Shown: piece after piece, positions 1 to 43,541 of the stretch | How the letters are laid out: each line of letters begins with the position of its first letter | How positions within the stretch are numbered: the first letter of the stretch is position 1 | Assembly: GCA_030668565.1 (NCBI GenBank) | Contig: DAOVFD010000001.1 | Span: 1 to 43,541, forward strand | Source: Candidatus Micrarchaeota archaeon | Lineage (GTDB): Archaea > Micrarchaeota > Micrarchaeia > Anstonellales > Bilamarchaeaceae | Direction: 5' to 3' | DNA: 43,541 nucleotides | Position numbers and translations under genes: made by a program | The notes under the pieces: model-generated | What the model saw: the letters and a program-made list of their open reading frames with translations, nothing else | Databases searched by the model: none | Told to the model about the DNA's origin: nothing

Positions 1-3000
1 CTCAAGAAATACGAGGGACTCGACGAAAAGTCAGATAAAGCGGCAGACAACCTAGCCACTTTAGATAAAAAAATAGCAGAAAAACAAAAAAGAGCACAGG
101 AAGAGATAAACGGCATTGAAAAAGCCGAAAGAGAGCTCATACAAAAGCAATTCCCTGTCCTGAAAGTAGCATACGACCTGATAAAAGAAATCTGCGATAA
201 AAATGCGTCTGATGGAAAAGAGATAAAGAAGAAGGAGTATCTTTTAGCACTAGTTCATTATAGTGGTGGCAGTAGAGGTAAAGGCGATTATTCGGCATAT
301 GGCCATAAAAGAGAATGGAGATTACTAAGGTGGCTCAAAACAAAGATAAAGTGGATGGGAAGCGTTCCACTATTAAAGCATGAACCGGAGTGGGAGGAAC
401 TCCAGGAGATAAAGAAATTAAAACAAAAAATGCAGCCAAACGAGAAGAAAGAAAAACTGAGTAAGCGCATTAATGCGGCACTAGGCAATGCACTTAAAAA
501 GACCTTATTTTGGGGAGCTGACAATCTTCTATGGACTAAAAAAGTAGCAAGTATAAAATCAAAATTCTGGAAAACAGCAGCAATAGTAGGTCTGTCTCCG
601 ATATGGTTAACACAGGGAGTTGTAACCGGAACATTCCTTGCGGTTTCAAAAGCCATTGACTCTGTGGACTATTTATGCAGAACAGACTGGCTGAAGAAGT
701 TGTTCAATAAGGTAGATAACGAAGTTAGACGAAACATACTGACAGTAATCTTCTTCCCGTTCCGGGTTGCTCATTCAGCAGCAGTACTTATTGTGGGTGT
801 ACCTGCAGCAGTCGTTCTGTGGCCTCTTTCAAAGTTGCTGAGATGGACTACAAAGGAGGTAGACACACCAAAACAGATTATCCGTGAGGATATCACATCC
901 AAACTTCTAGAAAAGGACAGAGAGAGGAGGTATGTAACTACGCACGCATGGTTGACAGCTTCGAAAATAATAACGACTGCAGGTATACTCGCAGCGGCAG
1001 CCGGTATGGTGAACTGGGCATCACCACACATAAAGAAGGGTCTAAAGTTCGCAGGTTCCAATACTTCCATAATCTGGGAGGGTATGTGGAGCGGACGATA
1101 TCCTCATGAAAATTACGGAGATGGAAGCAAGCACACAGAAACAGAACCCACCACGCTTGAAGCTAACCTAAAAAGCAGGGACCACTATGCTTCGGCATAT
1201 TATAGGGAAAGTGAACCGCGTCCATACTCGAAGATGCTTGCAAGGTCTTATTACGGAGTAAAGGAAGGCGAAGAAACACCTGAAGAAATATCAAATGAAG
1301 ACATACAGGCACTTGGGAATGTGATTTATAACAGAGAAGTAAAAGGAACTCCGAAGCAAAAGGCATGGCTTGAGGAATATGCAAAAGATGACGAAGAGGG
1401 TTATATTAGAATAGCTGACCAATCTCGTTTTCAAAAATATAAATATGATAAGTACGAACCGGACGCTATGGCAGTTGTTTCAATTGAGAACAAGGACGGA
1501 ACCTATTCGATGGGTGTAAATACTCCAACTGCACATGAAAAGAAGAAACAACTTCTTGACAAACAGCTTGCATGGCTTGAAAGCCACCCTGAAGTCGTGA
1601 AATTCCTTGAAGAAGCATACAGTCTTAGGGAGGTTGACGAAGTTACAACTTATGATCGTGATATAAACATAGATAAAAAGAAAAGTGAATTGAAGGCTGA
1701 GGGATGGTATGGAAATTCTGATGGCAGTCCTGTTCTAAAAGAGGTGCAAGAGAGAAACAAACAAGGAAAATTAGTAACGGATGGAGAAGGAAATCCCAAG
1801 ATGGTGAAAAAGGATGTTTATTACAAGACAAGTTACACAGGACCGAAAAAGGATGGTATCAAGCTAAACACCGACAAAACAGAGAAGTTCTTAAATGAAC
1901 TGATGAATGCAGAAAAGAAAGGAAAGACAATAACTGCTGCCTACCTTTCGGAAAACCTTCTTGATTTCATAGACAACGATTACTTGATAGCTGCAAAAGT
2001 AAACCAGTGCATGAGGGCTTATAAAATAAAGAAACTTGAAAATGCAAAATTCCTTGTGAACAACCCGACAGTGATGGATTGGATAAAACCTATGTTTGTG
2101 AAAGGAAATTCTGCCTGGCACGTAAATCCTGATAAAAGGGATGTTATGGTTGAGCTTCTTGTGAATCAGGCTGATAAAGATGGTGCGATACCCACATTGT
2201 CAATGGCCAAACTGGTGCCTCTCACTACGATGACAGTAACGGCTAAAATACTGAACGATGCACTTAAGAAAGAACTTACAGAAGACGGAAAAGTTAAAGA
2301 TAAAAACTGGTTGCTGGAGGATACCTGCAGCCTGTTCGGAATGAACAAGGCAGGCCAGAAACTCAGAGAACAGCTTAAGGAGCATTACCCAAGGAAATCT
2401 GAGAATGCGTTCTATCTGTTGGAAAACGAGATAGTAAAGCAGGTAAATGACATGGGTCATCAGGTTAAGGAGGGCAAGGAAAAAGAAGTTCTATGGATGA
2501 CGCTCTGGGAGCTTGGACAGCAGAATGCAACAGACACCAGCGGAGATTGCAATAATGCGCTATTCCCTCCAGCAAGAAGCACCCCATCCGGAAAGGAAAG
2601 CATGAACGATAAGCGTGAGGAGATAATGAGCAAGGTGGTTGTCTGGGCAAAGAAAAAGAACCTGCTCGATACAATATCGGCCTATAAACCGGAAATGAGT
2701 GTAAGGGAGCTTATGCTTGATTACAGGAACGTCGGCGGTTACAACATTGTAGACGACAGGGCGGATGACTTCGTAACAAGGGTAAAACAGCACCTTGAAA
2801 AAGGAGGAAGTACTCTGGACTTTGAACAGCCTTATGGAAGGGCGTTTCCATGGTTAGTAAGCCAGGGAATAATAGAGATACCAGGCGATGAGGTTACTGC
2901 TGCCGAATCGGAAAAAGGAGGACTTGATATGACATTAAGGATAGTGCCTGAGACCATCAAAATACTTCCGAACCTGCAGGCCGAACTGAAAATATATCTG

Positions 3001-3606
3001 TCTGTTAACGATACTTATGACAAAATGGTTGGGGAATATAACGGGGATAAAGTGGACTATGAAATTAACAAGTTTATAACATTGCACGTAAACGCCTATT
3101 ATAGCAACAAGAAAGCATACGAAGACACAGGTGACGAGAAGTACAAGAAATCGCTGCGCTCTGCAAAGAGTGACCTCAAGAAAAGTGGAATAATCATCCT
3201 GAGCGAGAAGATGAAGAATGAAGATGATAAAAAATTAGTCATCCTGAGTGAGGAGATGAAGAATAAAGATAATGAAAAGCCTAAGGATAAGAGGATTTAC
3301 TCGCATCTTAAGGTGGGTGGCACGGTTAAGGATGAGAGGATTTATTCTAATCTCAGTGTCGGTGACCCTATAATAAAAAACAGCAACGATCTTATACGGA
3401 CTGTGCTTGATTCCAAGGTCATGGAGGAGAAGTTCCCGAAAAAAGAAGGGGAGAAAAAAGAGGTAAAGAAAGAAACAGGAAAGGTGGAAGCAAAGAAGGA
3501 AGAGAAAGAGGAAGCAGAAGAAAAGCCTGAGAAAAAAACCAAAAAGAAAAGTGGGAAGAAGAAAAAGAAGCCAAAAGGGCCACCTCCGCCACCGACCTTT
3601 GGATAA
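1..3606 (+). CDS. Giant lysine-rich membrane-embedded protein, unknown function (5' end outside window)
   Basis: Frame 1 has no stop from nt 1 to the ORF-track Met at 355, so the 1083 aa are a minimum. Hydrophobic helices (AAIVGLSPIWLTQGVVTGTFLAV, ILTVIFFPFRVAHSAAVLIVGVPAAVVLWPL, IITTAGILAAAAGMV) precede ~850 aa of hydrophilic sequence. K/E-rich tail ends KKKKKPKGPPPPPTFG. No family recognised. Confidence 0.6.
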   Translation, partial: LKKYEGLDEKSDKAADNLATLDKKIAEKQKRAQEEINGIEKAERELIQKQFPVLKVAYDLIKEICDKNASDGKEIKKKEYLLALVHYSGGSRGKGDYSAYGHKREWRLLRWLKTKIKWMGSVPLLKHEPEWEELQEIKKLKQKMQPNEKKEKLSKRINAALGNALKKTLFWGADNLLWTKKVASIKSKFWKTAAIVGLSPIWLTQGVVTGTFLAVSKAIDSVDYLCRTDWLKKLFNKVDNEVRRNILTVIFFPFRVAHSAAVLIVGVPAAVVLWPLSKLLRWTTKEVDTPKQIIREDITSKLLEKDRERRYVTTHAWLTASKIITTAGILAAAAGMVNWASPHIKKGLKFAGSNTSIIWEGMWSGRYPHENYGDGSKHTETEPTTLEANLKSRDHYASAYYRESEPRPYSKMLARSYYGVKEGEETPEEISNEDIQALGNVIYNREVKGTPKQKAWLEEYAKDDEEGYIRIADQSRFQKYKYDKYEPDAMAVVSIENKDGTYSMGVNTPTAHEKKKQLLDKQLAWLESHPEVVKFLEEAYSLREVDEVTTYDRDINIDKKKSELKAEGWYGNSDGSPVLKEVQERNKQGKLVTDGEGNPKMVKKDVYYKTSYTGPKKDGIKLNTDKTEKFLNELMNAEKKGKTITAAYLSENLLDFIDNDYLIAAKVNQCMRAYKIKKLENAKFLVNNPTVMDWIKPMFVKGNSAWHVNPDKRDVMVELLVNQADKDGAIPTLSMAKLVPLTTMTVTAKILNDALKKELTEDGKVKDKNWLLEDTCSLFGMNKAGQKLREQLKEHYPRKSENAFYLLENEIVKQVNDMGHQVKEGKEKEVLWMTLWELGQQNATDTSGDCNNALFPPARSTPSGKESMNDKREEIMSKVVVWAKKKNLLDTISAYKPEMSVRELMLDYRNVGGYNIVDDRADDFVTRVKQHLEKGGSTLDFEQPYGRAFPWLVSQGIIEIPGDEVTAAESEKGGLDMTLRIVPETIKILPNLQAELKIYLSVNDTYDKMVGEYNGDKVDYEINKFITLHVNAYYSNKKAYEDTGDEKYKKSLRSAKSDLKKSGIIILSEKMKNEDDKKLVILSEEMKNKDNEKPKDKRIYSHLKVGGTVKDERIYSNLSVGDPIIKNSNDLIRTVLDSKVMEEKFPKKEGEKKEVKKETGKVEAKKEEKEEAEEKPEKKTKKKSGKKKKKPKGPPPPPTFG

Positions 3607-3607
3607 A

Positions 3608-4447
3608 TTAAAAGTATTTCTCTATAAGCGGGGCAATGCTTACTTCCGAAGCTTTTGAAGGTATGCTATTGGTTACAAATACACCATTGCATACTCCTTT
3701 CAGTTTTTCTAATGAATTCTTAAGGAAGAAACCATGGGTTGCTGCGCAGAATACCTTTTCAGCACCTCCTTTTTTTACGTTTTCAACTGCCTTAATCATG
3801 GTTCCGCCCGTTGAAATCATGTCATCAAGTATGAGAATATTCTTTCCTTTTACTTCGAATGTTCTCTCAATGGATTCTATCTTTCTGTAGGCTTCCCCTC
3901 CCTCCTGGTATTCCCCTCTTTTCTTTTCCATGCTTTTTCCGCCGAATTCCTCAACCAGGTATCTGGCACCTACGTCAGGACCTATGACTTCTATTTCGCC
4001 TGCTTTTTGCAATTTCGCCATTGCATGCTCTATAAGAAGCTTGTTTGCTGAGATGTTTTCTATTTCAAGTCCTCCGTAAGTGAAGGTTCCCTCTTTCTTC
4101 AGGAAATGACAGTCTATTGTAACAAGTTTTTTTGCACCTGCGTTGACAAGGATATTGCAAACTATTTCTGCACTGAGCGCCTCGCCTTCCTTGAAGGTCT
4201 TGTCCTGCCTTGAGTATGGAAGATAGGGTGAAACGAACGTGGTTGGAGCTCCTGCGCGCTTTAGTGTGTCGAGCATAAGAACTGCCTGGATTAACGCATT
4301 GTCCTGATTCGGATAAAGACGGTGGAATAATGTTGAATCCTCTTTTTTTATTCCTGGAAGCAGTACATAATCATCTCCGTCAGGAAATGTTTTCATCTCA
4401 ATATTTGGTTCTAGCAAATCCGAGAAATTTGGTGATACGAATCGCAT
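3608..4447 (-). CDS. prs: Ribose-phosphate pyrophosphokinase (PRPP synthetase)
   Basis: 279 aa with PRPP-binding loop ILILDDMISTGGTM, PYLPYSRQDK and TIDCHF motifs typical of Prs. Confidence 0.9.
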   Translation of the reverse strand: MRFVSPNFSDLLEPNIEMKTFPDGDDYVLLPGIKKEDSTLFHRLYPNQDNALIQAVLMLDTLKRAGAPTTFVSPYLPYSRQDKTFKEGEALSAEIVCNILVNAGAKKLVTIDCHFLKKEGTFTYGGLEIENISANKLLIEHAMAKLQKAGEIEVIGPDVGARYLVEEFGGKSMEKKRGEYQEGGEAYRKIESIERTFEVKGKNILILDDMISTGGTMIKAVENVKKGGAEKVFCAATHGFFLKNSLEKLKGVCNGVFVTNSIPSKASEVSIAPLIEKYF

Positions 4448-4469
4448 AATCTTTCTATGATATAACCCA

Positions 4470-4478
4470 TTTTTAAAA
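4470..4478. promoter_or_regulatory. Palindromic TATA-like box TTTTTAAAA shared by divergent prs and elp3
   Basis: Centre (4474) lies 27 nt from the prs ATG (4447) and 28 nt from the elp3 ATG (4502). This is the archaeal TATA-to-TSS distance, implying leaderless transcripts in both directions. Confidence 0.4.
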
Positions 4479-4501
4479 CTTAACCGACACTTTTATCCAT
4501 C

Positions 4502-6040
4502 ATGGATAATAGAGAAGAGGCTGTAGAATACATAATCAAAAATATTCTTGACGGGAGGAGGGATATTCATAGGCTGAAGAGGGAGGCATCGGTTAAATTC
4601 TCTGTGGATATAATAAGGAATTCTGAGATACTGAAAAAATCGAAAGGAAGAATTCCGGATGATGCGGCTGAGGTGCTGAGGAAAAAACCGATGAGAACGA
4701 TGTCCGGAGTAACACCGGTAGCCATAATGATTAAACCTTCAGGCTCCTGCAGCCATAACTGTATTTACTGTCCCTTTACCGGAAGGGCTGCAAAAAGCTA
4801 TACAGGAAACGAGCCTGCGGCAATGAGGGCAAGGCAGGCGGATTTCGAACCGGATAAGCAGATTGGTTTGAGATTGAAGCAGTACAGGGAGATGGGGCAT
4901 CCTACGGATAAATGCGAGATAATAATCATGGGGGGAACGTTCCTTGAGATGCCTGACGAATATAAGAGGGATTTCATAAAACGGGTTTATGACAGGTTGA
5001 ATGGAACAACATCTGAAACGCTTGAAGATGCGCTGCTTAAAAACGAGAGTGCGGAGCACAGGGCAATAGGACTTACGATAGAAACAAGGCCTGATGTGTG
5101 CGGGAAAGAACAGATAGACGAGGTGCTTGGATATGGAGCAACAAGGGTTGAACTGGGCGTGCAGCATCCGGATGATACTATTTATGAGAAAGTAAGCCGG
5201 GGACACAAGACTGAAGACGTCATAAGAGCCACCGCGCTTCTGAAAAATTCTGCCTTCAAGGTGCTTTACCATCTTATGCCGGGAATACCAGGTTCGAATC
5301 CGAAAAAGGACATTGAGATGATAAAAAAGGTATTTGATGACAGGAATTTCAGGCCTGACATGCTCAAGATTTATCCCACCCTTGTTATGGAAAATACAGA
5401 GCTTTATGAAATGATGGAAAATGGGGAATATGAACCGTATTCTTCAGAACAGGCTGCTGATGTGATTGCTGAATTCTTCAGATACATACCGAAATACGTA
5501 AGGGTAATGAGAATACAAAGAGACATTCCTGCAAATCTTATATTTTCCGGAGTGAAGAAAAGCAATCTCAGGGAACTTGTGCATAGCAGGATAAGGGAAA
5601 AAGGAATAAAGCCGAAGGAAATCAGATGGAGGGAAATAAAGGGAAGGAAATTTAATCCCATGGAGTTTTCTGTTAAAAGAACTGATTATGATGCGAGCAA
5701 CGGAAAAGAGATATTCCTTTCATATGAAAATGATGGAGGGGCGCTTGCCGGATTCATAAGGTTGAGACTTAATGAGGGGGAGAGCATTGCAGAAGAGATA
5801 AATGGGGACTGTGCGCTTATAAGGGAACTTCATGTTTACGGGACAGAAGCGGAGATAGGAAAAGGCGGCGATGTCCAGCACAAGGGGATAGGAAAGAAAC
5901 TGCTTGAAGAGGCCGAGAACATAGCAAAAGAATCGGGAAGGAAAAGAATGATTATAATAAGCGGGGCAGGAGCAAGGGAATATTACTTCAGGCAGGGATA
6001 TGAAAGGTCTGGGAGATACGTGGCTAGGAAACTTCTATAA
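4502..6040 (+). CDS. elp3: Elp3-type radical SAM / GNAT tRNA-modification enzyme
   Basis: 512 aa. Radical-SAM CxxxCxxC (CSHNCIYCP) in the N-terminal half and GNAT acetyl-CoA motif (VQHKGIGKKLLEEAE) in the C-terminal half. Architecture and length match archaeal Elp3. Confidence 0.9.
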   Translation: MDNREEAVEYIIKNILDGRRDIHRLKREASVKFSVDIIRNSEILKKSKGRIPDDAAEVLRKKPMRTMSGVTPVAIMIKPSGSCSHNCIYCPFTGRAAKSYTGNEPAAMRARQADFEPDKQIGLRLKQYREMGHPTDKCEIIIMGGTFLEMPDEYKRDFIKRVYDRLNGTTSETLEDALLKNESAEHRAIGLTIETRPDVCGKEQIDEVLGYGATRVELGVQHPDDTIYEKVSRGHKTEDVIRATALLKNSAFKVLYHLMPGIPGSNPKKDIEMIKKVFDDRNFRPDMLKIYPTLVMENTELYEMMENGEYEPYSSEQAADVIAEFFRYIPKYVRVMRIQRDIPANLIFSGVKKSNLRELVHSRIREKGIKPKEIRWREIKGRKFNPMEFSVKRTDYDASNGKEIFLSYENDGGALAGFIRLRLNEGESIAEEINGDCALIRELHVYGTEAEIGKGGDVQHKGIGKKLLEEAENIAKESGRKRMIIISGAGAREYYFRQGYERSGRYVARKLL

Positions 6041-6860
6041 TGAACTTTTCCTCATCATTCGTCCCTTTTAGAAGCTCGTCCTGCTCTTTCAGAAGGTCAA
6101 GATATTTTCTCTGTAGGTCTGCGAATTCCTTTTCCTCATCTTCTGTCAGTTCTTTTATCTGCCTTTGGGCATTCTTCCACTGTAATGGGGGGGAAATCTT
6201 TTCTATATTTGAAAGGTTTGTGCTGAGTTTTTCAGCAACATCCTGCGCAACCCATACCTTCCTGTTCGATATTACAAAGAGCTTTTCATGCTCTTCGCCC
6301 CTTCCTGCAAGCACCTGTGTTCCGTCTTCCGAAACAGAGCAGGATATGCCTAGTCTGTTGAAAAGTATTACTATAACCCTTATTGTTTCACTGTCGCATC
6401 CTTCAACAGGAACAGACTCCTGAACCTTACCGTTTTCAAGAATTTCAGCGAACCTGTCCCTTGTTTCCATATCCTTTACACTTGACAGTATTATCAGCAG
6501 TTTTGCAATGCTTTCCTTGTTCTCAAGATTTTCCTTAAGGTACTGGCTGCGTTCCCTCAATATATCAAATGTCTCGCCATATCTGGATTTGAGCGCCTTT
6601 GCCTGCTCCTCAATCGAGAAATTGGATAATTTGCTCTGTAGGTCCGAGATTTTTGCGGAATTAAGCATACAGAATCTTATTTCCGCCTTTTTCAGTTTAT
6701 AAAGAAGTTCGTCGCGGGATGCCTTTGTTTTAATCATGCCCTGGGAGATTTCATCGAGATTTTGGCCTTCCAGCTCCAGATATGCTTTTTTTAGTTCTAA
6801 CTCTACCGACCTTTTTTCCAGTTCCACTAACGCTGCCACGTCCTTTATTCCTATCTGCAT
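6024..6860 (-). CDS. Coiled-coil protein, unknown function (last gene of the 12-gene block)
   Basis: 278-aa ORF with heptad-like charged sequence at both ends. The ATG at 6860 follows a weak SD-like AAGGCGA and overlaps the upstream gene by 110 nt. Alternative ATG at 6737 has no SD. No family recognised. Confidence 0.5.
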   Translation of the reverse strand: MQIGIKDVAALVELEKRSVELELKKAYLELEGQNLDEISQGMIKTKASRDELLYKLKKAEIRFCMLNSAKISDLQSKLSNFSIEEQAKALKSRYGETFDILRERSQYLKENLENKESIAKLLIILSSVKDMETRDRFAEILENGKVQESVPVEGCDSETIRVIVILFNRLGISCSVSEDGTQVLAGRGEEHEKLFVISNRKVWVAQDVAEKLSTNLSNIEKISPPLQWKNAQRQIKELTEDEEKEFADLQRKYLDLLKEQDELLKGTNDEEKFIIEVS

Positions 6861-8523
6861 ATGATCGCCTTTTTGGGAGAATGTAGAGTAAAACGAAGGA
6901 AAAGAATAAAAAGATTAACACGAGCAACTCGAATGGAATTTCCTCCTGGACAGTTTCATCCTTAACAACTGTTTTCATCTGCATTTTCATTTCATCCGTG
7001 GCATCGTCAAGATTTTTGGAATATATGAAAAGACGGTAAGCCGTCGATATGCTGGGGGAATTTTCATTCATGAAGAAAAAGCCCTGGCTGTGGTATATCC
7101 GTCCCCAGACAGAAGTTCTTTCTTCTTCCGAAAGCTGTTTTGTTGTTTCCTCAAGCTCATCAGAAGTGGTAAGAAGAAGGTCAAGGTCAACCTCATCCAT
7201 GGATATCACGTAAACGGCATCGTATATGGCCGCACCGTAGTATCCGTTATCATAGGATTTCTTTGCAATCGCCAGACGGGAGGCGGTCTCAGGAGTATGC
7301 TGGGTGGATTCAGCCTCTGCTATCTTCAGCTCAGCAAGCCCCTTCCATGTGCTCTCATTCAGTTCAGCACCCCCAAAATCAGATGCGATATCTCCAAACA
7401 TGCCTGAAACGCGGCACCAGGCATCGGCATACATCAGCTCATGATACGCTGCATACCTCTCCTCCAGAAGAATATTCACTGCAATATCTGTAGAATCGAT
7501 TTTATCGAGTGCCCACATTCTTCTCAGGTCAGAAGCCACTGCCCACTCAAAGTTTTCATCAGTGATAACCGGTCTTTCTTTCGAATCAAGACATGACACT
7601 ATTTCGTCTTTCTTTTCGTCAAGATTAACATAGTCTTCAAGAACGGCATTTATCGTTGATATCTCCACATAATTCAGGAATGCATCATTCGCAGCAGTAA
7701 AATAATAGCCCCGTCCGATTACCTCAAGCTGTTCTGAAATTGAATCAGAGAAATAATCCTTTATCCATTCTTCCGAAGAGGGCATCCTGTCCAGTGTCCA
7801 GTTCTCAATCTCAATCATCTTTATTGCAGTATTACGGAGCGGAAGAGTACCCGGATAGTTAATGGGCGTTACGTTTTCAGAAAGCCTTGTTTCATATATT
7901 GTATAATTCCTTTCCGACACGGTAATATTGTAAAGCATGAAATCGATTACCTCATCAACCGTTTTTACCTCTATAATTGTTATGCCGTAACTTCTCTCCA
8001 GCCTGTCAAGCGTCAGTGATTCATATATCGTATTATATGGTGTGATGAAATATTCCGCACCGTTCTCCACTGCTGCATTTGTTTTTTCATACAGCCCTCC
8101 GACAGGACCGATGGTGCCATAGCTGTCAACCGAGCCAGTAATCAGGGTATCATTTCTCATGGAAAGATTTTCGAAAAGGGCATAGGACATAACGGATATC
8201 GCAGCACCTGCACTGGGGCCGTCCAGGTATTCACCGTATGGCAGGGATCCGAAATCAACAAGCACGTCACAATTTGAATATTCGGAATCCGACTTATCCC
8301 GTGAATATTCAAGAGCCCTTTTTATCGACTGCTGGGTGCTTATTCCCGCATAGGGGAGAAGCCGGACATATTCGCTTCCGGAACCGGGAACAAGCTTGAT
8401 TGTAACGGTTACTGTGTTTCCGCCATCCCCGACTACTGCCACAAGGTCATGGCTTATCTCTCCTGAGCATGCAGATACAAGATAAATCAGCATCAATGCA
8501 GAAAAGACGAGTTTGAGTTTCAT
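6751..8523 (-). CDS. Exported Lon-type (S16) protease-domain protein without ATPase module, C-terminal membrane anchor
   Basis: Signal peptide with lipobox (MKLKLVFSALMLIYLVSAC). Lon catalytic Ser motif LDGPSAGAAIS and Lys motif PVGGLYEKTNAA lie within the first ~170 aa. Then ~350 aa unknown, a C-terminal TM (LLVLIFLFFSFVLLYIL) and a basic tail. Confidence 0.75.
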   Translation of the reverse strand: MKLKLVFSALMLIYLVSACSGEISHDLVAVVGDGGNTVTVTIKLVPGSGSEYVRLLPYAGISTQQSIKRALEYSRDKSDSEYSNCDVLVDFGSLPYGEYLDGPSAGAAISVMSYALFENLSMRNDTLITGSVDSYGTIGPVGGLYEKTNAAVENGAEYFITPYNTIYESLTLDRLERSYGITIIEVKTVDEVIDFMLYNITVSERNYTIYETRLSENVTPINYPGTLPLRNTAIKMIEIENWTLDRMPSSEEWIKDYFSDSISEQLEVIGRGYYFTAANDAFLNYVEISTINAVLEDYVNLDEKKDEIVSCLDSKERPVITDENFEWAVASDLRRMWALDKIDSTDIAVNILLEERYAAYHELMYADAWCRVSGMFGDIASDFGGAELNESTWKGLAELKIAEAESTQHTPETASRLAIAKKSYDNGYYGAAIYDAVYVISMDEVDLDLLLTTSDELEETTKQLSEEERTSVWGRIYHSQGFFFMNENSPSISTAYRLFIYSKNLDDATDEMKMQMKTVVKDETVQEEIPFELLVLIFLFFSFVLLYILPKRRSYADRNKGRGSVSGTGKKVGRVRTKKSISGAGRPKSR

Positions 8524-9116
8524 CTGGTCATCCTCTTTACCGTAAGAACCCCCTTTTCAGTCCTGAAGAATTCATAGTCTACAGATAAATATAGTTTCTC
8601 GAGCTGGTCGCCCGCTTCCTTGATATAATCAACAACGCTTCCCTTGGGGATATCTTCTGAGAGATATGCTATGGAATAATCATAATTCGCAGCCTGTCCT
8701 GCAACCTCCCTTTGCTCGAGGAGGATTCTTCTTATCCCTCTCCCTTCATACATCAGGAGAACAGCCGGGTCCTCCATGTAAATTGCATTGTGTTCGCCAC
8801 CAACAATTGCCCTTTTCTCAGGGTCGTAACTTGCCGGCCATCCCAGACCCACACCTATGAGCATTCTGTTTACATAGCACCCGAAACTGAGCCCGTATCC
8901 GATTATCTTCTTTACCTCCACTTCAGTTACATCGAAGGCACATTTTCTCATTATTTTCACTACATCTTCAATGTCTTCTTCATCAAGTTTTTTTACCTCC
9001 ACCTGGTCCTCATCGAGGAGGTTGATGAATTCTTTCTTCTTCTCCTCTTTCTCTTTGGGCTCGGCAAATTTTTTCTCTTCTTTCGTATCCACTTTCTTGG
9101 CAAATCCCTGCTCCAT
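8520..9116 (-). CDS. GNAT-like acetyltransferase (tentative)
   Basis: 198 aa. K/E-rich N-terminus, then a fold-sized region with a motif-A-like segment (LLMYEGRGIRRILLEQ). ATGA overlap with the downstream gene. Confidence 0.45.
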   Translation of the reverse strand: MEQGFAKKVDTKEEKKFAEPKEKEEKKKEFINLLDEDQVEVKKLDEEDIEDVVKIMRKCAFDVTEVEVKKIIGYGLSFGCYVNRMLIGVGLGWPASYDPEKRAIVGGEHNAIYMEDPAVLLMYEGRGIRRILLEQREVAGQAANYDYSIAYLSEDIPKGSVVDYIKEAGDQLEKLYLSVDYEFFRTEKGVLTVKRMTR

Positions 9117-9127
9117 TCAAACACCCC

Positions 9128-9448
9128 CTAAACGAACCTTGTTCCGCAGACCGGGCATTTTGTAAGAAATGCCTCGTGCTTGTACCCGCATATAGGACAT
9201 ACATAATAAGTTTTTTTAGCTCTTTCTAATTCCGCCTCAAAGTCGTATCTGCACTTCACGCACTTTTTAATGTCAAGTTCATTGAGTGTTCCGCATCTCG
9301 GGCACTTTCTCCTGAACATCGATTTTATCCTTACGCCGCATTTCGGGCATCTTTCCATGTCAAGGGTTATCGGTTCACCGCAGTTCGGGCATTTCTGGGC
9401 CTCGCCCTTTCCTCTTTTTCCGCTTTTAAAAAGGTCAAGAATGCCCAT
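9128..9448 (-). CDS. Triple zinc-ribbon protein
   Basis: 106 aa with three CxxC...CxxC pairs: CPNCG/CPKCG, CPRCG/CVKC, CPICG/CPVCG. Confidence 0.7.
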   Translation of the reverse strand: MGILDLFKSGKRGKGEAQKCPNCGEPITLDMERCPKCGVRIKSMFRRKCPRCGTLNELDIKKCVKCRYDFEAELERAKKTYYVCPICGYKHEAFLTKCPVCGTRFV

Positions 9449-9452
9449 AACA

Positions 9453-12400
9453 TCAACTCGGAATGAATTCGCAGTTCACATCATAGTTTCTCATTGGAAC
9501 CACTTCAATACCGCAGAAACCCCCGCTTGTGATATCCGACATCCCCATGCCACAGCTTGCCCCCTCATCACCGTTCTTCGGAAAGACAACGGGAACCGTT
9601 CTCATACCAGCAAAAACACGTTTGGTATAGGAATAAAAACTTCCGTCCGCTCCCTGGAGGCAGCAGCGATTGGGTTTTTCCAAACCGCCAACAACATCCA
9701 TATATAGATTGCTGGAAATATCAGAGGAATCAAAACTAACCTCTTCAACCGTTCCATTATGATAATGATATTCACATTTGAATGTTCCAGGTGTTGCATT
9801 GCAAAGCTCACAGGGCTCAACAACCATTCCATCCAGGCATTTTGCATCTCCTTCAGCAAGACCTTCTGGAAGAGTGCACAATGCACCATTTTCACATATC
9901 ATATTACATTTTCCTGTTACTCTGTCATATGTCGAGCATCTTGTACAGTTTACTGATTCAACCGCATCCACTTTCGTGTATATCACTGTGGGGGCAGGAT
10001 TTGCAAATGCATCCATTCCCTTCTGAACACTGCAGAAATATTCACCTTTCTCTCCCACACCTACCCCATCAATAGATACTATACCCTCTCCTCCTACTGG
10101 CGTTTCCCCTCTCACCGGCATCCATATAATTCCCATTATTCCTGAATCACCAAGCTCGGCCTGATTGTCTGCAAGCTCCCTCAAAACCCCCTCAATCTTG
10201 TCGCCCGTCCAGTATGCGCTGTCCGCATTCGTGTAGAAATCAAGAACAAGAGATGGTTTTTGTGCAAGTTGAAGTGTGCTTCTACCCCTTCTTGAAAGAT
10301 GCCCCACTACATCCTCTTCAAGCGTTTCATCCGAGTAATAACCTTTATATTTGACAACCTGGGGGGAATAATCAAATGCAACTATGTCAACATCCTTTCG
10401 CAACCTTGGGTCAGAAAATAATGATATGATTGTTTCGTTGAACCTCTCATCTGTGAATGCTGCCACATCAGTCTTAAGCCGCACTGCAGTCATGCATCTC
10501 CAGCAATGGGTTCGTATTATTGCCGCCCTTTCTGATATTTCATCAAGTCTTTCCTGCGGCACTGGTACCCAGTGAGATGCATGGATAGTATCAACAATTA
10601 CGATAGTTGCTCCCATATCCCCGAATAATCTCTCGAAATCATATTCATTATAAAGCTCATCCGGGTCATCAGGCCTTGTCTTGTCCCAGTTGCTGTCATC
10701 AGTCATATCAATAACAGGGAGAACACCTGATTTCATATAATTGCCAAGTCTTTCCTTCATGAGTGACGCTTCCGGCTGTGTTCGTGCAGCTCCGGTTACT
10801 GAAACAATTGCACCATCGTAATCATCTATATCGGTTATATGCGGAGCTGTGCATTTAAAATCGTGCCAGACCACGAACCCAAGGCCCGACCGCTCCAATT
10901 CATATACGCAATCGCATATATCTTCCTCGCTCCCCTCAATAAATGGCCATTTTGCTTCTTCCATCGGTATATAAGCCCAGTCGCTGGCAGTTATATTTTG
11001 ATATGCAAGCGTTGATATCGTGCATGGCTCGCACCATCCATACTGCTTCAATGATGGGAGACCGGTTGCCCTGTCATACTCACAACTCACTAGAGTATCC
11101 CCCTCAGGTTCAAAGAAAAGAGTTATTGTTTTTGGGTACATAAGAAAATACGTCCTATAAGCATTGGTATCACTATTACCCGAAGGGGAATGAGTAACAA
11201 GTTCACTAGCGCTAGTTCCATCCGCATTTGCTTCTGGTAAATCAAGAAGATTTCTCTCTTTTAGCTTTTGTGCAGCCACAGAACTGATTGTGTACTTATC
11301 ATTGCTCCATCCCTCTCTTTTATAAGCAAGCACCCAGGGCATTGATGATATTATGAGCTCCCCATCATCGATTGTACCACCACCATCTCCCATCTCGGTT
11401 GCAATCTCATCCATCCTTTTTTCGAACATCGGGGCAAATGCGTCCATAAGCTTCTGCCAATTTTCGCCGCTTGGCTCACCAATTACAACAGTTTCCCCGG
11501 GACTTCCCCAACGTAAATTACATCCTTCGGAGAGTAACGTAAACCGGTAATCCCCAAAAGTATACCCAATTACTGTTTTTTCATTCCACTTTATCTCATC
11601 CTCCGGTCTCTTGCTTTTTCCAAAGAAAACAAAACCACCCACGGGAGGATACGCGCTCCCTTCAAGCACGGGACATGGTGCAGTATCAGTTTCGTCGTTT
11701 TCACCATAAAATTCTTTACATTCCTTTTTTGCTTTCTCCACTATATTTATGCTGGCTGGCATTCTTTCAATTTCAAAGCTAGGACCGACCACCTCCTCGG
11801 TTATAACATAATCCAGCACATTGGTGTTGTCCTTACAGCGGCAATATTTCTTTAACGTGGATGGAAGACCCCTTTCGAGTCTTCCGCTAAAATCACACCA
11901 TTCAGTTCTAAGCTCACATCTGTGGTCGCCGCCCATGTCACTGCAGTCGCCAACACAACCAAGCGCCCACTCATCGTGCACGCTGCAATCCGTCAGCTCC
12001 GGCTCGTCTTTCTCCATTATATCCTGCTGGTCATAAGGATCGACTTCTATTTTTATCTTTGCCATGTTCACTATAACAGAAGCGTAGCTAAAGGGGTCGC
12101 TAGCATCTGGATTGATATTTACGGTTGGTGCACATACCTCAATCGTTTTTCCGCCAGGTGTTCCATAGGCATTGCAATCCGCTGCAAGCTCCTCAGTTAC
12201 CTCACCAATTTTTCTTAGATTCGTTGCACGGGAATAAAAGTCAAATGAGCAGCTGCCTGAATAACATTCCAGAGGCCCTGCACATTCAAAGGGTGCCCTC
12301 TCCGCGGTGTCGTAAATCATTTCAAGATGGGACCAGTAAAGCCATTTCCTGTAATATTCTCTGTCAAGCTTTCTGTATGGTTCACTTTCAACGCGTTCTT

Positions 12401-13298
12401 CTGAACAAGTTCCGGAAAACATCGAACCCCGAGGAGTGTGAATAACATCTGCTTCGCCCGAGTAGAGGAGCTTGTAATACTGCGTAAACTTATATTCGTA
12501 CTTCTCTGTATGAACCGGCCCGGCGGGTGTTTCTAGTAATGCATCATGCCCGAACCGGAATGGTGGTTCAGGAGCGAGTGAATCAAGGTCCATGCATTCT
12601 CCGATATCTGATGGGTCATAAGGATGTTTATCGCTGATAAATCCGCCAAGATAGTTCATGTACCTGTCTACCTTATCACCGCCTAGACTGGGCCCCATGT
12701 TTACGTTGCAGTACTTATCGGAAATTGGAAAGTAATAACGATAGTTATCATACTCATCAAAAGAGCCGCCTACACCAATGCGGAAAACATTTATCGAAGA
12801 TTTTGTATTTTTCATTATGGATGCAAGCTTGAGGTCCATTGGAAAGAACCTGCACTGTGCCTTATAGAATCCAAGCGTCTCCTCTTCCTCTTCAGATTCT
12901 GGTGGAACCTCAACCTTGGCACTGACAGTATCACCACTGCTCGTATCAATAACACCAGGCGCAACCTTTGGCTTAAACATAAAGTCTCCACAGACCATTG
13001 CAGTGCAATCCGGATCAATACAATCATTCAATTCATTATCAGTGCATATCGGAACAAGATGGTATTTTCCGCCTATTGAAACATTGCAGTATCCCTTTGT
13101 TACATTGCACCACTCCGTATCCTTCTTGTACTCTTCCATAAGCCTGCTCGTAGTCATGTTGAGCAGAACACATTTTCCGTCTTCTAATGTCGCATTCGCC
13201 TTCTGACAGCAGCCGAGCTTTACTATCGGCTCTACGCAACCAAAGGCAAGGAGCAAAGCCATCGAAACAAACAATACAAGATATTTTTTCATTTTCAT
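9453..13298 (-). CDS. Giant (1281 aa) cysteine-rich exported protein, unknown function
   Basis: N-terminal signal peptide ending in a lipobox-like LLAFGC. No further TM. Many Cys in close pairs and many N-x-S/T sequons. Start lies 1 nt after the stop of the upstream paralogue gene. Confidence 0.8.
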   Translation of the reverse strand: MKMKKYLVLFVSMALLLAFGCVEPIVKLGCCQKANATLEDGKCVLLNMTTSRLMEEYKKDTEWCNVTKGYCNVSIGGKYHLVPICTDNELNDCIDPDCTAMVCGDFMFKPKVAPGVIDTSSGDTVSAKVEVPPESEEEEETLGFYKAQCRFFPMDLKLASIMKNTKSSINVFRIGVGGSFDEYDNYRYYFPISDKYCNVNMGPSLGGDKVDRYMNYLGGFISDKHPYDPSDIGECMDLDSLAPEPPFRFGHDALLETPAGPVHTEKYEYKFTQYYKLLYSGEADVIHTPRGSMFSGTCSEERVESEPYRKLDREYYRKWLYWSHLEMIYDTAERAPFECAGPLECYSGSCSFDFYSRATNLRKIGEVTEELAADCNAYGTPGGKTIEVCAPTVNINPDASDPFSYASVIVNMAKIKIEVDPYDQQDIMEKDEPELTDCSVHDEWALGCVGDCSDMGGDHRCELRTEWCDFSGRLERGLPSTLKKYCRCKDNTNVLDYVITEEVVGPSFEIERMPASINIVEKAKKECKEFYGENDETDTAPCPVLEGSAYPPVGGFVFFGKSKRPEDEIKWNEKTVIGYTFGDYRFTLLSEGCNLRWGSPGETVVIGEPSGENWQKLMDAFAPMFEKRMDEIATEMGDGGGTIDDGELIISSMPWVLAYKREGWSNDKYTISSVAAQKLKERNLLDLPEANADGTSASELVTHSPSGNSDTNAYRTYFLMYPKTITLFFEPEGDTLVSCEYDRATGLPSLKQYGWCEPCTISTLAYQNITASDWAYIPMEEAKWPFIEGSEEDICDCVYELERSGLGFVVWHDFKCTAPHITDIDDYDGAIVSVTGAARTQPEASLMKERLGNYMKSGVLPVIDMTDDSNWDKTRPDDPDELYNEYDFERLFGDMGATIVIVDTIHASHWVPVPQERLDEISERAAIIRTHCWRCMTAVRLKTDVAAFTDERFNETIISLFSDPRLRKDVDIVAFDYSPQVVKYKGYYSDETLEEDVVGHLSRRGRSTLQLAQKPSLVLDFYTNADSAYWTGDKIEGVLRELADNQAELGDSGIMGIIWMPVRGETPVGGEGIVSIDGVGVGEKGEYFCSVQKGMDAFANPAPTVIYTKVDAVESVNCTRCSTYDRVTGKCNMICENGALCTLPEGLAEGDAKCLDGMVVEPCELCNATPGTFKCEYHYHNGTVEEVSFDSSDISSNLYMDVVGGLEKPNRCCLQGADGSFYSYTKRVFAGMRTVPVVFPKNGDEGASCGMGMSDITSGGFCGIEVVPMRNYDVNCEFIPS

Positions 13299-13299
13299 A

Positions 13300-14316
13300 T
13301 CATATCACTTTTGTAACCATTTTCATAAGCGCAGCGGTGTCGCCTCCTAGAATAGCTACTATGTACCTAACAAATATCAGCGTGATGAATAGCGAAACGA
13401 GTGGGTGTATTATAAGGGAAACATACGTCCGGGAAAGCGCGTTGGCAAGATTGCTCATCGAAAGCGCTGACATGCCGGTTGCCGCACCCGATACCTCCAT
13501 GGTATTGAATATCGTTGTTGCAAAACCCATCGTTGGATAACAATATTGGTTTGGTGATGGTGGAGGGGAAGGTGGGAGAGTGGTTGGAACAAAACCCGGG
13601 TCCAAAAGAACGAAAATTACCGGAAAGATGAAATAAAGCCCTACTGCAAGTCCGATGAAAATCGCACCTGGTCCCCTTGTGAACTTGAAACTCCGTAAAA
13701 TTATCCCCAACGGAAGGAAGATATTGAGCATATTTGCCTTGATATAGAGCAGAAGATACGACTGCGCATTGAGTGAAACAAGAAGAGATGTTGCGAGATT
13801 ATTTACTATCCTTGTACTTTCAGCTTTCTCATAAAGGGATCCAATCCAGTTTCCTTTGAAGAATGTTATCCCAAAAGCGCCCAGGTCGAGATTAAGGCCG
13901 GTGAAAAGAGCCCAGGTTTTCGCTCCTGTGCAAATATTATCCTGAACAGCGGCTATCTGTTTTGCCTTTTCCTGTATACTGCATATTCTTATCGCGTCAA
14001 TCGCATCATCAACAGAATGTATAGGCATAGGGCTCTCTCCACATGCCAAGTCACCGGTAATAAGCCCACTGGAAAATGTCATTGCACCATTAATAATGCC
14101 TATCAGAAAAATTGCCATCAATGCGGTTGCTGCGGCCTGAAGAAGTTCTGACTTTGCCTCGCGTTCAAGGTCCCTGAGCCCGAACGCACGCGCAATCATC
14201 AGGAATGCATTGTAGAATATTACAACTGTAAGAACGGCAAGTAGGGTGATTGGTAGCCAATGGCTGGACCACGCATCGAGAAATGAAGATATCAATAGAG
14301 GAAAAATCATATTCAC
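13300..14316 (-). CDS. Polytopic membrane protein, paralogue P6 of the six-gene family
   Basis: 338 aa. Shares the three family signatures (EREAKSELLQA; LPLGIILRSFKFTRGPGAIFIG; C-terminal LGGDTAALMKMVTKVI). Start is GTG 14316 or ATG 14310. Confidence 0.8.
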   Translation of the reverse strand: MNMIFPLLISSFLDAWSSHWLPITLLAVLTVVIFYNAFLMIARAFGLRDLEREAKSELLQAAATALMAIFLIGIINGAMTFSSGLITGDLACGESPMPIHSVDDAIDAIRICSIQEKAKQIAAVQDNICTGAKTWALFTGLNLDLGAFGITFFKGNWIGSLYEKAESTRIVNNLATSLLVSLNAQSYLLLYIKANMLNIFLPLGIILRSFKFTRGPGAIFIGLAVGLYFIFPVIFVLLDPGFVPTTLPPSPPPSPNQYCYPTMGFATTIFNTMEVSGAATGMSALSMSNLANALSRTYVSLIIHPLVSLFITLIFVRYIVAILGGDTAALMKMVTKVI

Positions 14317-15371
14317 ACCATTTGCATTATTCTACTTAAATCTACCTCCTCACCATAGAGTCTTGCAAGATACACTACTGATGCTACCGCAGCAAGCATT
14401 GCTAGTGAAGGCAGGAAAAACCCCACCACAAATGCCATTCCTCCGAAAGCTATTGCCTCCGCAGGTTTTTCGCCATTTGGGAAATAATAGACGTCTTTTA
14501 CAAAATCCGCACCATAGGTAGCTGAGCCAAGCGTTGCGCCCACACCCGCAACATGCTCCGGATAGGTATCCTCATCAAGGAAATTAGATAGCGAGGGGTC
14601 CGGAAGATAGTCAGGCTTGTTGAATATCGAATCCCCCATAAGGTTGAAGGTTGCAAGGAAGAGGGGATAGATAATCGAAAAGGAAATCGCTATTGATATA
14701 AGGACTGAACCAAATGAACGCATATACGGCATTGAACGCATAAAGATGCCTATCGGGAAAAGGAAAAACGCGAATCCTTTATAGATATAGAGCAGAATCA
14801 TAAGATAGTTCAGCGACATAAGATAGGACATGAGGGTTGAGTTAAATATCGTATTAAGGGCCGCATTCAGTGCAGCATATCCACCAAATGGCTGAGTCTG
14901 TGTTCCTGAAAAACCAAACCAGCATCCCCACCCTGTATGGTCCATACTATACGCACATTTAAATGCTCCCATACAACCCAGAACAGTATAACCCTCAAGG
15001 TGATAACGCACTACAGTAAGCGCATTATGACTATATCTCGCTGCACTGACAAGATAATCCTCTGCAGCATCAAACATTGAGGATGGACCGGAATAGGTTA
15101 TCTCAAAAATATCTGCGATATTATGCATATCAATCGAACAGAAAAAGCCAAATAAGGAGCTGAGCAGGAGCAATGAAACAAAGGAAATGAAAAGCTGAAC
15201 CACTTCTGTTTTTGCCCATACCGTTACCTTCGGATTTCTTATTGCCTGGCCTACCATAAATGAAACGGCAATTATAATTGCGGTAATTATACCGGCATAA
15301 GCTGCAAGTGGGAATATTGTGGATGTGAGGAAATCCATAAATTCCGGGGAGCATACTGTTGCCACTACCAT
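14313..15371 (-). CDS. Polytopic membrane protein, paralogue P5
   Basis: 352 aa. Signatures TVWAKTEVVQL, FPIGIFMRSMPYMRSFGSVLIS, C-terminal YGEEVDLSRIMQMV. TAATG overlap with P4. Confidence 0.8.
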   Translation of the reverse strand: MVVATVCSPEFMDFLTSTIFPLAAYAGIITAIIIAVSFMVGQAIRNPKVTVWAKTEVVQLFISFVSLLLLSSLFGFFCSIDMHNIADIFEITYSGPSSMFDAAEDYLVSAARYSHNALTVVRYHLEGYTVLGCMGAFKCAYSMDHTGWGCWFGFSGTQTQPFGGYAALNAALNTIFNSTLMSYLMSLNYLMILLYIYKGFAFFLFPIGIFMRSMPYMRSFGSVLISIAISFSIIYPLFLATFNLMGDSIFNKPDYLPDPSLSNFLDEDTYPEHVAGVGATLGSATYGADFVKDVYYFPNGEKPAEAIAFGGMAFVVGFFLPSLAMLAAVASVVYLARLYGEEVDLSRIMQMV

Positions 15372-16348
15372 TATACAAACCTCGTAATTGCGCTCACATC
15401 AACCTCAGCACCAAAGAGGCCTGAGAGCGCTTTCAGTCCCCCTGCAAAGAGGAGAAGCGCAACCGCCGGGCCTAGAGTCGCCTTCAGCAGGATAATATAA
15501 AGGTATTTCTTAAGGTTCGCTCTTAAATTTCCATAGGCATCCACCGCCTTATCGCTATTGCTTCCAAAAGCTGTTTCACAAGGGTCGCACTTCTTAACAT
15601 CTATTCCTCCTGGATTAGAATACTCATCTCTATAACCAGCTCCTTCGTCTGACATAAATTGCTCATTTAGCATATCAACAAAAATAATTCCTGCAGGCAT
15701 GAGTATATAAGCGGAAATCCCGAATGCTATGAGAAAGCCGCCTGCTCCCCTGCTGAACCTGAATGTCCTTAAGATGATGCCAAGCGGGAGAAACAGCACA
15801 AGGGCAAAATCTTTTGTCAGTGTTATGATTTTCTTGGCTGACGCCACCTCGGCAATCGCATAACCTACTATGGAGCCTGACATTGAAAAGGGAGTACTAA
15901 GCATAGGGAATCCCCCACATGCGCTTACAGAATATCCCCCACCAGTAAGTTGGCAACTACACCCCTTCGACGCTTCTATAGCAATGCTGTTATCTGTACC
16001 GGATATTGTGTTAAGACACTTAGAAAGATTCTGATAGGTATCATCAAGACTTACTATTGCCGCATCCTGTATTGTTGGCTGACCCTGGGTAAGTGCACTG
16101 CTTTGGGAAATTGCATCTAGTATGCCATCTGTTCCAAGCAGTATAACCATAAGCAGTGCAAGAACTATAAGCTGGTAGAATTCATCCTTTGAAAGCGCCT
16201 TCAGTGTTTCGTTTTCAATTCCCATACCTACTGCGAAAACCGCTGCCAGCAGTGTCATAGATATTATTATTGCCATTGCTGCCACTGACTGCCATGATGC
16301 AAACGCAAGCGGAATCAACAACAGCAATACAAGCAATATCTTTTTCAT
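15371..16348 (-). CDS. Polytopic membrane protein, paralogue P4
   Basis: 325 aa. Signal peptide MKKILLVLLLLIPLAFA. Signatures KALSKDEFYQL, LPLGIILRTFRFSRGAGGFLIA, C-terminal FGAEVDVSAITRFV. Confidence 0.8.
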   Translation of the reverse strand: MKKILLVLLLLIPLAFASWQSVAAMAIIISMTLLAAVFAVGMGIENETLKALSKDEFYQLIVLALLMVILLGTDGILDAISQSSALTQGQPTIQDAAIVSLDDTYQNLSKCLNTISGTDNSIAIEASKGCSCQLTGGGYSVSACGGFPMLSTPFSMSGSIVGYAIAEVASAKKIITLTKDFALVLFLPLGIILRTFRFSRGAGGFLIAFGISAYILMPAGIIFVDMLNEQFMSDEGAGYRDEYSNPGGIDVKKCDPCETAFGSNSDKAVDAYGNLRANLKKYLYIILLKATLGPAVALLLFAGGLKALSGLFGAEVDVSAITRFV

Positions 16349-16356
16349 TCCAACAC

Positions 16357-18432
16357 CTAAAACAATTTCGAAATTCCGGGTATCTCTATATCTCCTCCTA
16401 TCATTCCTGAAAGCGTTTTTATGAACACAAGCGTTACAACTATATTGAAGAGCGGCAGCAAATAGGCAGGTATCATCATTTTTGAAACATTCTTTATCTC
16501 GGACATTCCAACAAGCCCTTCCTCATTTATCTTCATATAATCCCCCGGACTGCTCATCGGCACTTTATTCTTCGGTTTGCACAGGTCACCGCATTCCATA
16601 TTAATCGGGGGGTCATACTGATAAGATTCAGGGGTAAGAATACACTCTTCACATGCGCTTCTTGGCGGATAGAGCTTGTAATCAGCAGGACACTCATCCT
16701 TGGAACAACCTTCACTTGTTAATTCCTCTGGAAGGTGAGCTCCAAGAATTCTTTTTTCAGCAGGGCAAGCAGTGCAATTTGGGGGTTGTGGATCAAGCGC
16801 TTTAATATCATCAATATCGAGCTTGCAGGTATCCGGACATTTGTCACACGCACCAAGAAGCCCGCCGGTTTCACTATCAAAACAACCAGATGCAAAATTG
16901 CTTTCGTCACCGCCCTTTATCCTGCAATAGGAAGGACAGCCCACACAAAGATTATCACAAGAACCTGTTTCAGGCATAACCCAGACGCATGATTCCTCTG
17001 CATTAAGGCTTGCAGGACAATCACTTGCAAACTTATTGCATCGTTCGCTTCCCTCCACACGCTCATCAACAGAGGGCCTCCACTGGAATGGCGGGTCATC
17101 GTACGCTTCAGACTTCTTTGCAACCCTGCAGTCAAGCCTTGACTCAAGACATTTTCCAAAGCCGCTACAATCGGATTTCAATGGAGGGATTATCTTGCAT
17201 TCCTTAGGACACTCTTCGTATTCAGGTGCTTCTGTTCCGCCAGGAACATAACGTATGACCTTGCAACGTTTGTCGAGTTTTGCGCATGCTGTCTGGTTAG
17301 CAGGGTCAGCACATGCAGGAACCGAATTCGGGTATGGAAGTTCCCTACACGCACGTGGACAACCTACTCCATCACTTGGGTTTTCATCGTAATCGCATGA
17401 AAATACTTCTATCCCGCTTGCATTTATCGCGCTTTCCAGCGTTCCGTTCACCAGCTTCTTGGCTTTATTCTTTTCTGCTTCATCTGTCCCAAATACATCG
17501 TATACATCGTTCGGGTCTTCCAGCAGGACACCCTCCCCTCCAACAGTATAATACGCAAGCGGCGAGGCAATTATACATTCCGGCGGGCAAAGAAACTGGT
17601 CACCGACTATGGCATTATCCCCTTCAATCATCATATCAAGAGTTGCCCAGTCAAAAAAATACATTGCAGGGAAGAAGAACATTACGCCTGCAGCTATCGC
17701 TATCAGTAAACCTCCGGTTTTTCTTGTTATGAAGAATGACCGGCCCACTATTCCCAGTGCAAGAATAACAGGACCCACCTTAAAAGCAAATTGCTCTATG
17801 AAGAATTTTTGCGAATAGAGGGAAGAAAGTACTCCTGTATAATATCCAAATACTATGCTGTAGCGGTCGACATCAAGCACTTTATATGCTGCAAGCGGAA
17901 AGGTCAAACTTATCTGACCGACCTTTATGGATGTCCCGTAAATTCCTACACTACGCCCAGCCCACGCGCTTGCCTTCATGTTATTTTTTACAGTATCTTT
18001 AATACTTATCTCGGCAGCCGAAATATAATCATCCAGATATGCTATTGATACGGTCTTAAGACAATTATCACCTATATCACAATGAAGGCCTCCAGGCGCG
18101 GCGTCGTTGATGATGAGCATGCTGAGTGTATCAATGAACCCTATAGCCACAAAAAGAAAGACTATGAGAACAGCATTTGAGAATACCTGCCTCAACTCGG
18201 TTCCTGCCCATGCCTGCAGCTCGGGCATTTCAAGACCCTTGCCTATTGCGTATGCAATTGCAACCAGTATCGTTGATATCATCAGTGCAGCTACTGCAAG
18301 CAACTGCCAGCTCTGCACAAGTTCGAGTGAAACCTTGCCAGTCTGTTCTTCGATAAGTTCTGTTGTATTCTGCGAGAATGAAAGTGCTGCAAGAGCAATG
18401 AAAACAAAGATTAACAATGGAATCTTTTTCAT
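16357..18432 (-). CDS. Polytopic membrane protein, paralogue P3, with ~340-aa cysteine-rich insertion
   Basis: 691 aa. Signal peptide MKKIPLLIFVFIALAALSFS. Signatures QAWAGTELRQV, PVILALGIVGRSFFITRKTGGLLIA, C-terminal IGGDIEIPGISKLF. There are 32 Cys between residues 282 and 618. Confidence 0.8.
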   Translation of the reverse strand: MKKIPLLIFVFIALAALSFSQNTTELIEEQTGKVSLELVQSWQLLAVAALMISTILVAIAYAIGKGLEMPELQAWAGTELRQVFSNAVLIVFLFVAIGFIDTLSMLIINDAAPGGLHCDIGDNCLKTVSIAYLDDYISAAEISIKDTVKNNMKASAWAGRSVGIYGTSIKVGQISLTFPLAAYKVLDVDRYSIVFGYYTGVLSSLYSQKFFIEQFAFKVGPVILALGIVGRSFFITRKTGGLLIAIAAGVMFFFPAMYFFDWATLDMMIEGDNAIVGDQFLCPPECIIASPLAYYTVGGEGVLLEDPNDVYDVFGTDEAEKNKAKKLVNGTLESAINASGIEVFSCDYDENPSDGVGCPRACRELPYPNSVPACADPANQTACAKLDKRCKVIRYVPGGTEAPEYEECPKECKIIPPLKSDCSGFGKCLESRLDCRVAKKSEAYDDPPFQWRPSVDERVEGSERCNKFASDCPASLNAEESCVWVMPETGSCDNLCVGCPSYCRIKGGDESNFASGCFDSETGGLLGACDKCPDTCKLDIDDIKALDPQPPNCTACPAEKRILGAHLPEELTSEGCSKDECPADYKLYPPRSACEECILTPESYQYDPPINMECGDLCKPKNKVPMSSPGDYMKINEEGLVGMSEIKNVSKMMIPAYLLPLFNIVVTLVFIKTLSGMIGGDIEIPGISKLF

Positions 18433-18434
18433 AT

Positions 18435-19400
18435 CTATCCAATCACCCTTAATGCCTTATTTGCTCCGGCAAGGAATGTTATAAGCAATGCTATCGTCAG
18501 GTTTGGGAGGAAGAATGCCTGGGGCATAAGCCTTGCCACATTCCAGAAACTACCCTGGTTTTCCCAGCCACCAAACCACCTGTCTGTTATTATTCCCCTG
18601 TAGTGATAACATTCATCATCGCCGATTACATCATACATCGCGAGATTGAACGTGTACATAAAAGGCACTATGATGTAAAGTCCGACAGAGAGAGCGATTA
18701 GCATATTTCCCATTCCCCTTGTAGGAATAAAAATCCTTAATATGAAAGCTGTGGGTAGTAGCCAGTATATCACATTATCGCTTATGAATCCCAAGAATAA
18801 CTCTTGTATATTCAGGCTCAGGAGTGCAGGAAAGACAAATGTGTTCAGGGTTGTGTCGTACTGATTTGCTACGACACGTCTCCATGCTCCACCTGCTGAT
18901 GTAAAGGAGTTGAGCAGTGGTATTGAAATCGTAGCCGACCATGTGGAATGCATGAGCTTGTCGATATAGTTATCCATATAATTTTCCGACATCCTCTGCG
19001 CATCACTCTTTGCTATATTAAGATAGCAGAGTGAAACCCCAGTCATAGTAGCACTTTCGCTATAGCATCCTGAAGGGGTTTCAAGCTTTTCAAGCGTTGT
19101 TTTGTAGAACATATCGATTGCAGTGCATGAAAAAAGCAGAAGAGTACTAAAACCAATCAGAAGCGCAATTGAGAAACAGAGGTGCCATGCTTCGTCCTTT
19201 GCAAATACTATAAATCTTGTATTTCCGGTGGATGAACCAATTACATACGCTATTGCAATAATAAGGGTGGTTAATATCAAGACAGCCCATATTAGTATCC
19301 CCTGCTCGGAGAGAATTACATCAGTGGCGTTATCGATACAGTCAATAGAATGGGCAAGCGGAAGCAACAGCAACAACGCAATCAAAAATGAAAATCTCAT
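18435..19400 (-). CDS. Polytopic membrane protein, paralogue P2
   Basis: ORF track starts at 19430. The ATG at 19400 gives a clean signal peptide (MRFSFLIALLLLLPLAHS) and an ATGA overlap with the P1 stop. Signatures VFAKDEAWHL and LPTAFILRIFIPTRGMGNMLIA; C-terminal tail divergent. Confidence 0.75.
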   Translation of the reverse strand: MRFSFLIALLLLLPLAHSIDCIDNATDVILSEQGILIWAVLILTTLIIAIAYVIGSSTGNTRFIVFAKDEAWHLCFSIALLIGFSTLLLFSCTAIDMFYKTTLEKLETPSGCYSESATMTGVSLCYLNIAKSDAQRMSENYMDNYIDKLMHSTWSATISIPLLNSFTSAGGAWRRVVANQYDTTLNTFVFPALLSLNIQELFLGFISDNVIYWLLPTAFILRIFIPTRGMGNMLIALSVGLYIIVPFMYTFNLAMYDVIGDDECYHYRGIITDRWFGGWENQGSFWNVARLMPQAFFLPNLTIALLITFLAGANKALRVIG

Positions 19401-20638
19401 ATCAACCTCTCCACACCCGCCATATACCATTCCCCGCCAAGGGCTGTTGAAATGGATTTCGCCCCGGATATGGTTATAATCGCTATCACTACAAAGTCGA
19501 TATAGCCGACAAGTATAACATTGTTGACATTTTGCAGGAACGGCATGAGGATATCAAAAACCCTCTCCGGCCATAACCCATATCCGAAACCGCCCGTAGC
19601 ACCAATGTTCATTTCAGCCCATTGGAGCCATGTGAGAGTAAGCACTGTCTGGACTATTTTTATAACCTGCATTATTACTGGATAAATCACTTCTGATGTG
19701 AGCTCGAAGCACGCTGGAAAAGCAGCAGCACCATAACCAGTAAGCAAAAGCCAGCCACAGCAAACAAAACCAAATCCATACTCGGTTATAGCGAGGAGAA
19801 ATCGGTTTGGTAAAAACGAACAAAACATAGAACCAAAATCCATTGACCACGAATGCGGATCAAGCCGAAACATATCCGAATCCGATATCGTAACATTAGG
19901 ATAATCAATAAGCTGCTTATTGACCTCACCAACTATTATAACGGAAAACGGAAGAAGAACTATCGCAGCAAGGGAAACGGCAATAAGTGTGTTCCCGATA
20001 CGCCGCGTAAATGGAATAAGGCGTATTGCAAATGCAAGTGGAAGAATAATAGTCGGGACAGTAGCATGAAAAAATTTAATCAAAAGGCTAAGACCTTCAT
20101 AAAGAAATATTACATTTGTCAATCCCTGGGTCGCACTCCCAAGTGCCATGAGAAAGATTGACGCACCAGAAAGGGGTGAAGCAGAGTAGGTTATGTAGAA
20201 ATACCAAGCGGGAATTCCAACGTACGGAGAATACGTTGCACCCACCCTTATCTTTGTTGCAACACGAATTATGTTTTCATAGGCAGTATCGTAACCGCTT
20301 GTTTTACTCTCAAGCATATTGTCTATTACACCTATCGACGCATCGATATAGGTCGCTTCCTCTTCCCCCATCAGTACTGCGCTCATCTGCTCTGCTGATA
20401 TGAAAAGCGAAAAAATTATTATTACAAGAAGAACCCCTGCCACGAATTCCCTAAATTCGCTTTTTGTCCATGCCATTAATTGGGGACTCGAAAGCGCATT
20501 GGAGAACATGAACATTATTGCGAGGAATATTACTACTATTATGGCAACCATCGGCACGGCGAACATTAGATTTATTGGCGCTGCAAACGCAATGCCAAAA
20601 AGAAGCAGAAAAATGAAGGTAACGTGCATTAAGCGCAT
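19397..20638 (-). CDS. Polytopic membrane protein, paralogue P1
   Basis: 413 aa. Signatures MAWTKSEFREF, LPLAFAIRLIPFTRRIGNTLIA, C-terminal LGGEWYMAGVERLI. Multiple hydrophobic helices. Confidence 0.8.
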   Translation of the reverse strand: MRLMHVTFIFLLLFGIAFAAPINLMFAVPMVAIIVVIFLAIMFMFSNALSSPQLMAWTKSEFREFVAGVLLVIIIFSLFISAEQMSAVLMGEEEATYIDASIGVIDNMLESKTSGYDTAYENIIRVATKIRVGATYSPYVGIPAWYFYITYSASPLSGASIFLMALGSATQGLTNVIFLYEGLSLLIKFFHATVPTIILPLAFAIRLIPFTRRIGNTLIAVSLAAIVLLPFSVIIVGEVNKQLIDYPNVTISDSDMFRLDPHSWSMDFGSMFCSFLPNRFLLAITEYGFGFVCCGWLLLTGYGAAAFPACFELTSEVIYPVIMQVIKIVQTVLTLTWLQWAEMNIGATGGFGYGLWPERVFDILMPFLQNVNNVILVGYIDFVVIAIITISGAKSISTALGGEWYMAGVERLI

Positions 20639-20659
20639 AGCCTAATTAGGAGTAATACC

Positions 20660-20667
20660 TTTATAAA
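20660..20667 (-). promoter_or_regulatory. TATA-like box TTTATAAA upstream of P1
   Basis: Palindromic TTTATAAA in the only sizeable spacer (48 nt) of the block. It lies 22-29 nt upstream of the P1 ATG (20638), consistent with a leaderless internal promoter. Confidence 0.4.
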
Positions 20668-20686
20668 TTTACCAAAAATCAGAGAA

Positions 20687-21526
20687 TCACTTGAAAGTAA
20701 AGGTTAAACCCCCCATTACGGTGGTTTCCTCAATAGCAGTTATATTATAGTTATAAACCGAAAGATTGGCTGAAAGGTTTTGGGTTATATCTACTTCCAG
20801 ATCTCCATGCAATCCAAATGCAACCTCTTCTTTATAGACAATGAGCTGTGGACCTGCTTCAACACTGAAAATTTCACCTTCTGCAGCAACATTAAGAGAA
20901 AATTCACCATAGCCTGCCCCTTCAGTATCAAGGCCCCCTCCTGCAGCCGGTCCGATAGACACTATTTCGCTGACACCAAAATATACTGACACGTCACCGG
21001 CAACTGCTGTTCCTGTAAGCGGGTCGCGGTAAATTTCTACATAAACCGTTTCGTCTATTGCCAATACAGCACTTCCTGCAAAATCTGTCTTTTCAGGAGT
21101 TATTACCAAAGTCGCTTCCAATTCAGCACTCACTCTTTCCCCTTCTATCGTTTCGCTGACAGATATGGTAGCTGCAGGCGCTTTTTCGGCTACTCCTCCT
21201 GCGCCTTTGATTTGTGTTGCTGCTTCTATTTCCGGCTTTTCCTCTATCTCTTCTACTTCGGGTTTTTCTTCCGGAGCCTTAAGTGTTTTCTCGATTTCTT
21301 CTGCCAGTTCAGGGTCCTTTTCTTTTACAGCATCTACAAGAGCTTGGGAAAATGGAATCTCATTGCTCATTCTTTCTGCCACGTTATCAGTCAGCTCGGA
21401 TAAGTCAGTAAATCTTTCCTCGATTATTACTTTTACTTCCTGGGGAAGTGCCTGTATTTCTGCCGCAGCTTTTTCCTTGTGCGTTTCTGGCATGCATAAA
21501 GTTAGTAAGGAAGAAGTTTTAAACAT
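20687..21526 (-). CDS. Acidic protein with beta-rich C-terminal half, unknown function (first gene of the block)
   Basis: 279-aa ORF with no signal peptide or TM. E/K-rich N-terminal half; C-terminal half has alternating hydrophobic/G-rich strands ending GGLTFTFK. Alternative start at Met12 (21493). Confidence 0.6.
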   Translation of the reverse strand: MFKTSSLLTLCMPETHKEKAAAEIQALPQEVKVIIEERFTDLSELTDNVAERMSNEIPFSQALVDAVKEKDPELAEEIEKTLKAPEEKPEVEEIEEKPEIEAATQIKGAGGVAEKAPAATISVSETIEGERVSAELEATLVITPEKTDFAGSAVLAIDETVYVEIYRDPLTGTAVAGDVSVYFGVSEIVSIGPAAGGGLDTEGAGYGEFSLNVAAEGEIFSVEAGPQLIVYKEEVAFGLHGDLEVDITQNLSANLSVYNYNITAIEETTVMGGLTFTFK

Positions 21527-21544
21527 TAAGAGGAAAATCGAGGT

Positions 21545-22012
21545 GTGGAGCTCACAAAAAAAGAGTCTTATGCCATCCAGATAGGCTATTATCTCAAAAA
21601 CGGAGAGTACCCAAAAGCATGTGAACTGGCGGAAGATATGTTAAAAAGATTCCCTAAAGAGCCGCTTTCCCATTTTATGGCTGCAAGATCGTACTATTTT
21701 TCGAGCAGGTATCAGGAAGCAAGAACAGAGGGAAGGAAAGCATACGGTCTATCTAATACCAGGCAGGACATGATGATGAGTGCTATCGTCACTGCAAGTT
21801 CCCTCTTCATGCTGAAAAAATATGATGAAGGCCACAAGATGCTGCTGCCGTTTGAAAAAGAGAATAATGAAGACGTGAAAAAGCTTCTTGTTATATTCTA
21901 TATGGTGAAGGGCAGGGGAAAGAAAGCCGGAGAGTATTATAAGGAATTATACGACCTCAATATGGCAGTGGCCAAAAAATTCATAAAACAGCTGGCAGAG
22001 GGGCAAACATAA
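21545..22012 (+). CDS. TPR-like helical repeat protein
   Basis: 155 aa with a GTG start. Helix-pair repeats of TPR character (YYLKNGEYPKACELAEDMLKRFPKEPLSHFMAARSYYFSSRYQEA). Confidence 0.5.
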   Translation: MELTKKESYAIQIGYYLKNGEYPKACELAEDMLKRFPKEPLSHFMAARSYYFSSRYQEARTEGRKAYGLSNTRQDMMMSAIVTASSLFMLKKYDEGHKMLLPFEKENNEDVKKLLVIFYMVKGRGKKAGEYYKELYDLNMAVAKKFIKQLAEGQT

Positions 22013-22043
22013 TCTTTAAAATTCTCAGCGTCCTAAAGCCCTC

Positions 22044-25000
22044 ATGAACAAAAAGATAATAATTATGAGTATGCTGCTACTTTTGGCATTTTCTGTTGCT
22101 TTTGCCGCATATGAAGGGGAAGAATGCATAATATGCGATTTGATGATAGACGAGCCACAATCGAATATGTTGCTCACGGAGGATAAAACAGCCGAAACAT
22201 ATGGGATTAAACTTTATTATGAAAATTATAGTAATACCCCTTCGAGAACATCTATAGAAAACAGTATGTTGTTTGTGTATGTTGTTCCTGCCGAGGGTGA
22301 GAAGGAACTCCTCAGGATATATACAAATGAGGACGGCGAGGCGCTCTTTGATTTTTCTGAATATGCTGCAATAGCGCAGGAGGAACAGATTACATATTTA
22401 TTTACTATAATATACTGTCCCTTCTGCCATCCTAGCGACCCGGGGTATCCTTGTGGTTTTGACGAATGTGTGGAATATACGGGAATAGAGGTTCCACCAG
22501 GGATAACAGGACCTGACCCAATAAGCCTTATTCCGCTTGCAGAGGGGGTAACCGAGCCGACTACCGAAGAACTGAACACGCGCCATTTCCTTCCATCATC
22601 AGTAAGCACGACGCATGTTCCTCCGCCCCAGCCCGAATCACGGGTGCCTGCATTCTGTCTTCCTCTCATACTGATATTCGCACTGCTTGGCGGTGCATTA
22701 TATTATACAGGAAGGAATCCTTTTGCTGCATTTTCCCTGGGTACGCCCCGCGCTGGTATTGGCGGAAGACACATAAAATACACGCCAGGTGGTCGCGGTC
22801 TGAGCCTAAGCGGAAGTTATATTGCACAGCAAATGGCCGGTGCTGTTAGAGAAGGAAAAGCCATGAAAGCATATAGAAAAGCAAAGAAAGCGGGGGATAA
22901 AGAAGGAATGAAAGAAGCTGCTAAGGGTTTAGTTAAACCTGCATCATGGAAGAACACCCTAAGTTTTGGGCTACATGGGGCGATTTTTGGTGAAAAAGGA
23001 GGAAAAGCAGTAGCAGGCGCAAAAGGAGGAGTAACTGAATCAAGAGGCGGTATTGTCGGTTTGATAAGAAGGGGGAAGAAGATGAGAGGGGAGAGGAGAA
23101 TAAAGACAAAAACCGCCAAATCTTTTACAACCCCTTCTGGAAGAAAGGCATTAGGCCTCGAAGGCGGAGCAAAGGGAAGGTTAAAAGGCTGGGCAAAGAC
23201 AACCGGAGAAGCAATGACTCACGTACTTGGCGGATTGCTTAGCAAGTCATTTCTGTCATGTTTTGGATTGCAAGGGGTTGCTGAGAGGATGCAGAAATAC
23301 GTTATAAACAAGAACGCAACTGCGACTGCAAGGGGCGATGCAGAAAGCGCGGTCGCAGCGGAGGACCAGCAAAGGATTGTCAATAAACTGAGCAAGCTGG
23401 TACAAGAGAAGAAGGCAACTGAAATTACAGTTAGCGGAAAAACATTTTACGAAATGAAAGAGAAAGGACACACAACAAGAATCGATAAAGAAGCATGGCA
23501 GAAAGGTGACCTAAAAGCGACAGAGACTTTTTCGCGGGGCGGAGTTGCAATTGAGAGAAGTTATTCCGGAGGGTACGCGCTTAACGAACAAACAGGCGAG
23601 ATGGAATTCACTACTCCAAAATTAGATACTGTGTCATACACAAAGGAAATCGACGGCAAGCCAATTACAGTAACTTATGGTATTGAAGCTCGCGATGTAC
23701 CCTCATTTGCAGGCGTTGAAGCAATGGTTCCTGCAGAAGACCATCTAAAGATTATAGGAGTAAGCGGGGCTGAAGAGATTAAACAAGGAACGGAAGCATT
23801 TCAGAAGGTGTCAGATTTTGCAGAGAAATATAATGGAAAGCCGATATCTGCGGATGTTGTTGCTAAAACCTTCGCTGGGATGGGCATCGAAAAGGGTGTT
23901 ACAATTAGTAGTATGACCAATGATTTGGGGGCCGCGCAACAAAAGCTTGATTACGCAGCAAATAATGTAGTTGAAACACAGAAAACCATCTCTCTACGTA
24001 CATATAACAAAACGAATCCGGAATTTAACGACGCTACTAAAAAGATTGAAACGAAATCAAACGATGTTATTGTTGATACTGGTAAGAAGGCATTAACGCT
24101 GATTGCAAATACACCGCCGGATGAAAGCACGGGAGGACATTTTGAGACCCAAGCAACCAGAGGGTGGTATAGGGAAGGCGGAGAAATTTTCTCGGAAAAA
24201 TACGAAAAACCGAGCGAGGCAAACGTACGCGGTACAGAAGCGATCTACAGCCTTGGAGTCACGGGACTGGCTACAATGACTAAAAAAGAAGCAATAAAAG
24301 CGGTTGAGACCCAATTAGATAAGAGTGGTGTAACAGGTGCAAGGAAAACAGAAGCAATTGCAACTGCGAAAGAAATATACAAAGATGCAAGAGGGAGTGC
24401 AGTAGCATGGAATAATGCTTCGACAGAAGCTGCTGTTACATATCATAAACTAAATGACATCACAGCAGATGCCTTAAAACCGCTCTATGAGAGGGGAATA
24501 AAAGAACCTGCAGTTAGTCCGGAAACGAAGTATGATATAACGCATACAACTGTAATCAGTGCAGTGAGCAGTCATTTAAGTGCACCCGAAGCAACACAAT
24601 ATAAAAGAGAAGAAATAGGTAAAGCAGTAATTGGTGCGGGGGGGACAACCTTTGCAAAAACACCTGAGCAAAAGTTCCTTGCTACATCGATAAGAGATGG
24701 ACTCTATAAAATGCCAAAGAAACCGGAAATGCCCGTATATGAAGGAGTAACCAAGCCTAAACCAGAACAAATGTTAGATGATTGGTACAAAAAATTAAAA
24801 ATCGAAGAACGCATAATTGTTGATGCTGACCTAGAACTCATGAAGAATAAAAAACGAGCTGAAGAACTGAAAAATAGGATGACCGTCTCTGACGCTGAGA
24901 TGAGAAAATGGAAAGATTGGGAAGCTAAGAAAAAAGATATTTTCTATGGAGATGGCCAGGCAACTGCAGCTGTAGCTTCGCTTACCGTTACCTCAGCAAT

Positions 25001-25205
25001 ACAGAAAGGGGTAAAACTTCCGAAAAGCGTGTATGATGATGCTCTAGTCGGTATTGGAACGCGGAACCCAGAAAGATGGAAAGATGCAGCAAATACTACA
25101 GCAAAAGAGATTACAAAATCAGCCAGAGAAAAAGAAGAGGAAGGTTATCAGCGAATGGTAAGCCAGGCAGAACGCTTAAAGAAGGAAAAGAAGAAGAGCG
25201 ATTAG
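22044..25205 (+). CDS. Giant (1053 aa) type-I membrane protein with long lysine-rich cytoplasmic region, unknown function
   Basis: Signal peptide (MNKKIIIMSMLLLLAFSVAFA). ~180-aa ectodomain with 6 Cys (CIIC, CPFC, C137, C142). Single TM (AFCLPLILIFALLGGALYY, ~res 203-222). ~830 aa G/K/A-rich, coiled-coil-like cytoplasmic part. Confidence 0.75.
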   Translation: MNKKIIIMSMLLLLAFSVAFAAYEGEECIICDLMIDEPQSNMLLTEDKTAETYGIKLYYENYSNTPSRTSIENSMLFVYVVPAEGEKELLRIYTNEDGEALFDFSEYAAIAQEEQITYLFTIIYCPFCHPSDPGYPCGFDECVEYTGIEVPPGITGPDPISLIPLAEGVTEPTTEELNTRHFLPSSVSTTHVPPPQPESRVPAFCLPLILIFALLGGALYYTGRNPFAAFSLGTPRAGIGGRHIKYTPGGRGLSLSGSYIAQQMAGAVREGKAMKAYRKAKKAGDKEGMKEAAKGLVKPASWKNTLSFGLHGAIFGEKGGKAVAGAKGGVTESRGGIVGLIRRGKKMRGERRIKTKTAKSFTTPSGRKALGLEGGAKGRLKGWAKTTGEAMTHVLGGLLSKSFLSCFGLQGVAERMQKYVINKNATATARGDAESAVAAEDQQRIVNKLSKLVQEKKATEITVSGKTFYEMKEKGHTTRIDKEAWQKGDLKATETFSRGGVAIERSYSGGYALNEQTGEMEFTTPKLDTVSYTKEIDGKPITVTYGIEARDVPSFAGVEAMVPAEDHLKIIGVSGAEEIKQGTEAFQKVSDFAEKYNGKPISADVVAKTFAGMGIEKGVTISSMTNDLGAAQQKLDYAANNVVETQKTISLRTYNKTNPEFNDATKKIETKSNDVIVDTGKKALTLIANTPPDESTGGHFETQATRGWYREGGEIFSEKYEKPSEANVRGTEAIYSLGVTGLATMTKKEAIKAVETQLDKSGVTGARKTEAIATAKEIYKDARGSAVAWNNASTEAAVTYHKLNDITADALKPLYERGIKEPAVSPETKYDITHTTVISAVSSHLSAPEATQYKREEIGKAVIGAGGTTFAKTPEQKFLATSIRDGLYKMPKKPEMPVYEGVTKPKPEQMLDDWYKKLKIEERIIVDADLELMKNKKRAEELKNRMTVSDAEMRKWKDWEAKKKDIFYGDGQATAAVASLTVTSAIQKGVKLPKSVYDDALVGIGTRNPERWKDAANTTAKEITKSAREKEEEGYQRMVSQAERLKKEKKKSD

Positions 25206-25214
25206 GGTAACGAT

Positions 25215-25541
25215 ATGAAAACATTCGAGGTTTTGCGCACATCACCTGTTAAAAGGCTGAGGAGTCTCCTTACCTCAGGGAATCTCTGGTTGTATATCCT
25301 GTCGCTGATAAGGATTAACAAGAGGATTTATGCGTACAAGCTTGATGAGAAGATTGAGGAGGAGTATCTTTTCAAGCCGAATAAGGTAATGATATATGTT
25401 GTATTATATAAGCTTGAAAATGAGAAGCTGATAAAATCCGAATTCGAGGGAAGGAGAAAATACTATACTACAACAAAGAAGGGTATTGAGACTCTGGAAT
25501 TTGCAAAAGAGTATTTCAAAATCCTGTCCGATAAACTCTAA
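25215..25541 (+). CDS. PadR-family winged-helix transcriptional regulator
   Basis: 108 aa. Pattern LWLYILSLI...YAYKL...VLYKLENEKLIKSEF...RKYYTTTKKG matches the PadR wHTH consensus. Confidence 0.75.
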   Translation: MKTFEVLRTSPVKRLRSLLTSGNLWLYILSLIRINKRIYAYKLDEKIEEEYLFKPNKVMIYVVLYKLENEKLIKSEFEGRRKYYTTTKKGIETLEFAKEYFKILSDKL

Positions 25542-25550
25542 GTGATAGTT

Positions 25551-26090
25551 ATGCGCATCGTAATAACAGGTACGCCTGGAACTGGTAAAACAAAGGTTGC
25601 AGAGGAATTGGCAGATATTCTTGGTATACAATTTATTTCCATAAGAAAAATTGTTGAAAAAGAGAAGATATTTGAAGTAAAAGGCAGGGAAAAAGTAGTG
25701 GATATAAAGTTGCTTGAAAAAATCCTGAAAAAAACGCTCAGAAACGAACGGAATTACGTGATTGAGGGACATCTTGCATGCGAAACCAAACTTCCGTGCG
25801 ATTATATTTTCGTTCTCAGAACCCATCCTAAAGAGCTTAAGAGGCGTTTGTCAGGAAGGAAGTACTCTGCAGCAAAAACAAGAGAAAATTTGCTTAGTGA
25901 AATGCTTGACTACTGTGTGCAAAGAACAAGTGAAGTTTACAGGAAAAAACCAATTGAAATAGATACTACTGGAAAAACAGTTGGGGCGACAGCCGGGAGG
26001 ATAGCCAAAATGATAAGAAATAAAAAGAAAAAAGGAGATAAGGTGGATTATTCAAAAGAGCTGCTGGGATATCTGAGGTTGACCGGATGA
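25551..26090 (+). CDS. Fap7/AK6-type putative adenylate kinase (ribosome biogenesis NTPase)
   Basis: P-loop ITGTPGTGKT at the N-terminus. Length ~180 aa. C-terminal VDYSKELLGYLRL resembles archaeal Fap7. ATG 25551 preferred over the ORF-track GTG 25542. Confidence 0.8.
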   Translation: MRIVITGTPGTGKTKVAEELADILGIQFISIRKIVEKEKIFEVKGREKVVDIKLLEKILKKTLRNERNYVIEGHLACETKLPCDYIFVLRTHPKELKRRLSGRKYSAAKTRENLLSEMLDYCVQRTSEVYRKKPIEIDTTGKTVGATAGRIAKMIRNKKKKGDKVDYSKELLGYLRLTG

Positions 26091-26542
26091 AAGAGGAAAA
26101 AAGACTTATTGAGGCTGCTTTGTTCATAAGCGCCAGACCTATGTCCCTTGAAGAATTCAGGACGCTTACCGGAGTAGGTGCACTGGGCTATCTCAAAAAA
26201 TCGATAACCGAACTGCAAAAGGAATACAATGAAAGAGACAGTGCGATAGAGATAATAGAAAGTGATGGAAAATATCTTATGCGGGTGAAAAACGACCATG
26301 TTGAGAGGGTAAAGGAGTTTGCCCAGGATACGGAAATAAGCAGGTCAGCGTTGAGGACCCTTGCTTTTATTTCAAAACATGACGGAATGCTCAAGTCACA
26401 ACTTGTAAAGAAGATGGGGACTCATGTTTATTATAATGTAAAAGAACTTACTAATGCGGGGTTCATAAAGCAGCAGAAGGCAGGCAGAAGCTCAAAGCTT
26501 CTCCTGACAGATAAATTCAGGACTTATTTTGAGAAAAAATGA
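26087..26542 (+). CDS. scpB: Segregation and condensation protein B (ScpB)-like
   Basis: 151 aa. N-terminal IEAALFISARPMSLEEF is the typical ScpB opening, followed by two winged-helix-sized halves. Confidence 0.7.
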   Translation: MKEEKRLIEAALFISARPMSLEEFRTLTGVGALGYLKKSITELQKEYNERDSAIEIIESDGKYLMRVKNDHVERVKEFAQDTEISRSALRTLAFISKHDGMLKSQLVKKMGTHVYYNVKELTNAGFIKQQKAGRSSKLLLTDKFRTYFEKK

Positions 26543-26544
26543 AA

Positions 26545-26580
26545 TTAGGCTAACAAATTATCTAGCCGTTGTTGGCCTAA
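26545..26580. repeat. 36-nt palindromic element, copy 1 (TTAGGCTAACAAATT-N11-GTTGGCCTAA)
   Basis: The first 15 nt are identical to 27560-27574. The last 10 nt match 27586-27595 at 9/10 at the same spacing. Arms are inverted repeats of each other. It overlaps the fic stop codon. Confidence 0.7.
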
Positions 26581-27526
26581 CTCTTGAGCATTTTTCTATA
26601 AATGCTGAGAACACATAATCCACAAAATACTTCGGATTCTTGTTTTCAACAGATTTAATCAAAGCATTGAAATACTCTTCTTCGTTCTTTGAGATATTTA
26701 ACATCGGAAAATCAATGTCGTACAATGCTTTATTTAGTAGAAGACGACTTATTCTTTTGTTCCCGTCAATAAACGGATGAATCACATAAAACTTAAGATG
26801 CGCAAGAGCTGCTTTTTCTACAGGATAAATGCCTTGGGTTTTATTATACCACTCAATAAATTTGTTAATTTTTCTTGAGATCTCATTGGGCATGGCGGGC
26901 CTGAATCTTATTCTTGTACCTTTACCTGTTATTGTATCAAGCCTGAGGATATTCACCATTCTTCTTCTGAATTGTCCTGGCTCTGCATGTTCGAAATCGC
27001 GCATTATTATTTTATGAATGGATTTTATAGATGAAATAGACAATTTTTTCTTATTCTGTATTGCCTCAACGCCTTGAGTCATAGAAAGTGAAATATCCAA
27101 ATTCAAATCCTTGAGAATCTTTCTTTTTTTGGATAGACTTGCTGCTCTTTGTGCGTCATCCAATGTCACAGGAATTCCTTCAGTTATAAGTGTGGTATAG
27201 ACAAAGTTAGAAACTTCAATTTTTCCTACATCCTCGATTTGTGCATTGCTAAGCTTTCCTAGTTTATATTTATACCTTCTTCTTAATATCTCAGATACAA
27301 GAACCTGCTCTTCTGAGAGATAGTTAGTTTTAAAATTCTGGGCCAAATCAGATGCAGCGTTATGTATAAGTTTCTTTCTTGCATTTTTCAACTGTTTCTC
27401 TTTTGGTTTGGTTTTGCCTACATAAACCGAATATGTTCTAAGTTTTTCTGCTCTAAAGGTCAGATCTGCATAGTAATATCTTGCACCCTTTATTGTTTTT
27501 GTTCTAACCCGAGCATGTAATTCCAT
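26558..27526 (-). CDS. Fic/Doc-family protein
   Basis: 322 aa. Fic core motif HPFIDGNKRISR (nt 26744-26779). N-terminal inhibitory-helix-like TLITEG (nt 27176-27193). Confidence 0.85.
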   Translation of the reverse strand: MELHARVRTKTIKGARYYYADLTFRAEKLRTYSVYVGKTKPKEKQLKNARKKLIHNAASDLAQNFKTNYLSEEQVLVSEILRRRYKYKLGKLSNAQIEDVGKIEVSNFVYTTLITEGIPVTLDDAQRAASLSKKRKILKDLNLDISLSMTQGVEAIQNKKKLSISSIKSIHKIIMRDFEHAEPGQFRRRMVNILRLDTITGKGTRIRFRPAMPNEISRKINKFIEWYNKTQGIYPVEKAALAHLKFYVIHPFIDGNKRISRLLLNKALYDIDFPMLNISKNEEEYFNALIKSVENKNPKYFVDYVFSAFIEKCSRVRPTTAR

Positions 27527-27559
27527 ATAGTAATCTTGATGGAAAAGTATTTTAAATAG

Positions 27560-27595
27560 TTAGGCTAACAAATTGTTGGTTGATAGTTAGCCTAA
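27560..27595. repeat. 36-nt palindromic element, copy 2 (TTAGGCTAACAAATT-N11-GTTAGCCTAA)
   Basis: Perfect 10-bp inverted arms (TTAGGCTAAC / GTTAGCCTAA). It sits between the fic TATA-like TTTTAAA (27550-27556) and the tRNA-Ser 3' end. Confidence 0.7.
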
Positions 27596-27610
27596 TCTCT
27601 GATAGAAAAG

Positions 27611-27736
27611 CGCCGAGGAGGAGATTTGAACTCCTAAGCCCTTACGGGCACCAGATCTCAAGTCCTCTTGAGAGAAGTGAACCGCAGTTCACCCGGATCT
27701 CAAGTCTGGCGCGTTACCGGATTCTGCCACCTCGGC
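27611..27736 (-). tRNA. tRNA-Ser: tRNA-Ser(UGA) with a 42-nt intron in the anticodon loop
   Basis: Acceptor stem GCCGAGG/CCTCGGC with discriminator G. Anticodon stem CCAGA/TCTGG and loop CTTGAGA (anticodon TGA). Long variable arm GCCC-GTAA-GGGC. T arm AGGAG-TTCAAAT-CTCCT. Intron ~27657-27698, register ambiguous because of an 11-nt repeat. No encoded CCA; mature length 84 nt. Confidence 0.85.
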
Positions 27737-27814
27737 TGAGGATAAGAATATAGCAAAATAGCATGATTGGTTTTTTAATTGTTATCTACGAAAGGATTTT
27801 TGCGGGTTGATTTC

Positions 27815-29059
27815 ATGAAACTGAAGGAAACAGATAGTGCAATCTATGGATTGCTCAGGGAAGAATTTGATTATCAGAAGAGTACCCTTAGACTGATAGC
27901 ATCAGAAAATTATACGAGTAAAGCCGTTATGGAGGCCACCGGTTCTGTTGCAACAAACAAATATGCCGAAGGTTATCCGGGAAAGAGATATTATGCAGGA
28001 AACCAGTACATAGACCAGATTGAGGAACTGGCAATAGAAAGAGCAAAGAAATTATTTAATGTGGGGCATGCAAATGTTCAGCCGCATTCAGGTTCATCCG
28101 CGAATATTGCTGCTTTTTTTTCATTTCTTGAGCCGGGTGACAAATTCATGGGGCTGGAACTGCCACATGGAGGACATCTTACCCATGGTTCACCGGTTAA
28201 TTTTTCAGGAAAATGGTTCAGGGCTGTTGCTTACGGAGTGGACAAGGAAACAGAAGCACTTGACTATGATGCGATAAAAAAACAGGCTATTGAAGAAAAA
28301 CCGAAACTGATAATCTGCGGTTATACTGCATATCCGCTCATGATAGATTTCAAGGCATTCAGGGAAATCTGCGATGAGGTTGGTGCGGTAATGATGGCTG
28401 ATATAAGCCATTTTGCAGGATTGGTTGCCGGCGGGGTTTACAATTCCCCTGCGCCCTACGCAGATGTGATAACATCAACAACGCATAAAACACTGCGGGG
28501 ACCAAGGGGGGCAATAATACTTGGACCTGAAGAAAACGGAAAGAAGATAGACAAAGGAGTATTCCCTGGAACACAAGGCGGGCCTCTTGAGCATGTGATA
28601 GCGGCAAAGGCGGTCTGTTTCCATGAAGCGATGCAACCGGAATTCAAGGAGTATGCTACGCAGATAGTGAAAAATGCGAAAGTACTTGCAGAAGAACTTG
28701 TTTCTTTGGGATTACGGCTTGTTGCAGGAAAAACAAATACGCATGTTCTGCTTGTGGACCTCAACCAGAAAGGGATAACCGGAAAGGATGCACAGGCAGC
28801 TCTTGAAGAAGCGGGAATAATAACAAACAGGAATACTATTCCTTTTGATACCCGCAGCCCGTTCGTAACAAGCGGATTGAGACTGGGAACGCCCGCGCTG
28901 ACAACAAGGGGAATGAAAGAAGATGAGATGAAGCACATAGCCCGGATGATTGTGAAGGTAATTGAAAATCCGAATGACAGCGAACTTAAACTCAAAGTAA
29001 GGAGTGAAGTGGAAGAGTTATGCGGCAAATTCCCTATTTACGGGGATGTCTCATATTAA
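27815..29059 (+). CDS. glyA: Serine hydroxymethyltransferase
   Basis: PLP-lysine motif [13 protein letters not shown], plus [11 protein letters not shown] and [13 protein letters not shown] 27815 preferred over the ORF-track TTG 27779. Confidence 0.92.
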
Positions 29060-29147
29060 AATAAGGAAGAGTAAAAAAAGAAAGAAAGAATAATAAAACA
29101 GGACGACCTCATGGAGGACCGCCCCAACCTAGTCGCTGTAAATCAGA

Positions 29148-29237
29148 TTATCTCCTTCTTTTTTTCTTTTTAGTTGTTTTCTTTGTTGTCTTTTTCTTTT
29201 TTGCTTTCTTTTTTGTTTTTTTCTTTCTTGCTGCCAT
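29148..29237 (-). CDS. Possible 29-aa polybasic micro-protein (MAARKKKTKKKAKKKKTTKKTTKKKKRRR)
   Basis: ATG preceded by GAGGTG plus 8 A (canonical SD spacing). T-rich tract downstream. The composition may simply reflect a purine-rich tract. Confidence 0.25.
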   Translation of the reverse strand: MAARKKKTKKKAKKKKTTKKTTKKKKRRR

Positions 29238-29484
29238 TTTTTTTTCACCTCAAATTTTAATGACAATATTACAACAAAAAATAGTTTTATAAAGTTATTT
29301 GTAATTTTTACCAAAAAAGCGGGTTTTTGAAAGTTTTTTGCGCAAAAAAATTAAAAATTGAAAAAAAATTTACAAAAAATTATTTTGATTTGCTTTTTTT
29401 CGTTTCAGATTAAATTTATAAAAATCAAAAATAAATTTAAAAGCGGCTGTAGTCTAGGAAACTTTACTGATGTTTTTGAGTAAC

Positions 29485-29513
29485 CTAATGTTATATAAAT
29501 CTAACGTTATATA
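29485..29513 (+). promoter_or_regulatory. Two 13-nt direct repeats CTAAYGTTATATA (16-nt period), TATA-like / possible operator
   Basis: CTAATGTTATATA (29485-29497) and CTAACGTTATATA (29501-29513) lie just upstream of the membrane-protein/XRE operon start (29530/29533). Confidence 0.3.
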
Positions 29514-29529
29514 TTTTTAACATGGTGAT

Positions 29530-29916
29530 GTGATGAATGTATATACGCTGATAAGAGACCTAGTGGGATTCGTCGCGCTTTTTATTATATTTCCCGCATT
29601 TGTATTTCTACCCATTGAATTTTTTATAATTTTAATGTTCCCAGTATGGATAATTCTTCTAATAGCAGGTATTTTCTTACATCTAACCAAAAAGAAGATG
29701 GTCTTCGATGAAAGAATGACAAGGATAAGTGCAACGAGCCATGTATACGCGATGCTGATAACAATGATATGGGGTGCTGTACTCATTTTTGTAGCTAAAT
29801 ATTTTGATATTGGGTGGCTGACAGTTCCTCTCGCAGTATATAGTATTATTTTAGTGCTTGTATTAACATCGAGGATATTTTTTGAGATAATGGTGAGATT
29901 ACCCGAAAGAGAGTAA
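29530..29916 (+). CDS. Small multi-pass membrane protein (DUF2178-like, tentative)
   Basis: 128 aa with 3-4 hydrophobic helices. An XRE regulator follows 5 nt downstream. This pairing is common for DUF2178/YozG-type modules. Confidence 0.65.
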   Translation: MMNVYTLIRDLVGFVALFIIFPAFVFLPIEFFIILMFPVWIILLIAGIFLHLTKKKMVFDERMTRISATSHVYAMLITMIWGAVLIFVAKYFDIGWLTVPLAVYSIILVLVLTSRIFFEIMVRLPERE

Positions 29917-29921
29917 GTGAT

Positions 29922-30122
29922 ATGATATCCAATCTAAAGAAAGCAAGGGAAATGGCAGGTCTGACCCAGCAACAACTAGCCGAAAAGGTTGGGGTCTTAA
30001 GACAAACTATATTATTTCTGGAAAAAGGAGAGTATAATCCCTCTCTTAGACTGGCTTATAAGATCTCAAAAATAGTGAAAGTACCCATCGACAAATTGTT
30101 CTCTTTTGAAGATGAGGAATGA
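29922..30122 (+). CDS. XRE-family helix-turn-helix transcriptional regulator
   Basis: 66 aa. LTQQQLAEKVGVLRQTILFLEKGEYNPSLRLAYKISK is a classic Cro/C1-type HTH. Confidence 0.85.
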   Translation: MISNLKKAREMAGLTQQQLAEKVGVLRQTILFLEKGEYNPSLRLAYKISKIVKVPIDKLFSFEDEE

Positions 30123-30578
30123 TTAGTCTTCCATCTGGGAAGCTTTCTGGAATATCTTCACCATCTTGCTCTTGACCGTTATCGGGATAGGAACTGCCAC
30201 CTCAACAAGTTCAACGGTTATTTCATCGTGCGGCTCATCCACTTTCACAACCTTTGCACGCTCCCCCTTGAAAGGTCCTGAAGACATTTCCACAAGGTCC
30301 CCGACTTCGATTGTAAGTGTCGGCTGTTTGGTAAGAACAAGCAGTTTTTCTATTTCTTTGTTCTCTATCGGGGTTTTAAGGAATCCCTTAACATGCCTCA
30401 CTCTCTGTATGAGCTTTGCAAGTATGTTCTTGTCAGGAACTTCAACAAATAAGTATCCTTTTATATTTTCTATATATACTATTGAATAAACATCGAGTTT
30501 TTCCGCCCTGGCTTTTTTTTCAAGCATCTGTGCTATTATTTTTTCCTGGCCGGAAGTTACACGGATTGTATATATCAT
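30123..30578 (-). CDS. spt5: Transcription elongation factor Spt5 (NusG)
   Basis: NGN domain (YTIRVTSGQEK...KGYLFVEV) and KOW motif (GDLVEMSSGPFKGERAKVVKVD). The ATG at 30578 follows AGGTGA with 5-nt spacing; the ORF-track start 30605 would overlap secE. Confidence 0.9.
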   Translation of the reverse strand: MIYTIRVTSGQEKIIAQMLEKKARAEKLDVYSIVYIENIKGYLFVEVPDKNILAKLIQRVRHVKGFLKTPIENKEIEKLLVLTKQPTLTIEVGDLVEMSSGPFKGERAKVVKVDEPHDEITVELVEVAVPIPITVKSKMVKIFQKASQMED

Positions 30579-30601
30579 TAAGTTCACCTGCCCATACTTT
30601 A

Positions 30602-30763
30602 TCATATAAGATTAAAAACCAGCGATACCACCAGTCCTATGATTCCAAATAGCATCATGCCCGCCGCAGCTACCTTTGCAACTTTCCGGAATTCCTGCGG
30701 GGTAGGTTTTCTTGAGATGTGAAATATCCTGATGCATCTTCTAATCAATTCACGTAATTCCAA
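30602..30763 (-). CDS. secE: Preprotein translocase subunit SecE / Sec61-gamma
   Basis: Not in the ORF track (53 aa). My translation: (M)ELRELIRRCIRIFHISRKPTPQEFRKVAKVAAAGMMLFGIIGLVVSLVFNLI. TTG start 4 nt after AGGTGA. Lies in the conserved ftsZ-secE-nusG position. Confidence 0.75.
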   Translation of the reverse strand: MELRELIRRCIRIFHISRKPTPQEFRKVAKVAAAGMMLFGIIGLVVSLVFNLI

Positions 30764-30777
30764 TCAATCACCTGAAA

Positions 30778-32004
30778 TCAACCTATGATATCGAGGTCGA
30801 GAACCTCAACATCCGAACCTTTTTCAAGCACGTATTTGGGAAATTGCACTCCTGCAAGAACTATGAGAACGCGCATGGATGAACGTTTCATTTTTTCCTC
30901 TACTCTTGCACCCCATATTATATGAGCATCTGAATCTATTCTCCTTGCTGTTTCAGAGACCACGAATTCCGCTTCTTTCAGTGTCATGTCCTGCCCGCCG
31001 ATTACGTTAACCAACGCCTTCTTTGCGGAATTTATGCTGGCGTCCAGGAGCGGGGAGTTCAACGCAGTCTCCACTGCAATCCTCGCCCTTTCATCGTGCT
31101 TAGCGTCTATGGTGGCCTCACCAAGACCAATCACCGCATAGCCTGCACTTGCGAGTATTGTTCTGAGGTCTGCGAAATCAACGTTCATCAGTCCGGATTT
31201 GGTTACCAGCTCTGCGATTCCCTTGACCGAGCCTGCAAGCACTTCATCGCATACCTTGAATGCTGTATTAAGCGGAAGGTTTGGAACCAGTCCGAGTAAT
31301 TTATCATTCTTGATTACTATAAGGGTATCAACGCTTTTCCTGAGTTTTTCAAGACCATGGAGTGCGTTTTCCATCCTTACTCTTCCCTCGGAAACGAACG
31401 GAAGTGTTACGATGGCAACTGTAAGGGCACCTGCACTTCTTGCAGCCTGTGCTATTATCGGCGCGCTTCCGGTTCCTGTTCCCCCTCCAAGACCACAGGT
31501 TATGAACACCATCGATGCTCCACCCAGAGCATTCTTTATGTCTGCCAATGACTCCTTCGCGGCTTCCTCTCCTACAAGGGGATTTGAACCTGCACCCCTT
31601 CCGCCGCTGACTTTCTTTCCAAGAAGTATTTTCTTATTGGAACGGACTCTCAGAAGATGTCTTGCGTCAGTGTTCATTCCTACCAACGTAACTCCCTGGG
31701 TTCCCATATGGAAAAGACGGTCCAGGGTATTCGTTCCGCTTCCTCCGGTTCCAATAACGTAAATCTTCTGCTCCGTCTCCTTAAGGAATTTCAATATTTC
31801 CTCGTCATCGGTTGTGGGTTTTTCTTCGGTTGTCGGGGGTTTTGACGCAGTGCCTGCATCCGGGGCAGGTATCCTGTCCACCGGCCTGGGCTCTTCTTTT
31901 ACCACATCCTGGCTTGTGCTGGGCGTGTCCTCCACTGTGGAAATAGAGGTTGGAGTATCCGACTTAACCGCTGGAACATTTTCCCTTTTTTCTTCATCAC
32001 CCAT
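30778..32004 (-). CDS. ftsZ: Cell division protein FtsZ
   Basis: Tubulin signature GLGGGTGTGSAPIIA and GTGGSGTN. ~75-aa P/T/E-rich N-terminal extension. AGGTGA SD 4 nt upstream of the ATG. Confidence 0.93.
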   Translation of the reverse strand: MGDEEKRENVPAVKSDTPTSISTVEDTPSTSQDVVKEEPRPVDRIPAPDAGTASKPPTTEEKPTTDDEEILKFLKETEQKIYVIGTGGSGTNTLDRLFHMGTQGVTLVGMNTDARHLLRVRSNKKILLGKKVSGGRGAGSNPLVGEEAAKESLADIKNALGGASMVFITCGLGGGTGTGSAPIIAQAARSAGALTVAIVTLPFVSEGRVRMENALHGLEKLRKSVDTLIVIKNDKLLGLVPNLPLNTAFKVCDEVLAGSVKGIAELVTKSGLMNVDFADLRTILASAGYAVIGLGEATIDAKHDERARIAVETALNSPLLDASINSAKKALVNVIGGQDMTLKEAEFVVSETARRIDSDAHIIWGARVEEKMKRSSMRVLIVLAGVQFPKYVLEKGSDVEVLDLDIIG

Positions 32005-32192
32005 AGTTTCACCTGGGCAAAAACAGTGATTATATATCTAAAGCAAAAGATATTTATATGTAGCGAAATACTACTGTCTAAAGAAAGCAGGAGGTTGATT
32101 TTACGGAAGTCATAACAGAAACATCACTATCTATTCCTCTGATAAAAAAGGGGAAGGTCAGGGATACATACGAACTGGATAACGGGCTGCTG

Positions 32193-32975
32193 ATGGTTTC
32201 CACTGACAGGCTCAGTGCTTTTGACGTAGTATTTAAGGAGGGGATACCGAATAAGGGAAGGGTGCTGAATACGATTTCGGTGTTCTGGTTCAAAAAAACG
32301 GAAGGAATAATAGAAAACCACATGATTACCACCGATATTCCTGCAGGACTTCCGGATTATCTCAGGGGAAGGAGCATGGTTGTGAAGAAAGCAACCCCCG
32401 TACTTCTCGAATGCGTTGTCCGCGGCCATTTGACAGGAAGCGGATGGAAGGAATACCAGAAAACCGGCTCGGTGTGCGGCATAGAGCTGGAAGAAGGGCT
32501 GCAGAACGGCAGCAGGATAAAAGAACCGATTTTTACCCCATCAACAAAGGCTGAAACAGGTCATGATGAGAATATCACCGAAGAAAAAGCTGCGGAGATA
32601 GTAGGAAAAACCACCTTTGAATTTGTCAGGAAAAAGGCCCTCAAACTCTACAAATTCGGGAGGGACTATGCGTTTGACAGGGGACTTGTCCTTGCAGACA
32701 CCAAATTTGAATTCGGATACAGCCCTGAAGGGAGGATAATACTTATAGATGAGATTCTGACTCCTGATTCCAGCAGGTACTGGCTGAAGGATGAGTACGA
32801 AAAAGGAAAACTGGTAAGCCTTGACAAACAATTCGTAAGGGATTACCTTGAGGAAACAGATTGGAACAAGAAACCTCCGCCGCCGCCCCTGCCAGCAGAT
32901 GTCATACAGAAGACTTCGGAGAGATACCTTAAGGCATATCAGATGCTTACCGGTGAGGAACTGCCGGTTTTCTGA
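32193..32975 (+). CDS. purC: SAICAR synthetase (start codon uncertain; homology extends upstream to at least ~32139)
   Basis: Motifs STDRLSAFD, IPNKGRVLN, LADTKFEFG. Coordinates run from the first canonical start. The conserved KGKVRDTYE segment is encoded in-frame upstream with no ATG/GTG/TTG. Confidence 0.85.
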   Translation: MVSTDRLSAFDVVFKEGIPNKGRVLNTISVFWFKKTEGIIENHMITTDIPAGLPDYLRGRSMVVKKATPVLLECVVRGHLTGSGWKEYQKTGSVCGIELEEGLQNGSRIKEPIFTPSTKAETGHDENITEEKAAEIVGKTTFEFVRKKALKLYKFGRDYAFDRGLVLADTKFEFGYSPEGRIILIDEILTPDSSRYWLKDEYEKGKLVSLDKQFVRDYLEETDWNKKPPPPPLPADVIQKTSERYLKAYQMLTGEELPVF

Positions 32976-33672
32976 AAAGCAGGCCCTGTAATCTCTTATT
33001 GTATATTATATTGGCAAAGCCGGCCCGTTTCAGCCTTTTTTCCACTTCTTCTGCTATTTTTCTGCCTTTACCCTTACCTACAGAGCCAACATAATGGAAA
33101 ATCCTTGCCTGGGGTTTTGCAACCCTGTAAAGCTCCTGGTAGAATTTGAGTGAATAAAGCAGGGGTGCCCTTGAGAACCTCGGAGGGTCATGGATTATTA
33201 CTGAAAAAGAATTATCATCGAACTGCTTTATCTCCTCGGCAATGTCCCCTAGAGTTATCTCTATTCTCCTGCTGAACAGTTTTTTGCTCCACGGATTCCA
33301 TTCCACAAGTTTCAGAACAGGGCCGTTTATCTCGAAAGTTACAACCTTTTTTGCTTTTGAGGCTTCTATTGCCGTATAACCAAGGCCCATGCATGTATCA
33401 AGAACAATGTCTCTCCTCCCTATACCTAGTTTCTCTGCAATCTCCCTTGAATAGTCCAGAGGGGTCTTGAAATCCTTTACAAGATGCATCCTCAATCCGT
33501 CTATTTCAAGAATCGGGATTCCATTAAACAACCTGAGCTTATAGAGATGCTCATCGAATATGGACAGGATGTGCCTCTTTTTCCCTTTCTCAACATAGAT
33601 GTTTCCTTCGGGGTCGCTAAAATAGGCTGCTCCGCCCGTTTCAATCAGCCTCTTGAGTTCTCTCTTTTTCAT
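32947..33672 (-). CDS. Class I SAM-dependent methyltransferase with DPPR motif
   Basis: 241 aa. Motif I-like VLDTCMGLGYTAIEA and motif IV-like IIHDPPRF. Substrate unknown. Confidence 0.65.
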   Translation of the reverse strand: MKKRELKRLIETGGAAYFSDPEGNIYVEKGKKRHILSIFDEHLYKLRLFNGIPILEIDGLRMHLVKDFKTPLDYSREIAEKLGIGRRDIVLDTCMGLGYTAIEASKAKKVVTFEINGPVLKLVEWNPWSKKLFSRRIEITLGDIAEEIKQFDDNSFSVIIHDPPRFSRAPLLYSLKFYQELYRVAKPQARIFHYVGSVGKGKGRKIAEEVEKRLKRAGFANIIYNKRLQGLLFRKPAVPHR

Positions 33673-33680
33673 AAAATCAG

Positions 33681-34967
33681 TTATGCAAAAATGAATTCCT
33701 CTGCGCCCATGAAGTCTCTAAGCACTTTCGGTATTTTCACTGTTTTTTTGTCTTCCTGATAGTTTTCCAGGATTGCTATTAATGTCCTACCCACTGCAAG
33801 GCCACTTCCGTTAAGCGTATGCACGTATTCCAGTTTTCCCTTGCTCCTGAACTTTATGTTTGCCCTTCTGGCCTGGAAATCAACGCAGTTTGAACATGAG
33901 GATACTTCACGGTACCTGTTCTGGCTTGGAATCCAGATTTCCAAATCATAGGTCTTTGCAGCAGCAAATCCGATGTCTCCGGTGCACAGCTCAACAACCC
34001 GGTAAGGAAGCTCAAGCAACTGGAGTATTCTTTCGGCATCCTTCGTAAGGCTCTCAAGCTCATCATAACTCCTTTCCGGATGGGTGAACTTAACGAGTTC
34101 CACCTTGTCAAACTGGTGCTGCCGGATGAGGCCCCTTATGTCCTTTCCGTATGCACCTGCCTCCCTCCTGAAGCATGGCGTGAAGGCAGCAACCTTTATC
34201 GGGAGGCGGACTTCATCAATAATTTCCCCTGCATACATGTTGATAAGCGGAACCTCTGCCGTGGGTACCATCCAGAGGTCATCATCCCTGCACTTGTATA
34301 AATCGTTCCCGAATTTTGGGAGCTGGCCCGTTCCCGTCATCGTCTTTGTATTGACAAGATATGGTGGTGCTATCTCGGTATAACCATGGGTTGTCTGCAC
34401 CGAAAGCATGAAATTTATCAAGGCCCTCTCAAGTTTTGCAACCGGGCCCTTCATTATGGCAAACCTGTGCTCTGCAAGTTTCACCCCTCTTTCAAAGTCA
34501 ATAAGCCCTGAAATCTCACCTACCTGGTAGTGCGAAAGGACATCATCGGCGTTCTTCTTTGTTTCGCCCCATTTTCGTATTTCCTTGTTTTTGCTCTCGT
34601 CTTCACCCACAGGAACGGAATCATGAGGTATCGCCGGAAGCTGCAGGAGCAGGCCATTTCTTTTTGTCTCAAGCTGTTCTGTTTCAACCGAGATTTCCTT
34701 GATTCTCTTGCTTATCTTTGCAGATTCCTTTATCTCCTTGTCCGCGGATTCACCTGTTTTTTTCTTGTTTGATATGCCAATGTTAAGCTTGTTCCTTTCC
34801 GCCCTGAGCTCTTCCTCCTCTTTTTTTACGTTTCTCCACTTGACGTCAAGCTCTATTATTTCCTCCAGAACCCTGAAGCTGTCTTCCGGATAATGCCTTT
34901 TTTTCAGCGCATTCTCAACAATTTCAGGATTATCCCTGATTATATGAATATCGAGCATGAACTTCAC
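33681..34967 (-). CDS. serS: Seryl-tRNA synthetase
   Basis: 428 aa. N-terminal coiled-coil arm. Class II motifs FRREAG and TLNGSGLAVGRTLIAILEN. Confidence 0.93.
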   Translation of the reverse strand: MKFMLDIHIIRDNPEIVENALKKRHYPEDSFRVLEEIIELDVKWRNVKKEEEELRAERNKLNIGISNKKKTGESADKEIKESAKISKRIKEISVETEQLETKRNGLLLQLPAIPHDSVPVGEDESKNKEIRKWGETKKNADDVLSHYQVGEISGLIDFERGVKLAEHRFAIMKGPVAKLERALINFMLSVQTTHGYTEIAPPYLVNTKTMTGTGQLPKFGNDLYKCRDDDLWMVPTAEVPLINMYAGEIIDEVRLPIKVAAFTPCFRREAGAYGKDIRGLIRQHQFDKVELVKFTHPERSYDELESLTKDAERILQLLELPYRVVELCTGDIGFAAAKTYDLEIWIPSQNRYREVSSCSNCVDFQARRANIKFRSKGKLEYVHTLNGSGLAVGRTLIAILENYQEDKKTVKIPKVLRDFMGAEEFIFA

Positions 34968-35017
34968 TTTATTGCGATATGTTTTAATACTTTGATAAGA
35001 AATTCACTAAGGATACC

Positions 35018-35641
35018 ATGAACAAACTGAGAAGAAAAGTCAGGGCGACCGTTCCGGCACTGGTATATGCACTGGGATTCATGATAGTCCTGATACTGAG
35101 TGTGATGTTTTCGGATTTTATACATAGTATCCCGCTGCTCGGTATGCTCATGACCACTGCTCTCGTTGTTTTTTATGTTCTGGCAATCTATTTCCTTTTC
35201 AAGACCGCTTCTGATATTAATCTGGAATCGACAAAGGCAGCAGCATTTTCCCTGTTCTGGTTTGTTGCGGCCAATATCTGCATACTGTATATTGCCGGCT
35301 CTTCTTTTGTCGGTGCACTGAACAGAACATCATTTGAGGATATAGAAATAATTACTATGTATAATATACTGACAGGCTGGATAGTCGCAACCCATATCGC
35401 AAAAACAGTGAACACTCATCTTTTCGACCTTATGGTTGGAATGATGGCATGGCTTGTGATATTTTCCCTGTTCTTTTCCATAAGCACTGGTGTCGTACCG
35501 AACCTTGGCCTGGACCATGTCTATATACTTGGGGCAATAGTGGTGTTTACAATAGCCTATTTCCTTGTCGTATATCTGAAAGACCACATACTCCACAAGA
35601 TGAATGGAAATCACAAGAAGAAAAAGAGGAAAAAGAAATGA
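35018..35641 (+). CDS. Multi-pass membrane protein, unknown function
   Basis: 207 aa, ~6 hydrophobic helices, polybasic tail HKKKKRKKK. Confidence 0.65.
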   Translation: MNKLRRKVRATVPALVYALGFMIVLILSVMFSDFIHSIPLLGMLMTTALVVFYVLAIYFLFKTASDINLESTKAAAFSLFWFVAANICILYIAGSSFVGALNRTSFEDIEIITMYNILTGWIVATHIAKTVNTHLFDLMVGMMAWLVIFSLFFSISTGVVPNLGLDHVYILGAIVVFTIAYFLVVYLKDHILHKMNGNHKKKKRKKK

Positions 35642-36477
35642 AAATCAATTTCTTTGGGAATGAGATAGAAGTTGGATGGAATCATGTATCTGTAGTTATA
35701 ATTGCAGTATTTCTTGCAGGAATTTTAACTGTAGGTCTTAATTTGCTTCTTGAACAAATAACTTATGTTAATGATATATATGGCCTGGATATCATACAAT
35801 ATATTGAATGGCTTAAAACAATAATTTTCTCAGTAACCATTCCAATATTTGCAGTAGTCCTATTTCTAATCGGAAAATATATGCTTAAGGGCATAGATAA
35901 AAACAAGATAAAATCATTATGCGCAGCTTATGCAATAGTATCATTTGCTGTACTGGTTATTCTAGCTCTAGTTTTACATATAATATTAAATTATGCGATA
36001 CTATATTACAGTGGATACTTTTTTACAGAGAGAATAATGGCCAGTATAACAAATACGCTAGAGATAATTACGGGTTCTGCTTTGTTATATTTATGGCTGG
36101 TTATTTTCAACGAATGGAACAGGAAAAAAATAACGAATGCGGTTAAGAATGCTCTTCGACTTGCAGCAATAACCTCAATATTAGTTTCAGTTTTCTGGTA
36201 TCTATATGCGTGGAATCTTAGATTAAGTTTGAATGATTTGGGAGTATACCATTCTATCCTCGCAAATTTCATATCACTGTCTTTCATGATAGTACCGGTA
36301 GTTTATTACCTGCTGGATAAAAAGACGATTGGAAATGTGGAATATTTCTTTGCAGGAATTTTTGTTTTGAACAGGATAATCGAATATATCATTGACCTTA
36401 ATATTTACGGAAGGTTGTTTGGATTAGTAGCACTGATTATAGTTTATATCTGGTGGGCTCAGCAAAAAAAGAAATAA
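35638..36477 (+). CDS. Multi-pass membrane protein, unknown function
   Basis: ATG 35638 forms an ATGA overlap with the upstream stop. This gives 279 aa starting MKINFFGNEIEVGW with many hydrophobic helices. The ORF-track extension to 35449 overlaps the previous gene. Confidence 0.65.
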   Translation: MKINFFGNEIEVGWNHVSVVIIAVFLAGILTVGLNLLLEQITYVNDIYGLDIIQYIEWLKTIIFSVTIPIFAVVLFLIGKYMLKGIDKNKIKSLCAAYAIVSFAVLVILALVLHIILNYAILYYSGYFFTERIMASITNTLEIITGSALLYLWLVIFNEWNRKKITNAVKNALRLAAITSILVSVFWYLYAWNLRLSLNDLGVYHSILANFISLSFMIVPVVYYLLDKKTIGNVEYFFAGIFVLNRIIEYIIDLNIYGRLFGLVALIIVYIWWAQQKKK

Positions 36478-37014
36478 CTAATAAATATCGCAAATCTTCT
36501 GAAGTTCTGCAACCGCATCTTCGAGTTTTCCCTGCCTGTTCATTATCACAACTGCTGGAGCTCCGGTAAATGCAGAATAGGCAGCAAGAAATGCCTTGTT
36601 CATCAAATCATGCAATGCAACATCATCAATATCCCTTTTCCTTGACGGGTCCCTGGTTCTTCTCTGCTCAATTTCCTTCGGGTCTGCAGTAATAAGAACA
36701 AGTGCATCAACTTTCAGGACTTTAAGGAATTCAAACGGAAGGCCGGGATAATAACCCCCGGGAGTATTCACAGAACAATGAGTGTCAAGAATTACCTTTC
36801 CTTCCTCTTTTGAAAGCTTTTCTGCAACAAGCTTCTGGACCTCTTTCTGTTTTTCAACAGGAAGCTTCCTCATCTCGTCCCTGTCCTTTATTCCGTATTT
36901 CTCCTTCTCGATTTCAAACATCAGGTCCCCGTAGTTAAGAATCCTGTAATCCGACTTTACCCCTTTAAGCACGGTGGTTTTTCCTGCACCGGGCAAACCC
37001 ATAACTATTATCAT
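36478..37014 (-). CDS. adkA: Archaeal-type adenylate kinase
   Basis: P-loop MGLPGAGKTT. Sits in the conserved position after secY. ATG 37014 follows GAGGT; the ORF-track TTG 37035 would overlap secY. Confidence 0.88.
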   Translation of the reverse strand: MIIVMGLPGAGKTTVLKGVKSDYRILNYGDLMFEIEKEKYGIKDRDEMRKLPVEKQKEVQKLVAEKLSKEEGKVILDTHCSVNTPGGYYPGLPFEFLKVLKVDALVLITADPKEIEQRRTRDPSRKRDIDDVALHDLMNKAFLAAYSAFTGAPAVVIMNRQGKLEDAVAELQKICDIY

Positions 37015-37024
37015 ATCTATTACC

Positions 37025-38506
37025 TCAGCTTGCAAGTTTTTTAAGCACCGGGAACAGTTCGAACATCTGCTGCTGTTCCATCTGTTCGTACATTCGGTAA
37101 AGGATACCTACAGTAAGAAGAATACCTGTTCCGGTTCCCAAAGCTCCTGTAAGGTCTGCTATCCCTGCAAGGAAACCCACAGAGAACGCACCAAGAACAG
37201 TAAGCGGATAAATATTTTTGTGCAGTATGCTTTCAAGCATCCTTGGATCTCTCCTGAATCCGGGAATCTGCAATCCGGAACTGCTGAGCTGGCCTGCAAC
37301 GCTTTTTGCATCCATGTTTGCTGTCTCTACCCAGAAAAGACCGAAAGCAAGTGACAGCAATGATAGTCCTATCACATAGACTATTGCATGCACCCATTCC
37401 GGAATACCGAATAAGGGAGTCACCGCATTTGTCATGAATTCAAAATGCGCAAGGGTTCCTCTTCCTGCATAAATCGGTGTGAAGAGATAGAGCAGCCCAT
37501 CGCGTAACTGGCCCTGTGAATCAACATAGCCCAGACTGTGGACTATGCCCGTAATGTCTATATCGGTGCCGGGAACTGTGAACTGGTCCCCCTGGAGGGC
37601 TGACCCGAACATCTGTATGTTAAGTATCAGCGCTGAAGCGAATATGACGGGTATGTTGGATACGTAGAAATATTTCAAAGGAAGTTTGGGTACAAGCCCC
37701 CTGACACGTTCAAATGCTATCGGTATCTCGACCTTTACCCCTTCGGCGTAAACAACAACAAGAAAGACAATAATAGTGAATAGGAATGGGGCTATGGAAA
37801 GGAGTGCATTAGGCAAAGCTTCCGCCCCGCCTTCCGACATGAGGTCAACCATCCCGGCAGGACCGAATATGAGTCCTGACAGACCGGTTATTACCGCAAA
37901 TGAGACACCCGCGGCTATGAAAAGGCTGACACCGCTTCCTATTCCGTATTTCGTAACCATTTCATCCAGATAGAGAATCACAATAGAACCAAACGCTATC
38001 TGCAGCACAACAAGAAACATGGTGAAAGGAGCGTGTAATGTCTGCGTGCCGTCAGCAAGCGTCACAATCCCTTCTCCAAGGTCTCCAAAGAGAGGGAATA
38101 ATCCTATTTTAAGAGTAACCACGAAGATTAAGCCTTCAAGAAATGCAAGAAGTATTGCAAGGACCTTCTGGGTTTCAAGGAATTTTTTCTTGTCATCCTT
38201 GTTTTTCATATCAAGATTGATGATTCCGGCACCGTTGAAAAGCTGCAGGAAAATGCTTGCGAACACGATAGGGCCGATACCTGCTGTAAGAATGCTTCCT
38301 ATGTTTGAAGCGGTTATTGTCTGAAGAAAATCAATACCCCCGGTGCTGTGGACCACACCGAGACAGGTGGTATTGTACATCATGAAGAACAGAAACAATG
38401 CCACACCGGTCCACATCAGCTTTTCCTTCCCGGTTACCGGGACGGCAGGGGCTTTTATCTCGGGTAGATACTTCGCAACAGAGTGAACCAAATCAAACAG
38501 ACCCAT
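37025..38506 (-). CDS. secY: Preprotein translocase subunit SecY
   Basis: 493 aa, ~10 TM helices, in the conserved L15-secY-adk position. AGGTGA SD upstream. Confidence 0.93.
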   Translation of the reverse strand: MGLFDLVHSVAKYLPEIKAPAVPVTGKEKLMWTGVALFLFFMMYNTTCLGVVHSTGGIDFLQTITASNIGSILTAGIGPIVFASIFLQLFNGAGIINLDMKNKDDKKKFLETQKVLAILLAFLEGLIFVVTLKIGLFPLFGDLGEGIVTLADGTQTLHAPFTMFLVVLQIAFGSIVILYLDEMVTKYGIGSGVSLFIAAGVSFAVITGLSGLIFGPAGMVDLMSEGGAEALPNALLSIAPFLFTIIVFLVVVYAEGVKVEIPIAFERVRGLVPKLPLKYFYVSNIPVIFASALILNIQMFGSALQGDQFTVPGTDIDITGIVHSLGYVDSQGQLRDGLLYLFTPIYAGRGTLAHFEFMTNAVTPLFGIPEWVHAIVYVIGLSLLSLAFGLFWVETANMDAKSVAGQLSSSGLQIPGFRRDPRMLESILHKNIYPLTVLGAFSVGFLAGIADLTGALGTGTGILLTVGILYRMYEQMEQQQMFELFPVLKKLAS

Positions 38507-38514
38507 TCAGTCAC

Positions 38515-38940
38515 CTATTTTTCAAGCTTCGATATTTCTCCGCCTGAAGCTTTTATTTTCTCTTCTGTTCTCTTGCTCCATTCCAAAGCTTTTATATTTA
38601 ACGGAACGGTGATCTTGCCTGTTGCAAGTATTTTTCCTTTGAACTCGAAAAGGTATTTATCTCCTTTTTTGTCAAGTTTTCCCAAAAGAGCGCACTGGTT
38701 TATATCAAAAAGATGTGCTACGTCTATTCTAGGTTTTTTTGCCGGATTTACAAAACCCCTCGCCGACCTTCCGAAATAATCCTTGTCATTTACAGCAAGC
38801 CAGGTTCCCTTGTGCTTGCAGAGTCCGGCCTTGCCGACCCCTCCCCTTGTGCCTGCACCTCTGCCTCTCTTGATATTGCCCCTTCCGTGGGACCTTAAAC
38901 CGAGATATTTTTTATTTCTCCTTTTTTTCCTTTTGACCAT
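38515..38940 (-). CDS. rpl15: 50S ribosomal protein L15 (uL15)
   Basis: 141 aa. N-terminal RSHGRGNIKRGRGAGTRGGVGKAG is typical of uL15; operon position fits. Confidence 0.9.
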   Translation of the reverse strand: MVKRKKRRNKKYLGLRSHGRGNIKRGRGAGTRGGVGKAGLCKHKGTWLAVNDKDYFGRSARGFVNPAKKPRIDVAHLFDINQCALLGKLDKKGDKYLFEFKGKILATGKITVPLNIKALEWSKRTEEKIKASGGEISKLEK

Positions 38941-39001
38941 ACACCTTCACCTTTACATCATCCCCCGAAACAACGTGTAGGGGGAGCTATGATGCGCAGC
39001 A

Positions 39002-39436
39002 TCACATCATCCTTCTAAGCAGCGAATTCATATCATCGCGCTTTCCGAGGTCTCCACGCGGGTATGCCCTCTTGATGTCTTTGTATCCCTTCCTGGGCGG
39101 ATGAAGCATGAAAACAGGGTCGCTTACATCTGAAACTTTGGTCTTTCCTCCAAAGATGCCCTTTGCCGCTTCCTTTATCCTGTCCTTTTCCATAAGTTCC
39201 TTCAGTTTTTTAGAGCCCTTCATTCCCCTTTTGTATATAAGCCTGAAAAGGGTCTCCTCGTCTATTTCACCGAAGGCAACATAGTCCTTCACCACTTTAA
39301 GCATTCCCATGTCCGGCTTTGAACCGGCTAATACCACACAGTGGTTTGGCCTGTTGAGCCTGAGAAGTTCAAGGGTTTTCCTTATCTTCGGGTTGATTTT
39401 TCTTATTCCACGAACACGAACAACTGCAATTTTCAT
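39002..39436 (-). CDS. rpl30: 50S ribosomal protein L30 (uL30)
   Basis: MKIAVVRVRGIRKINPKIRKTLELLRL is a typical uL30 N-terminus. ATG 39436 lies just after the S5 stop (39441). Confidence 0.9.
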   Translation of the reverse strand: MKIAVVRVRGIRKINPKIRKTLELLRLNRPNHCVVLAGSKPDMGMLKVVKDYVAFGEIDEETLFRLIYKRGMKGSKKLKELMEKDRIKEAAKGIFGGKTKVSDVSDPVFMLHPPRKGYKDIKRAYPRGDLGKRDDMNSLLRRMM

Positions 39437-39440
39437 ATTC

Positions 39441-40100
39441 TCACTCCGGGGAAGGCTTGAGCAGATTAAGAGCATCAAGAGCCTTTATGGCTGCCATTGC
39501 CATGTTATAGGTATTGGAGCCTCCGCTTGTGGAACTCCAGACATCCTTCACTCCCGCCATTCCAAGAACCTTTTTCACGATATCGTTTGAGGCAAGACCG
39601 AGTCCCCTGGGTGCGGATTTGATTGTAACGACCGTGCTTCCCTCCTTACCCTGGGTTTTCCTGGGCACGGAGTGAGGATTGGTGCATCTGCACTCCCAGC
39701 TTCCGCATCCCATCTTTACCGATATCATGTTCCTCTTCGCATTTTTGATTGCATAATCCATAGCTGGTTTTATCTCCTCGCTTTTGCCGACGCCCACGCC
39801 TACATGGCTTTTTTTGTCCCCTATCACGACCACGACCCTGAATTTTGTCTTCTTACCCGAATCCGTAACTCTTTGTGTCGTCCTGATTTCAAGCGTCTCT
39901 GATTCCATCTCAGGAAGAAGAAGGTCCACTATTTCAGGTTCAAGTATCGGTTTTCCAAGGTTGACTATTTCCTCAAAAGAGGTTATCTCCCCTGATTTGA
40001 CCTTCTCGCCGAGCTTTGTCCGGGGCTTCCATGATTCCCTGTCTATAGGTTTCAGTTTTTCCGTACCTCTTTTTTTTCTCCTGCCTGCCATAAAAATCAT
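39441..40100 (-). CDS. rps5: 30S ribosomal protein S5 (uS5)
   Basis: 219 aa. FRVVVVIGDKKSHVGVGVGKSEE and GLASNDIVKKVLGMAGVKDVWS match the uS5 domains. ATGA overlap with the L18 stop. Confidence 0.92.
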   Translation of the reverse strand: MIFMAGRRKKRGTEKLKPIDRESWKPRTKLGEKVKSGEITSFEEIVNLGKPILEPEIVDLLLPEMESETLEIRTTQRVTDSGKKTKFRVVVVIGDKKSHVGVGVGKSEEIKPAMDYAIKNAKRNMISVKMGCGSWECRCTNPHSVPRKTQGKEGSTVVTIKSAPRGLGLASNDIVKKVLGMAGVKDVWSSTSGGSNTYNMAMAAIKALDALNLLKPSPE

Positions 40101-40594
40101 CCTGCCAAAATCTTCTTTTTAACATCCTCAAATGCGGATTTCATGCTTTCCGGTGGATTTGCCAGCTTGTCTGAAGGAATTTTTTCCCCGTTGTAGGTTG
40201 ACTTCAAACCTGCATCGATTGCCCCCTGCAGTGCTGCAAAAAGCACAGAGCCTTTGGATGGGGTATGCATTCCAACATCAAGAATAAATTCCTTTACGCC
40301 TTTTTTGGAAATCTCTTTTCCTGCATAAAGTCCGGTAAGATAGGCACTCCACACATTTCTTTTGGAGGGCCATTTGAAAAGTTTTGAAAGTTTCCTGCCG
40401 GTTACAGTCAAAAGAGTCTTATCCCCCTCAGGTTCGAAAACAACAAAGGAAATGTCAACATACCTGTTACTCTTCCTCACAACCATTCTGGGCTTCTCGC
40501 TTTTTACAAGCGCAAGCCTTTTTTCATAATTGGTTCTCTTTTCCCTTCTTCTCCTGAATGGAACTTTATAAGTGGGACCTTTTGCTCGTGTCAT
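40097..40594 (-). CDS. rpl18: 50S ribosomal protein L18 (uL18)
   Basis: 165 aa. YKVPFRRRREKRTNY opening is typical of archaeal L18; operon position fits. Confidence 0.9.
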   Translation of the reverse strand: MTRAKGPTYKVPFRRRREKRTNYEKRLALVKSEKPRMVVRKSNRYVDISFVVFEPEGDKTLLTVTGRKLSKLFKWPSKRNVWSAYLTGLYAGKEISKKGVKEFILDVGMHTPSKGSVLFAALQGAIDAGLKSTYNGEKIPSDKLANPPESMKSAFEDVKKKILAG

Positions 40595-41190
40595 TTCTTC
40601 TCACCCTCTTTTTCCTCCTTCTTTTCCTCTTTTTTCTCCTCAGCTTTCTTTTCTTCCTTCTTTGGTTCTTCCTTTTTCTCTTCTTTTTTGGGTTCCTCCT
40701 TCAGCTTTTTCTTTTTTTCGGGCCTTGGTTTTGGTTTCTTTTTGGGAACATATTCCTCTTTTGGAAGTTCGAATTCCTCGGGAATCAGGTCGTTTTCCTT
40801 GAGATACGCAAGCATCGCCCTTTTGTTCCTGAATGTCCCGCTCTTGGCTTTCAGGTATATTGCCCGCTTCTCCTCTTTCGGAAGAACACCAAGTTCAAGA
40901 AGCTTCCTGATGAGTTTTCTCTGGGCCCTGATTTTCACCATCCAGTCTCTCTTTCTTTTTTTACCCCTTGCCCCCTTTATGCTTCCGGAACCTCTCTTCT
41001 TTCTCCTTTCTTTTTTCTTTCTTCCTTTCTTGGGCAGGGCCTTTATTGTGCCCTTGTCTATAAGAGCCTTGATATCCGCCCTTGTCATCGCACTCTTCAC
41101 TTCAGCGATGTTTTCGGAGTTTATCTTTATCCGGTTTTCACCGACATTAAGCATTTCGGCTGCAAGCCTTCTTACGGTATTAACTGCCAT
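40591..41190 (-). CDS. rpl19e: 50S ribosomal protein L19e with K/E-rich C-terminal extension
   Basis: MAVNTVRRLAAEMLNVGENRIKI matches the L19e N-terminus, so ATG 41190 is preferred over 41202. The last ~50 aa are a KKEE-type low-complexity tail. Confidence 0.9.
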   Translation of the reverse strand: MAVNTVRRLAAEMLNVGENRIKINSENIAEVKSAMTRADIKALIDKGTIKALPKKGRKKKERRKKRGSGSIKGARGKKRKRDWMVKIRAQRKLIRKLLELGVLPKEEKRAIYLKAKSGTFRNKRAMLAYLKENDLIPEEFELPKEEYVPKKKPKPRPEKKKKLKEEPKKEEKKEEPKKEEKKAEEKKEEKKEEKEGEKK

Positions 41191-41581
41191 GAGCACCACC
41201 ATCTTCCTTAAAGTTCAGAACCTTTATTCCGTACTCCTTTGCCTTCTTGGCTATAATGCCTCTCTTCCTCGCACCCAGTGCTGCTGCCATTCTTGCAACT
41301 GTGTCCTTTTTGTCCTTAAGCATCTCAATGTCCTTCAGGTTCCTCACCAGAACCTCCTTTCTCCCGTCCTTCCTCAGTCCTCTGGTCGACTTCCTGTTTC
41401 CGTAACCTGCCCTGGGATGTGCTCCTGCAAATTCGTACTTCCTTCTCTTTTTGTTTGCCGTGCCCCTGGGTTTTCTCCACCTCGGCTTTACTTTTTTCTT
41501 GTGACCAAGATTAAGGGGATTGAATTTCGGTTTTTTCTTTTTTCTTATTTTTTTCTTTTTCTTATCTTTTTTTGCGACCAT
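41180..41581 (-). CDS. rpl32e: 50S ribosomal protein L32e
   Basis: KPRWRKPRGTANKKR...GYGNRKSTRGL matches the L32e core. ATG 41581 lies 5 nt after AGGTGA. Polylysine N-terminus. Confidence 0.88.
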   Translation of the reverse strand: MVAKKDKKKKKIRKKKKPKFNPLNLGHKKKVKPRWRKPRGTANKKRRKYEFAGAHPRAGYGNRKSTRGLRKDGRKEVLVRNLKDIEMLKDKKDTVARMAAALGARKRGIIAKKAKEYGIKVLNFKEDGGAHGS

Positions 41582-41591
41582 TAGCTTCACC

Positions 41592-42086
41592 TTATTCTAT
41601 TGCCTCAAATATGCCATCCTGGAATATGCGAAGGTCTTTCCGTCTTATCCTCATTGCAGATTTCATGTTTGCGATTGTCTGGCCTACTGCCTCCTTGTCA
41701 AGTCCTGAAACAGTAACACTCTGTCCTTTGACTTCAACTTTCGTACCTCCCATTATCCTGGCCTTTCTCGGGTACTTTTCACCGATGAAATTATTTATCA
41801 GAATCTTATCGCCCTTGACTTCAAGAGTTACCGGGAAGTGAGAGTAAAGCACCTTGAGTTTTTTCTGGAATCCTTCGGTGACCCCTATGAACATGCTGTT
41901 GATAATCGATTCAACTGTTCCCACGTAGGCCTTTTCCTTTTCACTGCCCTGCACGACCAGCTCGTTGTCCTTTTTCTCTAATTTTACGACGGCCGAGAAT
42001 CTCTTTGTAACGCTGCCCTTCGGTCCTTTGGCGGTAACGTCCCTTCCGCTTATTTCAACCGTGACTCCTTCCAGAATTGCTACCAT
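41592..42086 (-). CDS. rpl6: 50S ribosomal protein L6 (uL6)
   Basis: Two-domain uL6 pattern (VTVEISGRDVTAKGPKG...; EVKGQSVTVSGLDKEAVGQ). ATG 42086 lies 6 nt after AGGTG. Confidence 0.9.
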   Translation of the reverse strand: MVAILEGVTVEISGRDVTAKGPKGSVTKRFSAVVKLEKKDNELVVQGSEKEKAYVGTVESIINSMFIGVTEGFQKKLKVLYSHFPVTLEVKGDKILINNFIGEKYPRKARIMGGTKVEVKGQSVTVSGLDKEAVGQTIANMKSAMRIRRKDLRIFQDGIFEAIE

Positions 42087-42095
42087 GATAAACAC

Positions 42096-42479
42096 CTAGT
42101 AAACGTAGGCGACCAGCCTTCCGCCTATCTTCTTCTCTTCCGCCTCGATGTTGGTCATTATCCCCTCTGAAGTTGAAACTATCAGAAGGCCTACTCCGAC
42201 ACCCGGGATGTACTGCTCTTCTTTTCTGGCCCATTCGTTTCTCTTTACAGGGAATCTCGGCTTTATTACACCACAGTCATTAATCCTCCCGTCAAGCTCT
42301 ATTTCGAACCATGCCTTCCTTCCGTCATCCATTTTCTTAAACTCCTTCAGGTATTTCTTTTCCTTAAGGACATTGAGCACTTCCCCAACTATCCTGCTGG
42401 ACCTGACAGTGCACGTTTCCTGTCCTGCAATTTCATGTGTTTTTATCGTGTTAAGAGCATCTGCAAGATGATCGACCAT
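42096..42479 (-). CDS. rps8: 30S ribosomal protein S8 (uS8)
   Basis: 127 aa. DHLADALNTIKTHE opening and C-terminal GGRLVAYVY are typical of uS8. Confidence 0.92.
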   Translation of the reverse strand: MVDHLADALNTIKTHEIAGQETCTVRSSRIVGEVLNVLKEKKYLKEFKKMDDGRKAWFEIELDGRINDCGVIKPRFPVKRNEWARKEEQYIPGVGVGLLIVSTSEGIMTNIEAEEKKIGGRLVAYVY

Positions 42480-42483
42480 TACA

Positions 42484-42666
42484 TCAACCTCCGTATTTCC
42501 TGAACCCCAGGGACTCCCCTATCTCCCTGAAACATCTTCTGCATATGTTGAGCCCGTATTTTCTTATCAGGCCCCTGGCAGTGCCGCAGTTCCTGCATAT
42601 TCTGGTTCCTTTTCCCTTATACCTGTCCTCATTACCAGCTTTCCTCTTTGATTTGTTTTCTCTCAT
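42484..42666 (-). CDS. rps14: 30S ribosomal protein S14 (uS14, zinc-binding type)
   Basis: CRNCG...CRRC zinc knuckle and short length. ATG 42666; alternative GTG 42675. Confidence 0.88.
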
Positions 42667-42671
42667 AAAAA

Positions 42672-43169
42672 TCACTCAATTTTTACCCCGAACCTGGTTT
42701 TCATGAACTCAACCGCCTCGTCCTTGGAAATCAAATGCTTCTTGCCTACCTTTGACTTTCTTATCCTTCTGACTGAAACCCTTTTTCCGGGTCTTTTAAG
42801 CGTGACACAAACATCGAAACCATACATCTCTATCCCAGGGTCGTATTTTGCCCCCGGGAAATCTATGTACTCCGCAACACCGAACGAGAAATTTCCGCTC
42901 CTGTCAAAATTTCTCCCATTAAGAACCTTCCTCTTTGCAGCAAGAGCCTTCTCAAGGAAACCTTCCGCTTCCTTCCCTCTCAGGGTAATCTTTGTTCCTA
43001 TTTCGAGTCCTTTTCTCAGCTTGAATGCAGGTTCTCTCCTCTTTGCATTGGTTTCTATTGCTTTCCTGCCGGTAAGTCTTTCTATGAGGGCTTTTGCATT
43101 GTCAAGCCGCTCCCCCGGCTGGCCTGTTCCGATATTTACCGTGACCTTTTCTATTAATATCTCTCTCAT
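42672..43169 (-). CDS. rpl5: 50S ribosomal protein L5 (uL5)
   Basis: 165 aa. [24 protein letters not shown] and GFDVCVT are typical of uL5. ATGA overlap with S4e. Confidence 0.92.
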
Positions 43170-43541
43170 CCTTTCACCTCAAAATCCTTCCCGACGACCA
43201 TGAGGTAATCGAGGACCGTCTCGAAACTTCCGCTTTCGTCCTCAACGAGCGCTTCGGGTCTTTTCCCCCCTTTTCTCTTGAGTATCTCCCTTAGTTTTAC
43301 GACTTTTCCGGAGTGCTTTCCCTTTTCAACAAGACATCTCGCACCGGACTCCAGCTTAAGGTGTGAAGCCATTTCTGCTTTCGGAAGTTTTACAACAACG
43401 GTGTCGCCAACCTTAACGTTATTGTCAGCAATCATGTTTCTTCCGTCATGGAAGGTAAGCGTTATCTTTCCTCCCTTTGTGGTATGCTTCCTGACAACCT
43501 TGAGAATTTTGCTGTCTGTTTTCTTTGCATCAAGCTCGACA
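43166..43541 (-). CDS. rps4e: 30S ribosomal protein S4e (N-terminus outside window)
   Basis: The frame stays open to the window edge. KOW-like GDTVVVKLP and operon position upstream of L5. Confidence 0.85.
   Translation of the reverse strand, partial: VELDAKKTDSKILKVVRKHTTKGGKITLTFHDGRNMIADNNVKVGDTVVVKLPKAEMASHLKLESGARCLVEKGKHSGKVVKLREILKRKGGKRPEALVEDESGSFETVLDYLMVVGKDFEVKG

Follow-up and report, generated by a model that had tools for sequence, protein, structure and literature searches.

A Micrarchaeota-specific cell-envelope module of six ordered membrane paralogues and a giant cysteine-rich protein

Twelve closely packed minus-strand genes in a stretch of DNA from a Candidatus Micrarchaeota archaeon (43,541 nucleotides, hereafter the window) raise the question of whether they form one unit, and of what their products might build at the envelope of a tiny uncultivated archaeon of the DPANN group. 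An earlier note had read the interval 6024-21526 as a single envelope-themed block. All twelve open reading frames are present at these coordinates, and the junctions described for them were borne out when the sequence was re-examined. Comparison across 48 Micrarchaeota loci, however, revealed a mosaic rather than a single conserved unit: the stretch from P1 to g198 holds together, whereas the acidic gene does not belong to it and the Lon-like and CC genes mostly do not, having their own promoter in most relatives. The earlier list also lacked a thirteenth, divergently transcribed partner, orf1053. The region is a Micrarchaeota-specific cell-envelope module to which not every neighbour belongs, and it probably builds an undescribed cell-surface complex. 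It is an orphan module, conserved in order across Micrarchaeota, for which no known machine was matched.

Table 1. Coordinates of genes and promoter elements in the window
Feature	Coordinates	Strand	Description
CC, coiled-coil-like cytoplasmic protein, 278 aa	6024..6860	-	110-nt overlap with the 3' end of Lon
Lon-like protease, exported, membrane-anchored	6751..8523	-	Pfam Lon_C; PDB Lon P-domains
g198, cytoplasmic, 198 aa	8520..9116	-	best-conserved gene in the block; weak GNAT likeness
Zn-ribbon protein, cytoplasmic, 106 aa, 12 Cys	9128..9448	-	several zinc ribbons; Pfam DZR/Zn_ribbon
Giant, 1281 aa, exported, 52 Cys	9453..13298	-	signal peptide, lipobox-like A/F-G-C, several beta-sandwich domains
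P6, 336 aa from ATG 14310	13300..14310	-	paralogue 6
P5, 352 aa	14313..15371	-	paralogue 5
P4, 325 aa	15371..16348	-	paralogue 4; modelled member
P3, 691 aa	16357..18432	-	paralogue 3; ~380-aa insert between TM4 and TM5
P2, 321 aa	18435..19400	-	paralogue 2; ATGA overlap with P1
P1, 5-TM P family, 410-413 aa	19397..20638	-	paralogue 1
Operon promoter TATA box TTTATAAA	20660..20667	-	starts 29 nt upstream of P1 ATG; leaderless/near-leaderless start
Acidic protein, 279 aa, without signal peptide	20687..21526	-	lineage-specific insertion upstream of operon promoter
TPR protein	21545..22012	+	Pfam TPR/ANAPC3; lineage-specific insertion between orf1053 and P1
TATA-like box TTTAAAA	22015..22021	+	29 nt upstream of orf1053 ATG
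orf1053, 1053-aa single-pass membrane protein	22044..25205	+	divergent partner of core operon

Junctions, promoters and conservation of gene order

P1 and P2 meet in their ATGA overlap given a P2 start at 19400, with which an independent gene call on L001 (the window sequence) agrees. Gaps of 2 and 8 nt separate P2/P3 and P3/P4, P4 and P5 are joined through TAATG, and P5/P6 are 2 nt apart with P6 read from its ATG. Gaps of 1, 4 and 11 nt follow at P6/giant, giant/Zn-ribbon and Zn-ribbon/g198, and g198 meets the Lon-like protease gene at a second ATGA. For the Lon/CC junction, earlier described as either a 110-nt overlap or a 13-nt gap, we retain the overlap and discard the gap because about 29 orthologues conserve the CC N-terminus read from ATG 6860. 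At its other end, CC overlaps the 3' end of the convergent ELP3 gene by 17 nt.

The 48-nt spacer between the acidic gene and P1 contains the TATA box, and a TATA (TTTAAAT or TTTATAAA) lies at -28/-29 of P1 in about 27 of 37 loci, preceded by a BRE-like gaaaacg. In relatives the divergent spacer carries a further TATA towards orf1053, at -64 to -80 from P1. From P1 to g198 a single promoter is predicted, and the genes are co-directional with overlaps or gaps of less than ~12 nt across species; junction modes of -4, -1 and 0 to +4 nt recur across related loci. As judged from these sequence features, P1 to g198 very likely form a single translationally coupled transcript, and a conserved archaeal promoter very likely drives a tightly coupled P1-P2-P3-P4-P5-P6-giant series, usually followed by the Zn-ribbon gene and g198. 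The co-transcription proposed for all twelve genes therefore stands for P1 to g198, with their conserved TATA and junctions, but not for the acidic gene, which lies upstream of the promoter, nor in general for Lon-CC. In most relatives the latter pair has its own TTTATTAA element, and a PP-loop ATPase gene on the opposite strand lies between it and g198; the fusion of the pair with the operon appears confined to the present lineage.

This arrangement reflects more than chance: about 36 independent loci, with giants only 24-55% identical to that of the window, repeat both the gene order and the tight junctions. P1-P6 and the giant are found in order in these loci, and the full string from P1 to CC in 26. 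Every complete locus, the most distant included, has exactly six P paralogues in the same order, each holding its own ordinal position (positional orthology). The core comprises orf1053, P1-P6 and the giant, eight genes that are duplicated jointly and are still present in the most remote relatives; in second copies and in distant lineages they are the only ones retained, and the set has been duplicated as a block without its flanking genes. Unrelated genes lie downstream of the second copies limited to the core and of a tandem duplicate (L008, L020, L040 and L042).

The comparative analysis thus bears out a non-random gene association, and decides between an accessory island and a lineage-wide module, the two possibilities raised previously, in favor of the latter. 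Given its housekeeping neighbourhood (ELP3, PRPP synthase, ScpB and FtsZ genes are nearby) and its conservation in all 48 Micrarchaeota loci recovered, we do not regard the module as an island. Search matches carried Micrarchaeota names only; the module was not detected in cultured Micrarchaeota, which may reflect either search sensitivity or true absence.

Proteins of the core

The envelope theme of the earlier note was upheld by the signal peptides and five-TM architecture of P1-P6, the invariant lipobox of the giant, and the export and C-terminal TM anchor of the Lon domain protein. The six membrane proteins are, as had been supposed, true paralogues, collinear and 21-28% identical over ~230 aa, with E56, R194, R200, G203, P218 and G313 invariant among them. 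Their family has 3,189 representatives, and no relative of P1-P6 was found in Pfam, the PDB or the Foldseek comparison. Each is predicted to consist of a signal or N-terminal segment followed by five TM helices with an N-out/C-in topology, and appears to combine a helical ectodomain containing conserved cysteines with a conserved cytoplasmic E...R...R..G face. Besides a mild excess of sequons, the invariant Cys pairs, the cysteines of P3 and the lipobox serve as extracellular markers. P3 contains 34 Cys, mostly in its TM4-TM5 insert, each of the 34 being conserved in 90% or more of 32 orthologues. An AF2 model of P4 (pLDDT 83, pTM 0.75) has long helices and a beta-hairpin, and had no significant Foldseek match in the PDB or BFVD. 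In Ca. Anstonella, CARDB adhesion domains are fused at the N-termini of the P4 and P5 orthologues, lending some support to the surface-structure or cell-cell interaction theme suggested earlier.

The product of orf1053 has a signal peptide, a Cys-containing ectodomain of ~200 aa, a TM segment (residues ~203-223), a juxtamembrane segment and a long Lys/Gly-rich cytoplasmic region, with the TM and juxtamembrane block most conserved; it has no Pfam or PDB relative. The gene adjoins P1 divergently in about 35 loci, core-only second copies included, at 35-100 nt from P1 in relatives, and the two are predicted to be transcribed back-to-back from a shared spacer.

The giant has 84-90 homologues, Micrarchaeota without exception, and more than 40 invariant Cys. 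Every orthologue with an intact N-terminus (about 27 among 30 listed ORFs) has a lipobox, [L/A][A/F]GC, directly after the hydrophobic core, with G18 and C19 invariant, and the protein is predicted to be lipid-anchored. In its AF2 model (pLDDT 84.8, pTM 0.86), Foldseek identified residues ~841-1111 as a (beta/alpha)8 barrel like those of glycoside hydrolase clan GH-A, matching GH5, GH10, GH2, GH164 and GH53 structures with E values of 1e-5 to 1e-3 and probability 1.0, the fold match being moderate (target TM 0.3-0.45). As in clan GH-A enzymes such as GH5 mannanases, GH10 xylanases, GH2 and GH164, a barrel of ~270-300 aa stands beside beta-sandwich domains. Unlike those enzymes, the giant has no conserved Asn-Glu at the end of beta4, which here ends in F-D-Y, and no conserved Glu at the end of beta7; neither catalytic Glu is conserved among 72 giant homologues, with barrel strands assigned from the secondary structure of the model rather than by superposition. 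It also has no GH family match at the sequence level, and its barrel sits inside a 52-Cys lipoprotein. Residues D864, N870, W871, D971, Y977, Y1059 and K1084 form a conserved barrel rim.

A candidate surface platform and competing explanations

We propose, with about an even chance of being right and from sequence and predicted structure, that the module encodes a hetero-oligomeric surface platform that serves surface attachment or the recognition of glycosylated envelopes. A single membrane platform would be built from P1-P6 at a fixed stoichiometry, probably with one copy of each, which we infer solely from their coupling and strict six-fold retention. The platform would present disulfide-rich ectodomains, the Cys-rich insert of P3 among them, between the membrane and the S-layer, joined in some lineages by CARDB adhesion domains. 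It would hold the lipid-anchored giant, whose TIM barrel, having lost its catalytic glutamates and kept its rim, may more likely bind glycans in a lectin-like manner than hydrolyze them, while orf1053 would connect the platform with the cytoplasm. The envelopes attached to or recognized could belong to a partner cell, or the target could be the S-layer of the cell itself. A parallel is the FliP/FliQ/FliR export gate, likewise encoded by ancient, indispensable paralogues in consecutive, translationally coupled genes, so that by this likeness P1-P6 would form one defined hetero-oligomer; the likeness is conceptual only: the two are unrelated in sequence and fold, and P1-P6 have no associated export ATPase.

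Host recognition usually evolves fast. With respect to a platform for host recognition, the strong conservation and housekeeping setting of the module suit essential envelope biogenesis at least as well. Several Micrarchaeota orders, including Anstonellales, have been argued to be less host-dependent (PMC12892359).

The same genes might instead encode a housekeeping machine without any cell-contact role, in which platform and giant take part in assembling, anchoring or remodelling the glycosylated S-layer and pseudo-periplasm of the cell itself and the Lon-like protease serves in maturation or quality control. We consider this somewhat unlikely, although lineage conservation beside ELP3, PRPP synthase, ScpB and FtsZ genes favors it, as does strong purifying selection, seen in the invariant Cys of the giant and the 57-70% identity of g198. 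The Staphylothermus tetrabrachion stalk bears a bound protease, and offers a possible analogy. More broadly, archaeal S-layer and stalk assemblies (the Micrarchaeota S-layer protein Micr_00292, Staphylothermus tetrabrachion with STABLE, and Sulfolobales SlaA/SlaB) resemble the module in being large, exported, probably glycosylated and membrane-anchored, with a protease encoded or bound alongside, but in place of one stalk protein the module would use a polytopic platform of six paralogues as its membrane anchor. Micrarchaeota do possess a glycosylated S-layer, the anchoring of which is still to be explained (10.1101/2021.04.28.441871). However, the module has no linked gene for a glycosyltransferase, a flippase or an S-layer protein, and the extremely Cys-rich giant contrasts with the Micrarchaeota S-layer protein known so far, a PF05123-like protein almost devoid of sulfur amino acids; neither a PF05123-like nor any other S-layer domain was found in the giant, orf1053 or orf1083. 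The CARDB domains of P4/P5 orthologues and the duplicated core modules also look more like diversifying surface functions. Still less probable is that there is no complex at all, with six independent paralogous receptors or transporters clustered by tandem duplication and operon inertia, and the giant, orf1053 and the rest merely unrelated neighbours on a collinear stretch of chromosome. Tiny intergenic gaps are commonplace in compact archaeal genomes, and the unrelated housekeeping genes for ELP3 and the PP-loop ATPase are syntenic over the same range. Independent paralogues, however, normally differ in copy number, and against this reading stand the constant six in fixed order, the duplication of an eight-gene block without flanking genes, and the conserved start/stop overlaps.

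A trans-envelope conduit, with P1-P6 as a VirB6/CedA-like pore through which cell and host would exchange DNA, proteins or metabolites and the giant as its cap, seems to us highly doubtful. DPANN cells must import metabolites, and VirB6, CedA and TedA of bacterial T4SS and archaeal Ced and Ted DNA import are also polytopic helical membrane proteins of ~300-400 aa whose long helices leave the membrane and which oligomerise into a stalk or pore. A Micrarchaeon envelope contains an unassigned barrel complex (PMC11329633). CedA (NF041796) was the sole NCBIfam family matched by more than three P-family members, namely P4 and four others, or 5/26 of alignment A4 (mostly P4 orthologues), with a best E of 2.8e-5 and a cutoff of 330 bits, but by 0/95 orthologues of P1, P2, P3, P5 and P6. 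Foldseek returned the VirB6/TrwI chain 8rt9_F (E 0.18, TM 0.23) and a TrbL-annotated protein (E 0.55), all non-significant. The P-family alignments A4 and A8 each gave 0.4% probability by hhalign against VirB6 profile A9, a shallow profile of 7 sequences, the P family gave 0.15% against TrwI alone, and it had no match to Pfam TrbL. Homology of the P family to VirB6/CedA was therefore not supported, although very remote homology could escape so shallow a profile. A VirB4/CedB/HerA-type ATPase or a VirB2/CedA1-type pilin was found neither in the block, nor elsewhere in the window, nor among the neighbours inspected at related loci, and no coupling protein lies nearby. The module also differs from VirB6/CedA in having six distinct paralogues where those form homo-oligomers, and from T4SS in being chromosomal, housekeeping-linked and off mobile elements.

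Genes accompanying the core

The acidic and TPR genes were not found in any relative's locus, the acidic gene occurring only in L001, and both are local insertions on the upstream side of the conserved P1 promoter; the acidic protein has no family or PDB match. Zn-ribbon and g198 are frequent riders, the former lying 3' of the giant with tight junctions in about 33 loci. ELP3 and the PP-loop ATPase are as syntenic as Zn-ribbon, g198, Lon and CC, and the adjacency of these four could represent general collinearity. For g198, with 64 invariant columns among relatives and an invariant 'YEGRGIRRILL' resembling GNAT motif A (Q/R-x-x-G-x-G/A), the GNAT-like label given earlier holds as a weak likeness with sub-threshold support: Acetyltransf_1 was matched by 11/24 orthologues (best E 0.0034) and Acetyltransf_9 by 5/24, all below the gathering threshold, and the window's g198 has no Pfam match and no PDB sequence relative.

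The Lon-like protein comprises a signal peptide, a conserved Cys, an S16 domain (residues ~30-200) predicted to be extracytoplasmic, an orphan domain of ~330 aa and a C-terminal TM followed by a basic tail. It matches Pfam PF05362 at 40.9 bits (cutoff 21.1) and PDB Lon P-domains at E 2e-12, and the Ser-Lys dyad motifs GPS(A/G)G and GG(L/V)xEK are present in 32/32 sequences (the window protein and 31 orthologues). It thereby shares the Lon_C domain and dyad with archaeal LonB P-domains and extracytoplasmic proteases of the SepM/YlbL type. In contrast to Lon A/B, it has no match to an AAA+ module, only residues ~29-208 aligning to Lon chains, and it is exported and tethered by its C-terminal TM; in contrast to known S16 proteins, it has the orphan domain, lacks a PDZ domain, and is encoded by a gene overlapping a coiled-coil gene. 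For CC itself, the search found no relatives apart from the orthologues at related loci. The protease may participate in surface-protein processing, its link to the operon being weak, and together with the overlapping CC it would represent a neighbouring unit fused onto the operon in this lineage. The Lon/CC overlap of 50-110 nt was seen in 29/29 loci, reaching up to 347 nt at one locus if the longest ORF is taken.

Organization and conservation of the locus

An earlier note on this sequence had read twelve consecutive minus-strand open reading frames (6024-21526) as a single envelope operon. Both the row of twelve genes and every junction listed for it were borne out by the window sequence. 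The most likely starts are ATG 19400 for P2, giving an ATGA overlap with P1, and ATG 14310 for P6; both match an independent gene call on the identical public contig. Between the genes for the Lon-like protease (Lon) and the coiled-coil-like protein (CC), for which either a 110-nt overlap or a 13-nt gap had been proposed, the out-of-frame 110-nt overlap holds: the 41 residues from the upstream ATG (6860) are kept in essentially all CC orthologs (consensus ME.t.rDlarLiELnKKkaElEFk), and the overlap is therefore real. When the longest ORFs are taken, Lon and CC overlap in 29/29 related loci, by 50-110 nt and in one case by 347 nt.

Using an alignment of homologs of the giant 1281-aa Cys-rich protein, we recovered 48 loci from different Micrarchaeota genomes and mapped the window proteins onto their ORFs. 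All homologs with names belong to Candidatus Micrarchaeota (DPANN), including Bilamarchaeaceae and Anstonellales. About 36 loci contain P1, P2, P3, P4, P5, P6 and giant in that order, with junctions as tight as those of the window (modes -4, -1 and 0 to +4 nt). In every such locus the best match of each of the six membrane paralogs is its positional counterpart, indicating that the six-fold duplication is older than the radiation; giant identity across these loci is only 24-55%. A gene unlisted in the earlier note, orf1053, is divergent from P1 at a distance of 35-100 nt in nearly all loci. The orf1053/P1 spacer of all relatives lacks the acidic gene and its neighbor, a single TPR gene; both are therefore insertions specific to the window's lineage. 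In most relatives an opposite-strand PP-loop ATPase gene separates g198, which encodes a 198-aa protein, from Lon.

The eight-gene core, made up of orf1053, P1-P6 and giant, occurs as a second or tandem copy in some genomes. Two copies are present in JBNLBN (L008 and L019) and in JAKEGJ (L020 and L024), and L040 holds two in tandem; the extra copy lacks the genes for the Zn-ribbon protein, g198, Lon and CC and is set in an unrelated neighborhood. Loci L042 and L047 keep orf1053, P1-P6 and giant, and L049 and L050 contain the P genes and giant, their upstream end lying outside the fetched sequence. The genes that follow the core are unrelated in the second or tandem copies and the deepest-branching loci (L008, L020, L040, L042, L047, L049 and L050).

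In about 27/37 loci a TATA box (TTTAAAT or TTTATAAA), preceded by a purine-rich BRE-like stretch, starts exactly 28-29 nt 5' of the P1 ATG. A TATA box at this spacing is the archaeal arrangement for leaderless or near-leaderless mRNA. The TTTATAAA that had been pointed out in the 48-nt acidic/P1 spacer is this conserved P1 element, so P1 is the first gene of the operon, with the acidic gene upstream of the promoter. In most relatives Lon has its own TTTATTAA element, located around position -30 and back-to-back with the PP-loop gene. Both the element and the PP-loop gene have been lost from the window and from L002, its closest relative; loss of the PP-loop gene creates the ATGA overlap that fuses Lon to g198 in the window. 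What stands of the twelve-gene proposal is a predicted, tightly coupled operon running from P1 to giant, usually extending to g198, behind one conserved promoter, whereas the acidic gene falls outside it and Lon-CC has its own promoter in most relatives.

It had also been suggested that the block be checked as a possible accessory island. It is not an island: outside the block, the window has ordinary chromosomal gene content (ELP3, PRPP synthetase, ScpB, SHMT, Spt5, FtsZ, SAICAR synthetase and SerRS), base composition is even along the window, and a search of IMG/VR contigs returned no relatives. A mobile or viral origin was rejected on the same grounds.

Coordinates of features in the window and in related loci (prefix L)
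Feature	Position	Strand	Remarks
orf1083	355-3606	+	1083-aa orphan
ELP3	4502-6040	+	3' end convergent with CC, 17-nt overlap (6024-6040)
CC	6024-6860	-
P3	16357-18432		insert at residues ~280-620
P1 TATA element	20660-20667
Acidic protein	20687-21526	-
orf1053 TATA box	22015-22021	+	29 nt upstream of orf1053 ATG
orf1053	22044-25205	+	1053 aa
Fic/DOC-domain protein	26558-27526	-	between ScpB and SHMT; Pfam E 2e-21
PP-loop ATPase gene	L025:14726-15436; L029:14894-15574; L007:14789-15220	-	Asn_synthase/NAD_synthase/QueC-like N-terminus
Right-handed beta-helix/NosD-type surface protein	L007:17722-21291	+	1189 aa; between CC and ELP3
Distant-lineage P enlargement and extra orphan	L049:3118-8546 (Ca. 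Anstonella stagnisolia LFW-35); L049:13530-19505; L050:14124-21533

The P family and the giant protein

P1-P6 are collinear, with 21-28% identity over about 230 residues, and have in common E56, R194, R200, G203, P218 and G313 (P4 numbering) as well as a C-terminal tail, G-(G/A)-E-x-D; on this sequence evidence they are true paralogs. A signal peptide and five transmembrane helices in an N-out/C-in orientation are predicted from hydrophobicity and the positive-inside rule, taken together with the invariant cysteines of the ectodomain and the location of a large insert in P3; the same four observations imply that the ectodomain is helical and that the E...R...R..G face is on the cytoplasmic side. 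The family had no match in Pfam, in NCBIfam above cutoff or among PDB sequences, and an exhaustive profile search collected 3,189 cluster representatives at E <= 1e-3. The AlphaFold model of P4 is confident (pLDDT 83, pTM 0.75) and consists of very long helices with a small beta-hairpin; Foldseek found nothing significant for it in PDB or BFVD.

P3 has 34 cysteines, each of them conserved in at least 90% of 32 orthologs. The P3 insert contains repeated C-P-x-x-C and C-x-x-C motifs (CPRAC, CPKEC, CPSYC, CPDTC, CTAC and CEEC) in which every cysteine is conserved, and these residues could form structural disulfides or extracellular metal sites. A multihaem cytochrome was rejected, as translated P3 and giant lack CxxCH motifs. 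The P4 and P5 orthologs of Ca. Anstonella each carry three N-terminal CARDB (cell-adhesion-related) domains, which supports an extracellular N-terminus and a role in surface display. In distant lineages, orthologs of P3, P4 and P5 are enlarged to 870-1140 aa, and a further orphan protein of 1991-2469 aa comes after giant.

Giant has 84-90 homologs of like length with more than 40 invariant cysteines, and an invariant lipobox-like A/F-G-C forms the end of its signal peptide. Its confident model (pLDDT 84.8, pTM 0.86) includes, at about residues 841-1111, a (beta/alpha)8 barrel resembling clan GH-A, namely GH5, GH10, GH2 and GH164 (Foldseek E 1e-5 to 1e-3, probability 1.0). Conservation among giant homologs does not extend to the Asn-Glu (beta4) and Glu (beta7) that define GH-A and falls on other rim residues instead. 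An active GH-A glycosidase was therefore rejected despite the agreement in fold, and the modeled barrel is read as degenerate and probably glycan-binding. We also rejected giant as an S-layer protein: unlike the published Micrarchaeota SLP, it is Cys-rich and has no S-layer domain.

Possible roles of the core module

DPANN archaea are abundant, mostly uncultivated and thought to live by physical contact with other cells; to our knowledge, almost none of the surface machinery for this contact has been identified at the molecular level. In the loci compared, the core shows a divergent partner, orf1053, exactly six paralogs in strictly kept order, and inheritance and duplication as a block; the Cys-rich ectodomains are predicted to be exported or lipid-anchored. 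We propose that P1-P6 would assemble into a single hetero-oligomeric platform in the membrane, probably containing each subunit once; the platform would display the disulfide-rich ectodomains and hold the giant lipoprotein beneath the S-layer, with orf1053 coupling the platform to the cytoplasm. We give this reading an even chance of being correct, its most likely role being to bind glycosylated surfaces, whether on partner cells or in the S-layer of the cell itself. That these co-inherited genes form no complex at all appears improbable. The main rival, a purely housekeeping role in envelope assembly, is a less likely but serious candidate; even then, six ancient paralogs joined in a hetero-oligomer that carries a lipoprotein of degenerate glycosidase fold would represent an architectural principle new to archaeal envelopes, and several large orphan families would also gain a name.

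A conduit function seems similarly improbable to the absence of a complex. The lead in this direction was a weak match of P4 to NCBIfam CedA, which is the VirB6-like pore in the system for DNA import of Crenarchaeota. CedA was matched by 5/26 P-family members in an alignment consisting mostly of P4 orthologs (A4), and by 0/95 orthologs of the other five paralogs; TrbL in Pfam had no P-family match. With a VirB6 profile built from TrwI of plasmid R388 and six divergent plasmid homologs, hhalign gave a probability of 0.4% for both P-family alignments, the profiles being shallow. No VirB4-type ATPase or pilin gene was found in the window or inspected neighbors. With CedA matches confined to the P4-rich alignment, TrbL absent, this hhalign result and non-significant Foldseek searches, the P family was rejected as VirB6/CedA/TrbL, and this shallow-profile comparison does not support membership of the module in a T4SS or Ced system.

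Slightly more remote is the idea of the core as a new class of archaeal envelope nanomachine, in which a membrane ring with pseudo-six-fold symmetry and an extracellular cap rich in disulfides would serve as the symbiont-side port for Micrarchaeota cell-cell connection, with Lon as an accessory. In a cultured Micrarchaeon, cryo-ET has shown that a 21-nm barrel-shaped complex, as yet unassigned, lies beneath the S-layer (PMC11329633); linking this docking complex to the module is speculation, and a long shot.

The core families have no annotated relatives, and no prior description of the cluster was found in the searchable literature, including papers on Micrarchaeota and DPANN. The module is present in every related Micrarchaeota locus recovered, with the start of its operon, its topology and its domain content now defined. 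These eight co-inherited, unannotated genes, for which public data contain about 3,200 family representatives, provide a concrete target.

The Lon-like protease and other neighboring genes

Lon contains a Lon_C domain above threshold, with both dyad motifs conserved in 32/32 sequences (the window and 31 orthologs), and has no AAA+ module. Its order of signal peptide, conserved Cys, orphan domain of ~330 aa, C-terminal TM helix and basic tail predicts an exported, membrane-tethered protease; members of the Lon-like family are typically hexamers. Lon-CC is a neighboring unit with a weak functional link to the core; its secondary fusion to the operon in the window lineage is no more than suggestive.

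The best conserved gene of the block is g198 (57-70% identity, 64 invariant columns), and its GNAT likeness is weak. The 106-aa Zn-ribbon protein is cytoplasmic. No relatives of known function were found for CC, orf1053 or the acidic protein, and PDB sequence searches with P-family, giant, g198 and CC profiles and with orf1053 and the acidic protein found only Lon P-domains. The lineage-specific acidic protein, without a signal peptide or detected relatives, is Glu-rich in its N-terminal half; its C-terminal half is beta-rich, with abundant Gly and Val, and ends in GGLTFTFK. In orf1053, a conserved orphan type-I membrane protein, the TM and juxtamembrane segment (residues ~201-250, YYTGRNPFAAFSLGTPRAGIGGRHIKYTPGG) is much better conserved than the Lys/Gly-rich cytoplasmic region. 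Orf1083, which has two hydrophobic segments close to its N-terminal end and a C-terminus that is rich in Lys and finishes with KKKKKPKGPPPPPTFG, is syntenic in the closest relative only; it was rejected as an orf1053 paralog, as the sequences lack similarity. In 24 related loci ELP3 follows CC in convergent orientation, one relative has a surface protein inserted between the two, and the window carries a Fic/DOC-domain protein among its housekeeping genes.

Follow-up and report, generated by a model that had tools for sequence, protein, structure and literature searches.

What do six consecutive, mutually similar membrane-protein genes encode in the genome of a Candidatus Micrarchaeota archaeon? 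The stretch of DNA analysed here (the window) is 43,541 nucleotides long and carries these genes on its minus strand. In an earlier note their products, called P1 to P6 in the order of transcription, were suggested to form a hetero-oligomeric membrane assembly rather than a redundant set, and the family was considered unplaceable, with no link to secretion systems. The following open reading frames make up the array:

19397..20638, minus strand: P1, 413 aa, VirB6/CedA-like paralogue 1, C-terminal half with extra helices
18435..19400, minus strand: P2, about 321 aa, the most divergent of the six paralogues, short C-terminal tail
16357..18432, minus strand: P3, 691 aa, same core plus a Cys-rich insert of about 380 aa between transmembrane helices TM4 and TM5
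15371..16348, minus strand: P4, 325 aa, weak CedA match, best structural model
14313..15371, minus strand: P5, 352 aa, paralogue 5
13300..14316, minus strand: P6, 338 aa, GTG start, paralogue 6

The lengths noted earlier for P1 and P3-P6 agree with the list of open reading frames. The longest frame for P2 (18435-19430) encodes 331 aa; the length of about 321 aa is probably right, because the ATG at 19400 forms an ATGA overlap with the stop codon of P1 and a signal-peptide-like segment begins there. Spacing is 8 nt or less at every junction of the array, with overlaps of 4 nt (P1/P2), 1 nt (P4/P5) and 4 nt (P5/P6) and spacers of 2 nt (P2/P3) and 8 nt (P3/P4); a further spacer of 1 nt separates P6 from the gene of a 1281-aa protein. 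Within the six-sequence set every pair was connected by phmmer (E = 7e-14 to 2e-4), and the Smith-Waterman scores of 15 out of 15 pairs were above those of all 200 shuffles made per pair with local composition kept in 15-residue windows (z = 5.4-14). The mutual homology described in the earlier note is thus significant against shuffled controls, and P1-P6 are true paralogues, diverged from one another and encoded in a single operon with translational coupling; identities are about 15-25% between paralogues as compared to 27-67% among orthologues.

Topology, shared signatures and structural models

The predicted topology of the family is N-out, with five TM helices and the C-terminus inside. 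The hydropathy pattern fits five TM helices and a large outer loop, an arrangement known from VirB6. The TM2-TM3 and TM4-TM5 loops form a helical, Cys-containing ectodomain, which is much enlarged in P3: the TM4-TM5 insert is predicted to be extracellular, the whole protein contains 34 Cys, and among its orthologues lengths of 1100-1683 aa occur, with some 80-120 Cys.

Three shared signatures had been claimed for the six proteins, and each indeed contains conserved residues, invariant in a six-sequence alignment and invariant or nearly so in a 79-sequence alignment. By membrane-crossing parity they lie on one face, which is cytoplasmic according to the positive-inside rule, and consist of a K-x-E loop (i), an R-x5-R-x2-G loop (ii) and a G-x-E-x-D tail (iii). 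Invariant in P1-P6 (P1 numbering) are E61 of signature (i), R206, R212, G215 and P230 of signature (ii), the last being the Pro found 10 residues past the block, and G401 of signature (iii). In the alignment of 79 family members, E56, P188, R194, R200, G203 and P218 (P4 numbering) stay invariant and G313 is nearly so. In P4, block (ii) runs from the last part of TM3 through a basic, predicted cytoplasmic loop into the first part of TM4:

15725..15790, minus strand: signature block (ii) of P4, LPLGIILRTFRFSRGAGGFLIA
19979-20041, 18693-18758, 17698-17772, 14694-14759 and 13651-13716, minus strand: equivalents of block (ii) in P1, P2, P3, P5 and P6, respectively

These ranges translate to the peptides given earlier, except that the range of P1 lacks the leading Leu. 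A P-x7-F-x2-[ST] pattern in block (ii) is present in 46 of the 79 family members, against about 17% expected by chance. It resembles the start of the motif described for VirB6 as the 'conserved cytoplasmic loop' (PMC10732058); the pattern common to both, P-x7-[FW]-x2-T, is located in P1-P6 at the junction of TM3 and the cytoplasmic loop.

The AF2 models of P4 (pLDDT 91.4, pTM 0.83; about six long helices) and P1 (pLDDT 88.9) are of equal confidence. A Foldseek search with the P4 model against 350,542 PDB chains gave as top match 8rtd_L (probability 0.89, E = 0.079), which belongs to the R388 stalk-arches-IMC entry and which we take to be TrwI/VirB6; the TM-score between P4 and TrwI is only 0.29-0.33. 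With the P1 model, TTYH channels came first (E 0.02, TM 0.13-0.18) and VirB6 appeared at rank 48. Neither model gave a PDB match at E < 0.01 and their best matches differ; the VirB6-like fold suggested by the P4 model is a weak match that was not replicated with P1.

Remote similarities and gene context

Among P1-P6 and 79 relatives, no protein reaches threshold in a Pfam scan, and TrbL/VirB6 (PF04610) was never matched. Profile searches against PDB sequences gave no match for the family, and a comparison of the family with a TrwI alignment by hhalign returned a probability of 0.8%. The confident VirB6/TrbL match that the earlier note had named as a counter-argument to a new family was thus not literally obtained. 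Remote similarity to archaeal proteins is nevertheless recurrent. P4 matches the NCBIfam model Ced_CedA with E = 0.001 over TM3-loop-TM4 (residues 146-232), and in single-sequence scans 14 of the 79 members matched CedA (best E 4.8e-5) and four matched CedE. Out of 18,950 families these two were the only ones matched more than once by the 79 members, with all matches far under the curated cut-off (18.7 vs 330 bits). Both CedA, a channel for DNA import in archaea, and CedE, a protein with five TM helices, are homologous to VirB6 (PMC9905601, PMC11868833).

Since there is no single strong match, the placement rests on these remote similarities converging with gene context. A sister clade of Micrarchaeota carries the same six-gene array in eight loci (type B), one of them in the complete genome CP058998, in the order of two or three small two-helix proteins, the array, two TM proteins of about 275 aa, and a 512-aa ATPase with AAA_10, DUF87/HerA and P-loop_TraG domains. 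The small proteins match TrbC/VirB2 (1e-4) and T4SS_pilin (2.4e-4), both sub-threshold, and the best PDB match of their profile is the R388 pilin TrwL (E 0.012). Seven further loci (type C) contain single-copy family members (E 1e-29 to 1e-35) with all three signatures, flanked by a pilin-like gene and by two ATPases that match CedD, CedB, VirB4-like CD1110, TraC and TrbE models. Additionally, the pilin-like profile aligns weakly to the TM1-loop-TM2 region of the family (P = 8e-4, probability 24%), reminiscent of the similarity that has been reported for CedA1 and the N-terminus of CedA (PMC9905601). The recurrent CedA/CedE matches and these pilin/ATPase operons speak against the statement that the family has no secretion-system link; VirB6 of bacteria and CedA, CedE and TedA of archaea are probably its remote homologues. 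We propose, with a rough probability of 0.65, that Micrarchaeota possess a chromosomally encoded, conjugation-like apparatus (type IV secretion-like, Ced/Ted-like), and that P1-P6 are anciently diverged paralogues of its polytopic membrane subunit, the counterpart of VirB6, CedA, CedE and TedA.

No ATPase or pilin gene was detectable anywhere in the window, which extends to the whole stretch what had been noted for the array. In one genome with a window-type array, an orthologous ATPase module is found about 390 kb away, the contigs of array and module being equated on their identical size of 1,027,568 bp; neither a family member nor a pilin gene lies beside the module. The system looks split in the lineage of the window, and the array may be the partner of the distant ATPase module. 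Its conserved neighbours in the window are the following:

9453..13298, minus strand: 1281-aa protein, secreted or lipid-anchored, Cys-rich (52 Cys)
6024..9116, minus strand: 198-aa, 590-aa and 278-aa downstream neighbours, conserved in 35, 24 and 17 related loci, respectively
22044..25205, plus strand: 1053-aa bitopic protein, second conserved partner

The signal peptide of the 1281-aa protein contains a lipobox-like sequence, LAFGC, and the gene of this protein is an obligate downstream partner in the lineage of the window. A homologue directly follows the sixth gene in 55 related loci, a co-occurrence that the earlier note had proposed to check, and about 20 Cys are invariant among the homologues; neither Pfam nor the PDB gave a match to this protein, even by profile. 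The 1053-aa protein combines a signal peptide and an acidic ectodomain of 170 aa with a TM helix (199-223), a basic Gly-rich segment and a predicted cytoplasmic domain of about 650 aa. Its homologue is encoded in 46 related loci, either divergently upstream or on the same strand directly after the 1281-aa gene, and also in divergent clades that do not have the latter. The 590-aa protein is an extracytoplasmic Lon_C-like protease (Lon_C 2.2e-10) without ATPase domain; its co-occurrence with the array, also named for checking in the earlier note, holds in the nearer relatives only, and whether it and the 198-aa and 278-aa proteins belong to the system is uncertain.

Such a neighbourhood could also be expected if the platform was derived from type IV secretion and then repurposed, which we consider unlikely. 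The platform in the lineage of the window would then work without ATPase or pilus and export, anchor or display the 1281-aa protein, together with the 1053-aa protein, which would give the symbiont a surface structure for docking or host attachment. In most loci the array is indeed apart from pilin and ATPase genes, joined to the 1281-aa gene and with the 1053-aa gene alongside, the Lon-like protease often adjoins it, and P3 bears a large Cys-rich ectodomain (>1000 aa in relatives); cryo-ET of a cultivated micrarchaeon revealed a 21-nm barrel-like docking platform of unknown composition (PMC11329633). However, the type B clade has the same six genes inside a pilin-ATPase cluster, a window-type genome has retained the orthologous ATPase module with no channel subunit next to it, and the Pfam and PDB searches gave no clue to the function of the 1281-aa protein.

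Still less probable is, along the lines of the earlier note, a novel membrane machine unrelated to type IV secretion, in which the likeness to CedA/VirB6 would be due to convergent features of helical membrane proteins. The missing Pfam, PDB-sequence and TrwI-profile matches and the discordant Foldseek results would agree with this, as would the lack of family homologues on the plasmid, phage and viral contigs searched, but chance explains neither that CedA and CedE are the sole recurrent matches nor that VirB2-like pilins and VirB4/CedB/CedD-like ATPases adjoin the family in two independent operon types.

Six fixed copies

Conservation of the six-copy array extends over the entire phylum Micrarchaeota, with exactly six copies in 50 complete loci from deep clades; the roughly 90 orthologues of P1 (27-67% identity) are all from Micrarchaeota. 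Each paralogue of the window falls in its own orthologue group, with best-class scores about 5-30 times the second-best, orthology is mostly one-to-one, and gene order is collinear among loci. The size classes (about 400, 330, 700, 330, 355 and 340 aa) are distinct and conserved. Duplicated T4SS genes in some intracellular bacteria have been proposed to play a role in antigenic or host-range variation. That the six genes are similarly redundant or alternative variants of a channel subunit and not parts of one complex is very improbable: tandem amplification of T4SS components is known for pilin paralogues (PMC12102498) and the ectodomain loops of P1-P6 are highly variable in the alignment, but the fixed copy number, the separate and collinear orthologue groups with their higher internal identity, the size classes and the translational coupling fit subfunctionalised subunits rather than a variable repertoire. 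The copy number and the mostly one-to-one orthology favour a fixed hetero-oligomer over redundancy, in line with the earlier suggestion, and we infer that this is the best reading of the six paralogues.

Comparison with known systems and proposed mechanism

The Ced and Ted DNA-transfer systems of archaea comprise a channel (CedA, CedE, TedA), a pilin (CedA1, TedC) and ATPases (CedB, CedD, TedB). The array family resembles them as its only repeated matches are to CedA and CedE, in having a channel protein with 5-7 TM helices, in the order found in relatives (pilin gene, channel gene, HerA/VirB4-like ATPases matching CedB and CedD models), and in being chromosomal, not plasmid-borne. It differs by scores far under the CedA equivalog cut-off, by a fixed set of six paralogues where those systems have one or two, by its giant Cys-rich partners (1281 and 1053 aa), by channel genes that in the lineage of the window are apart from pilin and ATPase genes, and by a host that is a DPANN symbiont, not a crenarchaeon; nothing in the loci analysed points to DNA import or UV induction.

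The likeness to VirB6/TrbL includes the top Foldseek match of P4, presumably TrwI, whereas a PF04610 match and profile-profile similarity are lacking and the fold match is not reproduced with P1. R388 TrwI is also a polytopic inner-membrane protein with long helices, located at the base of pilus and stalk; unlike the assembly proposed for P1-P6, solved VirB6 is a homopentamer and not a hetero-hexamer (PMC9259494). The rvh (Rickettsiales vir homologue) T4SS similarly occurs in reduced-genome, host-dependent organisms, with several diverged VirB6 paralogues that carry large insertions beside the membrane core and with genes scattered over several loci (PMC10732058). In contrast to the array, this bacterial system is of the P-type and has a complete VirB scaffold, the number of rvhB6 copies varies from three to five, and the rvhB6 duplications arose independently and show no sequence relation to those of the array. 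Patescibacteria (CPR) also possess a conserved chromosomal T4SS in ultra-small episymbionts, and virB6, PrgI and a TrsD homologue are among the components reported essential in Ca. Southlakia epibionticum ML1 (PMC12102498). That system is of the bacterial monoderm type with recognisable VirB6/PrgH, and lacks a six-fold VirB6 expansion.

In the conjugation-like apparatus that we favour, the six paralogues, one copy of each, would form a ring or platform of fixed hetero-oligomeric composition in the cytoplasmic membrane. A HerA/VirB4/CedB-like ATPase module encoded elsewhere in the genome would dock on the cytoplasmic side of this platform, and the outer side would bear the Cys-rich surface protein of 1281 aa that is translated along with the array. 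Between the symbiont and another cell, the complex may serve the contact-dependent transfer of macromolecules, possibly DNA or protein.

The six tandem genes, their paralogy and spread

The array at positions 13300-20638 consists of six genes, numbered in transcription order:

P1: 19397-20638, minus strand, open reading frame
P2: 18435-19430, minus strand, longest open reading frame (a start at 19400 is likelier)
P3: 16357-18432, minus strand, open reading frame
P4: 15371-16348, minus strand, open reading frame
P5: 14313-15371, minus strand, open reading frame
P6: 13300-14316, minus strand, open reading frame

The observation of the earlier note that these membrane proteins are paralogues of one another is real. 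In phmmer searches within the six-sequence set 15/15 pairs were significant, and all 15 also scored above each of 200 shuffles (z = 5.4-14), in which composition was kept within 15-residue windows with the aim of leaving hydrophobic segments in place. The three signatures ascribed to the proteins, i.e. a K-x-E loop (i), an R-x5-R-x2-G block with a Pro 10 residues on (ii) and a G-x-E-x-D C-terminal tail (iii), are genuine as well: E61, R206, R212, G215, P230 and G401 (P1 numbering) are invariant in the six-way alignment, and the corresponding Glu, Pro, two Arg, Gly and Pro are still invariant in a family alignment of 79 sequences. The nucleotide ranges originally assigned to block (ii) agree with its translation. 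At every junction within the array, and also between P6 and the gene for a 1281-aa protein (9453-13298, minus strand), neighbouring genes either overlap by 1-4 nt or are separated by no more than 8 nt. With junctions this tight, P1-P6 and the 1281-aa gene look like one translationally coupled operon.

Named homologues of P1-P6 are all Micrarchaeota 'hypothetical proteins'. A profile of the six sequences found 2,875 cluster representatives at E ≤ 1e-3 (1,925 at E ≤ 1e-10), and a one-genome-per-species scan returned 80 loci, all of them from Micrarchaeota or unclassified archaeal MAGs. Combined ORF and HMM analysis gave exactly six family genes in 50 loci, a count that refers to loci with the array wholly inside the fetched DNA; apparent five- and seven-copy arrays proved to be ORF-calling artefacts. 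Every one of the six window paralogues falls into a separate orthologue group, the best-class score being many times that against any other paralogue. The size classes recur (about 400, 330, 700, 330, 355 and 340 aa), and the P1-P6 gene order is kept in the nearer clades and, in part, in the deepest. Taken together, copy number, orthology, size and order indicate that the six-fold duplication is old and that the number of copies has been held fixed.

The surrounding window is ordinary chromosomal DNA of a micrarchaeon, one of the DPANN archaea, with genes for ELP3, PRPP synthase, FtsZ, SecY, ribosomal proteins, SerRS, SHMT and ScpB. The ribosomal protein, SecY, FtsZ, SerRS and ELP3 genes argue for a chromosomal location and against a mobile element. 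A mobile-element origin is also unsupported by tblastn, which gave no match in 72,556 plasmids and 50,697 phage records, and no relative of the family was found in IMG/VR viral contigs.

Topology and probable relation to VirB6, CedA and CedE

Hydropathy analysis gives five transmembrane (TM) helices per protein, preceded in P1-P4 by a signal-like segment. The TM3-TM4 loop is strongly basic, and cysteines are located in the TM2-3 and TM4-5 loops; P3 carries a Cys-rich insert of ~380 aa, which exceeds 1000 aa in relatives. By crossing parity the three signatures share one face of the membrane, opposite the Cys-rich loops, and the positive-inside rule and the signal peptides suggest that this is the cytoplasmic face. 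VirB6 proteins have about five TM helices, an outer N-terminus, an inner C-terminus and a large outer loop, and the P1-P6 family shows a topology of this type. The comparison also drew on the solved VirB6 (PMC9259494), whose homopentamer bears VirB5 and serves to nucleate the pilus. AlphaFold2 models of P4 (pLDDT 91.4, pTM 0.83) and P1 (pLDDT 88.9) are all-helical, with very long helices reaching past the membrane and one beta-hairpin.

PF04610 (VirB6/TrbL) matched none of P1-P6 and none of 79 relatives even at E ≤ 1, nothing recurrent was found when these sequences were compared with Pfam, and family profiles searched against PDB sequences gave no match. Alignment of the 79-sequence family with TrwI and 120 homologues by hhalign reached a probability of 0.8% over 28 columns, the TrwI alignment being of low diversity (Neff 3.3). 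On the positive side, there are weak recurrent matches to the NCBIfam models of CedA and CedE. P4 matches CedA over TM3-loop-TM4 with 18.7 bits (equivalog cut-off 330 bits), and among the 79 relatives, scanned singly, 14 match CedA (NF041796, best E 4.8e-5) and 4 match CedE (NF053657); every other family is matched by at most one of the 79. Scores so far under the cut-off rule out CedA orthology, and the similarity to CedA/CedE is remote but specific. CedA, CedE and TedA are archaeal VirB6 homologues, CedE having five TM helices (PMC9905601, PMC11868833). Because membership of PF04610 is not borne out by sequence, VirB6/CedA-like would be a more suitable family name than VirB6.

The modelled fold offers a weak pointer to VirB6. 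With P4, the top PDB match was 8rtd_L, a chain of the R388 stalk-arches-IMC entry which we take to be TrwI/VirB6 (E 0.079, probability 0.89, weak TM-scores of 0.29-0.33). With P1, 8rtd_L ranked 48th (E 0.9) and TTYH channels came first, so the VirB6 fold match of P4 was not reproduced; the TTYH likeness (TM-scores 0.13-0.18) was treated as a generic resemblance between 5-TM helical bundles. Two further similarities are minor echoes. The pattern P-x7-[FWY]-x2-[ST] occurs at the TM3-loop junction in 46 of the 79 members, as against about 17% expected by chance, and in 105 of 121 TrwI homologues; it resembles the start of the VirB6 cytoplasmic-loop motif (PMC10732058). TM1-loop-TM2 of the family can be aligned to a pilin-like profile (P = 8e-4, probability 24%), which recalls the reported likeness of the CedA N-terminus to CedA1.

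Gene neighbourhoods in the window and in relatives

In seven loci (L077-L079 and L081-L084, here called type C) a single family member with all three signatures lies in an operon that starts with a small two-helix protein matching T4SS_pilin and includes two HerA/VirB4-type ATPases matching CedD, CedB, VirB4-like, TraC and TrbE models. An example is:

L084, 9046-15825: genes for pilin-like protein, single VirB6-like protein, 236-aa TM protein, 362-aa ATPase, 228-aa protein, 151-aa protein and 697-aa ATPase

Some Micrarchaeota carry this second type of T4SS/Ced-like operon, which is simpler in layout. Another clade provides eight loci (type B) where, including the one in the complete genome of Ca. 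Fermentimicrarchaeum limneticum, the six-gene array itself lies between pilin-like genes and an ATPase gene. Upstream are two or three pilin-like genes (TrbC/VirB2 match 1e-4, T4SS_pilin 2.4e-4), whose profile has the R388 pilin TrwL as best PDB match (E 0.012), and downstream are genes for two TM proteins of ~275 aa and a 512-aa ATPase with AAA_10, DUF87 and P-loop_TraG domains. Neighbouring ATPases in relatives match CedD at 2e-12 and CedB at 1.7e-9, and the profile of the type B ATPase matches solved HerA-like and VirB4-like structures.

The Cys-rich secreted 1281-aa protein is encoded directly 3' of the array in 55 related loci. The window copy has 52 Cys, about 20 of which are invariant; the N- and C-terminal Cys-rich regions are conserved and the centre (about residues 400-520) is poorly so. 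No domain was found in it with Pfam on 32 homologues or with a profile against PDB sequences. By eye, residues ~780-1110 show alternating strands and helices which might form an alpha/beta barrel. Micrarchaeota S-layer proteins are recognized by a PF05123 domain and few sulfur-containing residues (10.1101/2021.04.28.441871), and with its 52 Cys and no PF05123 the 1281-aa protein was rejected as a candidate. A homologue of the 1053-aa bitopic protein (22044-25205, plus strand) occurs in 46 related loci, either divergently upstream or after the 1281-aa gene, and its gene is also kept in deep clades without the latter. In nearer relatives, a 198-aa protein, a Lon_C-like protease and a 278-aa protein are next in line. 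The protease of the window is:

590-aa protein: 6751-8523, minus strand, Lon_C (S16) protease domain without ATPase domain

An N-terminal signal containing a lipobox-like VSAC, together with a TM helix at the C-terminus and a basic tail, indicates that this Lon-like protease is probably located outside the cytoplasm and anchored in the membrane; near the array it is conserved in 24 loci.

Between P1 and the 1053-aa gene (20687-22012) are genes for an acidic 279-aa protein (minus strand) and a 155-aa TPR protein (plus strand); since none of the related loci examined has a homologue of the 279-aa protein, this segment looks like a lineage-specific insertion into a divergent promoter region. At 355-3606 (plus strand) a highly charged 1083-aa protein is encoded (185 K+R, 166 D+E, one hydrophobic segment, no Pfam match). 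A Fic-domain protein is encoded at 26558-27526 (minus strand), and Fic genes also lie near the array in L003, L004 and L052; this proximity probably reflects conserved synteny rather than function. Rfam finds a tRNA at 27611-27736 (minus strand, 43.2 bits), which probably holds an intron in view of its span of 126 nt; ARAGORN reports no tRNA in the window. At one related locus (L058, 2-3451, plus strand) a Cdc48-like double-AAA ATPase is split by an intein with a LAGLIDADG domain, and an intein-free form adjoins the 198-aa gene in several loci. The proximity of this ATPase to the 198-aa gene in some clades probably reflects no more than synteny.

A putative T4SS/Ced-like apparatus in DPANN archaea

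We propose, with a probability of roughly two in three, that P1-P6 are the channel platform of a T4SS/Ced-like apparatus for transfer between cells in contact. Four independent lines, namely the CedA/CedE matches, the single-copy operons, the array within a pilin-ATPase cluster and the fold, converge on a T4SS channel subunit. Within the cytoplasmic membrane the six paralogues would assemble into a platform or ring of fixed hetero-oligomeric make-up, with the conserved cytoplasmic motifs serving as subunit-subunit contacts or as docking surface for a hexameric HerA/VirB4-like ATPase. On the outside, the variable domains rich in disulfides would hold the 1281-aa protein, which is co-translated, and also the foot of a VirB2-like filament in those cases where there is one; the complex would move DNA or protein between the cells. 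The paralogy, conservation, topology and gene linkage of P1-P6 are observations; the assembly, its partners and its substrate are what we infer from them.

The earlier note saw no pilin or ATPase component in the block, and indeed none was found in the window; here and in most relatives the array stands apart from such genes. A repurposed platform that works independently of an ATPase and displays giant surface proteins is conceivable but unlikely. The simplest reading is that array and ATPase module belong to one system whose genes are spread over at least two loci. A window-type array (L064) and an ATPase module (L087) are on contigs of identical length (1,027,568 bp), by which they would lie about 390 kb apart in one genome. 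The module encodes a 268-aa TM protein, a 523-aa ATPase and proteins of 123, 240 and 848 aa, and each of its genes has an orthologue among those that follow the Fermentimicrarchaeum-type array downstream; no channel subunit and no pilin was found beside it. The 848-aa protein is unrelated to the 1083-aa protein of the window. A machine that has nothing to do with T4SS is quite improbable, and the family, which had been called unplaceable, is not so. Interchangeable variant copies are scarcely credible, since the fixed number and one-to-one orthology speak against them.

The apparatus is best described as a putative T4SS/Ced-like system of DPANN archaea in which duplication has turned the channel subunit into a fixed set of six paralogues, coupled to giant surface proteins rich in Cys. 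Its genes lie in all 80 retrieved loci on the chromosome amid housekeeping genes, and the set of six fixed VirB6-like subunits, giant Cys-rich surface partners, VirB2-like pilins and HerA/VirB4-like ATPases has the look of a conjugation or Ced-type machine that was rebuilt. The Ced and Ted systems are the closest functional and probably also evolutionary relatives, and this family of archaeal T4SS relatives would be extended to DPANN. For multiplied channel subunits the closest precedent is the rvh system of Rickettsiales, with three to five diverged rvhB6 genes carrying large insertions (PMC10732058). Ecologically, the nearest counterpart is found in Patescibacteria, whose chromosomal T4SS is reported to be required when they grow as epibionts (PMC12102498). 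Unlike the homopentameric VirB6, the assembly proposed here would be a six-membered hetero-oligomer, which would be new; if true, the fixed six-paralogue channel would be the first VirB6-type assembly built as a hetero-oligomer. The literature searched contained no account of an apparatus of the kind proposed here from Micrarchaeota or other DPANN; giant proteins of nanohaloarchaea that carry VirB4-like domains have been discussed (PMC10266531).

With this gene set, work on cultivated Micrarchaeota by proteomics, antibodies or sub-tomogram averaging has concrete targets. We know of no molecular parts assigned to host attachment or to uptake of host material in DPANN. Cryo-tomograms of a cultivated micrarchaeon show a barrel-like platform of 21 nm at which nanotubes of the host are received (PMC11329633). 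As a speculation which we regard as rather doubtful, the six-paralogue ring with the 1281-aa and 1053-aa proteins might be an envelope-spanning docking and translocation port for cytoplasmic exchange with hosts, for example this very platform, and thereby a conjugation-derived, hetero-hexameric 'feeding' channel. If true, such a docking and exchange port would underlie the symbiotic lifestyle of DPANN archaea.
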